DNA from: Acidimicrobiales bacterium
Lineage (GTDB): Bacteria; Actinomycetota; Acidimicrobiia; Acidimicrobiales; JBOGGX01
Direction of reading: 5' to 3'
Assembly (NCBI GenBank): GCA_050744245.1
Contig: JBOGGX010000238.1
Location: forward strand, 287-64,286
Length of the DNA stretch: 64,000 nucleotides
The stretch's first letter is position 1. Each line of letters opens with the position of its first letter. The position numbers were made by a program, and so were the translations under genes. Under the pieces are notes generated by a model. That model saw only the letters and a list, made by a program, of their open reading frames with translations. It ran no database searches and had not been told where the DNA came from. Below, one piece after another: positions 1-64,000 of this stretch.

Positions 1-347
1 CTCAGCGCCTGTGACGCGGCCTGGATGAGGGCCCCCGAATGCTCGCGCCGCTCGCCGAGGGCGGCCCGTAGGTCGACCGTGCGGTCACCGGCCAGGGCCT
101 GGTCCTGGGCCTGGCGCAGCCGGTCGACCGCTTGGCCGAAGTCGGCGAGCGCCTCGGGATCGGCCCGGCGCAGCTGGTTGAGCGCCCAGGCGACCACGGT
201 CGGCTTCCTGAGCTTGGCCACCGCACCCGCCGCCTCCCGCTCCCCCGCCGACCTCAGCTCCTTGACCAGAGCAGTTCTGGCCGTGACGAACTCGTCCGGC
301 GGCAGCAGGTACAGCCCCGCGATCCGTTCGTCGAGCCCGTCGGCCAC
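1..347 (-). CDS. hypothetical protein, partial (3' end runs off left edge)
   Basis: Absent from the ORF track because no stop lies in the window. Reverse translation from GTG at 347 gives VADGLDERIAGLYLLPPDEFVTARTALVKELRSAGEREAAGAVAKLRKPTVVAWALNQLRRADPEALADFGQAVDRLRQAQ..., a protein-like composition unlike the Arg/Pro-rich shadow frames. Confidence 0.45.
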   Translation of the reverse strand, partial: MADGLDERIAGLYLLPPDEFVTARTALVKELRSAGEREAAGAVAKLRKPTVVAWALNQLRRADPEALADFGQAVDRLRQAQDQALAGDRTVDLRAALGERREHSGALIQAASQAL

Positions 348-387
348 GCCGGCAGAACGTAGCGGGCCGACCCGCTCGCCGGCCGGG

Positions 388-1899
388 TCAACCCGATTCG
401 AGGCCGGCAAGGTAGGCGGCCATCTCGGCCTGGCCGCCGTACTCGGCCCACCCCCGCGGCGTCGAGTCGTGCTCGGTGTCGGTGGCGGACGGGTCTGCGC
501 CCAGCTCGACCAGCACCCGGGCCAGGCCGACATCACCCCGCCACGCCGCCTCGTGCAGCGCCGTCGTCCGGTGGCGGGCGTTGACGTCGAACCCGAGGTC
601 GACCATGAGCCGCACCGCGTCCGGTCGGCCCAACTCACTGGCCCGGGCGACCAGGTCCGGGCGGAGGAGGAGGGCGCGCTCGAGGAGCGACGGGTCGTCC
701 GCCAGGGCGGCATCGACCGCGGCCTGGTCACCCGCCATGCAGACACCGACGAACCGGCTGAGCGGGTCGACCCCCGAAGGGGCCGCGCCGGCGTCGACGA
801 GGAGTCCCGCCACCTCGACGTTGCCGTGCAGGACGGCGGCCTGGTAGGCGGTCCGGCCGCCGTAGAGCGGATGACCACCCCGGCCGTCGGGATCGGCGCC
901 GTTGGCCAGGAGCAGACGGGTGCGGCGAACCAGGCCGGCCTGGGCCGCGTGTTGGAGCGCCTCGGCCATGAGCTCAGACGGCGTCGGATACTCGGGCGCC
1001 AGCCGCCGGAACCACGGTCCTCCGTCGCCCCTCCCGAAGCCGAACTCGATGAGCAGCCCCAGGAACTCGGTGTCGTCGGTGGCCATGTCGCCCGGACCGC
1101 AGTTGTAGACGGTCTGGCTGTCGTTGGGGTCGGCGCCGGCCTCGAGGAGCAGGCGGGCGAGCTCCAGCGACCGTGGGTGCGGCGGCTGGGCCCCCTCGCC
1201 CCGTCCGAAGGCCCCAGTGAGGGCGGTGAACGGCGGGACGAGACCGTCCCAGAGAAAGCCGGCGTTGGGATCGGCGCCGTTGGCCAGCAGCAGCCGGGCC
1301 ACCTCGAGGGTGTCGTGGGCCGGGTCGCCGTCGTCGAGGCGGGAGTAGGCGGCGTAGAGCAACGGTTCCCAGCCGAACGGGCCGCCGAGGCGGTCGGCCT
1401 GGCGCGGATCGGCGTCGAGCAACACGCCGGCTGCGGCCGCGTCGCCCACCGCGGCCATGGTGTGGATCGACCATCGAGCCAGGTGGGGATGGGCCGAGAG
1501 CAGCAGCCGGGCCTGCGCCGGACGGGCCGCGTCGTCGGCCCCGTAGTTGAGGCACGCCAGCCTGAGCAGCTCGTCGGCTCGGGCCGCGTCGTCGGCCAGG
1601 GGTTGGCCCACCGGCTGCTCGTGGGGTGAGCGGCTAAGCCGGTTGACGACATCGACGAAGCCGGTCAGCCTGGGCCAGGAGGGGAAGCCATAGCGACGGG
1701 CGACCGTGAGCTGGGCGTCGGCCAGCTTGAAGCCGGTGGCCGCACGTGACCCGGCGGTGAGCTCGCCGAGCCGGGGGTGGTGCTCCCGCACCCGCTCGAT
1801 GGCCACGGGCGAGCCCCGCCGCACGTCATCTCGGAGCGTCTTGGCCGAACGCTTGAGTCGTTCGAGGTCGGGCCGGGCTGGGAGCGAGTGGGTGGTCAC
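388..1899 (-). CDS. ankyrin-repeat protein
   Basis: 503-aa ORF with several ANK-like repeats (LLLANGADPN, LLEAGADPND, GRTAYQAAVLHGNVEVAGLLVDAGAAP, TALHEAAWRGDVGLARVLVELGADP). Confidence 0.85.
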   Translation of the reverse strand: MTTHSLPARPDLERLKRSAKTLRDDVRRGSPVAIERVREHHPRLGELTAGSRAATGFKLADAQLTVARRYGFPSWPRLTGFVDVVNRLSRSPHEQPVGQPLADDAARADELLRLACLNYGADDAARPAQARLLLSAHPHLARWSIHTMAAVGDAAAAGVLLDADPRQADRLGGPFGWEPLLYAAYSRLDDGDPAHDTLEVARLLLANGADPNAGFLWDGLVPPFTALTGAFGRGEGAQPPHPRSLELARLLLEAGADPNDSQTVYNCGPGDMATDDTEFLGLLIEFGFGRGDGGPWFRRLAPEYPTPSELMAEALQHAAQAGLVRRTRLLLANGADPDGRGGHPLYGGRTAYQAAVLHGNVEVAGLLVDAGAAPSGVDPLSRFVGVCMAGDQAAVDAALADDPSLLERALLLRPDLVARASELGRPDAVRLMVDLGFDVNARHRTTALHEAAWRGDVGLARVLVELGADPSATDTEHDSTPRGWAEYGGQAEMAAYLAGLESG

Positions 1900-2350
1900 G
1901 ACTGCCTCCTTTCCGAGGAGCCCGGCGTCCGCATGCTCGGGCAGGAAAGGGGCGCTGCTTCGGTTGCGTTGCCTCGTCCAGGCGGGCTGGGCCCTTCCCG
2001 CGGACCGGTGGCGCTCCTGGCTCGCCGATCGTCAGCGTAGCCGGCGGGCCCAACCGCAAACTCGAGTTGCCGACCATGTCTGGGGCGCCGAGACGCACAC
2101 CGGTCACCTGCGCGGCACGGCCGACGGTTGCCCACCGCGCCTCATCCACACCGCTCGCGGCATGGGCTACACCGTGCGGGTCTCAGGCGCGCCGCCTACC
2201 ACGCCGAACGCCATCTTCGGCTGCTGGCAACCGCCCCAAGCCACGATCGAACCCTTGAGAAACCTGTGGCACCGGTGAACGGAGCCGTCTCGACGGACAG
2301 GGCTACCGCAAGACGCTGTGGGAGGTCGGAGGCCGGGCGCCGACGACCGC

Positions 2351-2381
2351 TTGACCTCAAGTTCGCTTGAGGTCGTACCGT
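2351..2381 (+). promoter_or_regulatory. MerR/SoxR-type promoter with sox-box palindrome
   Basis: TTGACC (2351-2356), a 19-nt spacer, then TACCGT (2376-2381). The perfect palindrome CCTCAAG-TTCG-CTTGAGG (2355-2372) fills the spacer. ATG at 2389 is 7 nt after the -10, so the transcript is probably leaderless. Confidence 0.6.
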
Positions 2382-2388
2382 CCTCGCC

Positions 2389-3375
2389 ATGCACGCCATC
2401 CAGCTTCACGAGTTCGGGCCGGCTGAGAACCTGCGCTACGAAGCGGTCGCGGATCCGAAGCCGGAGCCCAACCAGGTGCGGATCGCGGTCGGCGCCGCCG
2501 GCATTCACTTCGTCGACACGTCGATCCGCTCGGGCGCGACCGGGGCCATGGCCTTTCCGTTGCCGGAGCTGCCGGCCATTCCCGGGCGAGAGGTGGCCGG
2601 CGTGGTCGATGCCGTCGGGGCCGACGTCGACGACGGCTGGGTCGGACGCCGGGTGGTGGCCCACCTCGGCATCGGGGGCGCCGGCTATGCCGAGCTGGCC
2701 GTGGTTGACACCGCCTCGCTCCATGCGCTGCCCGACCACGTCGCCGACGAGGCCGCGGTGGCGATGATCGGCACGGGCCGGACCGCGGTGGCGATCCTCG
2801 ACGTCGCCGAGCTCGGCCCAGACGACGTCGTGCTGATCACGGCCGCCGCCGGCGGTCTCGGCAGCCTGCTCATCCAGGCCGTCGCCAACGTCGGCGGGTT
2901 CTCGATCGGCGCCGCCGGCGGGGCGGCCAAGGTCGAACAGGTGCGTCGGCTCGGTGCCGACGTCGCCGTCGACTACCTGGAGCCCGACTGGCCGGCAACC
3001 GTGCGGGCTGCGATCGGCGATCGTGAGATCACCGTTGCCCTCGACGGCGTGGGCGGCCGGCTCGGCCGCCAATCCCTGGAACTGGTGGGGGTCGGGGGTC
3101 GGCTCATCCTGTTCGGCTTCTCATCGGGCGAGCCGCTCGAGCTGACCGTCGGCGACCTGTTCACGCGCGGGCTGACGGTGTCGGCCGCGATCGGGGCGCG
3201 GATCACAAAGCATCCGGGCGGGCTCCGGGCCTTCGAGGACGCGTCCCTCGCCGAACTGGCCTCCGGCCGGCTCGTCCCGCTGGTCGGCCAGCGCTTCCCG
3301 CTGGCTCAGGCCGCGGCCGCCCACCGGGCCATCGAGAGCAGGGCCACGATGGGCAAGACCGTCCTCGTTCCGTAG
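2389..3375 (+). CDS. zinc-type alcohol dehydrogenase / NADPH:quinone oxidoreductase family (MDR)
   Basis: 328-aa ORF. The N-terminus MHAIQLHEFGPAENLRYEAVADPKPEPNQVRIAVGAAGIHFVDT and the AAGGLGS nucleotide-binding motif are typical of quinone oxidoreductases. Confidence 0.85.
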   Translation: MHAIQLHEFGPAENLRYEAVADPKPEPNQVRIAVGAAGIHFVDTSIRSGATGAMAFPLPELPAIPGREVAGVVDAVGADVDDGWVGRRVVAHLGIGGAGYAELAVVDTASLHALPDHVADEAAVAMIGTGRTAVAILDVAELGPDDVVLITAAAGGLGSLLIQAVANVGGFSIGAAGGAAKVEQVRRLGADVAVDYLEPDWPATVRAAIGDREITVALDGVGGRLGRQSLELVGVGGRLILFGFSSGEPLELTVGDLFTRGLTVSAAIGARITKHPGGLRAFEDASLAELASGRLVPLVGQRFPLAQAAAAHRAIESRATMGKTVLVP

Positions 3376-3516
3376 CGGTCGGGCCGCCCTCCCGGCCGAG
3401 GCCGCGACCTGCGAACCCCTGTCGGCCATGATGACTCTGCCCACCCTGGTCATCGGACGCCTTCGGTCTCGCCGGCGCGGCGAGCGGCGCACAAGGCACC
3501 GCGGAGGACGATCGCA

Positions 3517-4675
3517 TTGGAACTCGATCTGCCCACCCTGATCCTGGTTCCCGCGGCGGCGGTGGGCGCGGTGTTGCTGGCCAACGCGCTGTCGCCGATC
3601 GTCAGGATCCCGCTCGTCGTCTTCGAGATCCTGCTCGGCGTCCTGATCGGCCCGGCCCTGCTCGACTGGGTCGAGATCGAGCCGTTCACCTCGACGATGG
3701 CCGACCTCGGCCTCGTCACCTTGTTCTTCCTCGCGGGCCGCGAGATCGACTTCGCCCAGATCAAGGGTCGACCCCTGCAACGGGCCGGGCTGGGCTGGCT
3801 GATCTCGATCACCGCCGGCGTGCTGGTCGGGGTGGTGCTCGCCGGCGACGCCGAGGCCGGCGTCTAGGTGGCTGGTGTGGCCCTGTCCTCGACCGCGCTG
3901 GGCACGATCATGCCGGTGCTGCGCGACGCGGGGGAGCTGCGGACACCGTTCGGGCGGGCGGTCATCGCCGTCGGCGCGGCCGGCGAGTTCGGCCCGCTCC
4001 CTGCCATCTCGCTGTTCCTCAGCGGCCGCACGCCAGGCACGGCGACGGTGTTCCTCGTGGCCTTCGCCATCGTGGCCGGCGCGGCGATCTGGCTCGCGGG
4101 GCGCGGCGGCCATCGGACCCACGCACTCATCCAGGCCACGCTTCACTCGAGCGGCCAGTTCGCGGTGCGGCTGGTCATACTGCTCATGGCCGCCCTGAGC
4201 GCGATGGGCATCTGGCTCGGCATCGACATGCTGCTCGGAGCCTTCGCCGCCGGCGTGCTGTTCCGCGTCCTGCTGGCCAGGGCCGACGACACCATGGCCG
4301 AGCAGGTCGAGTCGAAGCTGGAGGCCGCCGGGTTCGGGTTCCTGGTGCCGATCTTCTTCATCAACACCGGCATCACCTACGACCTTCAGGCGCTCACCGA
4401 CGACGCCGGAGCGCTGCTGCTGCTGCCGGTGACCGGCGGGCGATCGTCCTGTTCAGCGCGACCGCCCTGCCAATCATCGTGGCCGTGACCGCGATCGGGG
4501 TCGACAACGGCGAGCTCGAGTCGGCGACGGCGGCCTCGCTCGTCGGGCCGGGATGCTGTCGGTGCTCCTGCTCCTGTTGGCCCTGAGCCAGCTCCGCCAT
4601 GGACCGGTCGGTGAGCTCAGCCCCGGTGGTCGGGGTGGATCGTCGCCGGCGGCGACTCCCGATCCGACTCGTTGA
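3517..4675 (+). pseudogene. cation:proton antiporter (Na+/H+ exchanger family), disrupted
   Basis: An in-frame TAG at 3865-3867 splits ORFs 3517-3867 and 3868-4488, which share one frame. The reading then moves to frame 3 near 4438 (AIVLFSATALPIIVAVTAIGVDNGELESATAASLVG) and to frame 2 near 4550 (MLSVLLLLLAL...), with the stop at 4673-4675. Confidence 0.7.
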
Positions 4676-4752
4676 CGAGGACGAATGGGCCCGCTCGCCG
4701 GGTGACCGCGACGCCCCGGTCGTCTCCACCGGCGCGTCCATGTCCCCGAGGC

Positions 4753-6024
4753 TCAGGGCACGCGCCGCACGCGGACGCGGCTGATGGCGCGGCCGTCGAC
4801 CTCGGCCACCTCGAGCTGCCAGCCGTCGATGCGCACCCTCGCGCCCGGGCGTTCGGGGATGTGGCCGAGCCGATCGAGGAGCAGACCGGCGACGGTCGCG
4901 TAGTCGCCCTCGGGCAGCTCGATGCCGAGGTCGGACAGGTCGTGGACCGGGAAGCCGCCGTCGAGGAGCACGGTGCCGTCGGGTGCCCACTCGACGGCGA
5001 GCACGTCGGGATCGCTCTCGTCGTAGATCTCCCCGACGAGCTCCTCGATCAGGTCTTCGATGGTGACGATCCCCTCCGTGCCGCCGTACTCGTTGACGAC
5101 GACCGCGATCTGCTCGCGATCAGCCTGTAGTTGGCGCAGCGCGTCGATGACCCCGACCGTCTCGGGCAGCACCGTCGCCGGCCGCACCACGCCGGCCACC
5201 GGCTCGTCACGGGCGGGCCGAACGAGATCGCGCCAGTGGACGATCCCGACCACCGCGTCGAGATCGTCCTCCACCACCGGCGCCCTCGAGTGACCGGTGG
5301 CCACGAGAACGTCGAGCCCCTCCGCCACCGGTTGGTCGGCCCTGATCGCGACCACGTCGCGGCGCGGGACGAGCACCATGCGCAGCGACCGGTCCGCGAT
5401 CTCGAACACGCCGGAGATGATCGCCCGCTGCTCCGGCGTGAAGCTGCGTTTCGACACCAGGAGGTCGCGCAGCTCCTCCTCGGTGACCTCGTCTCGATGC
5501 CGCGTCGGATCGCCACCCATCAGCCGTACGGCGGCGTCGGTCGATCGGCCCAGGAGCCACACGACGGGGCGGGCCGCCCGGGCCAGCCCGGCCAGCGGGC
5601 GGGCCGCGATCATGGCCCATCGCTCCGACCGCTGCATGGCCACCCGCTTGGGCGCCAGCTCACCGACGACCAGGGTCACGAAGGTGAGTACGAGCGTGAC
5701 GAGCACGATGGCCACCGGCTCGGCCGCCCCTCCGAGGAAGGACAGGGCGCCGACGAGGGGCTCGGCCAGGGCGACCGCAGCGGTGGCCGACGCCAGGAAG
5801 CCGGCCAGCGTGATGCCGACCTGGATCGTGGCCAGGAACCGGTTGGGGTCGCGCGCCAGGCGGGCCAGGACCCGACCCGTCTCGCTCTGGTCGGCCAGAC
5901 GCTGCAACTGGTGCTCGCGCAGCGACACGAGCGCGATCTCGGCCCCCGCGAACGCAGCGTTGATCACGATCAGCACGCCCACCAGAGCGAGCTGCCACCA
6001 GAGCGAGCCGTCCACGTTGATCAC
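4753..6024 (-). CDS. hemolysin-family protein (CNNM transmembrane + CBS pair + CorC_HlyC)
   Basis: 423-aa ORF. The N-terminal LIVINAAFAGAEIALVS, RFLATIQVGITLAG and the C-terminal GHIPERPGARVRIDGWQLEVAEVDGRAISRVRV are hallmarks of the TlyC/CorC family. Confidence 0.85.
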   Translation of the reverse strand: MINVDGSLWWQLALVGVLIVINAAFAGAEIALVSLREHQLQRLADQSETGRVLARLARDPNRFLATIQVGITLAGFLASATAAVALAEPLVGALSFLGGAAEPVAIVLVTLVLTFVTLVVGELAPKRVAMQRSERWAMIAARPLAGLARAARPVVWLLGRSTDAAVRLMGGDPTRHRDEVTEEELRDLLVSKRSFTPEQRAIISGVFEIADRSLRMVLVPRRDVVAIRADQPVAEGLDVLVATGHSRAPVVEDDLDAVVGIVHWRDLVRPARDEPVAGVVRPATVLPETVGVIDALRQLQADREQIAVVVNEYGGTEGIVTIEDLIEELVGEIYDESDPDVLAVEWAPDGTVLLDGGFPVHDLSDLGIELPEGDYATVAGLLLDRLGHIPERPGARVRIDGWQLEVAEVDGRAISRVRVRRVP

Positions 6025-6088
6025 CTCTCCGATCGCCCCCCTTCGGGGGCCTCACGACGTGCCGGGAACGTCCCGGGCACGAGTCCGC

Positions 6089-6532
6089 TCAGACGACGGC
6101 ACTCGCGAGGGGAGGCGCCCGACCCGTCGGGCGGCGACCGGGTGAGGCGGCGACCCGGGCGGCGACCAGGGCCACGACGAGCAACCGACCGGCCGATATG
6201 GCCACGCCGATGCCCCAGGCCAGCACCGCCGGGATCGAGGGGCGCAGCCGTGACCGCACCGCGTCGATCGGGCTGGACGCCGGGCGATCGCCGTCGCCGG
6301 TGGCTTCGGACGGACCCTGCTCGTTCTGGTCACCGGCGAACCACCACGACAGGTCGGTGACGGGCGGGCTCCGGCCGGGCGCCGGTGCGGTCGCGACCAC
6401 CCCGAGGGTGACCGACCACAGCAGCAGGACGGCCAGGGCCGCCGCGTGGCGAGGCCGGGGCAGAGATCGTGGAGGCACGGGAGCGATGGCACCAGGATTC
6501 GGTGGTGCCCGACACCCTACCGGCCGCGGCAT
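6089..6532 (-). CDS. hypothetical small membrane protein
   Basis: Internal ATG of ORF 6089-6778. Two hydrophobic segments are present (AAALAVLLLWSVTLGVVA; IPAVLAWGIGVAISAGRLLVVALVAARVAA). It is divergent from the ArsR gene. There is no recognisable family and it could be a GC-rich chance ORF. Confidence 0.3.
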   Translation of the reverse strand: MPRPVGCRAPPNPGAIAPVPPRSLPRPRHAAALAVLLLWSVTLGVVATAPAPGRSPPVTDLSWWFAGDQNEQGPSEATGDGDRPASSPIDAVRSRLRPSIPAVLAWGIGVAISAGRLLVVALVAARVAASPGRRPTGRAPPLASAVV

Positions 6533-6542
6533 CGCCCCTTGT

Positions 6543-6577
6543 ATGCCTTGACAGGCATATGCTCCTTGAGGCATAGT
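6543..6577 (+). promoter_or_regulatory. candidate ArsR promoter/operator (leaderless)
   Basis: TTGACA (6548-6553), an 18-nt spacer, then CATAGT (6572-6577). ATG at 6585 is 7 nt downstream. The perfect palindrome ATGCCT-TGAC-AGGCAT (6543-6558) overlaps the -35, and further GGCAT/ATGCC copies follow. Confidence 0.4.
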
Positions 6578-6584
6578 CTTCCGC

Positions 6585-6899
6585 ATGCCGGTCGACGCCT
6601 TCGCCGTGCTCGCCGAGCCGACCAGACGCCGGATCCTCGACGAGCTGCGAGCGTCCGACAGCAGCGTGGGCGACCTCGTCGACTCGCTCACGGTCAGCCA
6701 ACCGACGATCTCCAAGCACCTCAAGGTGCTGCGCGACGCCGGCTTCGTGTCGTGCCGGGTCGCCGCGCAGCGCCGCATCTACCGGGTCGAAGCCCATCGG
6801 TTCGAAGCGCTCGACGAGTGGCTCGAGCCCTACCGCCGGCTGTGGGCCCGGCACCTCGACGCGCTCGAGCGTCACCTCGACAACCAGGAGGAACCATGA
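6585..6899 (+). CDS. ArsR/SmtB-family transcriptional regulator
   Basis: 104-aa ORF with FAVLAEPTRRRILDEL...VGDLVDSLTVSQPTISKHLKVLRDAGFV, a canonical ArsR wHTH. Confidence 0.9.
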   Translation: MPVDAFAVLAEPTRRRILDELRASDSSVGDLVDSLTVSQPTISKHLKVLRDAGFVSCRVAAQRRIYRVEAHRFEALDEWLEPYRRLWARHLDALERHLDNQEEP

Positions 6900-7445
6900 A
6901 CCCGACAACGTTCGACCCGGGTCCGCTGGCCGACGTCGAGTGTCTGGCGGCGGGCGAGCGCTGGACGCTCGTGTTCGTCCGCGACATCCAGCATCGGCCG
7001 GAGCGGGTGTGGCGGCCCTGACCGACCGGACCGGCTCGGCCAATGGGCTCCGTTCACCGCCGATCGTGATCTCGGCCGCCCCGGCGCGGCCACCTTGACG
7101 ATGACCGACGGTGACGTCGAGGAGGACCTCCCGGCCGTCGTGCGGAGCGCCGAGCGACCGACCCTGCGCGAGTACACCCGGGGAGACGATCTGCTGGTGT
7201 GGGAGTTGGCGGCCACCGATGCGGGAACGCGCCTGACGCTGCGGCACACGGTCGACGACGTCGAACTGGCGCCGAAGGTGGCGGCCGGCTGGCATCTGTG
7301 TCTCGTCGTCGCCGAGCACCTGCTCGCCGGCGCACCCATCGGGCGCATCGTCGGCGACGACGCCAAGAACCACGGATGGGACGAGCTGCACGTGGCCTAC
7401 ACCAGGCGCCTGCACGAGGCTCGCTGCGTTCTCTGGTCGATCGCG
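6896..7445 (+). pseudogene. SRPBCC (Aha1-like) protein, frameshifted; 3' end uncertain
   Basis: MNPTTFDPGPLADVECLAAGERWTLVFVRDIQHRPERVWR is in frame 2. About two single-base losses near 7015-7035 then lead to LGQWAPFTADRDLGRPGAATLTMTDGDVEEDLPAVV...AAGWHLCLVVAEHLLAGAPIGRIVGDDAKNHGWDELH in frame 3. This is the usual ArsR partner gene. Confidence 0.65.
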
Positions 7446-7503
7446 CGTCGAACGTCGAATGGGGTGCGGTCCTCGCCCGTCGCAACCCTGCGGCGGTCGC
7501 CGG

Positions 7504-7995
7504 TCAGGGCTCGGACGGGGCGACCAGGCGGAGGTGGTCGGCCCGGCGACGGGTGCGACGGCGCGTCCGTCGAGCCGGCAAAGGGTCGGGCCGCTCGACC
7601 TGGTCGGGCCTCACCACGTCGTCGTACCGCCACCGAGGCCGCTCGTCGATCACCTCGGGGTCGATCACGTAGGGCAGGCCGGCCCGCCACACGGCGGTGA
7701 AGACGTCGATCGGTGCGAACCGCCCCGGGCTGGGCCCGCGGCGGTACGCGATGAACTTGTAGGCCGTGCCCGACTCGTCGACCATCAGCTCGTCGCTCCC
7801 CCGCGCGTGGACGTAGACCCAGATCGAGGGGCGGCCCGGACGGTCGAACCGACGGACGAGTCGGAACTCGTCGGCGAACAGGAGCCACGGCACCTCGTCG
7901 GCCCGCGCCAGCCGGGCGAACGTCATCAGCGGTTGCCACCAGGCGAACAGGTGCGGTTCGTCGGGCGGTGGGGTCCAGCTGTCCACTCCTGACAC
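7504..7995 (-). CDS. hypothetical protein
   Basis: ORF 7504-8061 with a likely GTG start at 7995 or 7986. Composition is protein-like (PHLFAWWQPLMTFARLARADEVPWLLFADEFRLVRRFDRPGRPSIWVYVHARGSDELMVDESGTAYKFIAY). No family was recognised. Confidence 0.5.
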   Translation of the reverse strand: MSGVDSWTPPPDEPHLFAWWQPLMTFARLARADEVPWLLFADEFRLVRRFDRPGRPSIWVYVHARGSDELMVDESGTAYKFIAYRRGPSPGRFAPIDVFTAVWRAGLPYVIDPEVIDERPRWRYDDVVRPDQVERPDPLPARRTRRRTRRRADHLRLVAPSEP

Positions 7996-8095
7996 CCTAC
8001 GAGACCCGTGTGACACCGAACCGGGCCGTCGCCGCCGCCCGCTCGGCCGGAAGATTGTCATGATGTTCGGTCAAACGCGCTAGATTCGCACGCCT

Positions 8096-8839
8096 ATGGG
8101 AGCGAATCGGCCGACGGTGCTGATCGACAAGGCCAGCCCGGTTCCCCTCTACTACCAGCTGGCCCAACAGCTCGAGGCGCAGATCCGTTCGGGCCGGCTC
8201 CACTCGGGCGACCGGCTCGAGAACGAGATCGCGCTGGCCAACCAGCTCGGCGTGTCCCGGCCCACGGTCCGCAGCGCCATTCAGTTCCTGGTCGACGGCG
8301 GCCTCGTCTCCCGCCAGCGGGGCGTCGGCACGCTCGTGCTGCCGCCCGCCGTGCGCCGCCGCGAGGCCTTCACCAGCCTCTACGACGAGCTGGAGAAGTC
8401 GGGACGGCGCCCGCGCACCGAGGTGCTGGCGTTTCGAATCGGCCCGGCCACGGTCGAGATCGCCAGGCGGCTCGATCTCGCGCCGGGGGACGAGGTCTAC
8501 GTCGTCGAGCGGCTGCGGTACGCCAGCGATGAGCCGCTGGCGCTGATGCACAACTGGCTGCCGGTCGACGGCCTGGAGCTGACCGAAGACGACCTGACCG
8601 CCGGCGGCCTCTACGCCGCGCTCCGCCGCGACAACGTCGCGCCCAAGGTGGCCACGCAGCTGGTCGGGGCCCGGGGGGCGACGCCGGCCGAGGCCAAGGT
8701 GTTGCACGAGCGGCGGGGAGCGCCGCTGCTCACGATGGAGCGCACGGCCTGGGACCAACGGGGTCGGGCGATCGAGTACGGCGCCCACCTCTACCGGGCC
8801 AGCCGCTATAGCCTCGAGATCACCCTGGGCGCGTCGTGA
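8096..8839 (+). CDS. GntR-family (HutC/UTRA-type) transcriptional regulator
   Basis: 247-aa ORF with LYYQLAQQLEAQIRSGRLHSGDRLENEIALANQLGVSRPTVRSAIQFLVDGGLVSRQRGVGTLV, followed by a UTRA-like C-terminal half. Confidence 0.9.
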   Translation: MGANRPTVLIDKASPVPLYYQLAQQLEAQIRSGRLHSGDRLENEIALANQLGVSRPTVRSAIQFLVDGGLVSRQRGVGTLVLPPAVRRREAFTSLYDELEKSGRRPRTEVLAFRIGPATVEIARRLDLAPGDEVYVVERLRYASDEPLALMHNWLPVDGLELTEDDLTAGGLYAALRRDNVAPKVATQLVGARGATPAEAKVLHERRGAPLLTMERTAWDQRGRAIEYGAHLYRASRYSLEITLGAS

Positions 8840-8899
8840 CGGGACCGCCACCGGGTCCCGCCATTGGCTTTGCCCTTTCCCGCTCCGTCTGAATTGTTC

Positions 8900-8924
8900 T
8901 GACATAGTGACATACGGTTGACTG
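8900..8924 (+). promoter_or_regulatory. candidate operator (direct repeat TGACATA x2 + TTGACTG)
   Basis: An AT-richer island lies between the GntR gene and iolC: TGACATA (8900-8906), g, TGACATA (8908-8914), cgg, TTGACTG (8918-8924). Confidence 0.2.
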
Positions 8925-8981
8925 GGCAACCGCCATCTAGGCTGAGCGGGTCGCCGGCTCGGAGGGGGACCCGTTCACGCC

Positions 8982-18276: not shown

Positions 18277-19497
18277 ATGACCTGGGTCGACGTGCCCGAC
18301 GGCTCGCCCTTCCCGATCGACAACCTGCCCTACGGCGTCTTCGTCCCGCCGGGCGGCGAGCCCCGGGTCGGGGTGGCGATCGGGGACCACGTGCTCGACC
18401 TGGCTGCGGTCCTGGACGACCCGGTGTTCGCGGCCCCGGCCCTCAACGGTTTCATGGCCCAGGGACCGACCCGCTGGCGGGCCGTGCGGGAGCGGATCTC
18501 GGAGTTGCTGACCGACGAGCGCCACCGGCCCGAGGTCGAGCCCGCGCTGGTGCCGACCGCCGGCGTCCGCCTGGCCCTGCCGTTCGAGGTCGCGGACTAC
18601 GTCGACTTCTACGCCTCGATCGACCATGCCGGGAACCTCGGGCGCATGTTCAGACCGGACCAGGAGCCGCTCACACCGAACTGGCGGCATCTACCGATCG
18701 GCTACCACGGGCGGGCGGGCACGGTCGTGGTCTCGGGCACGCCCATCGTGCGCCCGTCGGCGCAGATCAGACCGGCACCCGACGCCGCGCCCGTGTTCGG
18801 GCCGAGCCGGCGGCTCGACATCGAGGCCGAGGTCGGCTTCGTCGTCGGCGTCCCGAGCCGCCTCGGCGAACCGGTGCCGGTCGACGCATTCGAAGAACAC
18901 GTCTTCGGCGTCGTGCTGGTCAACGACTGGAGCGCCCGCGACATCCAGGCTTGGGAGTACGTCCCCCTCGGGCCGTTCCTGGGCAAGTCGTTCGCCACGT
19001 CGATCTCCCCGTGGGTGGTGCCGCTCGACGCCCTGGCGGCGGCGGTCGTGCCACCCCCCGCGCAGGAGCCGACGCCGCTCCCCTATCTGCGGGCCCGCGG
19101 GCCGGGCGGGCTCGACCTGTCGCTCGAGGTGCGGCTGAACGGTGAGGTGGTGTCCCGACCGCCGTTCGAACGGATGTACTGGACGCCGGCCCAGCAGCTC
19201 GCGCACATGACCGTCAACGGAGCGAGCCTGCGCACCGGCGACCTGTATGCGTCGGGCACGGTGTCGGGGCCGGACCGCGGCCAACGCGGTTCGCTCATCG
19301 AGCTCAGCTGGAACGGTACCGAGCCGCTCGAGCTGGCCGACGGGTCGGCGCGCACGTTTCTCGAGGACGGCGACGCCGTGGTCATCACCGCCACCGCGGC
19401 CGGTCGCCGCGGAGGCCGCATCGGGTTCGGCGAGGTGTCCGGCACCATCCTCCCCGCCGTTTCCGGGCAGACTCCTTCGGCAGGTACGAAGGGGTGA
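18277..19497 (+). CDS. fahA: fumarylacetoacetase
   Basis: Internal ATG of ORF 17416-19497. MTWVDVPDGSPFPIDNLPYGVF...GDHVLDL..., DYVDFYASIDHAGNLGRMFR and IGYHGRAGTVVVSGTPI are typical FAH motifs. Confidence 0.9.
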   Translation: MTWVDVPDGSPFPIDNLPYGVFVPPGGEPRVGVAIGDHVLDLAAVLDDPVFAAPALNGFMAQGPTRWRAVRERISELLTDERHRPEVEPALVPTAGVRLALPFEVADYVDFYASIDHAGNLGRMFRPDQEPLTPNWRHLPIGYHGRAGTVVVSGTPIVRPSAQIRPAPDAAPVFGPSRRLDIEAEVGFVVGVPSRLGEPVPVDAFEEHVFGVVLVNDWSARDIQAWEYVPLGPFLGKSFATSISPWVVPLDALAAAVVPPPAQEPTPLPYLRARGPGGLDLSLEVRLNGEVVSRPPFERMYWTPAQQLAHMTVNGASLRTGDLYASGTVSGPDRGQRGSLIELSWNGTEPLELADGSARTFLEDGDAVVITATAAGRRGGRIGFGEVSGTILPAVSGQTPSAGTKG

Positions 19498-19501
19498 GCC
19501 A

Positions 19502-20485
19502 GTGGACGTACACCTGATCGCCGACGGGACGGTGGAACACCACACGGTCGACGAGCTGGCCGCGCTGCTCGAGAAGGACGATGCCCTGAGCTGGCTCGAC
19601 ATCCCCGTCTGCGACGACGTCGCCGCCGGGGTGTTGACCGACGTTTTCGGTTTTCATCCGCTTGCGGTCAAGGACTGCGTCCAGCGCAACCGGGTGCCCA
19701 AGCTTCACGCCTACGCCGACCACTCGTTCTTCGTGCTGCACGGCCCGGAGCGCGGCCGCGCCGGCCATGTCCACTACATCGAGCTCGACCAGTTCGTCGG
19801 CCGGAACTACCTGGTGACGGTGCACGGCCCGATGAATCCGGCCGTCCCCCAACAGGCGGCACGGCGCGAGGTCGACGCCGTGGTCGCTCGAATCGAGGCC
19901 GGGCGTCTGCGGCCGGCGAGCTCGTTCGAGCTCTCCTACGCCATCGTGTCGGCCATGGCCAGGCACATGGAGTCGTTCATGGAGGGCCTGACCGAGGAGG
20001 TGTGGCAGCTCGAGCAGCGGGTGACCGGGGGGCATCTGGGCAACCCGGAGGAGTTTCTCGAGCAGCTGTTCCGCACCCGGCACGGCCTGCTGTCGGTCGG
20101 GACGATCGCCACCCAGAACCGGGAGATCTTCGAGCGGCTGTGCAACCTGGCCCGGGCGGTGCCGTCGGAGGCGGTGCCGCTCCTGAGGGACGGCGTCGAC
20201 CAGTTCGGCCGCATCAGCAGCCTGGCCAGGGCCCAAAAGGACTACCTGCACGGGGTGATCGAGTTCTATAGGACCCGCACCGACACCAAGATGATGATCG
20301 CGGCCGAGCGACTCACGGTGGTCGCCGTGGTCACCCTTCCCGTGACCGCCCTCGCCTCGGTCTACGGCATGAACGTCATCGTCAACGCCGAGACCGACGC
20401 CTTCCACGTCGGTCTCGTGGTGGTGGTCATGATCGCGATGTCGGCGCTGCTCCTCGTCTGGGCCAAGCGCCAGGGCTGGTGGTGA
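19502..20485 (+). CDS. corA: CorA-family magnesium/cobalt transporter
   Basis: GTG start at 19502 inside ORF 19247-20485. The C-terminal TM pair carries YGMNV (the GMN signature). Confidence 0.85.
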   Translation: MDVHLIADGTVEHHTVDELAALLEKDDALSWLDIPVCDDVAAGVLTDVFGFHPLAVKDCVQRNRVPKLHAYADHSFFVLHGPERGRAGHVHYIELDQFVGRNYLVTVHGPMNPAVPQQAARREVDAVVARIEAGRLRPASSFELSYAIVSAMARHMESFMEGLTEEVWQLEQRVTGGHLGNPEEFLEQLFRTRHGLLSVGTIATQNREIFERLCNLARAVPSEAVPLLRDGVDQFGRISSLARAQKDYLHGVIEFYRTRTDTKMMIAAERLTVVAVVTLPVTALASVYGMNVIVNAETDAFHVGLVVVVMIAMSALLLVWAKRQGWW

Positions 20486-20820
20486 CGATCGACGACGTGC
20501 GGGCGGTGGCCAGCACCCTGCCCCGGTCCGAGGAGGCGCTGGTGCGCGACCGGGTGAAGTTCCGCGTCAGCCGGATCGTCTACCTCGCGTTCTCGCGGGA
20601 CGAGACCCTCATGGGCTTCGGGTTCCCGAAGGAGGAACGAGAGGCGCTGATCGAATCGGAGCCGCACAAGTTCCTGATGCCGAAGCCGCGCGATCAGCGC
20701 TACCACTGGGTCGTCGTGCGGCTGTCCGCCATCGACGTCGACGAGATGACCGAGCTCGTGCTCGACGCCTGGCGCATGGTCGTACCGAAGCGCGTCGCCG
20801 CGGCCCACCTCGGGGAGTGA
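20479..20820 (+). CDS. MmcQ/YjbR-family DNA-binding protein
   Basis: 113-aa ORF with IDDVRAVASTLPRSEEALVRDRVKFRV..RIVYLAFSRDE...MGFGFPKEEREALIESEPHKF, typical of the family. Confidence 0.7.
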   Translation: MVTIDDVRAVASTLPRSEEALVRDRVKFRVSRIVYLAFSRDETLMGFGFPKEEREALIESEPHKFLMPKPRDQRYHWVVVRLSAIDVDEMTELVLDAWRMVVPKRVAAAHLGE

Positions 20821-20821
20821 T

Positions 20822-21229
20822 TCAGAGGCCGGGCTTGAACACCATCAGGAGCAGCCCGGCGACCAGCCCGAGATGGGTGACGCCGATGCCGGCGGCCAGC
20901 CTGCTCCTGGCGCCCTCGCCGTCGTCGCGGAGGGCGGGCCGGATCATGAACCAGCTCACCGCGACCAGGACGACCCAGACCAGCAACGACAGCAGGATCC
21001 AGGTCTGGCTCACCTCGAAGAGGTCCTCCGACATTCCGAGCAGGCCCATCCCGAGCACCCACAGGAGCACGAGGGCGGGGAACGCCATGCGCATGTGGAT
21101 CCGGGCGACCTGGGCCGTGTTCCCCACCCGGGCGAACGAGGAGTACAGGAACAGCGGGCCGAAGGCGCTGACCACGGCCAGCAGGTGCAGGAACAGGATG
21201 AGCTTGTAGACGGTGCCGTTGTAATCCAC
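20822..21229 (-). CDS. hypothetical integral membrane protein (4 TM)
   Basis: 135-aa ORF made almost entirely of four hydrophobic helices. Confidence 0.65.
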   Translation of the reverse strand: MDYNGTVYKLILFLHLLAVVSAFGPLFLYSSFARVGNTAQVARIHMRMAFPALVLLWVLGMGLLGMSEDLFEVSQTWILLSLLVWVVLVAVSWFMIRPALRDDGEGARSRLAAGIGVTHLGLVAGLLLMVFKPGL

Positions 21230-21238
21230 CCGGCACGC

Positions 21239-21604
21239 CTAGCAGACGGCGTCGTCGTCCGCCAAGGCGCGCCGCCCACGGCCGCCGTCAACCGGTGGAG
21301 GGTCGTAGGTGAGCAGGACGTTGCCCGAGCTGAAGGTGGTCGAGTGGACGAGCCGCAGCGGCACTCCATGCTCGAGCGTGTCGAACAGCGACCGGCCGGC
21401 GCCCAGGAGGACGGGATGGATCATGACCCGCAGCTCGTCGACCACACCGGCCTCCAGCAGGCTCGCCGTGAGGGTCGGGCTTCCGAACAGGGCCAGGTCC
21501 TGCCCCGGAGGAGCCTTGCGCTCGGCCACCGCCTCGGCCGCGTCGCCGCTCACCAGCGTCGAGTTCTGCCAGCCGGCCTCGGCCAGGGTCTTCGAGAACA
21601 CCAC
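21239..21604 (-). pseudogene. dihydrofolate-reductase-family (RibD C-terminal domain) protein, 5'-truncated
   Basis: Only the C-terminal two thirds are present (VFSKTLAEAGWQNSTLVSGDAAEAVAERKA..GQDLALFGSPTLTASLLEAGVVDELRVMIHPVLLGAG). The upstream sequence is the tail of the neighbouring hydrolase, implying a deletion joint near 21600. Confidence 0.6.
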
Positions 21605-22298
21605 CTTCTCGATGCCAGCGCCGGCTTCTCCTGGAGCAGGAAATGCGACGTTCCGGGTATGACGGCGAGCTCCGAGTTCGGCAGGGCGCGATAAACCTCC
21701 AGCGTGTGGTCGAGGGTGACGATGTCGTCGTCGGCGACCATCACCAGGGTCCGGTGGGTGACGCCCCCAGGTCCTCCTTCGCCACAGGTGCGTCGGTGAG
21801 CGCCATCGCCGCGAGCTTCTCCATCACCACGCGAACGTGGGCCTCGCCGTCGGGTGACACCTCGCCGTAGCTCCCGCCGAGGAAGGCCACCACCTGGTCG
21901 ACGTCGACCTGGTCGGCGCCCGGCACCGTGCCCTCGCGACTGAAGCCCCCGCTGATGAGGACGAGCTTCTGTACGAGACCGCGGAGCGCGACGAGCAACG
22001 CCACCGCGGCGCCGACGCCGTGGCCGACCAGATGGGCCCGCCCGTCCACGACCCCTTCCAAGAAGACGATCGTGTCGTCGAGGATCAGGTCGTACGTCAT
22101 CGGTCCTTCGACATCGGCGGTGCGGCCGTGACCCCGCCGGTCCGGAGCCAGGACGCGGAACCGCTCGGCCGGGGGACCGACGTTGTGCTCGAAAAAGCGC
22201 GAGTCAACGGCGCCGCCGTGCAGCCGCACGACCGGCTCCCCCTCGCCGCGCTCGTCGTACCAAGAGCGCACGGTTCCGCGCTCGACATACCCTGCCAT
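21550..22298 (-). pseudogene. alpha/beta hydrolase, frameshifted and with Ser->Gly at the nucleophile elbow
   Basis: The body lies in ORF 21741-22415, with an ATG at 22298 (MAGYVERGTVRSWYDERGEGEPVV). The tail (DDDIVTLDHTLEVYRALPNSELAVIPGTSHFLLQEKPAL) is in another frame (ORF 21550-21744). The expected G-H-S-x-G reads GHGVG. Confidence 0.65.
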
Positions 22299-22371
22299 CG
22301 CCGCCACGTCCTCTCGCCGTCGGTTGAGCGGCCGGATTCTCGAACCTACGCCGTCGAGTTCCGCTGGCGAT

Positions 22372-22391
22372 CTAGCTAAGTTAGCTAGGAT
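22372..22391 (+). promoter_or_regulatory. palindromic operator / -10 of the toxin-antitoxin operon
   Basis: A perfect inverted repeat CTAGCTAA-g-TTAGCTAG (22372-22388) overlaps TAGGAT (22386-22391). The first start codon (GTG 22398) is 6 nt downstream. Confidence 0.45.
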
Positions 22392-22397
22392 GGCCCC

Positions 22398-22637
22398 GTG
22401 AGGGTGAACATGCATGAGGCGAAGACCAATCTCTCCAAGCTCGTCGCCGCCCTGGAGCGCGGTGAAGCCGACGAGATCGAGATCGCTCGCGCGGGACAGG
22501 TCGTGGCCCGCCTCGTCGGTCCCCGTCCCGTGGGGGCCCGGCGACCGGGTCTGTGGACCGGCCGGGTCGAGATCCGCCCCGACTTCGACGAGCTTCCCGA
22601 CGACCTGGCGGCGGCCTTTCGTGGTGAATCGCCGTGA
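22398..22637 (+). CDS. type II antitoxin, Phd/YefM family
   Basis: 79-aa ORF with MHEAKTNLSKLVAALERGEADEIEIARAGQVVARLV. An alternative ATG start is at 22410. Its stop overlaps the toxin start. Confidence 0.85.
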   Translation: MRVNMHEAKTNLSKLVAALERGEADEIEIARAGQVVARLVGPRPVGARRPGLWTGRVEIRPDFDELPDDLAAAFRGESP

Positions 22638-23014
22638 GGCTGCTGCTCGATACCCACATCCTGTTGTGGTGGCTCGCCGATGACCCGAAACTCCCCTCGG
22701 CGGCCGCGTCGGCGATCGCGGATGGCACGACCTTCGTCGCCGTGTCCGCGGCGTCGGCGTGGGAGATCGCGATCAAGAAGGCGGCCGGTCGGCTCGACGC
22801 TCCCGACGATCTGCTCGACGCCATCGAGGCCAACGACTTCAGCGCGCTCTCGATCAGCGCCAGCCATGCACTCGCCGCCGGCGCGTTGCCGGCGCATCAC
22901 GCCGACCCGTTCGACCGCATGCTGGTGGCGCAGGCGCGCGTCGAGGGCTTGTCGCTCGTGACGGTCGACAGTCGCTTCACGGTCTACGACGTCGAGCTGC
23001 TCCCGCTCGCTTGA
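22634..23014 (+). CDS. vapC: type II toxin, PIN-domain ribonuclease VapC
   Basis: 126-aa ORF with MRLLLDTHILLWWL.DDPKL...SAASAWEIAIK....L..P..........F..L.I...HA..AG.LP.HH.DPFDRMLVAQA, a canonical PIN toxin. Confidence 0.9.
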   Translation: MRLLLDTHILLWWLADDPKLPSAAASAIADGTTFVAVSAASAWEIAIKKAAGRLDAPDDLLDAIEANDFSALSISASHALAAGALPAHHADPFDRMLVAQARVEGLSLVTVDSRFTVYDVELLPLA

Positions 23015-23036
23015 CGAGCTCGGGTCCCGACGACCG

Positions 23037-23402
23037 TCACCATCGGCAGAGGCAGAAGAGGTGGCCGACGGGGTCGGCGTAGACAAGGAACTTCTCCTGG
23101 GTGTCCAGGTGGCGAGCACCAAGGGCTACCGCCCGCTCGTGGGCTGCGTCCAGGTCGTCCACCGCGAGGTCGAGGTGCATCTGCTGCTGCACGGCGGGAT
23201 CGGGCCACGTCGGGGCCACGAAGCCGGCGGCCCGCTGGAACGTGAGGGCCGTGCCGCCGCCCGGTGGGTCAACCGCCACATGGTCACCGCCGCCGTCGGG
23301 TACCGGCCACTCGAACAGGCCACCGTAGAACCTGGCCAGCGCAGCGGGATCGGGGCAGTCGATCGTGACGGTGTCGAAGCGGGGGACGGCGGCGCCGGGC
23401 AT
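23037..23402 (-). CDS. VOC (glyoxalase/bleomycin-resistance) family protein
   Basis: Internal ATG (23402) of ORF 23037-23543, with FDTVTIDCPDPAALARFYGGLF.W...........MHLDLAVDDLDAAHERAVALGA....E.FLVYADPVGHLFCL. Confidence 0.8.
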   Translation of the reverse strand: MPGAAVPRFDTVTIDCPDPAALARFYGGLFEWPVPDGGGDHVAVDPPGGGTALTFQRAAGFVAPTWPDPAVQQQMHLDLAVDDLDAAHERAVALGARHLDTQEKFLVYADPVGHLFCLCRW

Positions 23403-23580
23403 CGTGATCCTCCTGGGTGATTGGTACCTGGATGCACGGTAGGCGGGGTCGACGTACGACGGGTTCCCCCAACCGCCTCGACCTCGATCGAGCGCGGGCC
23501 CCGACCCATGCCTGGCGGCGCTCCGAACCGTCCAGCGGGCCATCCCGGTCAGGGTGTCGGCGCGGCGCGCCTAGTCTGGG

Positions 23581-24285
23581 ATGATGAAGGTCATCCTCGT
23601 TCCCGGACTCTGGCTCGACGCCTCCTCCTGGGACGGCGTCGTTCCGGCCCTCGCCGCTGCGGGGCACGACGTCGAGGCGCTCACGCTGCCCGGGCTCGAG
23701 TCGGCCGATGCCGACCGCTCGGGCCTCACCCTGCGCGATCACGTGGACGCCGTGATCGCGCGCATCGACGAAGCCGCCGGACCGGTCGTCCTGGTGGGTC
23801 ACTCTGGCGGCGGGTCGGTCATCTCCGGCGCCGCCGACGCCCGGCCCGACCGCGTGGGGCGAGCGATCTACGTCGACTCCGGCCCGGCCGGCGAGGGCGG
23901 CATCGTCAACGACGAGCTCCCCGCGGTCAACGGCGAGATCCCGCTTCCCGACTGGGACGCCTTCGACAACTCGGACCTGATCGATCTCGACGACGAGTTG
24001 CGGGCCGCCTTCCGTGCCCGAGCGATCCCGTCGCCGCTGCACGTCGCGATCGACCCGCAGCACGTCGACGACGACCGCCGCTACGACGTGCCGACCACCG
24101 TCATCGCCTCGTCGATCCCGGGCGCCATGCTCCGGGAGTTCATCGCCAAGGACCACCCCTACGTCCGCGAGCTGTCCAAGATGCGCGACTACGAGGTCGT
24201 CGACCTACCGACCGGGCACTGGCCGCAGTTCACCAAGCCGGCCGAGCTCGCCGCCGCGATCCTGACGGCGATCGACCGGTCCTAG
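23581..24285 (+). CDS. alpha/beta hydrolase
   Basis: 234-aa ORF with KVILVPGLWLDASSWDGVVPALAAAGHDV and VLVGHSGGG (nucleophile elbow intact). Confidence 0.85.
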   Translation: MMKVILVPGLWLDASSWDGVVPALAAAGHDVEALTLPGLESADADRSGLTLRDHVDAVIARIDEAAGPVVLVGHSGGGSVISGAADARPDRVGRAIYVDSGPAGEGGIVNDELPAVNGEIPLPDWDAFDNSDLIDLDDELRAAFRARAIPSPLHVAIDPQHVDDDRRYDVPTTVIASSIPGAMLREFIAKDHPYVRELSKMRDYEVVDLPTGHWPQFTKPAELAAAILTAIDRS

Positions 24286-24457
24286 GTGACTCCTGAAGTA
24301 GGGCTCTTCGTGGCGCTCATGGCCGGCCGGTGGCTCGGTTGCTGGTGAGTGCTGGTGATTGGTGCGGGGTTGGTGTCGTTGGTGGGGGCGGGGCGGGGCC
24401 CCGTCCCTGCATCGACTGATGGTGCCTGCCGGTCCGTCGTGCACCTGCCCCTGCTGT

Positions 24458-25830
24458 TCAGGTGGTGGCGAGGGTCCAGCCGCCGTCCCCGAGGGTGATT
24501 CCGAGCGTGGCGAGCCGCGCCCAGTTCACTGCGGCGGCGCGGGTGGCGGCGTCGGTGCCGACGCGTTGGACACCGCGGGTGCGGGCGCGGCGGGCTCCCC
24601 ACCCGGACCGCGCGAAGTGGGCGATCTTGCGTTCGACTTTGGGGCGGGTCGACCGGTAGGCCTGCTGCCACTCCGGTGTCGCCTGCTTGGCCTTGGCCCG
24701 CTGAAGGAGTGCCTCCCGCGGATGGATGGTGATCGAGCGGCCGGCGGTCGAGGTCGTGCAGCGCTTCCGCCGCGGGCAGCTGGCGCGGTGCCCGGCGAAG
24801 TCGGCGCGGCCGCCGCCATCGGCTCCGAAGCGGATGGTCACGATGTGCCCGGCGGGGCAGCCGACCGTCTCGTTGTCCACGTCGATGTCGAAGTCGTCCT
24901 TGCTGTAGCGGCCGTCGCGGTTCGAAGCCGGCGGCACCTTGGCGGTCACCTCGAACCCGTCGTCTTCGAGATCGGCGACGGTGTCGGGACCGGCGTAGGC
25001 GCTGTCGCCCATCACGGTCGGCTTGTCGTCGTCGTCGGCGTGCCCGGCCAGCAGGTCCTCGACGACCTCGGCGTCGTGGGTGTTGGCCGGGGTCACGACC
25101 ACATCGTCGATCAGCTCGGAATCCGGGTCGACCGACAGGTGCGCCTTGTAGCCGTCGAAACGGCGGTTGCGGCTCTTGTGGCCGTGGCGGGCCTCGGGAT
25201 CCACGGTGGAGACCACCCGATCCTTGGCGACCCGCCGGGCGATGCGGAACACGCCGTCGTCGTCTGCTTCGACGTCCTGGCCGGCGACCAGGGCGAGCAA
25301 CTCGGCCGCCTCCCGAGCCGGACTGTCGAGCTCCTCGCCGTCGATCACCCCCAGCGCCGCCAGGGCGTCGCGCACCAACGCGTCGACCAACTGCTCGCGG
25401 GCCTCGGGATCGTCCCAATCGCACGGCGGCTTGCCCGGGCTGGCGTAGTCGTCGGCGCTCGACAACGCCATGCGCACCCCGAACCCCAACGCCGTTCCCT
25501 GCAGGGCCCGCAGCAGCTTGCGGATCGCCGACCGCAGCAGGGTGAGGGTGTCCTGGGTGCTAGGCGGGTCGCGGGACCCCTTCTTGCCGCGCTCAGCCAC
25601 CGCCGAGGTAGCTCAGCGCCGAAACATCGTACGGCCGCCAGTGCGGGGCGGCTTGCGAGCACGATCGTGAGCCGACCGAGCGGGGTCAACCCGGCGTTAC
25701 GCCGGCTGGCCTGCGCAACCGCTGGCGATATCAGCTCGTCGGCAACCTCGAGAACGCCAAGCCGTGGGCCAGCAACCGGTTCCGTGACATCGAAGTCGAT
25801 CGCGGCCGCCACCGACGGCCGGAGCATCGA
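24458..25830 (-). pseudogene. IS5/IS1182-type DDE transposase, N-terminally disrupted
   Basis: ORF 24458-25600 carries VSTVDPEARHGHKSRNRRFDGYKAHLSVD, VMGDSAYAG, RPKVERKIAHF...RRARTRG..RV..D...RAAAVNWARL. The expected N-terminal ~150 aa survive only as out-of-frame fragments up to ~25830. Confidence 0.7.
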
Positions 25831-25913
25831 GGGTCGGCGAGCGAAGAAGATCTACAAGACCCCTCGACTACCTGCACGGCAGCTGGCCGACATCGACGGT
25901 CGGCTCTTTGTGG

Positions 25914-26552
25914 TCAACCGTTTTCCGTGGGCGGGGGCACGTCGACCCCCATCCGCTGGCCGAGCCGCTCCAACACCATGGGCACGAACAGGACGAGCCC
26001 CATGGCCAGCGCTTCGACGACCAGCGCGACCGCCTGCTCCCGGAGGCGACGGCGATGATGTTGGCGAACGTGTCGTCGGCCCGGGTGATGGCGGCGAGCG
26101 CGACGTTGGCGACCAGGGCGACGGTGAGGGCGGCGCCGGCGGCGTTGAACGCGACGGCGCCGGGCCAGGAAGAGCCGTGTCTCATCGCATCGGGGCGTCG
26201 TGGATCGGGGTGCTACCGGAGTCGGGGATGGGCACCCGGCGAACCCGGTCGAGGCCAGCCCGAAGGTCTGCACCTGCTGGGCCGACTCGGGCATCTTGCC
26301 TTGGGCCATGACCCAGAACAGGTCGGCGACGTCGCCCCAGAACTGGCGGCACCAGAGACCGTTGCTGACGTAGGTCGGTTTGGGGTCGGCGGGCTCGAGC
26401 ACGGTGAACACGGTGAGCATGTCGGATTCCTCCACGATGGCGGCGGGGGCCCCGCCGACGGCCAGCGCCTGCGCCGTGCGGGCGTGCAGGTCGGCCAGGG
26501 GCCAGTCGTTGATGTCGATCTTGCGGGTGGTCCAGTCGCAGTGGCGGGCCAC
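25914..26552 (-). CDS. hypothetical protein(s) downstream of integrase, probably frameshifted
   Basis: The N-terminal 110 aa look protein-like (MARHCDWTTRKIDINDWPLADLHARTAQALAVGGAPAAIVEESDMLTVFTVLEPADPKPTYVSNGLWCRQFWGDVADLFWVMAQGK). Hydrophobic segments continue in two other frames (25868-26185). No family was recognised. Confidence 0.3.
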   Translation of the reverse strand: MARHCDWTTRKIDINDWPLADLHARTAQALAVGGAPAAIVEESDMLTVFTVLEPADPKPTYVSNGLWCRQFWGDVADLFWVMAQGKMPESAQQVQTFGLASTGFAGCPSPTPVAPRSTTPRCDETRLFLARRRRVQRRRRRPHRRPGRQRRARRHHPGRRHVRQHHRRRLREQAVALVVEALAMGLVLFVPMVLERLGQRMGVDVPPPTENG

Positions 26553-26574
26553 CCAACTGGCGTCGCGGCCGAGG

Positions 26575-27768
26575 TCAGCCTCCAGAGAGCTGAGGCCCTG
26601 CTAGTCCGCCGTGGAGCGCCTCCATGATCTGGGCGGCGCGGTGTTCCTGTCCCGGGATCCAGTGGCGGTACACCTTCATTGTCATCGTCGGGTCGTGACC
26701 GAGGACGTCGGCCACATGGCCGACGGGCAGCCCGGCGTCGAGGAGGCGGGTGGCGACGTGGTGGCGCAGGTCGTACAGGCGCACCCCGGCCAGGTCGGGG
26801 ATGTCGTCGCGGAGCCGGTCCCACCGTCTCGAGGTGGCCGACGGTGACCACGGCAGCCGGGGATCGCGCCGCCGGGGGAACACCCAGTTCTCGGTCTGGC
26901 CGCCGCCCAGGGCGAACCACAGCTTGCGGCAGTCGGTGAGCTGGCGGCGCAGCCGGTCGGCCACTGCGGGCCCGAGCCCGACCCGGCGGTCCTCGTCGTT
27001 CTTTGCTCCGGTCGACGATCACCGGGACGTGGTCGCCCACCACCAGGCCCCGGCTGATCGACACGACGCCGGCGTCGAGGTCGATGTCGCTCCAGCGCAG
27101 GGCGAGCAGCTCGGCCTTGCGAGCCCCCGTGGTGGCGGCCAGCCACAGGTAGGCGGCCAGGCCGGGGTCGGTCTCGTCGGCGAAGGCCAGGGCCCGGTCG
27201 ACGGCGGCGACCGGCGGCACCTTGGTCTTGGCTTTCTGTTGGCGGGGCCGCTTGGTCCGCGCCGCCGGGTTGTTGGCCAGCAGCGGCGGGTCCTCGCGGG
27301 TGGCCTGAGCGAAGGCGGCGTGCAGGACCTGGTGGGTCTTGTGGGCGGGGCCCGGGCCGGCGCGGCGGCGGATCTCGGAATAGAGCAGGTTGAGCTCCGA
27401 GGTGGTGAGCCGGTCGGTGCGCCGGTCGCCGATGGCCGGGATGATGTGGTTGCGCCACACCGACCGGTAGCCGGCCAGGGTGTTGGGTGACCAGTCGTCC
27501 TCGTGGAGGGCGACCCAGTAGGCGACGAGCTCGTCGACGGTGCGGGGCCGCAGGGCGATGTGGCTGCGGGTGGCGACCCCGGCGCGGAGCACGGCGAGTT
27601 GGCCCTCGGCCCCCCATAGCCCGGCCCGGGTATACGGGGTCCGCGTGGTGGCACTCCGGAACCGGGACTTGCCGTCCTCGTCGCGGCCGGTGAACACCTG
27701 GATCCGCCAGGCGCCGTCGCGCCAACGAATCCGGCCGGCGGGTTGAGGGGGACGGTGGTGGCGGCCAT
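26575..27768 (-). pseudogene. tyrosine-type site-specific integrase, frameshifted
   Basis: ATG at 27768 overlaps the stop of the upstream small ORF. The core lies in ORF 26213-27697 (IRWRDGAWRIQVFTGRDEDGK..., YLWLAATTGARKAELLALRWSDIDL). The catalytic C-terminus lies in ORF 26575-26964 (VRLYDLRHHVATRLLDAGLPVGHVADVLGHDPTMTMKVYRH). There are at least two frame changes. Confidence 0.8.
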
Positions 27769-27971
27769 CAGTCCTGCGCTCCGTGACCGTCGCTGATGTG
27801 GGCCGCGAGCGTGTCGACCAGAGTGTTCAGGGTGGTCTCGATGCGGCCCAGGTGGTCGGCGATCTGGCCGAGGGCGGTGGCGACGGTGATCTGAAAGTGG
27901 CCGAACTCGCCGCGGAAGGTGGTGAGGTCCGCTCGGAGCTCCCCCAGCTCGGAGGGCGGTACGGTGGACAT
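27768..27971 (-). CDS. small hypothetical protein (67 aa, helical) upstream of integrase
   Basis: Internal ATG (27971) of ORF 27768-28451: MSTVPPSELGELRADLTTFRGEFGHFQITVATALGQIADHLGRIETTLNTLVDTLAAHISDGHGAQD. Its stop overlaps the integrase ATG. Confidence 0.4.
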   Translation of the reverse strand: MSTVPPSELGELRADLTTFRGEFGHFQITVATALGQIADHLGRIETTLNTLVDTLAAHISDGHGAQD

Positions 27972-28128
27972 GCCACTCAGGTCCTTACTGGGTGGCCGGG
28001 CCCCGGGCCGTTGAGGCGGCGCCGGGGCTACTTCGGCTCGGACCCTACCTACGTTTTCGCGGGTTTGCTTGGTGGTGTGCTTGGTGGGGGCCGCTCCCAC
28101 CCGCTCCGAAAAGTGCCTCTGACCTGCG

Positions 28129-28201
28129 CAGCCCCAACGGGGTTCGAACCCGTGTCTCCACCTTGAGAGGGTGGTGTCCTCGGCCTCTAGACGATGGGGC
28201 C
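28129..28201 (-). tRNA. tRNA-Glu (anticodon CUC)
   Basis: Hand-folded 73-nt cloverleaf from the reverse complement:
- acceptor GGCCCCA/TGGGGCT;
- D arm GTCT..GGAC;
- anticodon stem CCACC/GGTGG with loop CTCTCAA;
- T arm ACGGG-TTCGAAC-CCCGT;
- discriminator G; no encoded CCA. Confidence 0.85.
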
Positions 28202-28329
28202 CCGGAATTGGTGAAGGGGCACGATAGCAGCATCGTGCCCCTTCCCGACCGGCCGGACGAATGACCAGGTTCCCGCTGAGGGTCGCCGTCCGGCGACTGT
28301 CGATCTGCTGTTTGTCAGGTGCTCGCAGG

Positions 28330-29100
28330 TCAGCTGGCGAGCTGGGCCAGCTCGAGATCGCGATCATCCACGCCGGACGTGGCCGACGCCATCGGCGACG
28401 CCTGCACCGCCGTGTCCTCGACCTCGACCGGACGCAGGACGTAGCCGACACCCCGGACCGTATGGATGATGCGGGGGCCGGCGGCCTCGAGCTTGCGCCG
28501 CAGCGCAGATACGTGCACCTCGACCAGGTTCACGTCGTAATGGTCGAAGCCCCACACCTTGGTGAGCAGCTGGTTCTTCGAGAGCACCAGCCCGCGGTGT
28601 TGGCACAACACGGCCAGCAACGAGAACTCGATCGCCGTCAGGTCGAGCATGGCGCCGCCCCGCTCCACCAGATGGGCCGGCTCGTCGATGAGAAGATCGC
28701 CGAGCTGCAGCCGACCCTCGCGGTGGCCGCAGCGGCGCAGGATGGCCCGCACCTTGAAGACGAGCTCGGCCAGCGAGAAGGGCTTGCCCAGCACCTCGTC
28801 GGCGCCGGCCTCGAGGCCGGCCAGCCGATCCTCGATGCGCTCCGATGAGGTGAGCACGACGATCGGCACGTCGCTCGCCGACCGCACCCGGTTGACCTTC
28901 GCCGACCGTTCCGCGAGCGACTCGCCCGCGACATCCATCACCAGAAGGTGGGGCCGGGTGTCGAGGAGCAACCGCTCCACCGGTGAACCCGCCGGCTCGC
29001 GGTTCACCGCGTAGCCACCGTTGCGCAAGGCCTCACCAACCGCATCACTCAGGAACTCGTCGTCCGCCACGACGAGCACTCGCCGCATTCCGCCGTTCAT
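28330..29100 (-). CDS. OmpR/PhoB-family response regulator (orphan; no adjacent histidine kinase)
   Basis: 256-aa ORF. The receiver has acidic pocket VVADDE, the phospho-acceptor in LLVMDV, VVLTS and GKPF. The winged-helix output is LTAIEFSLLAVLCQHRGLVLSKNQLLTKVWGFDHYDVNLVEVHVSALRRKLE....IIHTVRGVGYVLR. Confidence 0.9.
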   Translation of the reverse strand: MNGGMRRVLVVADDEFLSDAVGEALRNGGYAVNREPAGSPVERLLLDTRPHLLVMDVAGESLAERSAKVNRVRSASDVPIVVLTSSERIEDRLAGLEAGADEVLGKPFSLAELVFKVRAILRRCGHREGRLQLGDLLIDEPAHLVERGGAMLDLTAIEFSLLAVLCQHRGLVLSKNQLLTKVWGFDHYDVNLVEVHVSALRRKLEAAGPRIIHTVRGVGYVLRPVEVEDTAVQASPMASATSGVDDRDLELAQLAS

Positions 29101-29401
29101 GGTTCTTCACCCGCCCAGACTTGTTGGTTCAGCTTCCGCCGCTTGCACTTCCGCCCTGCAACCGCGTCCGCCGCACAACTCCCAGCGCCCGCAGACAGCA
29201 TCGTACGGCGACGCGCGCGAGGCGACATGGGCCAGATGACCCCTTTCTCGCGCGTCGCCAGGGTCGGCGAACGATCGATCGCACGGAGGGTGATTCCGGC
29301 CGCACGGCGCCGTCAGCCCACCCAACGGTGCGCAGCGTCCCCCGCACGTTGAGGGGCGACAGAAGCCCCGAAGGAGCACGGGCGACGGACGCGTCCGGCC
29401 C

Positions 29402-29456
29402 GTTCAGACAACCCTCAGTCCGACTTCAGCCCCGCTTCAGATGCCCGGCCGAGACT
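29402..29456 (+). promoter_or_regulatory. S1: 4 x 11-bp phased hexamer array + -10-like hexamer, facing the priming glycosyltransferase
   Basis: GTTCAG-acaac-CCTCAG-tccga-CTTCAG-ccccg-CTTCAG-atgcccggcc-GAGACT. Hexamers start at 29402, 29413, 29424 and 29435. GTG at 29506 has GGAGG 7 nt upstream. Confidence 0.7.
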
Positions 29457-29505
29457 GCCGCTCGACCCAGCCAGAAGGCGGACGGGTGGGACAGGAGGGT
29501 CAACG

Positions 29506-31152
29506 GTGGGGCTTTCCCTACACGAGCGAGACGGACTACGACAACTCGACCAGCGGCGGCGGCGGCGACCCGGCCCACCCATCGCGGCCGTGCACGAGTC
29601 CCCCGGGTCCGAGCGCGACGACAATCGTGCTGCCGTACACCGCGATGGCGTCTGGCCCGACGATGCCGTGTCTCCCGATCGTCGCCCATCCGCGCTTCGC
29701 CGACGGCTGCTGGCCGTCGACATCGTCGCCCTCGTCGTTGGTTGGACCATCGGTTGGATGTTCTTCGGCGACGGACTCCGCGGCCCGGTGTTCGCCGTGA
29801 GCACCGGTGTCGGCATGGTTGCCGTCGGGGTCGTTGCCAGCATGGCCGCGTTCTCCGTCGCGTGCCTGTACCGCCCGCCGCTCAACGGCATCCGCTCGGG
29901 GGCCTTGGCTCGACTTGTTCAATGCATGGCGATCACCGCCGTCGTGGTGGTGGCCTGGCAGGCGCTCGTCGAGGACGTGATCCTCGGGCTCGCCATCGGA
30001 TCGGCCGCCGTCGCCCTGCTCACCACGGTCCTCGCTCGCTACGGGTTCGACGTGTGGCTGATCGGTCGGCGCGAACAGGGCGACTTCCGCACACGGGTCG
30101 TCGTGGCCGGTGCCGCCAACGAGACCACGACCCTCGTCGACTTCCTCGAGCTCAACCCGGAAGCCGGGTTCGAGCCGACCGCCATTGTCGGGGAGCGCCC
30201 GGCGATGGCGACCGACGCCACCGAGGTGGCGCCCTACCTCGGAACCCTGTCGCAGGCCCACGAGGCCGTGCGCCAGACCGGCGCCGCCGGCGTGCTCGTC
30301 GGTGCCAACGGGCTCCCGAGCGACACGGTGAACGAGCTGGTCCACCACCTGTCCCTGGCCGGCATCCCGGTGCATCTGTCCAGCGGGCTCACCGGCGTGT
30401 CCCGGGCCCGCTTCCGGACCGTCGCGCTGGCCCACGAGCCGATCGTCATGGTGCGACCGCCTCGCCACTCGGCCGTGCAGGAGCTGGCCAAGAGAGCGAT
30501 CGACATCGCCCTGGCCGCGGCCATGCTGGTGCTGGCCTCACCGATCCTGGCCGTCGCCGCCCTACTCATCAAGATCCACGACCGCGGCCCCATGCTGTTC
30601 CGCCAGCTGCGCATCGGCAAGGACGGCAAGCCGTTCACCGTGCTGAAGCTGCGCACCATGGAGGTCGACGCCGAGACGCGTCTGGCCGATCTGCGGCACC
30701 ACAACGAGCGCAACGGGCCGCTGTTCAAGGTGGCCCACGATCCGCGGGTCACCCCCGTCGGCGGGTTCCTCAGGGCCTCCGCGCTCGACGAGGTGCCCCA
30801 GCTCTTCAACGTCCTCGCCGGAACCATGAGCATCGTCGGACCCCGGCCCGCGCTTCCGGCGGAGACGGCAGAGTTCGACGACGAGCTCGGGCGCCGCCAT
30901 CTCGTGCGGCCGGGCGTGACCGGGCTCTGGCAGGTGGAAGCCAACCACAAGGCTTCCTTCGAGGAGTACCGCCGGCTCGACCTCTTCTACGTGGACAACT
31001 GGTCGGTCGGCCTCGACCTCGCCGTGATCATCGACACGGTCCCGGCCATCACTCGCCGAGCCCTCCGGGCTCTGCGTCGACCGGCACCGTCCGCCCCGGT
31101 GCCGGTCAGTTCGCCCCGACCCGTGCCCCGACCGATCGAAGTCGGTCGATGA
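29506..31152 (+). CDS. polyprenyl-phosphate glycosyl-1-phosphate transferase (WbaP/CpsE-type priming sugar transferase)
   Basis: 548-aa ORF. N-terminal TM segments are followed by a C-terminal bacterial sugar transferase domain: FRQLRIGKDGKPFTVLKLRTM...NGPLFKVAHDPRVTPVGGFLR..SLDEVPQLFNVLAGTMSIVGPRP. Confidence 0.85.
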   Translation: MGLSLHERDGLRQLDQRRRRRPGPPIAAVHESPGSERDDNRAAVHRDGVWPDDAVSPDRRPSALRRRLLAVDIVALVVGWTIGWMFFGDGLRGPVFAVSTGVGMVAVGVVASMAAFSVACLYRPPLNGIRSGALARLVQCMAITAVVVVAWQALVEDVILGLAIGSAAVALLTTVLARYGFDVWLIGRREQGDFRTRVVVAGAANETTTLVDFLELNPEAGFEPTAIVGERPAMATDATEVAPYLGTLSQAHEAVRQTGAAGVLVGANGLPSDTVNELVHHLSLAGIPVHLSSGLTGVSRARFRTVALAHEPIVMVRPPRHSAVQELAKRAIDIALAAAMLVLASPILAVAALLIKIHDRGPMLFRQLRIGKDGKPFTVLKLRTMEVDAETRLADLRHHNERNGPLFKVAHDPRVTPVGGFLRASALDEVPQLFNVLAGTMSIVGPRPALPAETAEFDDELGRRHLVRPGVTGLWQVEANHKASFEEYRRLDLFYVDNWSVGLDLAVIIDTVPAITRRALRALRRPAPSAPVPVSSPRPVPRPIEVGR

Positions 31153-31275
31153 CCGATCAGATCGCCGTCGAGCGGGCGCGCCGCCGTAGCGCGGTACGGC
31201 GCGACCGCGCCCCCACGACGGGTCGGCACGGGCGGGCGGGTTCGCTTCGCGGTCACGAGATCTGAGCCATCGACG

Positions 31276-32436
31276 ATGCTCCAGACAGTTGCCACCGGCG
31301 TCGCCGCCGCCCTCCTCGTTCCCGGCCTCGTGACCTCCACCCACCTTGGGGTGCTTGCAGGGGCGTCGCTGCGGTTTCGAGAGCGCCTGCCCAAGGGCGA
31401 CGTGCCGCCGATTCGATTCCTCGTGGTCATCCCCGCACACAACGAGGAACAGATGCTCGGCGACACCCTCCGGGCCATCAACACGGCGCGCCGAGAGCGC
31501 GACCAGGTCCTGGTCGTCGACGACCGCAGCCGCGACCGAACGTCGGAGATCGCAAAGGCCCACGGCGCGCTCGTACTGCGACGCAACCCCGGCGAAGAGC
31601 CCGGTCGGGCGGCCGCCCGGCAGGCGGCAGTCGAGTACTCCGCGGCGCTCGAGTGGGATGCCATGGTCATGATCGATGCCGACTCGGTCGTCGAGCCGGG
31701 CTTTTTCGACCTGTGTGAACGCATGTGCGCGACCGGCAGCGAGGTGTTCCAAGCCCGCAGCGAGGCCCAGCACGGCGACTCGCTGCTCGACCAGGTGGCG
31801 CTGGCGTCGTTCGCGCTCCAGGGCGTCACGATTCCGCGAGGCAGGGCCGCCCTGCGACTGCCGGTTCGGCTGCGGGGCACGGGCATGATCATGAGGCGCA
31901 ACATCGTTCGCCGCATGTCGTTCCATGCGAAGGCCGGGGAGGACCTTCAGGCTTCGCTTGACCTCCTGCGCGACGGGATCAGACCGGCACACCTCGATGC
32001 CGCCCGCCTCCGCTCGGCGAACGCCGGGTCCTGGGGTACGGCCACGACGCAGAAGCTCCGGTACGAGTCTGGGCGCTCGGCGGCCGCTCGCGCCTACGTC
32101 CCCGGCCTGTTCCGTACCCGGACCTGGGCCGGGCTCGAAGCGGCATGGTTCCTGCTGTCGCCGCCATTCGCGACCGCGGCCGGGTTGCTCGGCATCGGTG
32201 CCGCGTTGGCCCTGGTGGGTGGCGCCGTGCCGCTCGCCGTCGCGGGTGGCCTGGGAGTCGCGCTCCTGGCCTTCAGCCTCTCGGTTGGCGCAGTGCAGGC
32301 CAGGCTCGACCGCCGCTTCCTGCTCGCGCTCCTCGCCGCTCCGGGCTACGTCACCTGGAAGCTCGCGGTCCAGCTTCGAGCGATCGTCGGGCTCCGCCGA
32401 GGCCTCCGCGAGTTCGGGCCGACGGCGCGCAGCTGA
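31276..32436 (+). CDS. family-2 glycosyltransferase with C-terminal TM region
   Basis: 386-aa ORF with FLVVIPAHNEEQMLGDTLRAI..., VLVVDDRSRDRT and MIDADSVVEPGF (DxD-like). Hydrophobic C-terminal helices resemble processive or membrane GT2s. Confidence 0.85.
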   Translation: MLQTVATGVAAALLVPGLVTSTHLGVLAGASLRFRERLPKGDVPPIRFLVVIPAHNEEQMLGDTLRAINTARRERDQVLVVDDRSRDRTSEIAKAHGALVLRRNPGEEPGRAAARQAAVEYSAALEWDAMVMIDADSVVEPGFFDLCERMCATGSEVFQARSEAQHGDSLLDQVALASFALQGVTIPRGRAALRLPVRLRGTGMIMRRNIVRRMSFHAKAGEDLQASLDLLRDGIRPAHLDAARLRSANAGSWGTATTQKLRYESGRSAAARAYVPGLFRTRTWAGLEAAWFLLSPPFATAAGLLGIGAALALVGGAVPLAVAGGLGVALLAFSLSVGAVQARLDRRFLLALLAAPGYVTWKLAVQLRAIVGLRRGLREFGPTARS

Positions 32437-32600
32437 CCCGGGCCCGAGGGCTCGATGCCTGGATTGCCAACGGGCGTCTCCGGTGCCGAGGCATCATCTT
32501 CCTCCCCTGGGCGCCCGAACCTGGCCTTCAGTTCTCGACGCACGGGTGGTCGGAATTCGACCGCAGCTGCGTCGAGTTTGCGGGGGCTCGGGCCCGGCCC

Positions 32601-33428
32601 CTAGCCGTCGTCGGCCACAGGCCGGGGACGAAGCTGGAGGGTGCGGCCCGGGAGCGAAGTCATACGCCGTGCGGGCGCCGCGGCCACCGGGCGGGGAGCT
32701 CGCGCCCGGACCGACCGGTGCTTGGCGATCGACTCCGCGATGGCCGCGACCGCGAGCGTCAGCAACCCGCCGAGGGCGAGTGCGGCCATCGCCGATCGAA
32801 TGGTGGCCGAGAGGACCGTGGTGGTCTCGGCCGGCACAACCACGTCATCCGTGGTGATGAAATACCTCGGGTCGGTCCCTTGCGCCTCCTGCCGATCGTG
32901 GAGCACGGCCCTGACCTCGGCCAGCAGCACGGCGGCCGATGCGAGAGCGGCTTCGGGCGACGGCTCCTCTGCCGTCACTTCGATGATCGGTCCACGAGCG
33001 AAGTTCACGTTGCCGGCAACGTCATAGTCGCCGACGCCTCGCTCTTGAAGCGCCGCTCGCATCGTCTCGCCGGTGACGATGCGGGCGACGATGTCGACCA
33101 CGACAGAAAGATCGTTGAACCGCTCGTAGGCGTTCTCCGTGACCACGGTGGTCGCGGTGGGCGACAGCGCCGGCGGACTGGGAGGTTCGAGAAGCACCAT
33201 CGAGCCCGAGGCCTTGTACGTCGGCGGGGACGAAGCGACGGCGCCCGCGACCAGGAGCACGGTGAGGATCATGGCCGGCACTGTGACCCGCCACCGCCGA
33301 CCAACCAGCCGAAGGATCGATACGACATCCATGGAACGCCTCGTAGGTTCTGCTTCCTCCGCCGAAACCTCGCGAACGGTAGTCGCGGTCGGGACCGTTT
33401 CCTGGGCGAGGGAGAGATGTGCGTTCAT
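32601..33428 (-). CDS. Wzz-like polysaccharide chain-length determinant protein (no kinase domain), paralog 1
   Basis: Internal ATG (33428) of ORF 32601-33491. The fold is TM, then a periplasmic/extracellular region, then TM. About half the residues match 48609-49493 (e.g. RFNDLSV.VDIVAR, GP.IEVTA..PS.EAA, GTDPRY, TTTVL). Confidence 0.75.
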   Translation of the reverse strand: MNAHLSLAQETVPTATTVREVSAEEAEPTRRSMDVVSILRLVGRRWRVTVPAMILTVLLVAGAVASSPPTYKASGSMVLLEPPSPPALSPTATTVVTENAYERFNDLSVVVDIVARIVTGETMRAALQERGVGDYDVAGNVNFARGPIIEVTAEEPSPEAALASAAVLLAEVRAVLHDRQEAQGTDPRYFITTDDVVVPAETTTVLSATIRSAMAALALGGLLTLAVAAIAESIAKHRSVRARAPRPVAAAPARRMTSLPGRTLQLRPRPVADDG

Positions 33429-33492
33429 GGCCTGCTTCCTTTGACGCGAGCGTACCTGCGGACCCGCGGCTGAGAACCAGGCGGACCCCAAG

Positions 33493-33547
33493 CTTCAGGC
33501 GCGCCTCAGGGTGCCTTCAGCGGCCCTTCAAGGCTGGCTCGGACACT
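33493..33547 (+). promoter_or_regulatory. S2: 4 x 11-bp phased hexamer array + -10-like hexamer, facing the sugar-dehydrogenase operon
   Basis: CTTCAG-gcgcg-CCTCAG-ggtgc-CTTCAG-cggcc-CTTCAA-ggctggctcg-GACACT. Hexamers start at 33493, 33504, 33515 and 33526. ATG at 33585. Confidence 0.7.
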
Positions 33548-33584
33548 GGACGATGACGCAAACCGAGGACCAGAGCGAGGGCGG

Positions 33585-34856
33585 ATGGCAAGAGTGGAAA
33601 CCGCGAACAAGGTCGTTGTCGTCGGACTCGGCTACGTCGGCCTACCTCTCGCGCTCGAGGCCGTCGCGGCCGGGCACGACGTGACCGGGTACGACACCTC
33701 GACCGAGCGGGTCCGCCGGCTTCATGCCGCGGAGAGCTACGTCGACGACGTCGATGATGTCGACCTCAAGGAGGCACGCGAGACGGGCCGGTTCGTCGTG
33801 ACCGATCGCCTCGACGAGTGTCGCGGCTTCGACATCGCCATCATCGCCGTGCCCACACCACTGCGCGATGGCGCGCCAGAGCTCGAGTATGTCATCGGCG
33901 CCACGAAGGCGATCGGGACCATCCTCGCGGCCGGCGGCTGCGTCGTGCTCGAGTCGACCACCTACCCGGGCACGACCGAGCAACTGGTCGTGCCGCTCCT
34001 GGAGGAGACGTCCGGTCTGAAGGCCGGTCGAGACTTCTCCGTCGGCTACAGCCCCGAGCGCATCGACCCGGGCAACCCGGTCTGGACGATCGGCACCACA
34101 CCCAAGATCGTGTCGGGTATCGACCAGACGTCCGTCGAACGAGTGCGTCGGTTCTACGCCACGATCGTCGATCGGGTCGTGCCCGTGAAGGGCACCAAGG
34201 AAGCCGAGCTCGCCAAGCTCCTCGAGAACACGTTCCGTCACGTCAACATTGCCCTGGTCAACGAGCTCGCGGTCTATGCCCACGAGCTCGGGATCGACAT
34301 CTGGGATGTCATCGACGGCGCCGACAGCAAGCCGTTCGGCTTCATGCGGTTCTCGCCCGGCCCTGGGGTTGGCGGGCATTGCCTTCCCATCGACCCGAGC
34401 TACCTGTCGTGGCAGGTGCGGCGCCGACTGGGGACATCGTTTCGATTCATCGAGCTGGCGAACGACATCAACCAGCGCATGCCTGACTATGTCGTCAACC
34501 GCATCGGTCTCTCGCTGAACCGTCAACACCTCTCGGTCAGCGGTGCTCGGATCCTGCTGCTCGGCCTCGCCTACAAGCGGAACTCGGGCGACGCACGCGA
34601 GACACCTGCGGCCCGCGTCGCTGAACTGCTCGACCGGCTCGGCGCCGAGCTGCGCATCGCCGACCCACTGGTCGAGGAGAGCCCGTCGGTGCCGGGCCTG
34701 AGGGTCGAGGCCGACGCCGAGGAGATCGCTTCTGCCGACCTCGTCGTCGTGCTGACCGACCACGACGCGTTCGATTGGGACTCGGTGCGCACCAACGCTC
34801 GTGCGATCTTCGACACCCGTCACCGGCTGGAGGGACCGAACGTTGAACACCTCTGA
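33585..34856 (+). CDS. UDP-N-acetyl-hexosamine 6-dehydrogenase (UDP-glucose/GDP-mannose dehydrogenase family; WbpA/WecC-like)
   Basis: 423-aa ORF with VVVVGLGYVGLPLA, AIIAVPTP, GYSPERIDPGN, KLLENTFRHVNIALVNEL and GPGVGGHCLPIDP. Confidence 0.9.
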   Translation: MARVETANKVVVVGLGYVGLPLALEAVAAGHDVTGYDTSTERVRRLHAAESYVDDVDDVDLKEARETGRFVVTDRLDECRGFDIAIIAVPTPLRDGAPELEYVIGATKAIGTILAAGGCVVLESTTYPGTTEQLVVPLLEETSGLKAGRDFSVGYSPERIDPGNPVWTIGTTPKIVSGIDQTSVERVRRFYATIVDRVVPVKGTKEAELAKLLENTFRHVNIALVNELAVYAHELGIDIWDVIDGADSKPFGFMRFSPGPGVGGHCLPIDPSYLSWQVRRRLGTSFRFIELANDINQRMPDYVVNRIGLSLNRQHLSVSGARILLLGLAYKRNSGDARETPAARVAELLDRLGAELRIADPLVEESPSVPGLRVEADAEEIASADLVVVLTDHDAFDWDSVRTNARAIFDTRHRLEGPNVEHL

Positions 34857-35991
34857 GAAGTCCACGGCCCTTGGAGCGGGACGGCTCACGCCGCATGACG
34901 TCGAGGGCCTGCTCGACTTCGCCGACGGTGTGCTCCCGACCCTGCGCCATCGAGATGGCCTGTTCTGCTTCGATCGAGGATTCGACTCACCCGAACTTCG
35001 CGGCGTGTCGGTTCGCTACTCGATCCTCGTCCTGCTCGGACTCCTGAGGCGACGGACGACCGGCCGCGACTTCAGCATCGACGTCGAGGATCTCCATCGC
35101 AGCATTGCCAGCCGAGTCGACACGTTGGACGTCGGCGACCTCAGCCTGCTGCTCTGGGCCGAGGTCCGGATGGGCGCGGCGTCGGCTCCCGTGACGCTGG
35201 CCCGGCTCGCTCGGCGCTCGGCCGACCAGGAACGCCAAGGCCGACTCGAAGGCATGGAGGCCGCCTGGTTCGTCCTCGGCACGGCGGAGGCCACGGTGGC
35301 CGGGCTTCCCGCTCGGGAGCAGTTCGATGCCGCCTACGCCCACTTCCGGGCTCGTCGCTCACCTTCCTCCCCGCTCTTCCGTCACAACGCCACGGGGCGG
35401 GGGCGGGCCCGGCTTCCCAACTTCGCCACCCAGATCTACAGCCTGCTCGCCTTGGCCGAGACGGTCCGTCACGGCCTGGCCCACGACGCAGAGGGCGCCG
35501 GCCGCGCTCTGGCCGCCAAGCTCATCGAGCTCCGGCTGCCCGACGGTGGTTGGCCGTGGCTCTTCCACGCCGACCGGGGTTCCGTGGTCGAGCGCTACGA
35601 GGTGTACTCCGTGCACCAGGACGCCATGGCCCCCATGGCGCTCTTCGCCCTGGCCGAGGCGACCGGCGAACAGTCCTATGCCCGGGCCGCGGTCGAGGGG
35701 TTCCAATGGTGCTTCGGGAACAACGAGCTCGGCTTCGACTTCTACGACCGGGCCAACCACTTTGCGCATCGCTCGATCAAGCGGCGAGGTTGGGCGCACT
35801 CGGCCAACCTGTGGACCAACACCGCCCTCGGCGGCGTCCTGGGATCCGCCGCGAGAACCGACGCCGGCGGCCTCGAGATCAACGCCACCTGTCGGCCCTA
35901 TCACCTGGGGTGGATCCTCGAGGCATGGTCGGGGCGCGAGCATCTCAACTCCCTCGTGGCCGGCGAGCAGACGACCGAGGTTGTCGGATGA
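34843..35991 (+). CDS. hypothetical protein, possibly (alpha/alpha)-toroid fold; start uncertain
   Basis: ORF 34801-35991 with a TTG at 34843 overlapping the upstream stop. Motifs such as LRLPDGGWPWLF and VHQDAMAPMALFALAEATGE recall terpenoid-cyclase/epimerase-like toroid repeats. No firm family was assigned. Confidence 0.55.
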   Translation: MNTSEKSTALGAGRLTPHDVEGLLDFADGVLPTLRHRDGLFCFDRGFDSPELRGVSVRYSILVLLGLLRRRTTGRDFSIDVEDLHRSIASRVDTLDVGDLSLLLWAEVRMGAASAPVTLARLARRSADQERQGRLEGMEAAWFVLGTAEATVAGLPAREQFDAAYAHFRARRSPSSPLFRHNATGRGRARLPNFATQIYSLLALAETVRHGLAHDAEGAGRALAAKLIELRLPDGGWPWLFHADRGSVVERYEVYSVHQDAMAPMALFALAEATGEQSYARAAVEGFQWCFGNNELGFDFYDRANHFAHRSIKRRGWAHSANLWTNTALGGVLGSAARTDAGGLEINATCRPYHLGWILEAWSGREHLNSLVAGEQTTEVVG

Positions 35992-36746
35992 CGACGCTCA
36001 TCTCGCCGTCGCCGGTACGCCGGGCCCATCTCTTCGAAACCGAGGTCGACGCCCTCACCCTGGCCGAGACGGTCGATCGGGCGTTCGAGCTCGTCGATGC
36101 GGGCGCGATCACCCAGCACGTCGTGCTCAATGCGGCCAAGGTCGTCCAGATGAGCAAGGACGATCGGCTCAAGGAGATCATCGACTCCTGTGGGTTGGTC
36201 AACGCCGACGGACAGTCCGTGGTCTGGGCCAGCCGGATCCTCGGACGGCCTCTGCCCGAACGAGTTGCGGGCATCGACCTGTTCAACGCCATCGTCGAGC
36301 GAGCGGCGAACACCGGGCACTCGCTGTTCTTCCTCGGGGCCACCGACGACGTCCTGAACGAGATGGTCCGCCGTCTTCGAGCGCGCCATCCTGGCCTCGT
36401 GGTCGCCGGCCATCGGAACGGCTACTGGAGCGATGACGACGAAGTCGTCGCCGCCGTCCGAGCGGCCAGCCCCGACTTTCTGTTCCTCGCCATCCCCAGC
36501 CCCCGCAAGGAGTTCTGGTTGAGCGAACACCTCCGGCCCCTCGGCGTGCCCTTCGTCATGGGGGTGGGTGGAACCTTCGACGTCGTGGCCGGCAAGGTCC
36601 GTCGAGCCCCGACCTGGGTCCAGCGCCTCGGTTGTGAATGGATCTACCGCCTGGCACAGGAACCGAGACGCATGTGGAAGCGCTATCTGAAGGGCAACTC
36701 CGCCTTCATGATGCTCACGGCTCGCGAGTGGTGGCGATCGGCATGA
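35988..36746 (+). CDS. WecB/TagA/CpsF-family (GT26) glycosyltransferase
   Basis: ATG at 35988 overlaps the upstream stop (ATGA). Motifs are VVLNAAKVVQMSKD..L.EII....LVNADGQSVVWASR, SLFFLGATDDVLNEMV, FLFLAIPSPRKEFW, VMGVGGTFDVVAGKVRRAP.WVQR.G.EWIYRL.QEPRRMWKRY. Confidence 0.85.
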   Translation: MTTLISPSPVRRAHLFETEVDALTLAETVDRAFELVDAGAITQHVVLNAAKVVQMSKDDRLKEIIDSCGLVNADGQSVVWASRILGRPLPERVAGIDLFNAIVERAANTGHSLFFLGATDDVLNEMVRRLRARHPGLVVAGHRNGYWSDDDEVVAAVRAASPDFLFLAIPSPRKEFWLSEHLRPLGVPFVMGVGGTFDVVAGKVRRAPTWVQRLGCEWIYRLAQEPRRMWKRYLKGNSAFMMLTAREWWRSA

Positions 36747-37930
36747 TCCGCCGCCCGGTCGTCATCGCGGGAGCCCGGCCCAACTTTGTCAAGGTCGCCC
36801 CGCTCATGCGGGCGCTGACCGCTCACGGCGTGGACGCCCGGCTGGTCCACACGGGCCAGCACTACGACGCAGCCATGTCGGCGAGCTTCTTCGAGTGCCT
36901 GGACATACCGGAGCCGGCCGTGAATCTCGGTGTTGGCTCCGGCAGCCACGGTTCGCAGACCGCGGCCGTGATGACTGCGTTCGAGGAGTGGCTGATCGGC
37001 GCCGACGCCGACGCGATTCTCGTCGTCGGCGACGTCAACTCCACCGTGGCCTGCGCCCTGGTCGGCGCGAAGGCCGGCATTCCCGTCGGTCACGTCGAGG
37101 CTGGACTGCGTGCGTTCGACCGCACGATGCCGGAGGAGATCAACCGGGTCGTCGTCGACGCCCTCGCCACCTGGCTCTTCACTCCCAGCTCTGATGCCGA
37201 TGAGAACCTTCTGGCCGAAGGGGTCGAGCCGGCGCGCATTCATCGCGTGGGCAACGTGATGGTCGACAGTCTTCTCGGAGCGCTCGACCGGGCGCGTCGA
37301 CAGACGGTCGTGGCCGACCTCGGACTGACGAGGGATGACTTCGGCCTCGTCACGCTGCACCGGCCCGCCCTCGTCGACGACGCTCGGCGGCTGGCCGACG
37401 TGGTGGACACGCTGTTGTCGATCGGCGACTGGGAGCGGCTGGTGTTCCCCGTCCATCCTCGGACCCGGAAGATGCTCGAACAGGCGGGCGTGGTCATCGA
37501 CGACCGGCGCATGAGCCTGGTCGAGCCGCTCGGGTACCTCGACTTCCTGGCCCTCGAGGAGGCGGCTGCCGTCGTCCTCACGGATTCAGGCGGCGTGCAG
37601 GAGGAGACCAGCGCCCTCGGCGTACCCTGCCTGACCCTGCGGGAGAACACCGAGCGGCCGATCACGGTGACGCTGGGAACGAACACCCTCGTCGGCTTCG
37701 ACCGGCGAACCATCCTCGCCGGAGCCGTCGCCGCCAGGGAACAGGGAAGGCAGGCGCCGGCGATCCCGCGGTGGGACGGGCGCGCCTGCGACCGGATCGC
37801 ACAGGTGCTCTCGGCTCCGGCCGAGCACATCGAGTTCGTGCCGCCGGAGCTGGCGCTGACGGGTTCGGCCGAGTTCAGGGCCGGGCGTCAACCGGCGTCA
37901 CCAGCGCTGGTGGCCGTCGCGCCTCGCTGA
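36743..37930 (+). CDS. wecB: UDP-N-acetylglucosamine (or UDP-2,3-diacetamido-glucuronate) 2-epimerase, non-hydrolysing
   Basis: ATG at 36743 overlaps the upstream stop. Motifs are VVIAGARPNFVKVAPLMRAL....V.ARLVHTGQHYD..MS..FF..L.IPEP..NLGVGSGSHG.QTA, VVGDVNST.A.AL.GAK.GIPV.HVEAGLR..DR.MPEEINR. Confidence 0.9.
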   Translation: MIRRPVVIAGARPNFVKVAPLMRALTAHGVDARLVHTGQHYDAAMSASFFECLDIPEPAVNLGVGSGSHGSQTAAVMTAFEEWLIGADADAILVVGDVNSTVACALVGAKAGIPVGHVEAGLRAFDRTMPEEINRVVVDALATWLFTPSSDADENLLAEGVEPARIHRVGNVMVDSLLGALDRARRQTVVADLGLTRDDFGLVTLHRPALVDDARRLADVVDTLLSIGDWERLVFPVHPRTRKMLEQAGVVIDDRRMSLVEPLGYLDFLALEEAAAVVLTDSGGVQEETSALGVPCLTLRENTERPITVTLGTNTLVGFDRRTILAGAVAAREQGRQAPAIPRWDGRACDRIAQVLSAPAEHIEFVPPELALTGSAEFRAGRQPASPALVAVAPR

Positions 37931-38233
37931 TCAGGGTCCGGTCGGCGGTCGCCCGGGGTGCTCGCGCCTTCGGTACGGCTGCCCACGCCAGCGTCGACTC
38001 GATGGGCTGACCGGTGACCGGCCAGTGCTGTGACACAACCGTTCGCGCCATGGGGGAGCCCTCCCCGCGCCCGAACCGGAGGTTCCGGCGCTCGGTCCCG
38101 CCCACCCGCGCTCCGCGATCCCCCCTCGGCTCAGGTCGGATCCGGGTCTGCCGGTCCGACCTGGGAAACATCGAGCGGCCGAAGGCCGCACGCTTGCGAG
38201 CCGAAGCCCCGTCAGGGGCGAAGGCGAGAGATT

Positions 38234-38260
38234 CGACCAGCAACCTCTGGTTGCTGGTCG
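38234..38260. terminator. bidirectional hairpin between convergent operons
   Basis: A perfect 12-bp stem CGACCAGCAACC / GGTTGCTGGTCG with a 3-nt loop (tct) lies between the wecB end (37930) and the end of the minus-strand beta-helix gene (38266). No U-tract follows, as is common in GC-rich genomes. Confidence 0.5.
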
Positions 38261-38265
38261 AGGTT

Positions 38266-39294
38266 CTAGCCCTCATAGTCCGTGGTCCGTCGCGAACCGT
38301 CGGGCCACCAGTACCTGCCGTCATCGGACGAAGGTTGATGGTCGCTCCCTGGTGCCACTCGCCAGCGATTGTCACGCCAGACGTTGCCGGTCTCGCCGAC
38401 CCACGCCGCGCCGGTGTAGAGCGGCCCCCAGTCCGGCGGTATGTCGGTACCAAAGGTGTTGCCGACGAACGTGATGTTCGAGCCTCCGAGCTCCTCGCCG
38501 ATCGCCACGCTGTAGCCGAACCCTGAGAAGTAGTTGTTGGTGATCGTCACGTTCTCGTACGGGCGCTCGGAGGCTTGGAGGGCCAGGCCTTGGGTGTTCC
38601 CGACCGAAGCGATGTAGTTCTGGTCGAACACCATGTGGGTCGGGCCGCCCTCGTTCGACAGGATGGCATCGGTGTGGTCGATGCCGCCATCGTCGCGGGC
38701 ATCGTGGAACCAGGAGTTGCGGACCACGAACGGCTGAGCCTCGCTCGAGAAGTTGATCTGGATGGCATTGCCCCAGCCCCAGAAGTCCGAGTGATCGACC
38801 GTGACCCGACCCGCCTCTCGCTGATCGATGCCGTACTGATAGCCCTGCTCGTAGGCAACGGGTGGCGAGTCGTCGGCGCTGGGCTCGAACGTGCTGTAGT
38901 CGAACAGGATGTTGTCGCCCCGCACGACCACGTTGGCGTCGCCGACGGCATTGGATGCGAAGCGACATCCGTAGAACGTCACGTCGTTGACCCGTCCGAG
39001 CGACGTCGTCCCGACGCTCACACCGTCGTCGAAGTTGCAGAATCGGTAGGTCTTCCCGCTCTCGATCGGACCCTCGCACTCCGTGAGCCGTCCCGGGTAG
39101 CCGGGAGCGTTGGCGTAGCCCGTGTCGGTGGCGTTGGGCCACGTGCTGGCGGCGTCGGTAGCCGCGTGGGCGCTCCGGTTCGACGCATCCCCGCTCGATC
39201 CATCGTGGACGATGACAAGGGTGATCGCCAGGGCCACGACAACCGCGATCCCAACCGTGAACAACGCGATCAGCCTTCGCTGCGGTTCGGTCAT
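38266..39294 (-). CDS. membrane-anchored right-handed beta-helix (pectate-lyase-fold) protein
   Basis: Internal ATG (39294) of ORF 38266-39459. A signal-anchor LIALFTVGIAVVVALAITLVIV is followed by repetitive beta-helix-like rungs (VTFYGCRF, NILFDYSTF, VTVDHSDFWGWGNAIQI, VVRNSWFHD, VTITNNYFSGFGYSVAIG, ITFVGNTF). Confidence 0.7.
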   Translation of the reverse strand: MTEPQRRLIALFTVGIAVVVALAITLVIVHDGSSGDASNRSAHAATDAASTWPNATDTGYANAPGYPGRLTECEGPIESGKTYRFCNFDDGVSVGTTSLGRVNDVTFYGCRFASNAVGDANVVVRGDNILFDYSTFEPSADDSPPVAYEQGYQYGIDQREAGRVTVDHSDFWGWGNAIQINFSSEAQPFVVRNSWFHDARDDGGIDHTDAILSNEGGPTHMVFDQNYIASVGNTQGLALQASERPYENVTITNNYFSGFGYSVAIGEELGGSNITFVGNTFGTDIPPDWGPLYTGAAWVGETGNVWRDNRWRVAPGSDHQPSSDDGRYWWPDGSRRTTDYEG

Positions 39295-39341
39295 CGGAGA
39301 TCGATCACTCTGCGCATGGGAGCCCGGATCGATCGTTCGGC

Positions 39342-40853
39342 TCAGCCCGCCCGCTCGGGCACTGGTTGCAACGCTCTCGGGCGTCGCGCCGCGAGCCAGG
39401 ACGTCGCCGATCCAAGCGTGGATCGCAACGGGAACGCGATCGCGAGGAAGGACACGCACACGGCACCGGCACCCACAGTGAGCTGCGCGATCGTCGAATC
39501 AAGCAACGAGAGACCAATCAGCGCGGTGACCACCGCGGCACAACCGGCAAGCAGCGGTCGGACGAGGGAGCCGAGGGTGGCCCGGGCCGATATGCCGGCG
39601 CGGTCGAGGACGACGACGTACGCCGGGGCGACGATCACGAGGGCCACGGCGACCTGGGCCATGGCCGCCCCACGGATGCCTCCAAGGTGGGCGCCGATGG
39701 CCACCGCAGGGACCAGGGACGCCAGCCAGGCCGCCTGCAGCCACAGCAACGAGCGGGATCGGCCCAGGGCGAGCAGGACGTCATAGCAGAGGCCGACGGC
39801 AACCCGGACGGTGCCGATCACCGCCAGCCATCGAACGACGCCGACCGCCGTCAGCCACCGCTGTCCGTACAGCGTGCCGATGACGGGCTCGGCGAGCGTC
39901 GCCAGCAGGACGGTGCCGAGCAACACCAGGCGGACAACCATGCCGAGCGACCGGGCGAAGGCCCGCTCGAGTTCTTCCGGCTGGTCCACCAACCGGGCGA
40001 AGCCTGGGATCGCCACCCGACGGATGGCCATCGACAGCAGATTCGGTGGCCAGCTCGAGAGGTTGTAGGCGAGCACATAGAAGCCCAGCGCCGTCGGGCC
40101 GAGTATGCGCCCGACGACGAGGTTGTCGACGTTCGTCACCGTCAGCAGCAGAAAGCTCGCGCCGGCGAGCGGAAGTCCGAAGCGAATCAGTTGGCGAGCA
40201 TCGGCGCGATTCCAACCAGGTCGTGGCCGACGCGGCGCAAGCGCGAGGATCAGCACCGTGGCGCACAGGTTCCCGGCCACGCCGCTCCAGGCCAGGCTCA
40301 GGGCGCCGTAGCCGGCGCTGGCCAGGCCGATCCCGAGTGTCGCCGACACGGCCGACGCGGTCAGGTCGGCAACCGCCCGACGACCCTGGAGAAAGCCCCG
40401 TGTGAGCAGTGCGTTCGGTATCGACGAGATCCCATCGAGGATCACGCTCATCGAGAGAATGCGCAGGACGGTCATCGCTTCCGGGGCCTGGAGGCTGGTC
40501 GCCACCCACGGCGCAGCCAGGAACAGGCCAGCGAACACGAGGCCGCTGCTGACCACCGACAACGTCACCGCCGTGTGACTGGCTCGGGAGGGGTCGCCCT
40601 GCCATCGAACGATGGCCACGCTCACGCCCAGCTCGTTCATGCTCTGCAGGACGTTGAGCGCAACCAGCCCGATCGCGAAGACGCCGAAGTGCTCTGGGGT
40701 CAGGAGTCTGGCCATCACCAGCCCGACGACCAAGGTGAGGGCTCGCGCCGCGACGCTGTTGATCAAGCTCCATCCGAGACCGCCTCGCACCCGCCGTCGG
40801 AGCTCGTCGGACGTGTCCGGCACCGGCAGCCGGTCGGTCAGCGGCGAGGGCAT
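39342..40853 (-). CDS. Wzx-type oligosaccharide flippase (polysaccharide biosynthesis protein, MOP superfamily)
   Basis: 503-aa ORF with ~12-14 predicted TM helices. The N-terminus RGGLGWSLINSVAARALTLVVGLVMARLLTPEHFGVFAI is typical. Confidence 0.85.
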   Translation of the reverse strand: MPSPLTDRLPVPDTSDELRRRVRGGLGWSLINSVAARALTLVVGLVMARLLTPEHFGVFAIGLVALNVLQSMNELGVSVAIVRWQGDPSRASHTAVTLSVVSSGLVFAGLFLAAPWVATSLQAPEAMTVLRILSMSVILDGISSIPNALLTRGFLQGRRAVADLTASAVSATLGIGLASAGYGALSLAWSGVAGNLCATVLILALAPRRPRPGWNRADARQLIRFGLPLAGASFLLLTVTNVDNLVVGRILGPTALGFYVLAYNLSSWPPNLLSMAIRRVAIPGFARLVDQPEELERAFARSLGMVVRLVLLGTVLLATLAEPVIGTLYGQRWLTAVGVVRWLAVIGTVRVAVGLCYDVLLALGRSRSLLWLQAAWLASLVPAVAIGAHLGGIRGAAMAQVAVALVIVAPAYVVVLDRAGISARATLGSLVRPLLAGCAAVVTALIGLSLLDSTIAQLTVGAGAVCVSFLAIAFPLRSTLGSATSWLAARRPRALQPVPERAG

Positions 40854-42070
40854 GCCGCCGCCTGGAGCCTCATCGCCTCATCGTTGCGTCGCGCTCGCTT
40901 CTCGCAGGGGCGGTGGGCCCGCACCTCGGCACCGAGCGCCCGCACGCCGACCCGCAGCGCGTCAGCCGTGACCGGGGCCCGCGCCTGCCGCGCCGCGGCC
41001 TGCCCGTAGATGTCGACGAGGGAGCTCGCCGCGGCCTGCAGGCTGTAGCGCTCGCGTACCACGCCCAGGCCGAAGTCGCCCACCCGGCGCCGGTGATCGT
41101 GGCTGTCGAGGAGGCCGACCATCTGGGAGGCCAGGACCTCTCCGCTGCGGCCACCCGTTCCGACGCCGTACATGCCTTGCCAGAGGAACATCGGTGCCGA
41201 CGTGCGGTCGAAGACCTCGGAAAATCCGAGCTCGCCCTGGACGACAACCGGCTTGGCGTGCGCCATTCCTCGCAGCGCCGAGCTGCCCATCCCGACGACG
41301 ACATCGGCGGCCGCGTAGGCCGGCCGCGGATCGAGCATCGGGCCGACCAGACGGACCACGGAACGCCCGGCCCGCTCGTTGACGAGCTCCGCTCGGGTCT
41401 GGAGCTGGGGCGCCGCGGGACCGTCGCCGACGACGAGCAGGTGCATCGGATAGCGATCGGCGAGTCGGCCGGCTGCGTCGATCGCCTCGGAGAGCGCGTC
41501 CAGCTTGAGCTCGATCGACAGTCGAGAGACGGTCACCACCAGGAGATCGTCGACGCCGATGCTGTGCTGGCGCCGAAACGCCGACCCGTCGTTGCGCGGA
41601 TGGTCATGCTCGACGTCGATGGGAGGCTCGACCACCGATACGAGTCCGCCTTGCTGGGCCTCGGCCTGCGCGCCGAGCTGCGGCGTCCCCATGATGAGCG
41701 GCACCGAACGGGGGACCAGGGGCGACACCGACATCGACAGGACGGTGCACACGAGCGGCACCCCACCGACGAGATGGGCGCCGTAGAAGGCGTCGAGGCA
41801 TGGTGGCCACTCGTAGGCATGGATCAGGTCGATTCGCTCCCGCCGGACCAGTCGAGCGAGCTGCCAGATCCGCGACGGCGCCGGCCGGTACTGCATCGGG
41901 TGGGCGGCGAAGAAGGGGATGCCCTTCTCCTCGACCCGGGCGGCAAGCGGACCGGGAATCCCATACACGACGGCGTCGTGGCCGAGCTCGCCGATCTGGC
42001 TGGCCAGGTCGATGGCGTTGAGCTGGCTCCCGCCGATGGCGAGATCGTGGGGATAGACGAGAACTCTCAT
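40838..42070 (-). CDS. family-4 (GT-B) glycosyltransferase
   Basis: 410-aa ORF with MRVLVYPHDLAIGGSQLNAIDLA..., a C-terminal GT-B half and an E-x7-E-like region (VVVGMGSSALRGMAHAKPVVV). Confidence 0.8.
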   Translation of the reverse strand: MRVLVYPHDLAIGGSQLNAIDLASQIGELGHDAVVYGIPGPLAARVEEKGIPFFAAHPMQYRPAPSRIWQLARLVRRERIDLIHAYEWPPCLDAFYGAHLVGGVPLVCTVLSMSVSPLVPRSVPLIMGTPQLGAQAEAQQGGLVSVVEPPIDVEHDHPRNDGSAFRRQHSIGVDDLLVVTVSRLSIELKLDALSEAIDAAGRLADRYPMHLLVVGDGPAAPQLQTRAELVNERAGRSVVRLVGPMLDPRPAYAAADVVVGMGSSALRGMAHAKPVVVQGELGFSEVFDRTSAPMFLWQGMYGVGTGGRSGEVLASQMVGLLDSHDHRRRVGDFGLGVVRERYSLQAAASSLVDIYGQAAARQARAPVTADALRVGVRALGAEVRAHRPCEKRARRNDEAMRLQAAACPRR

Positions 42071-42082
42071 GCGTGTGCGTCC

Positions 42083-43279
42083 TCAGCCTCGGGCCAATGC
42101 CGCTTCGCGAGGCGTTGACCGTCGGGCCTCGAGACCCAGGATCTCGGCGACCTGGTCGGTTCGGGCCGACCAGCTGTGGCTGACCGCGAAGGCGTGCCGC
42201 CTCGCCTTGAGGTCCCGAGGGTTCGGCTCGACCAGCGCCCGATCGACGGCGTCGGCGAAGTCGGCCGGCCCGCTGGCCACCGAGATGAGATCGGTGTCGA
42301 GCCAGCGGACGGCGGGGAGATCCGTCGCCACGACGGCACGACCTGCGGCCAGGTACTCGAGCGTCTTGAGCGGAAAGCTCGCCAGGTTGAACTCCGATTC
42401 TGCATACGGCGTCAGTCCGACGTCGATGCAGCCCAGGTAGGAAGGGAGCTCGGCAAACGGCTTCTGGCCGACCCAGCACACGTTGGGCCGGGCGAGGAGT
42501 CGGTCGAGCCGCTCGGGCTCGTAGCCCGGATCTCTCGGTCCGACGAGCAGGAGCGATCTCCCGCGGTCGGCGACCGCCTCCAGGAGGTCGAGGTCGATGC
42601 GGGCCGAGATGTGCCCGACGACACCGCACACGGGCGACGGGAGGCTGACATCCGTCGGCATGGGTGCGTCGTCGGCGGCCGCGTAGTGGTCGGCGTCTGA
42701 TCCGTTCGGAACCAGGACCGGTCGCTGTCCGAGATCACGCCACTTGCCGCACAGGGCGGGCGAGACCGCGAGAACGACGTCGGCCTGCCGAGCCTGGCGG
42801 CGCTCGTCGCGTCGAAGTCTGGCCGCACCGACACCCATGAGCGAGGCACCGGCGACGAAGTCGTCGGTTGCGTACACGACCCTCAGCTCCTCGTCGCCCG
42901 CGCCGAAGTAGACGGCGTACGTGCCCACGACCATGGCCCGCACCTTGCCCCCGAGCGTCCTCACCGCGCGTCGTATCGATCGACGCACGAGCTGTTCCGT
43001 GACGACGTGCATCCCGGCGCGAGTCATGCCGGGCAGGGCGACCGGCGTCAGTCGGGCCAGCCCCGGCCGAACCAGTCGTAGGCGGGGCCCCTGCAACGAT
43101 GGCTGCAGGTGGGGATGGCGCCGTCCCGTCAGGTGCGACAGCGGCGGATCGACGAACAGAACGGGTGCGTGCTCGGTCAGGCGTTCGGCGACATGTCGTT
43201 CGGAGCCCGGCACCCCGTCCCACGACGTGCCACCGCACACCACGACCATCCCGTCCCAGTTGCCTGGCAGCCGTTCCAT
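42083..43279 (-). CDS. glycosyltransferase (GT-B; TuaH-like)
   Basis: Internal ATG (43279) of ORF 42083-43408. Motifs are VVVCGGTSWDGVPGSERHVAERL....PVLFVDPP, VVGHISARIDLDLLEAVA and FPLKTLEYLAAGRAVVATDLPA. Confidence 0.75.
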   Translation of the reverse strand: MERLPGNWDGMVVVCGGTSWDGVPGSERHVAERLTEHAPVLFVDPPLSHLTGRRHPHLQPSLQGPRLRLVRPGLARLTPVALPGMTRAGMHVVTEQLVRRSIRRAVRTLGGKVRAMVVGTYAVYFGAGDEELRVVYATDDFVAGASLMGVGAARLRRDERRQARQADVVLAVSPALCGKWRDLGQRPVLVPNGSDADHYAAADDAPMPTDVSLPSPVCGVVGHISARIDLDLLEAVADRGRSLLLVGPRDPGYEPERLDRLLARPNVCWVGQKPFAELPSYLGCIDVGLTPYAESEFNLASFPLKTLEYLAAGRAVVATDLPAVRWLDTDLISVASGPADFADAVDRALVEPNPRDLKARRHAFAVSHSWSARTDQVAEILGLEARRSTPREAALARG

Positions 43280-43362
43280 CTCTTTCGTGTCCTCGTCTCG
43301 GTCGTGATGCGCCCACCGGCGCGACCGCGTCTGCTCGCGGCGCGGCGAGGCGAACACGATCG

Positions 43363-43417
43363 ATCCTGTCGCGGTCGTCTGAAGCAGGCCTGAAGTCGCC
43401 CTGAGCATCCGCTGAGC
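43363..43417 (-). promoter_or_regulatory. S3: 4 x 11-bp phased hexamer array + -10-like hexamer, facing the GT/flippase operon
   Basis: Read on the minus strand: GCTCAG-cggat-GCTCAG-ggcga-CTTCAG-gcctg-CTTCAG-acgaccgcga-CAGGAT. Plus-strand CTGAAG/CTGAGC start at 43379, 43390, 43401 and 43412. The gene start is at 43279. Confidence 0.65.
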
Positions 43418-43435
43418 CCGTTCCGTCTGGATCCG

Positions 43436-46327
43436 TCAGGTCGGACGGAACACGACGTCAACCCAGTAGTTGGTGGCGCTGAAGCTGCCGGTTGGGAAAC
43501 CACCGGACCCGTAGGCGAACAGGCCATTGCCTCCGCCCACGCCGTTCGTGAAGGCGTGGAGCGGCGGCGCGTCGACCGGCGCGTTGAACTGGTTCCTCGT
43601 TGTCGAATACCTGCCCGCAGGGGCGTGATAGGACGCCACGTAGGTCGCGTTGGCCGTGACCGGGACCGGTGTCGCAAAGTCCACCTGCTGCCACCCCGAT
43701 GACGTCTCGGTGGCAAAGACCGCCGTCGCGAGAAGAGCGCCCGAGGCCGACCAGAGGTTGCCGACATGGGTGCCCGTGTTGCCGGGACCCTTGTAGAACC
43801 GGACGCCGGTGATCTCACCGGCGACGGCCGACATGAACCGCACACCGAGCTCGAGCGGGCCAGCGTCGTTCGCCGCGGCCAACTCGGGGACGGCCGTCGG
43901 GCCAAAGATCGTCGACGTCCCGGCCGCCGCGGTGGTAAAGCTCCACGACACCGGTGCGGCCATCGGGTTGCCATGGACGTCACGGGCCCCGCTGACGGTT
44001 GCCGTGTAGGACGTCGCGCCGGCGAGCGCCGCGTTCGGCTGGAAGGTCGCCGTCATCGTGCTCGGGTCGTAGGTCAGGGAACCCGAGACCGGCGCGTTGG
44101 CCGAGTCGCGAAGCTCGAAGGAGATCGTGCCCGGCTGCACCGCCTCGTTGAATCGCACGGAGAGACCCGAGGTGGCGGCCACATTCTGCGTACCGGGTTC
44201 CGGAACCTGGGCCACAACACTCGGACCCGAGGTGTCGCGGAAGACCACGTCGACCCAGTAGTTGGTGTTGCCGTAGGCATCGGTCGGGAAGCCGCCCGGG
44301 CCGTAGCGGTACACACCGTTCACTCCGTCGACACCGCTCCTCAGCGCGTGAAGCGGCGGCCGGTCGGCACCGACGCTCGTGAAGAAGCCGCCGGTGGCGG
44401 CGAAGCGTCCGGCGGGGGCGTGGTACGAGGCGACGTACGTCGTCGCCGCGCCGACCGGGATCGGCGTCGCGAGGTTGGCCTGTTGCCATCCGGTCGCCGT
44501 CTCGGCGGCAAAGGTGACCGATCCGAGGAGGGTGCCGGTCGCGGTCCAGAGGTGACCGATGTGAGGACCGACATTGCCGGGGCCCTTGTAGAACCGGATG
44601 GCCGTGATGACACCATCGCCGTCGGTACGCAACTTCACACCGAGCTCGACCGGGGCGGTGTCGGTGTCCGCGGCGACGGCGGGCACCGCCGACGTGTCCC
44701 AGATGCTGCATGGAGTGAGGCCGGGCCCGGCGACGGTCGTGAACGACCACACCGCGGGCGTCGTCATGGTGTTGCCGGAGGGGTCGGCGGCCGAAACCTC
44801 GGCCGTGTACGTCGCACCCAGGGCCAACGCCGCGCCGGGAGTGAACGTCGCCGACCGACTTGCGGCGTCGTAGCCGGCGGCCCCGGCGACATTGGCGCCG
44901 GCGCCGGTACGCAGGGTGAAGCCGAGCGACGAGGGATCGATCGCCTCGTCGAAGGTCGCGGTCACGGTCGTCCCGGTGGCCACGCTCTCCAGGTTGGGGC
45001 CGGGCGACTGGTTCACGACCGTGGGCCCGAGCACGTCCGGAGGCACGCCGAACATGACATCGACCCAATAGTTGGAGTGCGCCCAGCTGCTCGTGGGGAA
45101 GCCGGCTTCGCCGTAGCGATACACGCCGTTCGGCCCGCTCGCGCCGGACGGCAGGCCGTGCAATGGCCCGCGGTCGACGCCCGACCCGGCGAAGAAGTTG
45201 CTCGTGGCCGGGTAGCGGCCGACCGGCGCGTGGTACGACGCCACGTATACGGAGCCCTTGGTGACCGGGACCGGTGCGTCGAGGTTCGCCTGCTGCCATC
45301 CGGCGGCACTCTCGTCGGCGAAGGTGACCGTGGCCAGCAGCGCGCCGCCGGCACTCCACAGATGGCCGACGTGCGTCCCGGTGTCTCCTGGCCCCTTGAA
45401 GAAGCGGATCGCGGTGACGTGTCCGTCGACGTCGGCCTTGAACTTCACCCCGAGCTCGATGGCGTTCGCATCGTTCACGGCCGGCGTCGCCGGACCCGCC
45501 GAGGAGTCCCACAGGCTCGTCGGCACCCCGCCGGGCGCGGTGGTGGTGGTGAACGACCAACTGACCGCGGCGGCCAATGGATTCCCCGCGACGTCCTGGG
45601 CGGCGGTGACCGTGGCCGTGTAGTGCGACCTCGTCGCCAGCGCGGACGACGGCGTGAAGGTCGCGGTTCGAGTGGATCCGTGGTAGGCGGTGGATCCGGC
45701 CACGACGGCACCGAATTCGTCCCGCAGCTCGAGAACGATCGACGACGGATTCATCGCCTCGCTGAACGAAGCCGAGATCGCCGTCGACGGCGCGACCGCC
45801 TCGATGCCGGGAGCCGGCGATCGATCGACGACGGCGGGGGCGACCGCGTTGTCGTTGTTGAACACGACGTCGACCCAGTAGTTCGCCGCGTTGTAGGTGC
45901 TGGTCGGGAAGCCGCTCGAGCCGTCGCGGTACACGCCGTTCGGCCCGTCCTCACCGGTCACCAGGGCGCGCAACGGCCACACTTCGTAGCCCGACGTCGC
46001 AAAGTAATTGCCGTCGGCTGCGTAGTGACCGTTGGGGGCGAAGTACGACGCGACAAACGTCGTTCCTGCCGTGACGGGAACCGGCGCCGGCAGGTTGGCC
46101 TGCTGCCATCCGGACACGGTCTCGCCGGTGAAGGTCGCGGTGGCGAGCAGCGCCCCGCCGCTCGTCCAGAGGTGGCCGACGTGGGTACCTGTGTTGCCCG
46201 CTCCCTTGTAGAAGCGGAGTCCCGTGATGAAGCCGTCGATGGTCGGACGGAACCTCACGCCGAGCTCGACGGGCGTCGGGTCGCTGGCCGCCGGGTTGGC
46301 GGGCGACGCCGAGGAGTGCCAGATGGT
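43436..46327 (-). repeat. intragenic tandem modules (DUF4082 + Ig linker, ~0.87 kb period, diverged)
   Basis: Protein-level repeats start near aa 658, 950, 1240 and 1470. The DNA copies have diverged but are recognisably collinear. Confidence 0.7.
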
Positions 46328-48298
46328 GCAGGGAAACGGCCGCGGGCCGCCGTTGATGGTCGTCCCGGCCGAGGGGGTCTCGAGGTTGCAGCTGTCGTCC
46401 ACCGCTCGATGTCTGATCGTGATCGGCCCGAGGGTGGTCGGCATGAACGTGTAGGACCAGGTGGTGCGGCCCGTCGCCGGGTGCCACGTGGTCCCTCCGT
46501 CGATCGACACCTCGACGCCGGCCACCTGGCCGCCACCGGCATCGGTGGCGGTACCCGTGACCGTCAGCGGAGCACCGACGGGAACGGTCGCCCCCTCAGC
46601 CGGCGTCGTGATCGTCGAAACCGGCGGCAGGTGGTCGCCGGACGCTGAGGCGGCCACCAAGCCCGCCTGGAGCGTCGCCGGCTGCACGCCCATGTCGGCC
46701 AGCAGGTTGACCGTCGCCTGCCGCATCCGGACATCAGCCGGCACCTCCTGCTGCGGGTTCGACAGGTGGTACTCGTCGAGGCCCCACGACCACTGACACG
46801 TACCCGAGCCGAACACGACGGCCCCGCCTGCGGCGCGATACATCGTGAGGTGGTGCGTGAGCGGGCCCTCGTGATAGGTGACGCCCTCGTCGTCGAGCAC
46901 CTGCGACGCGATCTCGGTGGTCTCTGACAGCCGAATGAGCCCGGCCGGTCGGAATCCGTTGTCCTCGTCAGAGTCCCACTCGTAGCCGAGGGAGCCCTCG
47001 GCGAGGGTGGCGGTCTGTCCAGGAGTGAGATTGACGATCGACGTGTTCCTCCACAGTCGGAGGCGCCGGTACTCGTAGGGAACCTTGATGGCGAAGTCGT
47101 AGTCGCCCGTTAGGTTGATCGCCCTGAAGAGCGTGCCCGTGAGCGCGTTCTCGGGCAGGCCACCATCGGCCGGAGGGCTGAGTCGCCTGTCGCGCCAGGT
47201 GCCTGTCCACTCCGGGCTGGGATCGATCTTCTGCCCGCCGATCGTCTCCTTGTAACAGACCAGCGTTCGATAGGGCGTGCCGTCGGAGGCCGGCTCCCAC
47301 CGGACCTTCCAGAACACCTCGTTCCCCGTCAGGAAGGCGAGATGGACCCCCGCGCCCCGCGCCGCTTCGACGTTGGTCCGTTGCTGCTTCGACCAGTACT
47401 CGTCATGGCCGGACGAGATGTACACCTTCTTGTTGAGCAGCTCGCCGCCGCGTCGATCGGTGTCGATCCCCGAGATGTAGGCGACGTCATACCCGTTGCG
47501 CTCGAGCCAACGGACGAGCGGGTACTCGGCGTACATGAAGACGTTCTCGACCTCGGTGTCCTCGAACGGGCGGTTGTAGCTCACCTTCGTCGCCCGGCCG
47601 TAGAACGCCGGACCTCCGTACAGGCTGTAGCCGCCCCAACGGTTGTACGCCTGGTAGGTGGTGTCCGAGGTCTGCAGAACCACGTCGGCCGCTCGGCCGT
47701 CGTTGCGCACGACGAACATGATCCGGTTCTCGCCTGCGGCGTCCTGGCGAAGCAGGTTGGCGAAGTACACGCCGGACACCGCCGACGTCGGCACCGCCCA
47801 CGACGCGGAGACCGCCCAGTTGGCACAGTCGACCAGGCCGAGGTCCACGTCGACGAACGGAGCCGGCTGCGCCTGAGGAAGCGCCACGGTCGGCAGGATC
47901 GTGGCGACCCGGCGTGCGCCGTTGCCCTGGTACCAGCCGAGGCGATAGATCTCGATGCGGTAGCTCGTCGACGGAGTGCTGATCTTGAAGTGGATGGTCT
48001 CGCCCGCGTTGACGCTGAACTCAGTGGCGAAGCCCTCGATGCCCTCCTGGAGAAACACGTCCCACTCGGACGACGGGTTGCCGGGCTTGGCATTCTCGAC
48101 GGAGATGGGGTTTGGCGCGGCGTCGGCTGCGCGGCCGAGATACGGCAGGCTGGCCGCGGCGATGCCGGCGCTCGCCGCGCCCTTGATGAAGATTCTCCGA
48201 CCGAACGTTCCCCGCGAAGCGTCCTCGCCGGTCGTCCCGGAAGGATCGCTGTCCTCCGAGCCGTCGGTACGACGCTTCCGCCTGTGCTGTTCGTCCAT
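43436..48298 (-). CDS. 1620-aa Tat-secreted multidomain protein: DMFase-beta-like N-terminal domain, Ig-like domain, 4 x DUF4082 separated by 3 Big_5-type Ig domains
   Basis: - Twin-arginine signal: FGRRIFIKGAASAGIAAASLPYLGRAADA.
- aa 61-550: SDTTYQAYNRWGGYSLYGG, ISSGHDEYWS, LTGNEVFWKVRW.
- Four ~150-aa modules, each ending NYWVDVVF/MF and containing ELGV+F...G.ITG/AIRFYKG.GNTGTHVGHLW..G.LLA...F..E..SGWQQ. Confidence 0.9.
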   Translation of the reverse strand: MDEQHRRKRRTDGSEDSDPSGTTGEDASRGTFGRRIFIKGAASAGIAAASLPYLGRAADAAPNPISVENAKPGNPSSEWDVFLQEGIEGFATEFSVNAGETIHFKISTPSTSYRIEIYRLGWYQGNGARRVATILPTVALPQAQPAPFVDVDLGLVDCANWAVSASWAVPTSAVSGVYFANLLRQDAAGENRIMFVVRNDGRAADVVLQTSDTTYQAYNRWGGYSLYGGPAFYGRATKVSYNRPFEDTEVENVFMYAEYPLVRWLERNGYDVAYISGIDTDRRGGELLNKKVYISSGHDEYWSKQQRTNVEAARGAGVHLAFLTGNEVFWKVRWEPASDGTPYRTLVCYKETIGGQKIDPSPEWTGTWRDRRLSPPADGGLPENALTGTLFRAINLTGDYDFAIKVPYEYRRLRLWRNTSIVNLTPGQTATLAEGSLGYEWDSDEDNGFRPAGLIRLSETTEIASQVLDDEGVTYHEGPLTHHLTMYRAAGGAVVFGSGTCQWSWGLDEYHLSNPQQEVPADVRMRQATVNLLADMGVQPATLQAGLVAASASGDHLPPVSTITTPAEGATVPVGAPLTVTGTATDAGGGQVAGVEVSIDGGTTWHPATGRTTWSYTFMPTTLGPITIRHRAVDDSCNLETPSAGTTINGGPRPFPCTIWHSSASPANPAASDPTPVELGVRFRPTIDGFITGLRFYKGAGNTGTHVGHLWTSGGALLATATFTGETVSGWQQANLPAPVPVTAGTTFVASYFAPNGHYAADGNYFATSGYEVWPLRALVTGEDGPNGVYRDGSSGFPTSTYNAANYWVDVVFNNDNAVAPAVVDRSPAPGIEAVAPSTAISASFSEAMNPSSIVLELRDEFGAVVAGSTAYHGSTRTATFTPSSALATRSHYTATVTAAQDVAGNPLAAAVSWSFTTTTAPGGVPTSLWDSSAGPATPAVNDANAIELGVKFKADVDGHVTAIRFFKGPGDTGTHVGHLWSAGGALLATVTFADESAAGWQQANLDAPVPVTKGSVYVASYHAPVGRYPATSNFFAGSGVDRGPLHGLPSGASGPNGVYRYGEAGFPTSSWAHSNYWVDVMFGVPPDVLGPTVVNQSPGPNLESVATGTTVTATFDEAIDPSSLGFTLRTGAGANVAGAAGYDAASRSATFTPGAALALGATYTAEVSAADPSGNTMTTPAVWSFTTVAGPGLTPCSIWDTSAVPAVAADTDTAPVELGVKLRTDGDGVITAIRFYKGPGNVGPHIGHLWTATGTLLGSVTFAAETATGWQQANLATPIPVGAATTYVASYHAPAGRFAATGGFFTSVGADRPPLHALRSGVDGVNGVYRYGPGGFPTDAYGNTNYWVDVVFRDTSGPSVVAQVPEPGTQNVAATSGLSVRFNEAVQPGTISFELRDSANAPVSGSLTYDPSTMTATFQPNAALAGATSYTATVSGARDVHGNPMAAPVSWSFTTAAAGTSTIFGPTAVPELAAANDAGPLELGVRFMSAVAGEITGVRFYKGPGNTGTHVGNLWSASGALLATAVFATETSSGWQQVDFATPVPVTANATYVASYHAPAGRYSTTRNQFNAPVDAPPLHAFTNGVGGGNGLFAYGSGGFPTGSFSATNYWVDVVFRPT

Positions 48299-48386
48299 GA
48301 CTCGCCTCGACCGCCCTCCGCCGTTCGGGCCCGGGCCATGACGGCACCGCGCTCGTCGGTCCCCCGACGGTGCGGGAACCGGGACG

Positions 48387-48441
48387 AGTATCCGTTCAAA
48401 CCCTGAAGCCAGGCTGAAGTCGACCTGAGAGGACTCTGAAC
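48387..48441 (-). promoter_or_regulatory. S4: 4 x 11-bp phased hexamer array + -10-like hexamer, facing the giant DUF4082 gene
   Basis: Read on the minus strand: GTTCAG-agtcc-TCTCAG-gtcga-CTTCAG-cctgg-CTTCAG-ggtttgaacg-GATACT. Plus-strand CTGAAG/CTGAGA/CTGAAC start at 48403, 48414, 48425 and 48436. ATG at 48298. Confidence 0.7.
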
Positions 48442-48495
48442 CGTGACCTGTGGGAACTGGCTGGCCGCCGGCGGAGGTGGGCGGCGGGCGACATC

Positions 48496-48512
48496 CTGAG
48501 GTTCGGCTGAAG
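48496..48512 (-). promoter_or_regulatory. extra two-hexamer half-array (CTTCAG-N5-CCTCAG on minus strand)
   Basis: Plus-strand CTGAGG (48496) and CTGAAG (48507) are 11 bp apart. They share the orientation of S4 and lie 55 bp further upstream in the S4/wzz2 divergent region. Confidence 0.35.
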
Positions 48513-48608
48513 CCTTCGCCCTCTCTCTGTCGTCAGCACCGGCGCGTCGGTAGTGTCCGACGTCGAGGACACGATGGCGGGCCGTGACCGCTTCGTTCCA
48601 CACATCAC

Positions 48609-49493
48609 ATGACAGAGCACCGCGGACCGAGCACCGAATCCTCCGACGAGGCCGCCGTCGCCGATGGCGAGGAGACGGTGTCGATGGACCTCGTCTCGTT
48701 GGCTCGTCTCTTCGTCCGTCGCTGGTGGGTGACCCTGCCGCTGCTGGCCCTGACCTTGGTCGGCGTCGTGGCCGCGGCGACCTTGTCGCCGCCGGTCTAT
48801 CGGTCGTCCGGTTCGATTGTCCTCCTGAACCCGCCCGCGGCACCCGATCCCAACACGTTGTCGCCGTCCTCGCCGGTCATCAACGCCGAGAACCCGTACG
48901 CGCGATTCAACGACCTCTCGGTGATGGTCGACATCGTCGCCCGGGTGATGTCGAGTGACAGCGCGGAGGCCCGGCTGCGAGAGCTCGGCGTCGACGACTA
49001 CGAGGTCGCGGGCAACCAGACCTTCTCGAGCGGTCCGCTGATCGAGGTGACGGCTGACGCCCCGAGCGCCGAGGCGGCGATTCGATCGGCCGAGCTCGTG
49101 CTCGCCGAGGTGCAGGTCGTGCTCGAGGATCGTCAGCTCAGCCGAGGCACCGACCCGCGTTACCTGATCTCATTCGACACGATCGAGGCGCCGTCACGAA
49201 CCACAACGGTGCTCGGTAGCACGTTGCGGATGGCGATCGCCGTCCTGGCCATCGGAGGACTTTTCACCTTCGGACTCGCGATGCTGGCCGACGTGGTTCT
49301 CGGTCGGCGGGCGGCCAGGGCCGCCAAGCGATCATCGACTGGGCCGAAGAGCCCATCGCCTGGGTCCGCCGCTTCACGGGCGACAACGCCCCCGATCAAC
49401 GGGGCCAGCACCAGTTCCCACCGGTCGCCTCAGACGGCAGGATCCACTCGGCGGCGCCTGCGGCTGCGGCCTCAGCTTCCCGCTCGAAACTGA
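48609..49493 (+). CDS. Wzz-like polysaccharide chain-length determinant protein (no kinase domain), paralog 2
   Basis: 294-aa ORF with the same TM-loop-TM layout and motifs as 32601-33428, and a Ser/Pro-rich C-terminal tail. Confidence 0.8.
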   Translation: MTEHRGPSTESSDEAAVADGEETVSMDLVSLARLFVRRWWVTLPLLALTLVGVVAAATLSPPVYRSSGSIVLLNPPAAPDPNTLSPSSPVINAENPYARFNDLSVMVDIVARVMSSDSAEARLRELGVDDYEVAGNQTFSSGPLIEVTADAPSAEAAIRSAELVLAEVQVVLEDRQLSRGTDPRYLISFDTIEAPSRTTTVLGSTLRMAIAVLAIGGLFTFGLAMLADVVLGRRAARAAKRSSTGPKSPSPGSAASRATTPPINGASTSSHRSPQTAGSTRRRLRLRPQLPARN

Positions 49494-49515
49494 GCACTCG
49501 AGCCGAGCGGTCGCG

Positions 49516-50916
49516 ATGACTGGGCGATCCCAGGACAGCCGAGGTGACGGCTCGACGACCCGGTCGCGCCTGGGTGCGGCCGGGGTCCTTCAGATCTACG
49601 TCGTCCTGCTCATTCTGATCCCGCCCCGCTACGTCGTTCCGCCCCTCGGCGCCGTGGGGACGCCGGCGACGATCGTCGGTCTCGGTGCCCTGCTCCTCTG
49701 GTGCCTGGCCGTCATACTGCCGGGCGGCTACCTGCGACGAACCGTCCTGCCGCTCCGCCTGGTCCTGGTCTTCCTGTTCGGCACCGTTCTCGCGTCGTAC
49801 GCAGTCCTTCATTCGCACTGGGTTCCCGTCGCAGAGCTGCTGAGCTCGGACCGGACACTCCTTCAGGTCCTTTCCTGGCTCGGTGTCGCCCTGCTTGCGG
49901 CGGAGGGTCTCGATGGACTCGACGACGTCTACCGGGTCCTGAGGACGCTTGTCGTGGCGGTCGCCGCGATGTCGATCGTCGGCGTCCTGCAGTTCTATGC
50001 CGGCATCAACCTGGCCGACGTCGCCGGCGTGATCCCAGGCCTGCAGCAGAACGCGTTGCTGGACTCGGTGCAGGCCAGGGCGGGCTTCCGACGTCCGGCC
50101 GGCACGGCCACCCACCCGATCGAGTTCGGGTGCGTGATCGCCATGGTCCTTCCCTTGGCATTGCACCTCGCCCGATTCGACACCACCAGAAGCTGGCTGC
50201 GGCGGTGGTGGCCCCTCGGCGCCATCGCCATGGGGGTCCCCGTCGCCGTGTCGCGGTCGGCCGTTCTCGGCGCGGTCGTCGCCGGCGTGATCATCTTCGT
50301 CGGGTTCGAGCCGAAGGCGCGCCCCCGCGCGCTCGCCGCAGTGGCGATGTTTGCCTGCGTGATCTACGCCACCACTCCTGGTCTCCTGGGCACGCTCCGC
50401 AACATGATCGTCGGGGCCGGCTCCGATCCCAGCATCACGACGCGAACGAGTGACTACGAGGTGGTGGCCGGTTACGTCCAGCGGGCCCCGATCATCGGGC
50501 GAGGTCCAGGAACCTTCCTGGCCGACCACCGCATCCTCGACAATCAGTACCTGCTCACGGTGATCGAGATCGGCCTGGTGGGCCTGTTCGCCGTCGTCGT
50601 CTATCTCGTCGCCACGTCGTTCTTCGGTCGCGGTGCCCGCCACCGCACCTCAGACCCGAGGCTGCGTGATGTCGGGCAGGCCTTGGCTGCGACCGGAATG
50701 GTCGCCGTCGTGACCTCGTTCATGTTCGATGGGTTCTCGTTCCTCATGTACGCCGGCTTGATCCCGCTGACGCTCGGCTTGGCCGCGGGGCTCTGGGCGC
50801 TGGTTCGCGAGTCGGCCCCGATCAACTCCGCTCCACCGCCAGGGGCCGATGAGGCGCCCGTTGGTGCGACGCGTGTCGACGCCACCGCGCTGGTGACGCC
50901 GAACTCAGCTCGGTAG
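49516..50916 (+). CDS. O-antigen ligase/polymerase family membrane protein (Wzy-like)
   Basis: 466-aa ORF with ~10-12 TM helices and a large loop (RAGFRRPAGTATHPIEFG...) typical of the Wzy_C/O-antigen ligase family. Confidence 0.8.
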   Translation: MTGRSQDSRGDGSTTRSRLGAAGVLQIYVVLLILIPPRYVVPPLGAVGTPATIVGLGALLLWCLAVILPGGYLRRTVLPLRLVLVFLFGTVLASYAVLHSHWVPVAELLSSDRTLLQVLSWLGVALLAAEGLDGLDDVYRVLRTLVVAVAAMSIVGVLQFYAGINLADVAGVIPGLQQNALLDSVQARAGFRRPAGTATHPIEFGCVIAMVLPLALHLARFDTTRSWLRRWWPLGAIAMGVPVAVSRSAVLGAVVAGVIIFVGFEPKARPRALAAVAMFACVIYATTPGLLGTLRNMIVGAGSDPSITTRTSDYEVVAGYVQRAPIIGRGPGTFLADHRILDNQYLLTVIEIGLVGLFAVVVYLVATSFFGRGARHRTSDPRLRDVGQALAATGMVAVVTSFMFDGFSFLMYAGLIPLTLGLAAGLWALVRESAPINSAPPPGADEAPVGATRVDATALVTPNSAR

Positions 50917-51825
50917 CAGATGCGCTGAACTGTCGAGCTCGACCGGTCGCCGACTCGGTCGAATGAGCGCCACGGCTGCGGCGCGGGCGGCAACGTTGCC
51001 GACGGCGCTCCGCGTCAACTCGTTCAGCAGGACCGCTCCATAGAACGCCGCGCTCGGCAGTCGCCGGTGTCGCCGTCGGAAGTAGCGCACCCGATTCACG
51101 ACGAGCATGCTGCGCAGCCGGGGAGAGGCCATGCCGCCGCTGTCGCCGTGGCGTACGACCGCGGCCGGCTCGTACACCACTCGGAAGCCGAGCCGACGAG
51201 CGCGATCGGCGAAGTCCGTCTCCTCGGAATAGAGGAAGAAGCTCTCGTCCCACCGCCCGACGGCATCCACGCACGATCGTGTGATGAGCATCGCCGCTCC
51301 GGTGGACCAGTCGACGTCGCGGCGGACGAGGTACGCCCGTGTATCGCCCACGGTCTCGGAAAGGCTGGAGAACCTGCTCGCCAGTCGGTCACCCAGGACC
51401 GCGACACCGAGTGCCCTCGTGACGGACGGATCGCGGCGCAGCGAGAGCTTCAGACGGCCGCTCGTCGAGCGGATCTGCGGCACGACAATCCCGACCGATG
51501 GCTGCTCGGCCGTCCGCAACAGGGTGCGAACGCTTCCTCTCGACAGATCGATGTCGGGATTGAGGACGAGCACCGAGTCGGCGTCACCCAGCCGATCGAG
51601 ACCCTCGTTGATGCCCGCGGCGTAGCCACCATTGGTCGTCAACGCGACCACCTCGAGCCGGGCATCACTGCGGAGCCTGGACACGGTGTCGTCCGACGAG
51701 CTGTTGTCGACGACGACGACGCGTGCGGCCAGTCCTTCAAGGCCGTCGTCCAGCGATGCCAGGAGTCGATCGAGGTGGTCTCGGCTGTTGTAGGTAACGA
51801 CAACGACCCCGACGTCGACCACCAC
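50905..51825 (-). CDS. family-2 glycosyltransferase
   Basis: GTG at 51825/51822 inside ORF 50905-51957. Motifs are VGVVVVTYNSRDHLDRLLASL, VVVVDNSSSDDT, NGGYAAGINEG, VLNPDIDL. Confidence 0.8.
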   Translation of the reverse strand: MVVDVGVVVVTYNSRDHLDRLLASLDDGLEGLAARVVVVDNSSSDDTVSRLRSDARLEVVALTTNGGYAAGINEGLDRLGDADSVLVLNPDIDLSRGSVRTLLRTAEQPSVGIVVPQIRSTSGRLKLSLRRDPSVTRALGVAVLGDRLASRFSSLSETVGDTRAYLVRRDVDWSTGAAMLITRSCVDAVGRWDESFFLYSEETDFADRARRLGFRVVYEPAAVVRHGDSGGMASPRLRSMLVVNRVRYFRRRHRRLPSAAFYGAVLLNELTRSAVGNVAARAAAVALIRPSRRPVELDSSAHLLPS

Positions 51826-51896
51826 CGCCTCCCCCGCCGCGTTGGAACCTGGCTCGAAATTGCCGCGGCCCCACCTTAGGTCCGATGGGGGGTCGA

Positions 51897-53066
51897 TCAG
51901 CCCAGAGGCGCGACGGTGTCGTCCCAGACGTTCCCCGAGTTCACATCGACGTTGCAACGAGTCGTCGGACCCCAGTACCCGCCCCGAGGAAAGAACTCCC
52001 GGGAGATCCGGTTGTTGGTGAATCTCGAGTTTGGCGTCGGAGCAACCGCCCCGCAGTACACGGTGTAGCCGCCGCCCGACATGAGGTTGTTGTCGATCGT
52101 GACGGTGTGGATCGGACCCGTGTTGTTCGACATCAGGATCGCTGCCGTTTGGGAGTTCGGGTTTCGAATCGTGTTGTGGCGGAGCACGATGTTCCGGCCG
52201 CCATCGGATTGGAACCCATCGGCGTGGGCGTCGCTCCCCGGCGAAAGCTCGGGGAGATCACAGAACGAGTCGGTGATGGTGACGTTGACACCCATGTGGG
52301 CGCAGTCGAGCCCGTTGTGGAACCACACCCGCTGCGCGGTGTAGTTGCTGAACGCGATGCCCTTGCCTTCCTCCATTCCGTCCAGGTCGATCTCGACGTC
52401 ACGGATCACGGTGCCGGTCGGATTGGGGGAACCGAAGTTGCGGATGGGATACCAGTCATCGGAGATGACCCTGACCCGTTCGATGATGATGTTGTTGGCC
52501 TCGACGAAGATGCTGCCGTGAACCTCACGGTTCGAGTAGGTCATTCCTGGGGTGGTCAGGTGCACGTCGCCGGACACGACCGTGAGTTGGGTCCCCGGCG
52601 GCACACCGGTGTTGGTTTCGTCGGGGTAGCCGCAGGCACTGGGGTTGGCCATGCAGCCTGGCCCCGGCGGCGCGGGGGTTGTCGTCGTCGTCGGCGGCAG
52701 CGTGGTCGTGGGCTGCGGACGGGTCGTGGTTGTCGGCGGCAGCGTTGTCGTTGACCCGATGGTGGTCGTGGTCGTGCCGGTTGTGGTCGTCGGAGGCCGC
52801 GTGGTCGTCGTCGGCGTCGTGGAGGTCGGCGGACGGGTCGTCGAGGTCGTCGGGCTCGGCGGAGGGCGATGACATCGCGGCGCCCGAGATCCGGGACGAC
52901 AGCGTCGGCGCCCAACGTCTCTCGGCTGGTCGTCGTGGGCCGCCTCGGAGTGGCCGATCAGTTGGGCGGGGCCCTCCAGAACGGCGAGCGGGACGATGAG
53001 CGACAGGAGAGCCAGCGTTGGCGCCAGAACGCGCCTACGCCAGCCGGTACGCGCACGGGAATCCAT
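51897..53066 (-). CDS. secreted/anchored beta-helix protein with Thr/Pro-rich linker
   Basis: Internal ATG (53066) of ORF 51897-53120. An N-terminal hydrophobic anchor LAPTLALLSLIVPLAVL is followed by a ~70-aa T/P linker (TTTTRPPTTTTGTTTTT...) and then beta-helix-like rungs (IIIERVRVISD, VIRDVEIDLDG, VTITDSFCD, IVLRHNTIRN, VTIDNNLMSGGGYTVYCG). Confidence 0.7.
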   Translation of the reverse strand: MDSRARTGWRRRVLAPTLALLSLIVPLAVLEGPAQLIGHSEAAHDDQPRDVGRRRCRPGSRAPRCHRPPPSPTTSTTRPPTSTTPTTTTRPPTTTTGTTTTTIGSTTTLPPTTTTRPQPTTTLPPTTTTTPAPPGPGCMANPSACGYPDETNTGVPPGTQLTVVSGDVHLTTPGMTYSNREVHGSIFVEANNIIIERVRVISDDWYPIRNFGSPNPTGTVIRDVEIDLDGMEEGKGIAFSNYTAQRVWFHNGLDCAHMGVNVTITDSFCDLPELSPGSDAHADGFQSDGGRNIVLRHNTIRNPNSQTAAILMSNNTGPIHTVTIDNNLMSGGGYTVYCGAVAPTPNSRFTNNRISREFFPRGGYWGPTTRCNVDVNSGNVWDDTVAPLG

Positions 53067-53222
53067 TTTGGGCGGGCCCCTCTGATTGTCGACGAGCGAA
53101 ACGGTTCCAAGGCCCGCCAACCCAGGAGAGTGGGCGCTCCCCTCAGTCGACCCGGTGGAATGGCCTCGTCGCTGAATCTTTACTTACGGGCCGCAACATG
53201 CTTGCAACATGGGGCCGGTGCG

Positions 53223-53969
53223 TCAAGCACCAACGAGGGATTCGGCCGAGGTCGTGCGCACGGCAACGATCGACTTGGTGATGCCCAGGGCCCGCTCCCG
53301 CCAGATCTCGGAGTCGGGGAACAGCAGTCGCATCTCGGTCAGCGACAACAGATCGATCCACAACACGGCGCTGACCGATGCACCGTGATCGGTGGTCCGG
53401 GCATGGCCCAAGGGCCAGCGCCGCACGACTGCCGCCCGCAGGGCCACGGGCAGGAACTGCAGCGCCGGGCAGGCCCAGTGGGGTTCGACGGGAAAGTAGC
53501 GGTACGGCGTCTGTACCCAGTGCCGAGGCGCGGCGGCGTGGATGACGTCGCCGAGCTTTTGACGCTGCGAGAACCCGCCGACATGCTCCAGAAGGCTGTT
53601 CGACACGACGAGATCGAACCGCTCGTGACGAATGCTCTGCGGATCGCAGGCATCGTCGACGACGTGACGATGCCACGGCTCGTCGACCGCAGCCGGCTCC
53701 AGGTTGACCGTGGTGACCTCGGTCGGTCGGACCGGTACAGCCTGCCAGAACTGGGGCAGGCCGCCGAGATCGAGCACACGCATGTCCGCCAGGGCGGGGA
53801 AGCGCCGGTGAAGTTCGGTCCACCGGGCGGATCGGGCCCGCGACGCGAACGATCGAGGGTTCTGGTCATCGGTCAGCAGCCGTTGCAGCCGCCGGGCGAC
53901 GGTCGCAGGACGCCCCGCGACCGGCGGTTCGTCGGATGTCACATCCACCTGTCTCTCTCCGTTCCCCAT
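53223..53969 (-). CDS. class I SAM-dependent methyltransferase
   Basis: 248-aa ORF with MRVLDLGG (motif I) and FDLVVSNSLLEHV (motif II/III). Its ATG overlaps the upstream stop by 1 nt. Confidence 0.7.
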   Translation of the reverse strand: MGNGERQVDVTSDEPPVAGRPATVARRLQRLLTDDQNPRSFASRARSARWTELHRRFPALADMRVLDLGGLPQFWQAVPVRPTEVTTVNLEPAAVDEPWHRHVVDDACDPQSIRHERFDLVVSNSLLEHVGGFSQRQKLGDVIHAAAPRHWVQTPYRYFPVEPHWACPALQFLPVALRAAVVRRWPLGHARTTDHGASVSAVLWIDLLSLTEMRLLFPDSEIWRERALGITKSIVAVRTTSAESLVGA

Positions 53970-55051
53970 CAGCGAACAACAGCACCCCGCAGCACGATGC
54001 GGCGGGGGTCCGACAGCACCCGAGGATCCAGCCTCGGATCAGCGTCGTAGACCGCCAGGTCGGCGGGTCCACCCTCGGCGAGGCTCGCCAGGCCGAGCCA
54101 CTCGCGGGCCCGCCACGACCCCGCCGCCACCGCTTCGGTCGCCGGAAGGCCGGCGTGATGCAGCAGCAGGATCTCGTCGACCAGGCGGCCATGCGGGACG
54201 GCACCACCGGCATCAGAGCCCGTGTAGATGGCGACGCCGGCCTCGAACGCGGCCCGGACGACGTCCCGAAACCGGTCCTTCGCACTGCGCATCGACGCCG
54301 CGAAGCGAGGGAACCTGGCCTCGGCCTGGGCCGCGATCGACTCGAAGTTCCATTCGACGTTCACCATCGTCGGCACCAGCGCGGTGCCCTGCGCAGCCAT
54401 ACGGTCCAGCAAGCCGGCGTCAAGACCGCAGCCGTGTTCGATCGAGTCGACCTTGGCGTCGACCAAGGCCTCGACGGCCGCCTCACCGAAGGTATGGACG
54501 GCGACGCGGACGCCGGCACCATGGGCCGTTTCGACCGCCTGGTTGACCGCGGCCGCATCAAAGGTGGGGCCGATGTCCCCGATGTCCCTGTCGATCCAGT
54601 CGCCGACCAGCTTGACCCACCCCGTCCCGGCCGCCGCCTGCTCGAGGACTCGACCGGCGAGCTCATCGGGCGTGCACTCGATCGCCAGCCCTGGGAGGTA
54701 GCGCCGAGGCGGCGCGAGATGCCGACCACAACGGATGAGGCGTGGCACATCCGGATCGTCGTCGAGCGTGCGATAGTCGATGGGAGAGCCGGCGTCACGG
54801 ATGGCCAGCACGCCGGCGTGACGGTCCTCGAGGGCCAAGTCCTTCGCCGCGGCGACGCTCTCGACCGGACGGGAATCCCGACCGATGCCGATGTGGCAGT
54901 GGGCGTCGACGAGCCCGGGCAGGACGAAGCCCCGGTCCGCGATCGTCTCCGCTCCCGTCACCGGGTCGTACGTCAATCGGTCACCGACGATGTAGATGTC
55001 GCGTTGCGCCTCCTCGGGCAACACGACCCCGGCCACGTGGAGCGGGCGCAC
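53969..55051 (-). CDS. amidohydrolase-family metal-dependent hydrolase
   Basis: 360-aa ORF with GFVLPGLVDAHCHIG (HxH metal site), VAVHTFGE and IYTGSDAG. Confidence 0.85.
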   Translation of the reverse strand: MRPLHVAGVVLPEEAQRDIYIVGDRLTYDPVTGAETIADRGFVLPGLVDAHCHIGIGRDSRPVESVAAAKDLALEDRHAGVLAIRDAGSPIDYRTLDDDPDVPRLIRCGRHLAPPRRYLPGLAIECTPDELAGRVLEQAAAGTGWVKLVGDWIDRDIGDIGPTFDAAAVNQAVETAHGAGVRVAVHTFGEAAVEALVDAKVDSIEHGCGLDAGLLDRMAAQGTALVPTMVNVEWNFESIAAQAEARFPRFAASMRSAKDRFRDVVRAAFEAGVAIYTGSDAGGAVPHGRLVDEILLLHHAGLPATEAVAAGSWRAREWLGLASLAEGGPADLAVYDADPRLDPRVLSDPRRIVLRGAVVR

Positions 55052-55063
55052 GAGTGACGCCGG

Positions 55064-55909
55064 CTACCCGACGACCGGGCTGGTTCCGGTGGCGAGGTCG
55101 AGGATCGTCTCGAACGCCGAGGGCTCTGTTGTGCAGGCGCCGAGCTCGGTGTCCTTGATCCGGCCGTGGTAGTCGCTGGAGCCGGTGGCAACCAGCCCGA
55201 AGGCTGCGGCGATCTCGCGAAGCCGACGCCTGTCGTCCACGTCGTGACTCGGGTGATCGACCTCGAGCCCGGCCAGCCCGGCGTCGACCAGGCGTCGGGT
55301 CATCTCGGTGAGACCATCGCCGAGGGAGTGACCCTCAGCGAGCGGATGGGCCAGCACCGCGACGCCGCCCGCTCGCCTGATCAGCCCCACCGCCACCACG
55401 GGATCGAGGACGTACTTCTCCGCGTACGCGCGGCCGCCGTGCCCCACCCAGGCCGGCGTGAACGCCGACCGCACATCCGGCACGACGCCGAGGTCGACCA
55501 GGGCCGACGCGATATGGGGCCGACCAATGGTTCCATCGGCGGCGGCGCCCGCGACGTGGTCCCACGAGATGGGCACGCCGAGCTCCTGCAGCTTCGTCAC
55601 CATGACGTGGGCCCGCCGCACCCGGTCAGTCGCCAGCCGCTCCAGCTCGCACGTGAGCTCGGGCGCAGCCGGGTCGAAGAGGTACGCCAGCATGTGAAGG
55701 CTTCGCCCGTCCGCTCCGCATGAGATCTCGGCCCCCGGCACCAGCGTCAGACCCGACGGCAGCGCCGCGGCGGCATCACGCCAACCATCCACGGTGTCGT
55801 GGTCGGTCAGGGCGATGACGTCAACTGCGAGCGCCGCCTTGGCGACGAGGTCGGCCGGGGTGTCCGTGCCATCCGAGCGCGTGCTGTGGGTGTGGAGGTC
55901 GATCCTCAT
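55064..55909 (-). CDS. PHP-domain phosphoesterase (TrpH/YciV-like)
   Basis: 281-aa ORF with MRIDLHTHSTRSDGT, ALTDHDT, AHP and GSSDYHG. Confidence 0.85.
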   Translation of the reverse strand: MRIDLHTHSTRSDGTDTPADLVAKAALAVDVIALTDHDTVDGWRDAAAALPSGLTLVPGAEISCGADGRSLHMLAYLFDPAAPELTCELERLATDRVRRAHVMVTKLQELGVPISWDHVAGAAADGTIGRPHIASALVDLGVVPDVRSAFTPAWVGHGGRAYAEKYVLDPVVAVGLIRRAGGVAVLAHPLAEGHSLGDGLTEMTRRLVDAGLAGLEVDHPSHDVDDRRRLREIAAAFGLVATGSSDYHGRIKDTELGACTTEPSAFETILDLATGTSPVVG

Positions 55910-55941
55910 GGGTCGGCGGCGACGCTAGTGGAGCACCTCCG

Positions 55942-56547
55942 TCAGGTAAGGGCGTCACCCACGGCGACCAGGTGGAACTCGGTGAGCCCGTTGTGCGCAC
56001 CCTCGACCCGGTAGCACCGCTCGCAATCGGGACAGGTCAGTTCGGGCGAGAGGCGCACCCCGCAGCGGCAGACCCAGTCGATGAACCGAGCCGGGTTCCC
56101 GGCGACCAGCGCGTGGGCCGGCACGTCGCGGATGACCACCGACCCTGCCGCGACGAACGCATTCGTGCCGATCGTGCGGCCGCACACGATGGTTGCGTTG
56201 GCGCCGATCGTCGCCCCGGCGCGGACGAGCGTCCTGGAGAACTCGGCTCCGGCCTTCTTGACGTGGGCCCGCGGCGTGAGGTCGTTCGTGAACACGACGT
56301 TGGGTCCCAGAAACACGTCGTCTTCGACGGTGACGCCGTCCCAGACGAGCACGGCGTTCTTCACCGTCACCCGGTCACCGACGACGGCCCCACCCTCGAT
56401 GAACGCGTGGTCGCAGATGTTGCAGTCGGCACCGACGACGGCCATCGGCAACACGTGGGCGAACGCCCAGATGCGCGTGCGGGGTCCGACCTCGTCGCTC
56501 TCGCAGAGGCCGTTGGGGTGGACGAACACAGACCGGTCGGGTGTCAT
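55942..56547 (-). CDS. left-handed beta-helix N-acetyltransferase, WbpD/WlbB-like (UDP-2-acetamido-3-amino-2,3-dideoxy-glucuronate N-acetyltransferase type)
   Basis: 201-aa ORF with FVHPNG......VGPRTRIWAFAHV......VGADCNICDHAFIE..AVVGDRVTVKNAVLVWDGVTVEDDVFLGPNVVFTND..PR....T.V..GATIGANATIVCG..IG..AFVAAGSVV..DVP..ALVAGNPAR, plus a C-terminal CxC...CxxC tail. Confidence 0.8.
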   Translation of the reverse strand: MTPDRSVFVHPNGLCESDEVGPRTRIWAFAHVLPMAVVGADCNICDHAFIEGGAVVGDRVTVKNAVLVWDGVTVEDDVFLGPNVVFTNDLTPRAHVKKAGAEFSRTLVRAGATIGANATIVCGRTIGTNAFVAAGSVVIRDVPAHALVAGNPARFIDWVCRCGVRLSPELTCPDCERCYRVEGAHNGLTEFHLVAVGDALT

Positions 56548-57692
56548 GCCGCCTCCGTTCGCACCGCCGCGACCAACTCGGCGACAGCTCGGTCCTGCTG
56601 GGCCTCGGTGATCCCGGGATAGATCGGCAGCGACACCATCTCCGTGGCGGCGGCCTCGGCGACCGGAAAGTCACCGTGTCGGTGACCCAGGCCCGAGAAC
56701 GCAGGCTGAAGGTGGAGCGGCACCGGGTAGTGGATGCCCGCCCCGATCCCCGCGGCGTTGAGTCGGGCCAGCACCTCGTCCCGAGCCGCCACCCGGACGA
56801 CATACAGGTGCCACACGTGCTCGTTCCCGGCCATGACCGCGGGAAGGCGGATGTTCGGCTCGTCCTTGAGCAGCTCGTGGTAGCGCCGGGCCGCAGCCCG
56901 ACGCGCGTCGTTCCACCAGTTGAGTCGGCGCAGCTTGGCCCGCAACACGACCGCCTGCAGGGTGTCGAGACGGGAGTTCATCCCGGCGAGCCCGTGCTCG
57001 TACCTTCTCGTTCCGCCGTGGTTGCGCAGGGCACGGACGACGTCGGCCGACCAACTGTCCTGCGTGAGGACGGCCCCGGCATCACCGTAGGCGCCCAGGT
57101 TCTTGCCCGGATAGAAGCTGGTCGCGGCCATGGCCCCGACGCTGCCGCTCGGCCGGCCGTAGCGAGTGGCCCCCTGCGACTGGGCCGCATCCTCGATGAT
57201 GTCGACATCGGATGGAATGGCGCGGACCAGATCTTCGATGGGCGCCATCTGGCCGTAGAGGTGCACGGCGATGACGGCTCGAGTCCGACGACTCAACCGA
57301 TCGGCGACCTGTCGCGGATCGATCAGCAGATACCTGGGATCGCAGTCGACCAGCACAGGCCGGGCGCCAACGCTCATGACCGCCTCGGCCGTGGCGATGA
57401 AGGTGTTGGCCGGAAGCAGGACCTCGTCGCCGTTTCCGACGCCTCGGGCTCGGAGTGCGAGCTCGAGGGCGTCGGTGCCGTTGGCGACGCCTACGCAGTG
57501 CGCGGCCCGGCTGAACCGAGCGAACTCACCTTCGAAGGACTCGACGTCCGGACCGAGCACAAAGGAGCCCTCGGCGACGACCCGGGCCCAGCCCGCCGCC
57601 ACCTCGGCCGCAACCTGTTCGTGCTGGATCGACAGGTCGACGAGCGGGATGGTCTCGATTCTCGGTTCGGCACGGATCAAGGGCGGGGTCAC
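56544..57692 (-). CDS. DegT/DnrJ/EryC1/StrS-family PLP aminotransferase (WbpE-like)
   Basis: 382-aa ORF with IPLVDLSIQHEQV, FVLGPDVESFEGEFA, GVANGTDALELAL, LLPANTFIATAEAV and 4-nt overlaps with both neighbours. Confidence 0.9.
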   Translation of the reverse strand: MTPPLIRAEPRIETIPLVDLSIQHEQVAAEVAAGWARVVAEGSFVLGPDVESFEGEFARFSRAAHCVGVANGTDALELALRARGVGNGDEVLLPANTFIATAEAVMSVGARPVLVDCDPRYLLIDPRQVADRLSRRTRAVIAVHLYGQMAPIEDLVRAIPSDVDIIEDAAQSQGATRYGRPSGSVGAMAATSFYPGKNLGAYGDAGAVLTQDSWSADVVRALRNHGGTRRYEHGLAGMNSRLDTLQAVVLRAKLRRLNWWNDARRAAARRYHELLKDEPNIRLPAVMAGNEHVWHLYVVRVAARDEVLARLNAAGIGAGIHYPVPLHLQPAFSGLGHRHGDFPVAEAAATEMVSLPIYPGITEAQQDRAVAELVAAVRTEAA

Positions 57693-58393
57693 GCGGTCAA
57701 CACCTCTCGGGCTAGTTCAACGGTTCGAACGAATCGGGCCGGCACGCCGGCCCACACCTCGGCGTCCCCCACGCTTCGGGTTACGACTGCTCCCATGCCG
57801 ACCAATGACCATGACCCGACACGAAGGTTTTCTCGGACGAGGCAGCCGGCGCCGAGGTAGGCGCCGGTTTCGACGGCGACGCCGCCCGCGAGTCTGACCC
57901 CGGCGCCGACCGTGACGAAGTCGCCGACAAGGTCGTCATGGGTCAGGACGGCCAACGGCATGATGCCGACGTGGGCTCCGACGGTCACATCGACGGTGAC
58001 CACGACGCCCGCGAGGACGACCGTCCCCTCGCCGAGTTGGCACGACGTCGGGACCACGGCCGTGGGATGGACGATCGTGGCGTAGCGATCGGGAAGGAGT
58101 CCAAGGCGGCGGACGATCCGGTGCTTCGACGTGTAGTCGCCGGGATGCCCGGTGCACACGACGACCTTGGTGGCAGGCATCTCGGCGAGGCGATCGATCC
58201 CGCCCAGCACGGGGACCCCGGAGACGACGGTGCCCCAGCGGGACGGCTCGTCGTCGAGGAATCCCAGCACGTCCCAGCGGTTCCGGCCGCTGATCGCGGC
58301 CCGCTCCTCGTTGGTGGCGCGCACGACCTCGGCCGTTTCGCGACCGAATCCGCCGGAGCCGATGATGACGAGTGGTTCAGGCCGCCGGGTCAC
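57689..58393 (-). CDS. NeuD/PglD/VioB-family sugar N-acetyltransferase
   Basis: 234-aa ORF. An N-terminal Rossmann-like LVIIGSGGFGRETAEVV is followed by a C-terminal hexapeptide-repeat domain. Confidence 0.85.
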   Translation of the reverse strand: MTRRPEPLVIIGSGGFGRETAEVVRATNEERAAISGRNRWDVLGFLDDEPSRWGTVVSGVPVLGGIDRLAEMPATKVVVCTGHPGDYTSKHRIVRRLGLLPDRYATIVHPTAVVPTSCQLGEGTVVLAGVVVTVDVTVGAHVGIMPLAVLTHDDLVGDFVTVGAGVRLAGGVAVETGAYLGAGCLVRENLRVGSWSLVGMGAVVTRSVGDAEVWAGVPARFVRTVELAREVLTA

Positions 58394-58437
58394 GGCGCAC
58401 CTCGTCGTGCGGTGAGATGGCGACGACGACCAAGGGA

Positions 58438-59625
58438 TCAGCTCCGCCGCTCGGCCGCGGTGGCAATGACATCGACCACCAGGTCCTGGTCGGCCTCGGT
58501 GAGATCATGGAAGAGCGGAAGGATGAGCGACCGCTCGGTCAGGCGCTCCGTCACCGGCAGTGGTTGGTGCGGGTGGCCGGCGTACGCCGGCTCGAGGTGC
58601 GAGGCCATGATGCCTCTGCGGGCGCTGACTCCGTGATCCGCCAGGATCCCCAGCAGGTGATTGCGCTCGACCGGGAACTCGTCGGGCAGGCACACCCAGA
58701 ACGACTGGAAGTTCGTCGTGCCGTACCCGGGATCCGCAGCCATGATCGCCTGCTCGAGCTGGGGAATCTCGACGAGCTTCCGTTGGTACCGCTGAGCCAG
58801 CAGGCGTCGCCGCGACACGATGAGATCGAGTCGCGAGAGCTGCACGAGACCGATCGCGGCCTGGACGTCGGTCATGCGGTAGTTGAAGCCGGTCTCGACG
58901 TACGCCTCCAGGACCGGGCCCTGGGCCAGGTGTCGGTCGGCCGCGCTCACGTTCATGCCGTGCTCCCGCAGCCGACGGCAACGCGCGGCCCACTCCTCGT
59001 TCGAGGTCACCAGCATCCCGCCCTCACCCGTGGTGATCACCTTGCGGGGGTGGAAGGAGAAGGCGGCCAACTCGGCCCGGGCCCCGACGGGTTGGCCGGC
59101 GTAGGTGGACCCGATGGCGCAGGCCGCGTCCTGGATGACGGTGACACCGAGCGGGTCGCAGAGGACACGGATCGGGTCGAGCTCGGCCGGGACGCCTCCC
59201 TGGTCGACCACGATGACGGCGCGGGTTGCGGGGGTGAGTGCGCTCCTGATCGATTCCACCGTGAGGTTCTGGGTGATGGGGTCGACGTCCGCGAATACGG
59301 GATGGGCGCCCACGTAGCGCACGGCGTTGGCCGTGGCGATGAACGACAGCGAGGGAACGAGGACGTCGTGGCCGGGACCGATGCCCGCAACCACGAGGGC
59401 GAGATGGAGCGCCGTGGTGCACGACGAGACGGCGACCGCGTGAGCGGCACCGACCCGGCGGGCGAACGCCTCTTCGAACTGCGCGACCCGGGGCCCTTGG
59501 GCGACCCAGCCCGAGAGGACGGCCTCGCTGGCGGCGACCGCTTCCTCGGGACCGAGCGTCGGCCGCATCACCGGGATCGAACGCTTGGACCGGGCCGTGG
59601 GGACGAGCTCGCTGAGCACGCTCAT
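58438..59625 (-). CDS. DegT/DnrJ/EryC1/StrS-family PLP aminotransferase (second copy)
   Basis: 395-aa ORF with IPVMRPTLGPEE, GWVAQGPRVAQFEEAFA, SSCTTALHLAL, LVPSLSFIATANAV and SFHPRKVITTGEGGM. Confidence 0.9.
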   Translation of the reverse strand: MSVLSELVPTARSKRSIPVMRPTLGPEEAVAASEAVLSGWVAQGPRVAQFEEAFARRVGAAHAVAVSSCTTALHLALVVAGIGPGHDVLVPSLSFIATANAVRYVGAHPVFADVDPITQNLTVESIRSALTPATRAVIVVDQGGVPAELDPIRVLCDPLGVTVIQDAACAIGSTYAGQPVGARAELAAFSFHPRKVITTGEGGMLVTSNEEWAARCRRLREHGMNVSAADRHLAQGPVLEAYVETGFNYRMTDVQAAIGLVQLSRLDLIVSRRRLLAQRYQRKLVEIPQLEQAIMAADPGYGTTNFQSFWVCLPDEFPVERNHLLGILADHGVSARRGIMASHLEPAYAGHPHQPLPVTERLTERSLILPLFHDLTEADQDLVVDVIATAAERRS

Positions 59626-60647
59626 CGTCGTGCGCCCTCCGTCTCCTGGACCTCAGCCGACATCCACGAGTCCGAGTCCCGCTCGGCCTGCCACCACTCG
59701 ACCAGCCGCGACAAGCCCTCGTCCAGATCGACCTCGGCCGAGAAGCCGAGGCGGTCGCGAGCGGCGGTCGTGTCGGCCAGCCGGCGGGTGACCGCATTCA
59801 CCTTGCGCTCAGGACCGTGCTCGGGCGAGAGATCTGACCCCATGACCAGGAGCAGCGCCGTGGCCAGACCAGCCAGGCTGGTTTCCGTTCCGGCGGCGAT
59901 GTTGAAGACCTCGTCGCTGACGCCGGAGACCGCGGCGAGCAGGTTGGCTCGGGCGACGTCGTCGACGTAAACGAAGTCCATGGTCTGAAGGCCATCGCCG
60001 AGGATGAGCGGAGGTTGACCGGCGGCGATGCGCTCCATCCATCGCACGAGCACCTCGGTGTACACGCCGAAGATGTCCATTCGGGGGCCGTACACGTTGA
60101 AGTAGCGGAGGGCGACGTAGTCCAGGTCGTGCATGTCGGCGAAGCTCCGGAGCAGACCCTCGTTGAACGACTTGGCCGCTCCGTACAGCGTGCGGTTGCC
60201 GTACGGATGCTGGTGCTCCCTCGTCGGAAACTCCTCGGCGAGCCCGTAGACCGAGGCCGACGACGCGGCGACCACCTTGGGGACGCCCGCCGCAGCCGCG
60301 GCCTCGATGACGTTGAACGTGCCGTCGACGAGGACTTCGAGCGCCAGCCGGGGATCCTCGGCACACTGCGTGATCCGGATCGCGGCCTGATGGAACAGGA
60401 CGTCGACGCCACGCATCGCTCGAGCGACGAGGTCGCGGTCTCGGATGTCGCCCTCGATCACCTCGACGCGACCGGTGGCGATGGCGTCGGCCAGGTTGGC
60501 GCGGCGGCCGCGAACGAAGTTGTCGAGGACGACGACCTCGACATCGGTCGTCCCGACCAGCTGATCGGTGATGGCCGACCCGATCATGCCGGCGCCGCCG
60601 GTGATCAGGATGCGGGCTCCATCGAGCCTGGGGTAGCGAGTGGTCAC
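59622..60647 (-). CDS. NAD-dependent epimerase (extended SDR, GalE/WbpP-like)
   Basis: GTG at 60647 overlaps the upstream stop (GTGA). Motifs are ILITGGAGMIGS, ASSASVYG and YGAAKSF (YxxxK). The upstream 350 codons of ORF 59622-61718 are out-of-frame read-through. Confidence 0.9.
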   Translation of the reverse strand: MTTRYPRLDGARILITGGAGMIGSAITDQLVGTTDVEVVVLDNFVRGRRANLADAIATGRVEVIEGDIRDRDLVARAMRGVDVLFHQAAIRITQCAEDPRLALEVLVDGTFNVIEAAAAAGVPKVVAASSASVYGLAEEFPTREHQHPYGNRTLYGAAKSFNEGLLRSFADMHDLDYVALRYFNVYGPRMDIFGVYTEVLVRWMERIAAGQPPLILGDGLQTMDFVYVDDVARANLLAAVSGVSDEVFNIAAGTETSLAGLATALLLVMGSDLSPEHGPERKVNAVTRRLADTTAARDRLGFSAEVDLDEGLSRLVEWWQAERDSDSWMSAEVQETEGARR

Positions 60648-61699
60648 AGCGTCTCCTGGGCGCGGTCGCGAACGGGGAGCGGCACCATCGCACCCCCGCG
60701 GTCGATGCTCCGATCGATCGCCTCGAGCACCTCCAGCACCCACAGACCCGACTCGCCACCGGTCGCCGCGGGTCGGCGCTCGCGAATCGCGCCGACGAGC
60801 TCTGCGATGACGTTCTGCAGCGCCTCGGTCTCGCCCAGGGCCGGAGCGATCATGTCGCCGACGCGGTACGAGATCAGCGTGTCGCGCCGGGCCTCGAGGT
60901 TCATCGGCCCCTCGAGGTCGACGCCGCGATCGTGCACCGACAGCCGCTGGGCCGGATGCATGTCGTCCCACACCAGCATCCGCCGTGACCCTCCGACGTG
61001 CATCGTGCGGACCTTGGTCGGGCTGAGCCAGTTCACGTGGGCGTGGGCGATGCCGCCGTTGGCGAGAGGAAGCGTGAGATACCCGACGCACGAGTGGCCG
61101 GCTCCGATCGGATCGGCGCCGTGGGCCGCGACACTGACCGGCCGGGCGTCGTCGGCCAGAACGAAGTCGAGTATCGAGAGGTCGTGCGGCGCCAGGTCCC
61201 AGAAGACATCGATGTCCGACTGGACCAGGCCCAGGTTGATACGCACCGAGTCGACGTATTGGATCTCGCCCAGCTCGCCGCCACGGACCAGCTGGTGGAT
61301 CCTCTGGACGGTCGGCGTGTAGCAGTAGGTGTGGTCGCACATGAGGACCACACCGGCGTCGCGTGCAGCATCGACGAGTTTGCGGCCTTCGTCGACCGAC
61401 GTGGCCAACGGCTTCTCGACCAGCACGTGCTTCCCTGCGTCGATGCAGGCGAGCGCCACCGATGTGTGCGTGTGGGCCGGGGTGGCGATGGCGACGGCGG
61501 CGACGTTGGGGTCGTCGAGCACGATGTCGAGGTCGTCGGTGATGGGAACCGTGCTCTGCCGACCGACCGCCTTGGCCGCCTGGTTGATGTCGAGGTCGCA
61601 GACCCAGCGGAGCGTGGCATCGTCGCGCCGAAGAATGTTGCGGACGAGGTTCGGCCCCCAATAGCCCGCTCCGATGACGGCCATACCGATCGGCTTCAT
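60644..61699 (-). CDS. Gfo/Idh/MocA-family oxidoreductase (WbpB-like)
   Basis: ATG at 61699 has GAGGGAGGG 6 nt upstream. The sequence begins MKPIGMAVIGAGYWGPNLVRN... and the gene encodes 351 aa. Confidence 0.9.
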   Translation of the reverse strand: MKPIGMAVIGAGYWGPNLVRNILRRDDATLRWVCDLDINQAAKAVGRQSTVPITDDLDIVLDDPNVAAVAIATPAHTHTSVALACIDAGKHVLVEKPLATSVDEGRKLVDAARDAGVVLMCDHTYCYTPTVQRIHQLVRGGELGEIQYVDSVRINLGLVQSDIDVFWDLAPHDLSILDFVLADDARPVSVAAHGADPIGAGHSCVGYLTLPLANGGIAHAHVNWLSPTKVRTMHVGGSRRMLVWDDMHPAQRLSVHDRGVDLEGPMNLEARRDTLISYRVGDMIAPALGETEALQNVIAELVGAIRERRPAATGGESGLWVLEVLEAIDRSIDRGGAMVPLPVRDRAQETL

Positions 61700-61835
61700 G
61701 CCGGCCCTCCCTCGGCAACCGCTGACTGGAGAGCGCCGGGCGTTCGCCGGGCGGCGCAGGCTGGGCGCGCGTTGCCGCGCTTCCATCGGTCGCTGCTGGG
61801 GCCTCGGTTGCCGCTCATGCTCTCCCTGTTCCTGT

Positions 61836-61873
61836 CCCGGTCGGGCTGCGCCACCGGACGCAACCCGACCGGG
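61836..61873 (-). other. stable hairpin in the long leader of the S5 operon
   Basis: A perfect 10-bp inverted repeat CCCGGTCGGG ... CCCGACCGGG with an 18-nt loop lies between the predicted -10 (61913-61918) and the start codon (61699). Confidence 0.35.
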
Positions 61874-61912
61874 GGCCTGTGGCCGGGCGTCACGCGCCCA
61901 CACCTGGATCGC

Positions 61913-61967
61913 AGTATCGGGAGGGAGGCTGAAGGTGGCCTGAAGCGCCACTGAGCCTTGGCTGAAT
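61913..61967 (-). promoter_or_regulatory. S5: 4 x 11-bp phased hexamer array + -10-like hexamer, facing the sugar-modification operon
   Basis: Read on the minus strand: ATTCAG-ccaag-GCTCAG-tggcg-CTTCAG-gccac-CTTCAG-cctccctccc-GATACT. Plus-strand CTGAAG/CTGAGC/CTGAAT start at 61929, 61940, 61951 and 61962. The start codon is 213 nt downstream. Confidence 0.7.
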
Positions 61968-62089
61968 CGGGCCGGGGGCGTGCGGCCGGGCCGCTGGTCA
62001 TGGGCGAGGAGTGGTGGTTGGGCGCGTTTCACCACATCTGCCGTGGTGAACCGCACGCAACGCCGCCCGGCGAGCCCGGGGTGGTCAGC

Positions 62090-62467
62090 TCAGGCCAGGT
62101 TCTCCCAGAGGCCGACCACGTTGCCCTCCGTGTCCTTGAAGTAGGCGAAGGCGCCCATGCCCGGAATCTCGGTCCGCGGCCTGACCGCCTCGCCGCCACC
62201 GGCCTCGACCTGCTTGAGTGCGTTGTCGATCGAGTCGACGTCGATGGTGATCACGGGACCGGGCGTCTCGGCCGTCCGCGGCATCATCCCGCCGTTGATC
62301 GCACCGGCCTCCGTCGGCACCTGCTTGTCGTCGACGGGAACGGTCTGGACGATCGTGTAGTCCATGCCCGGCATGTCCTGGAGCTGCCAGTCGAAGATGG
62401 AGCCGTAGAACTCCTTGGCCCGCGCCACGTCGTCGGCGGGGATCTCGAAGTGCACCACCTTGCCCAT
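62090..62467 (-). CDS. VOC (glyoxalase) family protein
   Basis: Internal ATG (62467) of ORF 62090-62557: MGKVVHFEIPADDVARAKEFYGSIFDWQL........Y.......GGMM........P.ITIDVDSID.AL..VEA.GG........IPGMGAFAYFKDTEGNVVGLWE. Confidence 0.8.
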   Translation of the reverse strand: MGKVVHFEIPADDVARAKEFYGSIFDWQLQDMPGMDYTIVQTVPVDDKQVPTEAGAINGGMMPRTAETPGPVITIDVDSIDNALKQVEAGGGEAVRPRTEIPGMGAFAYFKDTEGNVVGLWENLA

Positions 62468-62508
62468 GGGTGTCCCCTCTCGAGGTGTCAACCGAACTGC
62501 TGTGAACC

Positions 62509-62536
62509 TAGCTCCGGGGGAGGACTCGAACCCAGG
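62509..62536 (-). other. tRNA 3'-end-like fragment (possible old att site)
   Basis: The reverse complement reads ...CCTGGGTTCGAGTCCTCCCCCGGAGCTA, a T-loop TTCGAGT plus a 3' half-stem and acceptor-like tail. No matching 5' half exists, so it is not a functional tRNA. Confidence 0.25.
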
Positions 62537-62828
62537 GGATCGGCGACCGTCATTCACGATCTGGTGGCCGAGACGTTCCTCTCGCCTGGCGGCGGCCGGA
62601 CAGGCCGGCCAGCATCAAAGGCGACCATGTGCTCGGCCAGCAGGTCGACCGATGAGAACGTGTCGTGGAACTGGGAGTGCACCTCACGGTCTTCGCCATT
62701 GAGAACCTCGAGCGGTCCTCAGGGCACGACCCAGGCGGAGGACCGCCACTGAACTTCAACGAACCCAGGGTCAATCTCCTTCGCGAAGGTCGTCGCGACG
62801 ACGAAGACCTACCTCCCCGAGGTGGTGG

Positions 62829-62912
62829 CCGACCTACGGGGAGACGGCGATGTTCGTCGCCGGGGTCTACATCAAGATCGTTCCCGACCGCCTCGGCCAC
62901 GCAACCCTCGCA
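62829..62912 (+). pseudogene. remnant of a tyrosine-recombinase box II
   Basis: PTYGETAMFVAGVYIKIVPDRLGHATLA resembles (R)HT[FY]A...L..AGV..K.V.ERLGHA[ST]. 'ADLR' sits just upstream in another frame. No catalytic Tyr region follows. Confidence 0.35.
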
Positions 62913-62916
62913 CGGG

Positions 62917-63657
62917 TCAGCGGCCGAGGTCGGGCCCGCGTGGCCTGGGCGGGCTGCGCCGCCGGCTCGAGACCTCAGCGGTGTCGCTCCCTCCCTGCTC
63001 CATCGGCTGGCTCCGTGCCACCCAGTCGGTCGCCATCTCCGTGAGCGCTTGCCTTCCGCGACGATCGAGGTCGAGGTCGCGGAGGTAGTCGAACGCCTCG
63101 GCGATGAGCTGGCTGACCTCAGTCGCTGAACGCGCCGAGGCGCGGTGCATGACACCGACTGCCTCGCCAGGATCGACGCCCAGGGCGAGCAGCGCCATGA
63201 TCTCGCCGCGATCCTTGTCGCCGGGAATGGAATCGGGTCGGTCGAGCAGCGCCGCGAATTTCGTGGCCAGATGGCCGGCCAAGTCGAGCAGCACCCACCC
63301 CTTGACCTGCTCGCGACGCTCGATCAGCCACTCGGTACGCAGCTGAAGATGCTGGCCGAGTAGGGACTGGTGCGGGACATACAGGTCGAGGTGGATGCCG
63401 TCGATCACTCCCCGCCACTTGCGACCGGCCAGATGCCGGGACTCGCTCGTGTCCGCAGAAAGGCGGCTGATCACCGCGAGCTGAGGGCGAGTGACGATCA
63501 AGTCGATGTCGTGGCTCATCGCGCCGCCGGTCCGCACCCACATCGCCCAGCCGCCGATCAGCACGGCGTCGGGAAGGGCGTCGTGGACCCGGTCGAGCAC
63601 CGACCGGCTGCGCTCGGTCAGCTCAGGCGGATAGAAGTCCCGCTTCGGTGACGGCAT
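62917..63657 (-). CDS. nucleotidyltransferase-fold protein (AbiEii/DUF-type NTase-like)
   Basis: 246-aa ORF with LIGGWAMWVRTGGAMSHDIDLIV (G[GS]-x9-13-DxD NTase signature) followed by IHLDLYVP. The last ~50 aa are low-complexity, so the true stop may be affected by a frameshift. Confidence 0.55.
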   Translation of the reverse strand: MPSPKRDFYPPELTERSRSVLDRVHDALPDAVLIGGWAMWVRTGGAMSHDIDLIVTRPQLAVISRLSADTSESRHLAGRKWRGVIDGIHLDLYVPHQSLLGQHLQLRTEWLIERREQVKGWVLLDLAGHLATKFAALLDRPDSIPGDKDRGEIMALLALGVDPGEAVGVMHRASARSATEVSQLIAEAFDYLRDLDLDRRGRQALTEMATDWVARSQPMEQGGSDTAEVSSRRRSPPRPRGPDLGR

Positions 63658-64000
63658 CGGTCACCAGCCTGGGTAGGAGAGCGTGAACGAAGCGGCTCGC
63701 TTGCCACCCGCGGAGACTGAAGAGGTCGACCCACGCTTGGGTCAGCGGGGTGACACGGCCATAGCCCGCGAGCAGCGGGTCGGCCTCGGCGACGAGGACC
63801 TCGGTGACCCGTTGCGGGTCGGAATCCTTGACGCGGCGGCGCGAGCTGATTCTCGGGTCGCCGTAAACGAGCACGGTCTCGTAGTCGGCGATCGTGTTTC
63901 CTCCGATGTGGGCCACCACCGCCCCGAAGCCTCCGAGCACCGCGGTGGGGTTGGTGATCATCCGTTCCACCGCCGGTGCGGATCCCGTGACGTGGAAGCG
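63623..64000 (-). CDS. hypothetical protein upstream of the NTase gene, possibly partial (may extend past the right edge)
   Basis: ORF 63623-63970 overlaps the NTase start by 35 nt. ...TPLTQAWVDLFSLRGWQASRF... is reminiscent of AbiEi-type antitoxin C-terminal domains, but this is weak. Confidence 0.35.
   Translation of the reverse strand, partial: RFHVTGSAPAVERMITNPTAVLGGFGAVVAHIGGNTIADYETVLVYGDPRISSRRRVKDSDPQRVTEVLVAEADPLLAGYGRVTPLTQAWVDLFSLRGWQASRFVHALLPRLVTDAVTEAGLLSA

Follow-up and report, generated by a model that had tools for sequence, protein, structure and literature searches.

The glycan locus at 28330-62000 of the 64-kb window (the whole stretch of DNA analysed here, 64,000 nucleotides) carries five copies, S1-S5, of a 37-nt element made of four direct repeats, TCAG-N6-CTCAG-N5-CTTCAG-N5-CTTCAG, and, judging from the sequence, these probably serve as operators for a response regulator of the OmpR/PhoB family that is dedicated to the cluster and encoded in the same locus, at 28330-29100. 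In the mechanism that we propose, four protomers (two head-to-tail dimers) would occupy the four 11-bp units, roughly from -64 to -23, and the promoter-proximal one would replace the -35 element and recruit RNA polymerase to a -10 hexamer, NANNNT, 10 nt downstream. Five transcription units would be co-activated in this way, and their products would jointly synthesise, flip and modify a uronic-acid-containing polysaccharide by a Wzx/Wzy-dependent route. The regulator itself is probably controlled by a kinase encoded elsewhere, since its phospho-acceptor Asp is kept. That the regulator binds the repeats, that it activates and does not repress, and how many protomers are bound are what we infer; for the actinobacterial GlnR transcription activation complex, PMC10235972 describes four GlnR protomers on four head-to-tail sites.

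Five phased repeats at a fixed distance from a -10 hexamer

A search of the window with the 37-nt pattern, allowing up to two mismatches, gave exactly five matches (Table 1) and no sixth copy, while 100 shuffles gave none, which is also the chance expectation. The repeat sites pointed out by the first-pass annotation are, therefore, real. All five lie within the glycan locus, and each is co-oriented with the next gene downstream. Their TCAG cores recur with an exact 11-bp period, as they do in every site collected from the window, related genomes and metagenomes, and the spacers between the repeat units are mutually unrelated. The unit consensus across the four repeats reads (G/C)TTCAG, CTCAG, CTTCAG and CTTCAG, units 3 and 4 being CTTCAG in nearly all sites, though the last unit of S2 is CTTCAA. 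S3 is placed 21 nt past the stop of the giant gene that forms unit 4.

Table 1. Repeat sites, transcription units and genes of the glycan locus (positions in the window; scores in bits, followed by the model cutoff)
Feature	Position	Strand	Details
OmpR/PhoB-family response regulator, 256 aa	28330..29100	-	Pfam Trans_reg_C 5e-24, Response_reg 2.6e-10
S1	29402-29440	+	37-nt pattern 29404-29440; -10-like GAGACT 29451-29456; promoter of priming glycosyltransferase unit
Unit 1	29506..32436	+	downstream of S1
Polyprenyl-phosphate glycosyl-1-phosphate transferase	29506-31152	+	Bac_transf 3.9e-61; TIGR03025 356, cutoff 295
GT2 of unit 1	31276-32436	+	
ORF	32601-33491		no repeat site of its own
S2	33493-33531	+	37-nt pattern 33495-33531; last unit CTTCAA; -10-like GACACT 33542-33547
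Unit 2	33585..37930	+	downstream of S2; includes a 396-aa protein
NDP-sugar 6-dehydrogenase	33585-34856	+	TIGR03026 391.8, cutoff 189.8
WecG/TagA/CpsF-family GT26	35988-36746	+	TIGR00696 155, cutoff 69
WecB-type 2-epimerase	36638-37930	+	TIGR00236 314.8, cutoff 210
Unit 3	38266..43357	-	downstream of S3
Beta-helix protein of unit 3	38266-39459	-	
Wzx flippase	39342-40853	-	
Second GT4 of unit 3	40838-42070	-	
GT4 ('TuaH-like')	42083-43279 or 43357	-	NF047676 101, cutoff 550
S3	43417-43379	-	37-nt pattern 43379-43415; -10-like CAGGAT 43368-43363; internal promoter
Unit 4, 1620-aa giant protein	43436..48298	-	DMFA2_C, Big_5 x3, DUF4082 x4
S4	48441-48403	-	37-nt pattern 48403-48439; -10-like GATACT 48392-48387
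Extra two-unit half site	48496..48512	-	CTTCAG-N5-CCTCAG; 57 nt upstream of S4
Wzz-like	48609-49493	+	divergent from S4
Wzy	49516-50916	+	divergent from S4
Unit 5, sugar-nucleotide modification operon	50905..61819	-	downstream of S5
SDR epimerase/dehydratase	59622-60680	-	second gene of unit 5
GFO/IDH/MocA oxidoreductase, WbpB-like	60644-61819	-	first gene of unit 5
S5	61967-61929	-	37-nt pattern 61929-61965; -10-like GATACT 61918-61913

At each of S1-S5, a -10-like hexamer NANNNT begins exactly 10 nt past the last repeat. Pooling the sites of the window with those from related genomes and metagenomes gave 54 unique ones; with the repeat register set without using the -10, NANNNT stood at an offset of exactly 10 in 51 of them (background frequency 0.022), and at any other offset in 0-7 of the 54. 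In lower-GC contigs the hexamer is TAGACT, TAATCT or TATACT. Across the sites, however, the initial T is usually missing, as in GAGACT, which leaves the sigma factor uncertain. A consensus scan found no sigma-70 -35/-10 consensus promoter at any of S1-S5, and direct reading of these promoters revealed no recognisable -35 hexamer. Terminator predictions were at chance level. At S3, an in-frame GTG at 43357 follows 5 nt after the -10, and it is possible that the S3-driven transcript is leaderless and starts there. The sites orthologous to S1 in the loci L001, L002 and L086 have the same spacing and the same GTG start.

Several marks of an OmpR/PhoB-family class II activator site are found here: direct repeats about one helical turn apart, their position in place of the -35 element at a fixed short distance from the -10, and a regulator with a receiver (REC) and a winged-helix Trans_reg_C output domain; its binding and activation at the sites are predicted. 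The layout of S1-S5 thus reads as that of an OmpR/PhoB-type activator site in place of a -35 element. The mechanistic class proposed in the first-pass annotation was, in this sense, the right one: phased direct repeats at an activator-type position, with the 11-bp phasing bound by OmpR/PhoB-family regulators. In E. coli, the pho box likewise stands 10 bp upstream of the -10.

Could the same regulator act on the same sites as a repressor, its protomers covering the -35 region and blocking RNA polymerase until a signal arrives? The sites do overlap the -35 position, which could be compatible with repression too, and OmpR-family proteins, M. tuberculosis PhoP included, are able to repress (PMC11825685). 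That said, there is no recognisable -35 hexamer at these promoters to be covered, and the fixed 10-nt gap and the orientation, which follows the direction of transcription, fit the activation geometry of PhoB, PmrA and GlnR (PMC10570014, PMC10235972), so that we regard repression as fairly unlikely. A reading in which the repeats act in RNA, namely as a protein-bound or folded 5' leader element rather than a DNA operator, could draw on their lying on the sense strand at least 53 nt upstream of the start codons (a distance that depends on start codon choice). However, the repeats precede the conserved -10 and would not be part of a transcript from that promoter, their 11-nt phasing is exact, as fits one face of B-DNA, and an Rfam scan of the whole window returned tRNA-Glu only, with no match at the repeats. 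What is more, RNAalifold gave 0 consensus pairs on 12 diverse sites, and for want of structure we reject an RNA element as hardly credible.

The regulator and its pairing with the sites

The regulator has residues D14, D56, T84 and K106, which its family conserves: of 121 sequences, 119 keep D14, 119 keep D56, 116 have S or T at position 84 and 100 keep K106. Its recognition helix, NLVEVHVSALRRKLE, does not vary within the close regulator family, which matches the invariance of TCAG in the repeats, and is of the type N-V-V-E/D-x-[YF]-[VI]-x-x-LRRK that M. tuberculosis PrrA and PhoP share. Among proteins of solved structure, the regulator's best relative is M. tuberculosis PrrA (full protein 1.4e-45; DNA-binding domain alone 1.1e-23), and M. 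tuberculosis PhoP gives 1.2e-37 and 1.7e-20, respectively. By the DNA-binding domain, PrrA, M. tuberculosis PhoP, GlnR and MtrA rank well above RegX3 (3e-14) and E. coli PhoB (2e-12); over the full protein, PrrA, M. tuberculosis PhoP and MtrA all outrank RegX3, and E. coli PhoB aligns via the receiver domain only, at about 1e-13. The protein reaches 143.7 bits on the PhoB model TIGR02154, against a cutoff of 296.2, and is below every NCBIfam equivalog cutoff, far below in the case of PhoB, MtrA and others. It is not an orthologue of PhoB, PhoP or RegX3.

The gene is flanked by a tRNA-Glu and an integrase remnant on one side and by a glycosyltransferase on the other. No kinase gene adjoins it in the window, and the records of six homologous loci show no HisKA or HATPase family within +/-10 kb. 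A four-unit site was not found in the regulator's own promoter, and a poor alignment upstream of regulator genes showed no phased repeats or PHO box, only a short GGGCGGAAG-like element.

Eight relative loci (L001, L002 and L029-L034) were picked by regulator protein similarity only, at 54-81% identity, and, where named, come from Acidimicrobiales MAGs. In all eight, a priming transferase (Bac_transf) or other genes for exopolysaccharide lie next to the regulator, and a four-unit site with the same -10 stands between or beside them, within about 0.6 kb of the regulator gene. Together with the window, regulator and repeat are thus observed to co-occur in nine loci out of nine. Moreover, when metagenomes were scanned by the pattern only, about 15 further contigs turned out to have sites beside a homologue of the regulator. 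Perfect 11-mer tandem arrays, such as (CTTCAGGGTAG)n, made up about half of the metagenome matches; they came from unrelated lower-GC contigs and were discarded by spacer similarity and array length. The genes downstream of sites are mainly polysaccharide genes: among 38 deduplicated downstream ORFs from genomes and metagenomes (the window's own five were annotated separately), 12 are Bac_transf and three are UDP-sugar dehydrogenases, with GT4, GT2, an acyltransferase and a DUF4082 giant protein among the others. In the locus L102, too, a site is followed downstream by a homologue (53% identity) of the window's 1620-aa giant protein. The wzz-wzy unit (48609..50916) has no repeat site on the + strand, though it is part of the locus. 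This co-localisation of regulator and sites is strong, yet it is an argument by association.

The encoded polymer and the phosphate question

From its predicted gene functions, the locus plausibly makes an acidic polymer with ManNAcA or a diacetamido-uronic acid via the Wzx/Wzy route. The acetamido-uronic pathway (WecB/WecC/WecG plus WbpB/E/D-type) is complete at family level only, with a 2-epimerase, 6-dehydrogenase, GT26 transferase, 3-oxidase, aminotransferase and N-acetyltransferase of predicted specificities. In unit 5, the SDR gene is followed by those for a DegT protein, a PglD-like acetyltransferase, a second DegT protein and a hexapeptide acetyltransferase, and the unit ends with a PHP protein, an amidohydrolase, a methyltransferase, a Thr/Pro-rich beta-helix protein and a GT2; in total the locus encodes two DegT aminotransferases and two hexapeptide acetyltransferases, with a TIGR03570 score of 183.8 against a cutoff of 160.8. 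The uronic-acid chemistry suggested earlier for this locus thus holds at the level of the 6-dehydrogenase family, while the best equivalogs of that enzyme, UDP-ManNAc dehydrogenase and TviB, are both sub-cutoff. The WbpB/E/D-like enzymes, too, are borne out as families (GFO_IDH_MocA, two DegT, Hexapep), their specificity being predicted only, and the TagA/WecG-type GT26 does belong to the WecG/TagA/CpsF family. Likewise, the asserted lack of Tag/Tar genes agrees with our scan, in which the ORFs scanned within 28330-62000 gave no Pfam match to glycerol- or ribitol-phosphate polymer enzymes (Glyphos_transf, Tag/Tar). LytR_cpsA_psr, the LCP ligase, had no match among the locus ORFs, and its gene may lie elsewhere. 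As for teichuronic acid, the Tua models scored far from their cutoffs (TuaB 116 of 580, TuaD 110 of 700 and TuaH 101 of 550 bits) and were absent among the matches of the priming transferase, the other GTs, Wzy and Wzz. The supposedly TuaH-like GT is only a weak partial match, and membership in a B. subtilis-type tua operon is unsupported; what survives of the teichuronic-acid-like polymer is its plausibly acidic nature, with a uronic dehydrogenase and no Tag/Tar enzymes.

Are S1-S5, then, PHO boxes bound by the organism's PhoP~P, and the locus a phosphate-sparing teichuronic-acid analogue that is turned on under phosphate limitation? They share the 11-bp direct-repeat layout of PHO boxes and the TTCA of the S. 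coelicolor unit G(G/T)TCAYYYR(G/C)G, B. subtilis PhoP~P activates tuaA-H (PMC6232261, PMC4415409), S. coelicolor PhoP binds upstream of the glycosyltransferase gene SCO4878, and uronic-acid chemistry without Tag/Tar genes would suit such a role. However, a different OmpR-family regulator is encoded within the locus and accompanies the site in every one of the nine loci, and both its PhoB score and its domain ranking set it apart from PhoB and RegX3. What is more, the likeness to PhoP GTTCACC noted in the first-pass annotation extends only to the TTCA core; the units mostly begin with C and have G at position 6, the very features that were invoked by Sola-Landa et al. (PMC2275107) for units not bound by S. 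coelicolor PhoP; the unit fails to match G(G/T)TCAYYYR(G/C)G, with the proviso that the C1/G6 rule comes from Streptomyces and not from Acidimicrobiia. S. coelicolor-type PHO boxes occur in the window at chance (2 found against 1.77 expected), and the regions upstream of the regulator genes showed none of their repeats or anything similar. Pho hallmark families, pst, phoU and phosphatases among them, are represented by none of the 38 deduplicated genes downstream of sites outside the window, the 64-kb window itself offering no pst/pho genes for a same-genome comparison, and the locus proteins fall short of the Tua equivalog cutoffs. The link to PhoP and phosphate is, therefore, unsupported and, in our judgement, quite improbable, and the sites are better explained by the dedicated cluster-encoded regulator. 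One could still imagine a nutrient-sensing kinase, encoded elsewhere, that acts through this orphan regulator and for which phosphate is one candidate signal; the regulator would then form a dedicated second branch that switches Acidimicrobiales between surface glycans. We deem this unlikely; if true, it would be a phosphate-sparing switch through a non-PhoP regulator, turning on, for instance, a phosphate-free acidic polymer, and would fall in a class with uncharacterised wall polymers and regulation.

Cluster-situated control by an OmpR-family activator is a standard regulatory principle, that is, ordinary control in a little-studied group. Acidimicrobiales abound in soil and water but are known mainly through MAGs, and our literature searches on Acidimicrobiia and Actinobacteria returned no described regulator or motif like the TCAG-repeat system and no PrrA motif. 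The present analysis offers for them a testable regulon, which comprises one regulator, a precisely delimited operator of 37 nt, promoters of fixed geometry and five target units, and corrects a tempting "PhoP/teichuronic acid" annotation as unsupported. Moreover, the operator pattern alone retrieves surface-glycan loci and their promoters from metagenomes.

Comparison with known systems

The GlnR promoters (PMC10235972) likewise combine an orphan OmpR/PhoB regulator with four direct units upstream of, and abutting, the core promoter in high-GC Actinomycetota. They differ in the box, which is TCAG in the locus sites, and in the regulon, which is nitrogen metabolism for GlnR and apparently a polysaccharide locus here; unlike GlnR, the locus regulator keeps the phospho-acceptor Asp, and by sequence GlnR is only its third-closest family. 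PHO boxes (of E. coli PhoB and of S. coelicolor and B. subtilis PhoP) also consist of 11-bp direct units at -35, two to four or more per operator, and those of B. subtilis activate the operon for an anionic, phosphate-free wall polymer (tua). Their units are GTTCAYY or CTGTCAT rather than CTTCAG, and Pho systems have a PhoR-type kinase, whereas the locus regulator has no adjacent one and no pho genes in its regulon sample.

M. tuberculosis PrrA and PhoP are encoded beside their cognate kinases, PrrB and PhoR, and govern global stress or virulence regulons. They are the best sequence matches to the locus regulator, both overall and in the DNA-binding domain, but the locus regulator, unlike them, is an orphan that belongs with a cluster. 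Streptomyces SARPs such as ActII-ORF4 and DnrI are cluster-encoded and bind direct repeats with 11-bp spacing that overlap the -35, a few bp upstream of the -10. As we propose for the locus regulator, they are encoded within the cluster they control and use 11-bp direct repeats; SARPs, however, have a BTAD domain and no receiver domain, while the locus protein is a complete response regulator, with REC and winged-helix domains.

Repeat sites and promoter geometry

A scan of the 64 kb with the pattern TCAG-N6-CTCAG-N5-CTTCAG-N5-CTTCAG, allowing up to 2 mismatches, returned five occurrences where 0 were expected, and no other copy; these are S1-S5, the phased repeat sites of the first-pass annotation, which is thereby confirmed in this observation. 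Each site carries four TCAG cores at a period of exactly 11 bp, with spacers that are mutually unrelated, and each is directed at the next gene on its own strand. All 5 sites are followed by a hexamer whose second base is A and sixth base T, its start exactly 10 nt past the last unit, and a consensus scan found no sigma-70 -35/-10 promoter at any of them. If this hexamer is the -10 element, the repeats would occupy about -64 to -23, with the last unit standing in place of the -35. E. coli pho promoters have a matching geometry. GlnR is described as placing four protomers on four head-to-tail sites at a promoter (PMC10235972).

Two local features should be mentioned here. Upstream of S4, at a distance of 57 nt, the intergenic region common to S4 and the divergent wzz-like gene holds a further half site of two units, CTTCAG-N5-CCTCAG; the pattern scan found no repeat site for the wzz-wzy unit on its own strand. 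Moreover, an in-frame GTG at 43357 lies 5 nt past the S3 -10 hexamer (43355-43368, minus strand); the GT4 gene that had been called TuaH-like may begin there, leaderless and with 26 codons more than from the 43279 start.

Positions of the features discussed, with the -10-like hexamer of each repeat site
Feature	Position	Strand	Remarks
DDE transposase	24458-25612	-	
Integrase gene	26213-27697 and 26575-26964	-	split over two frames
tRNA-Glu	28128-28201	-	
Response regulator	28330-29100	-	
GGGCGGAAG(T)G-like element	29125-29165		also upstream of regulator genes in loci L001, L002, L033, L050
S1	29404-29440	+	GAGACT
Priming polyprenyl-phosphate glycosyl-1-phosphate transferase	29506-31152		Bac_transf; TIGR03025 356 bits, cutoff 295
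S2	33495-33531	+	GACACT
Nucleotide-sugar 6-dehydrogenase	33585-34856		TIGR03026 391.8, cutoff 189.8
WecG/TagA-family GT26	35988-36746		
WecB-type 2-epimerase	36638-37930		
Second beta-helix protein	38266-39459		
Wzx flippase	39342-40853		
GT2 and GT4 transferases	within locus		
S3	43379-43415	-	CAGGAT
DUF4082/Big_5/DMFA2_C protein	43436-48298	-	1620 aa
S4	48403-48439	-	GATACT
Two-unit half site	48496-48512	-	
Wzz-like protein and Wzy	48609-50916		
Long operon	61819 down to 50905	-	first part: GFO-family oxidoreductase, SDR epimerase/dehydratase, two DegT aminotransferases; acetyltransferases: two of hexapeptide type, one of these two being of PglD/NeuD type; remainder: PHP protein, amidohydrolase, methyltransferase, Thr/Pro-rich beta-helix protein, GT2
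Thr/Pro-rich ORF	51897-53120	-	
S5	61929-61965	-	GATACT

The regulator and its pairing with the sites

Divergent from S1 lies a gene that the first-pass annotation had not mentioned, encoding a 256-aa response regulator from the OmpR/PhoB family with a receiver and a winged-helix Trans_reg_C domain (Pfam). The phospho-acceptor Asp D56 is present, as are D14, T84 and K106, and over 121 sequences (120 homologues) these positions are conserved in 119 (D56), 119 (D14), 116 (S/T84) and 100 (K106), the first acidic residue being variable. There is no kinase gene beside it, and no histidine-kinase or pst/pho family was found among the window ORFs scanned. The recognition helix, NLVEVHVSALRRKLE, is invariant in close homologues and reads NV(V/L)EVYVKQLRQKLE in relatives of 41-50% identity, where TCAG units are still used. 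On the regulator's other flank, the tRNA-Glu, the split integrase gene and the transposase indicate that the glycan locus abuts what is, by gene content, a decayed integrated element. Elsewhere in the window, at 8982-13500, pieces of PfkB, Cgl0159-like, aldehyde dehydrogenase and aldo-keto reductase genes lie across several overlapping frames, a pattern that points to sequence errors or to genes broken by frameshifts in a region for inositol or sugar catabolism.

Comparison loci were picked by regulator similarity alone, namely two Acidimicrobiales MAGs (L001 and L002, regulator identity 66-67%) and six further contigs (L029-L034, 54-81%). In 8 of 8, exopolysaccharide genes, a Bac_transf priming transferase or others, adjoin the regulator gene, which is divergent from them or directly upstream; between them or alongside is a TCAG site of four units whose -10 has the same offset. 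The transferase start GTG-GGG-CTT downstream of the site is conserved in L001, L002 and the window. OmpR-family matches of at most 41% identity (L003-L028) are without such a site, except for one three-unit match in L014. Within this set, L034 has two paralogous OmpR-family regulators 3 kb apart (6072-6836 and 10001-10771) in a single exopolysaccharide locus, with a second four-unit site (8836-8800, minus strand) before a GT2/WecG pair between them. In L029 (1-9750), which among the long contigs is the closest relative (regulator 81% identical), a sulfotransferase-rich locus is preceded by two four-unit sites spaced 281 nt apart; in that contig, a sulfated polysaccharide may be under the control of the same regulator and operator.

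Searching 241 million metagenome records by pattern alone (21 specified bases) gave 119 stretches, of which 80 came as loci. Roughly half of the matches are perfect tandem arrays of an 11-mer and unrelated; the others have dissimilar spacers, come from high-GC contigs and in many cases neighbour a regulator homologue (41-95% identity). When all non-tandem sites were pooled and their register set without using the -10, NANNNT fell at an offset of exactly 10 in 51 of 54 unique sites (0-7 at other offsets; background frequency 0.022), and in lower-GC contigs the hexamer is the textbook TANNNT (TAGACT, TAATCT, TAGTCT, TATACT). This fixed offset, together with the TANNNT hexamers, independently confirms the repeats as a component of the predicted promoter. 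The tandem arrays, (CTTCAGGGTAG/GGTGG)n, occur in many soil metagenome contigs (L039, L043, L044, L047, L054, L067, L074, L084, L109, L111 and others), have no relation to the promoter sites and often terminate in the same flank, GGGTGCCTACCGGTTGGCTACCA.

How should the sites be read? An RNA-level element was rejected, since the repeats precede the -10, RNAalifold gave 0 pairs over 12 diverse sites and there was no Rfam match. That the bound regulator represses rather than activates is less likely, because the -35 is absent and the geometry is of the activator type. The sites are best explained by an orphan, cluster-situated response regulator (OmpR family) acting at five promoters through a putative four-unit class II operator, a pairing that, judging from the loci compared, is conserved across Acidimicrobiales-like genomes. 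In the literature searched, no published account of this pairing was found; the regulatory kind itself is well known.

Phosphate and the regulon

The first-pass annotation had proposed a Pho-like switch, with PhoP acting through S1-S5 on a phosphate-free, teichuronic-acid-like polymer. Its literature premise holds: PhoP~P of B. subtilis activates tuaA-H and represses tagAB (PMC6232261). PHO boxes are 11-nt direct repeats (PMC4415409), and S. coelicolor PhoP binds near a glycosyltransferase gene (PMC2275107). The attribution of S1-S5 to PhoP fails where testable, as the site-linked regulator is not an orthologue of PhoB, Streptomyces PhoP or RegX3. Namely, its closest solved relatives over the full protein are M. 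tuberculosis PrrA (1.4e-45) and PhoP (1.2e-37), MtrA and then RegX3; the DNA-binding domain alone ranks PrrA, M. tuberculosis PhoP, GlnR, MtrA and others, with RegX3 (3e-14) and E. coli PhoB (2e-12) lower; and the protein falls far under every NCBIfam equivalog cutoff (PhoB, 143.7 vs 296.2; MtrA, 162.6 vs 300). The resemblance to the PhoP unit does not hold either: against G(G/T)TCAYYYR(G/C)G as consensus in S. coelicolor, the unit here is CTTCAG, with a C in first and a G in sixth place, two deviations that have been invoked for non-binding (Sola-Landa et al., PMC2275107). S. coelicolor-type PHO boxes occur in the window at chance level, and the stretches upstream of the regulator genes showed no phased repeat resembling them; what recurs there, 30-100 nt upstream of the start codons, is a short GGGCGGAAG(T)G-like element, not a phased repeat.

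The genes that the sites precede were sampled as 38 deduplicated ORFs directly downstream of sites outside the window. These include Bac_transf priming transferases (12/38), UDP-sugar dehydrogenases (3/38), GT4, GT2, an acyltransferase-3, a formyltransferase and a DMFA2_C/DUF4082 giant protein like that behind S4, and no pho gene. In the more distant lineages (L040, L042/L092, L087, L101), the genes behind the sites encode small membrane proteins (DUF5676, DUF308), PspA, an HMA protein, an SDR, a methyltransferase and a LuxR-type regulator. Neither PstS nor PhoU, nor any phosphatase or other Pho hallmark family, was found downstream of sites, these lineages included. L040 (8950, 6110, 3128, 1132) and L101 (6025, 11027, 3737, 2647) have four sites each within ~8 kb, on contigs of 58-62% GC with regulator relatives of 41-50% identity, TANNNT -10 hexamers and DUF5676, HMA, PspA and DUF308 genes downstream, and look like an envelope-stress regulon with the same TCAG operator. 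Phosphate may be the upstream signal but gains no support from these results; what stands of the Pho proposal is the class of mechanism, in which an acidic-glycan locus is switched on through phased repeats of OmpR/PhoB type.

The glycan locus and the tua operon

The window has a G+C content of ~70%; genes were called by third-position G+C content and annotated with Pfam and NCBIfam, and it is at this family level only that the gene content claimed earlier is borne out. By this annotation, 29.5 to 61.8 kb is a Wzx/Wzy-type polysaccharide locus. Acetamido-uronic-acid chemistry is plausible: ManNAcA supply and transfer would fall to WecB, the WecC-like dehydrogenase and WecG, with a 2,3-diacetamido uronic acid as the expected product of the WbpB/E/D-like enzymes. 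The 1620-aa protein contains four internal repeats of ~810 nt (DUF4082 and Big_5 modules) and a DMFA2_C domain; having a site of its own (S4) and a homologue of 53% identity behind a site in another locus (L102), it looks like a conserved regulon member. The Thr/Pro-rich ORF encodes a membrane anchor, a long Thr/Pro-rich linker that is the source of the GTCGTC-type DNA repeats at 52662-52853, and a weak beta-helix domain.

As had been claimed, no glycerol- or ribitol-phosphate polymer enzyme was matched among the annotated locus genes. That said, the TuaH-like label reflects a weak partial match (101 bits vs a cutoff of 550), and the TuaB and TuaD models also scored far under cutoff on the locus genes, so that by membership this is not a tua operon. 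What the locus and tua share in function is the set found for any acidic Wzx/Wzy heteropolysaccharide.

Follow-up and report, generated by a model that had tools for sequence, protein, structure and literature searches.

An uncultured soil actinobacterium carries the same four-fold TTCAG repeat at five promoters of a cell-surface sugar-polymer gene cluster, and a regulator whose gene adjoins this cluster very probably docks there. In the window, by which we mean the whole 64,000-nucleotide stretch of DNA that was analysed, the repeat takes the form of five arrays of four hexamers. We consider it probable that these arrays are activator-dependent promoters at which four head-to-tail protomers of the adjacent regulator replace the -35 contact. 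The analysis observed the arrays, their geometry and conservation, their intergenic placement toward genes and their linkage to the regulator gene, whereas binding, activation and stoichiometry are inferred. The regulator would then work like PhoB without being PhoB or a member of the Pho regulon; the type of switch is familiar, and we found no description of such a TTCAG-repeat binding motif. The arrays, their -10-like hexamers and the candidate regulator are as follows.

29402..29440, plus strand: array S1, GTTCAG-n5-CCTCAG-n5-CTTCAG-n5-CTTCAG, facing the priming glycosyltransferase gene
29451..29456, plus strand: S1 -10-like hexamer GAGACT, 10 nt after hexamer 4
33493..33531, plus strand: array S2, CTTCAG-n5-CCTCAG-n5-CTTCAG-n5-CTTCAA, facing the UDP-glucose dehydrogenase gene
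33542..33547, plus strand: S2 -10-like hexamer GACACT, 10 nt after hexamer 4
43379..43417, minus strand: array S3, GCTCAG-n5-GCTCAG-n5-CTTCAG-n5-CTTCAG, facing the GT1/GT4/flippase/beta-helix operon
43363..43368, minus strand: S3 -10-like hexamer CAGGAT, with an in-frame GTG 5 nt downstream (43357-43355)
48403..48441, minus strand: array S4, GTTCAG-n5-TCTCAG-n5-CTTCAG-n5-CTTCAG, facing the gene of the giant DUF4082 protein
48387..48392, minus strand: S4 -10-like hexamer GATACT, 10 nt after hexamer 4
48496..48511, minus strand: two-hexamer half-site CTTCAG-n5-CCTCAG, about 70 nt upstream of S4
61929..61967, minus strand: array S5, ATTCAG-n5-GCTCAG-n5-CTTCAG-n5-CTTCAG, facing the amino-sugar operon
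61913..61918, minus strand: S5 -10-like hexamer GATACT, with an in-frame GTG 9 nt downstream (61903)
28330..29100, minus strand: orphan OmpR/PhoB-family response regulator of 256 aa (Response_reg and Trans_reg_C), the candidate array-binding activator

The coordinates and sequences that the initial annotation gave for the five arrays were reproduced exactly, and so was their regularity: TCAG is present in 19 of the 20 hexamers (the sole exception being hexamer 4 of S2, CTTCAA), hexamer 2 reads nCTCAG and hexamer 3 reads CTTCAG in all five, the phasing is 11 bp in 15 of 15 intervals, and an nAnnnT hexamer stands exactly 10 nt beyond hexamer 4 at every site. Searching the window for four TCAG at 11-bp phasing with at most two mismatches returned S1 to S5 only (11 overlapping registers), and these five places compare with a shuffled-sequence expectation of 0.05 per window, which puts the arrays far from chance. 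Raising the limit to three mismatches added no further place. The earlier claim of no such array elsewhere in the window gains one addition, the half-site at 48511-48496 on the minus strand, which may be an accessory dimer site or a relic.

With five near-identical 55-nt layouts inside 33 kb, descent by copying from a single element is conceivable, and we therefore weighed a transcribed RNA motif, a MITE-like mobile repeat or a chance repeat as their origin, which we regard as extremely improbable. What the five copies have in common is confined to the hexamers and to the A and T of the -10, and their spacers and flanks differ, which argues against a MITE-like cassette. As to RNA, an alternative that had been named from the outset, the arrays gave a mean MFE z-score of -0.04, direct repeats are incapable of pairing with each other, the arrays sit upstream of a conserved -10 and of putatively leaderless start codons (see below), and the only Rfam match in the window is the tRNA at 28129-28201, with none at the arrays. 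Together with the low chance expectation, this evidence effectively refutes these origins, whether structured RNA, mobile element or accident.

The genes behind the arrays form the following units, and Pfam domains bore out all five proposed gene assignments (priming GT and GT2; dehydrogenase to epimerase; GT, flippase and beta-helix; DUF4082; amino-sugar).

29506..32436, plus strand: transcription unit 1, behind S1, with the priming GT (Bac_transf) and a GT2
33585..37930, plus strand: transcription unit 2, behind S2, with UDP-glucose dehydrogenase, an unknown protein, a WecG-type GT and UDP-GlcNAc 2-epimerase
38266..43357, minus strand: transcription unit 3, behind S3, with GT1, GT4, a flippase (Polysacc_synt_3) and a beta-helix protein
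43436..48298, minus strand: transcription unit 4, behind S4, a 1620-aa protein with DMFA2_C, Big_5/Big_7 and four DUF4082 stretches
51897..61903, minus strand: transcription unit 5, a putative operon behind S5, with a GFO/MocA oxidoreductase, an epimerase/dehydratase, two DegT proteins, two hexapeptide transferases, a PHP protein, an amidohydrolase, a methyltransferase and an unknown protein

The short gaps and common strand of the unit 5 genes suggest a single operon. Neither the Wzz/Wzy unit (48609-50916) nor the gene at 32601-33429 on the minus strand has an array, so the regulon would be smaller than the whole locus.

Beyond the window, 185,579 species genomes (596 Gb) were scanned for exact matches to a 21-base pattern, which gave 58 loci, against about 0.3 chance matches expected if equal base frequencies are assumed. 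Thirty-four of these loci belong to Acidimicrobiales, Microthrixaceae or unclassified Actinomycetota MAGs, often with two or three arrays per contig, and on this comparison of sequences the arrays are conserved cis-elements of Acidimicrobiia. The 11-bp phasing recurs in 56 arrays of relatives, and some relatives also have CTTCAA or TTTCAA as hexamer 4, comparable to S2. Because most comparative loci came from the hexamer pattern itself, hexamer conservation is partly ascertainment; at positions outside the search pattern, 29 of 31 non-redundant arrays have T at position 2 of hexamer 1 and 24 of 31 have A in spacer 1, with the other spacer positions variable. The targets in relatives are surface-glycan genes, namely those for the priming GT, DUF4082 protein, GT2, sugar C-methyltransferase, 2OG oxygenase, acyltransferase_3 and MFS transporter. 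In about 20 Acidimicrobiia genomes an orthologous array stands before a priming GT; DUF4082 orthologs have an array in front of them in L005, L008, L042, L047 and L051, and a DUF4082 homolog lies downstream of the array in L043 (tblastn). The UDPG-DH gene is likewise faced by an array, in L087 (+12648) and L088 (-7095).

The register between array and -10 is nearly constant, with ANNNT at the exact 10-nt offset in 55 of 56 arrays of relatives against a background of 1.9%. The first base of this hexamer is T in none of the 31 non-redundant arrays, which suggests that the promoters are intrinsically weak. A search for sigma-70-type -35/-10 consensus promoters between 43000 and 49000 came back empty, and the claim that a TTGACA-like -35 is absent accordingly holds for S3 and S4, which lie in that region. 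The arrays in general are head-to-tail direct repeats spaced by about one turn, at a fixed distance from a -10, as in promoters where an activator replaces the -35. Genes of the MFS target family have their start codon 6 nt after the hexamer (L005, L008, L042 and L043), and in L085 a source-called gene begins exactly 6 nt after it. Starts so placed are the pattern expected of leaderless mRNAs if ANNNT is the -10, the cases being essentially one orthologous gene family and one short ORF.

We then considered the product of 28330-29100 as the protein that may bind the arrays. It has the OmpR/PhoB-family layout of an N-terminal receiver (PF00072 Response_reg, E = 2.6e-10, 40.9 bits) and a C-terminal winged helix (PF00486 Trans_reg_C, E = 5e-24), and in a PDB search it aligned full length to PrrA, PhoP and MtrA, with M. 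tuberculosis PrrA (1ys6, E = 1.4e-45, full length) as its highest-scoring solved relative. No NCBIfam equivalog model reached its cut-off for this protein, the PhoB models scoring 143.7 bits (cut-off 296.2) and 112.3 bits (cut-off 471). We rejected membership of PhoB and the Pho regulon on these scores, on a repeat of TTCAG and not CTGTCAT or GTTCACC, and on targets that are glycan genes. Its recognition helix, NLVEVHVSALRRKLE, is near-invariant in 121 family members (at least 117 of 121 at all positions except V197, with 110 of 121), a constancy that parallels the conserved TTCAG core of the arrays.

The acidic pocket of the receiver is partly degenerate. D13, D14, D56, T84 and K106 are kept in the window regulator, with A12 at the usual first acidic position; of the 121 family members, 115 have S, T or A at position 12 and only 44 an acidic residue at position 13, and 119 retain D56, 116 T/S84 and 100 K106. 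The acidic pair that binds Mg is degenerate in the family as a whole. No histidine kinase was detected among the Pfam-scanned ORFs of the window (about 15.5 kb onward) and no H-box in any of its six frames, and in the 34 Acidimicrobiia loci a single degenerate match resembling an H-box turned up (L047, ASHELRGPV, lacking a G2 box). Next after the regulator gene comes a tRNA in the window and gatB in relatives. The regulator is an orphan with no adjacent kinase, and we rejected a classical two-component system, these scans having shown no histidine kinase beside the gene in the window or in relatives. Given the lack of a kinase partner and the degenerate acidic pair, acetyl-phosphate dependence should not be assumed.

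A regulator homolog (43-67% identity to that of the window) occurs in 17 of the 34 array-anchored 8-kb loci, mostly directly adjoining the array in front of the priming GT. In the reverse direction, eight homologs (54-81% identity) were retrieved by protein alone, blind to the DNA motif, and all eight have at least one array beside the regulator gene. Judged by the gene calls that came with the sources, each of the 18 arrays of these loci is intergenic and faces a gene, the placement that the initial annotation had predicted, and a single 10-bp hexamer interval was seen (L089). This set corrects the ascertainment of the hexamers, though it is small (8 homologs, 18 arrays). Metagenome relatives had an array in two of four cases, the remaining two being short contigs of different synteny. 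Arrays and regulator are hence co-conserved whether the loci are anchored by pattern or by protein, although the linkage amounts to guilt by association within a syntenic locus.

It is rather unlikely, in our estimate, that the arrays are promoter elements of another OmpR/PhoB-type or winged-helix factor encoded elsewhere, for example within a complete two-component system, while the adjacent regulator does something else. The missing kinase and degenerate acidic pocket of the adjacent regulator would fit this reading. Similar arrays adjoin other OmpR-type regulators in Chloroflexota, so the motif is not unique to the clade of the window regulator, and like arrays adjoin unrelated OmpR-type response regulator and kinase genes in Thermomicrobiales and Granulosicoccus, such that other regulators are evidently able to use TTCAG repeats. 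Against this stand the position of the regulator gene beside an array in all eight protein-anchored loci and in half of the pattern-anchored 8-kb ones, the near-invariant recognition helix, and the fact that no second DNA-binding protein is conserved in these loci.

Several known systems resemble the adjacent regulator and its arrays. GlnR is likewise an orphan OmpR/PhoB-family regulator with four sites at 11-bp phasing; its site consensus (gTnAc / GaAAc) is unlike TTCAG, its domain is genome-wide nitrogen metabolism whereas the window regulator appears tied to one glycan locus, and the PDB search placed the latter closer to PrrA, PhoP and MtrA than to GlnR-like chains. SARP activators (ActII-ORF4, DnrI, AfsR) are encoded in the cluster that they control, carry an OmpR-type winged helix and bind 11-bp-spaced direct repeats right upstream of the -10, replacing the -35, with heptamers about 8 bp from the -10. 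The likeness lies in a cluster-situated, pathway-specific activator with 11-bp repeats in the -35 place; SARPs, however, have a BTAD and no receiver and target antibiotic clusters, and since Pfam found receiver and Trans_reg_C and no BTAD in the window regulator, we rejected a SARP identity. PrrA has a partner kinase, PrrB, and its acidic pocket is canonical, unlike that of the orphan described here, and we know of no comparable TTCAG array described for PrrA. PhoB of E. coli and PhoP of Streptomyces, M. tuberculosis and B. subtilis share 11-bp direct repeats in place of the -35, the pho box lying 10 bp from the -10 in E. coli and the B. subtilis PhoP core sites comprising four hexamers from about -60 to -20; their motifs (CTGTCAT, GTTCACC or TTAACA) differ from TTCAG, and the window regulator has no PhoR partner and glycan, not phosphate, targets.

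At GlnR promoters (a1-b1-a2-b2), four short sites lie six bases apart and thus at 11-bp phasing, and four protomers bind them head-to-tail around the -35 region, contacting sigma-A region 4, the beta flap and alpha (PMC10235972). PhoB/PhoP proteins build tetramers or hexamers from tandem dimers, as in 4PhoP-TAC, the four-protomer activation complex of M. tuberculosis PhoP (PMC11825685). Head-to-tail binding of four OmpR/PhoB protomers about the -35 region is thus an established way of activation, and the four-site, 11-bp, -35-replacing layout of the arrays matches these solved complexes (PMC10235972, PMC11825685).

On this model each array would form the upstream half of an activator-dependent promoter, with four TTCAG-type half-sites head-to-tail and one helical turn apart. 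Counting with ANNNT set at -12 to -7, the hexamers would fall at about -61/-56, -50/-45, -39/-34 and -28/-23, in place of a -35 element and ahead of a weak -10, [G/C/A]AnnnT. Extrapolating from solved OmpR/PhoB-family complexes, the regulator would bind as two tandem dimers, four protomers with one winged helix per hexamer, and RNA polymerase would be recruited by the promoter-proximal protomers, which would stand in for the contact between sigma region 4 and the -35. Five or more transcription units may be switched on together, covering the priming and other glycosyltransferases, the synthesis of nucleotide sugars and amino sugars, the flippase and the giant surface protein with DUF4082. The sequence-level predictions examined for OmpR/PhoB-style activator promoters (conservation with the regulator, intergenic orientation, fixed -10 register) were all favourable.

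A recognisable -35 is often absent from actinobacterial sigma-A promoters, and with such -10-only promoters so common the regulator might instead bind the arrays as a repressor or dual regulator that occludes RNA polymerase, which we judge slightly less likely again than binding by another factor. M. tuberculosis PhoP is also able to repress (PMC11825685), and the extra half-site upstream of S4 could serve looping or cooperative occupancy. A repressor, however, needs no such fixed register, whereas the near-constant 10-nt distance to the -10 and the head-to-tail orientation toward the gene are the geometry of a -35-replacing activator, and a -10 that never begins with T in the 31 non-redundant arrays suggests intrinsically weak promoters. 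Activation from the arrays accordingly stays our preferred reading. The S3 array itself starts 19 nt past the stop codon of the DUF4082 gene (43436).

All five intergenic arrays, S1 to S5, read on their respective strands as the initial annotation had described them, with TCAG-ending hexamers at exact 11-bp phasing followed by 10 nt and an nAnnnT hexamer; the sole hexamer without TCAG was hexamer 4 of S2 (CTTCAA). Gene content in the window, which has a G+C content of 70%, was taken from Pfam scans, and these also identified the proposed response regulator as OmpR-type. The features of the locus are:

24458-25612 (-): DDE transposase, beyond the tRNA gene
26213-27697 (-): phage-integrase fragments, beyond the tRNA gene
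28129-28201 (-): tRNA gene, directly downstream of the regulator
28330-29100 (-): OmpR-type response regulator, the candidate array binder
29402 (+): S1, facing a Bac_transf priming glycosyltransferase (GT) and a GT2
32601-33429 (-): gene without an array
33493 (+): S2, facing UDP-glucose dehydrogenase, a WecG-type GT and UDP-GlcNAc 2-epimerase
43417 (-): S3, facing GT1, GT4, a Polysacc_synt_3 flippase and a beta-helix protein
43420-43452 (-): hairpin
48441 (-): S4, facing a 1620-aa protein (43436-48298, -) with DMFA2_C, Ig-like (Big_5/Big_7) domains and four DUF4082 stretches
48496-48511 (-): two-hexamer half-site, CTTCAG-n5-CCTCAG
48609-50916 (+): Wzz/Wzy pair without an array
61967 (-): S5, facing a GFO/MocA oxidoreductase, an epimerase/dehydratase, two DegT aminotransferases, two hexapeptide transferases, PHP, an amidohydrolase and a methyltransferase

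Searching the window for four TCAG at 11-bp phasing with at most two mismatches returned only the places of S1 to S5, against 0.05 expected from dinucleotide shuffles, and allowing three mismatches added no further place. The earlier statement that no such array lies elsewhere in the window holds, with one addition, the half-site at 48511-48496 (-), found by a two-hexamer search that also recovered S1 to S5. Its position is some 70 nt upstream of S4, within the divergent region that S4 shares with Wzz. When S1 to S5 were aligned with 60-nt flanks, the hexamers alone were common to all and the flanks differed, while an array-anchored alignment added the A and T of the downstream hexamer to the conserved positions and showed that most spacer positions vary. 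We rejected a mobile cassette on the grounds that neither spacers nor flanks are conserved. An RNA motif was likewise rejected, given no Rfam match at the arrays and a mean fold z-score of -0.04; pairing between hexamers is moreover impossible because the repeats are direct. Consistent with the claim that a -35 element is lacking, no sigma-70-type -35/-10 consensus was found in 43000-49000. Beside S3, a hairpin (GTTCCGTC-n16-GACGGAAC, window 43420-43452, -) has the stop codon of the DUF4082 gene inside it and stops 2 nt short of hexamer 1, with no T-run after it. It may separate transcription units 4 and 3, those behind S4 and S3, as a terminator or insulator.

We scanned 185,579 species (one genome each, 596 Gb) for TCAG-n6-CTCAG-n5-CTTCAG-n5-CTTCAG, for which about 0.3 chance matches would be expected if all bases were equally frequent, and obtained 58 loci. 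Nine were discarded as plain 11-bp tandem repeats in unrelated bacteria rather than promoter arrays (L002, L019, L025, L027, L030, L039, L046, L050 and probably L015, from Gemmatimonadaceae, Chondromyces, Streptomyces, Cupriavidus, Deinococcus and Burkholderiales). Acidimicrobiales, Microthrixaceae or unclassified Actinomycetota MAGs accounted for 34 of the 58, often with two to three arrays per contig. A relaxed scan of the window and these 34 loci yielded 56 arrays, and 55 of them carried nAnnnT exactly 10 nt after hexamer 4 (background 1.9%), a position that lay outside the search pattern. The consensus of 31 non-redundant arrays reads.TTCAG..A..cCTCAG-n5-CTTCAG-n5-CTTCAG, 10 nt, [G/C/A]A.a.T, with most spacer positions variable. 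Using tblastn with the window proteins, we found priming-GT orthologs behind arrays in about 20 genomes, DUF4082-protein orthologs behind arrays in at least six related genomes, and a regulator homolog (43-67% identity) in 17 of the 34 loci. This homolog is usually divergent from the priming GT, and co-directional with it in L034 and L055, the array lying between them. Further array targets in relatives include GT2s, a sugar C-methyltransferase, a 2OG-Fe(II) oxygenase, an acyltransferase_3 and an MFS transporter. In L008, L012, L014, L042, L043, L053 and L088, two arrays stand back to back at a distance of 7-41 nt, one per promoter, and serve divergent genes, for example a DUF4082 and MFS transporter pair.

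Because the pattern scan selects for the hexamers, we also collected homologs of the regulator by protein alone. Scanning metagenomes with the regulator yielded only four close relatives: the two that include the priming-GT side (96% and 66% identity) have the array, and the other two, on 2.6-4.6-kb contigs with different neighbours, have none. A protein search returned at least 120 clusters at 54% identity or more to the regulator, from which we chose eight homologs on long contigs (54-81% identity), and all eight sit in a polysaccharide locus with at least one array adjoining. The expected co-conservation of arrays and regulator at orthologous loci was therefore borne out from both anchors, DNA pattern (17/34) and protein (8/8). 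By the sources' own gene tables, all 18 arrays in the eight loci are intergenic and gene-facing, as predicted, two of them after re-registration by eye (L086 -8808 and L089 -14201). Natural variants among these arrays, of a sort the pattern scan had no means of revealing, comprise CTTCAA or TTTCAA at hexamer 4 (compare S2), GTTAAG, CTTAAG, CCTCAG at hexamer 3, and one 10-bp interval; in L087 and L088 an array faces a UDP-glucose dehydrogenase gene, as S2 does in the window.

The reading of these arrays as activator-dependent promoters is supported by all available sequence-level tests. Leaderless mRNAs are common in Actinobacteria, and in the MFS-transporter targets of L005, L008, L042 and L043 an ATG or GTG lies 6 nt after the downstream hexamer, as does the start of a source-called gene, a short ORF, in L085. 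This is the spacing expected of leaderless mRNAs and gives nAnnnT as a real -10 a genuine but narrow support, drawn from one target family and one short ORF. A GT2-family ATG at offset 7 was set aside as a leaderless start, being out of frame or uncertain. At its first position the hexamer has G, C or A, with T in none of the 31 non-redundant arrays, against about 15% T in background, and position 4 is mostly A, which together suggest selection for a weak -10. It is possible that the regulator represses rather than activates, but both the fixed distance to the -10 and the weakness of that element argue for activation. With nAnnnT at -12 to -7, the four hexamers would fall at about -61/-56, -50/-45, -39/-34 and -28/-23. 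GlnR promoters likewise have four sites with six-base spacers, at which four protomers bind head-to-tail around the -35, touching sigma-A region 4, the beta flap and alpha (PMC10235972), and the array layout fits the tetrameric activation complex of M. tuberculosis PhoP, which displaces the sigma-A R4 / -35 contact (PMC11825685). SARP cluster-situated activators resemble the system in way of working. It belongs to none of the Pho, GlnR and SARP families, since motif, equivalog scores, domain content and targets all differ.

Among solved structures, M. tuberculosis PrrA is the closest relative of the regulator, with PhoP and MtrA next, and no NCBIfam equivalog reached its cut-off (MtrA 162.6 bits vs 300, PhoB 143.7 vs 296.2). 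No histidine kinase was found in the window by Pfam (ORFs from about 15.5 kb onward) or by H-box regex over all six frames, nor a canonical H-box in related Acidimicrobiia loci, where L047 alone gave a match, a degenerate H-box-like motif. When the window protein was aligned with 120 homologs at 54% identity or more (n = 121), the phospho-Asp proved to be retained in 119, Thr/Ser in 116 and Lys in 100, with hardly any change in the recognition helix NLVEVHVSALRRKLE. Degeneracy affects the canonical acidic pair, which has S/T/A at the first position in 115 and an acidic residue at the second in only 44; the usual PxxDG after the phospho-Asp is absent from the family, and some of the homologs P0001-P0120 have no receiver-domain Pfam match in stored annotation. 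Given the lack of a kinase and the degenerate acidic pair, we class the regulator as an orphan that may be atypical among response regulators.

Outside the Acidimicrobiia, five Chloroflexota/Thermomicrobiales loci (L021, L045, L048, L049, L054) share the identical 4 x YTCAG + 10 nt + ANNNT layout. An OmpR-type regulator lies within four of them (none was found in L021), a kinase H-box in L045 only; HMA-like 'CGGGG' proteins stand behind arrays in L021, L048, L049 and L054, and an HtrA-like protease in L045. Two Granulosicoccus loci (L017, L022) have two arrays each beside a regulator and kinase, without ANNNT. TTCAG repeats may be read by a wider OmpR subfamily, and these similar arrays beside other OmpR-type regulators leave room for a regulator other than the locus-encoded one to bind S1 to S5; against this, the Acidimicrobiia loci conserve no other gene for a DNA-binding protein. 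A bolder and rather doubtful proposal is that the locus-encoded regulator's clade, orphan and with a degenerate Mg-binding pocket and near-invariant recognition helix, consists of phosphorylation-independent, cluster-situated 'pseudo-response regulators' for surface glycans, binding 4 x TTCAG as tetramers with activity set by a non-kinase input (abundance, ligand or Ser/Thr phosphorylation), and that the same 4 x YTCAG + 10 nt + ANNNT grammar in Chloroflexota, next to regulator-kinase pairs and before HMA-like/HtrA-like genes, reflects an old cross-phylum TTCAG recognition code of an undescribed OmpR subfamily.

Acidimicrobiia abound in soil, activated sludge and seawater but are almost entirely uncultured, and we are aware of virtually no transcription-factor regulon that has been defined by experiment in this class. 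Literature searches on the TTCAG motif (response regulators, OmpR direct repeats, Acidimicrobiia) gave nothing relevant. The M. tuberculosis MprA box may be CTCAG-like; the C. glutamicum MprA motif, TKTTAAGAAM, is unrelated to TTCAG. Arrays and regulator together make a well-defined predicted regulon, of which we found no earlier description. It comes from a class that has hardly been studied, and its type of mechanism is well known; it reveals no new regulatory principle, and is unsurprising in principle and useful for annotation. The gain is a precise, highly conserved cis-element (.TTCAG..A..cCTCAG-n5-CTTCAG-n5-CTTCAG-n10-nAnnnT), a named candidate regulator, and a defined target set of a surface polysaccharide or glycoconjugate pathway plus the giant DUF4082 protein. 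The motif can be used at once across hundreds of MAGs to annotate promoters, likely transcription starts (leaderless genes too) and glycan regulons, and it connects the function-unknown giant DUF4082 proteins with the glycan locus as members of one predicted regulon.

The stretch at window 24458-28201 has the appearance of mobile DNA that entered at the tRNA next to the glycan locus, and in relatives the gene on that side of the regulator is gatB. Priming-GT 5' leaders (window 29457-29505; L001, L003, L006, L010, L013, L020, L033, L041, L057, L086-L091) have in common GGCGGAYGGG, a repeated GCGGACA and a small 5' hairpin (CCCGC..GCGGG or CCTCC..GGAGG), with conserved sequence and weak covariation by RNAalifold, and may form a second, post-initiation control element.
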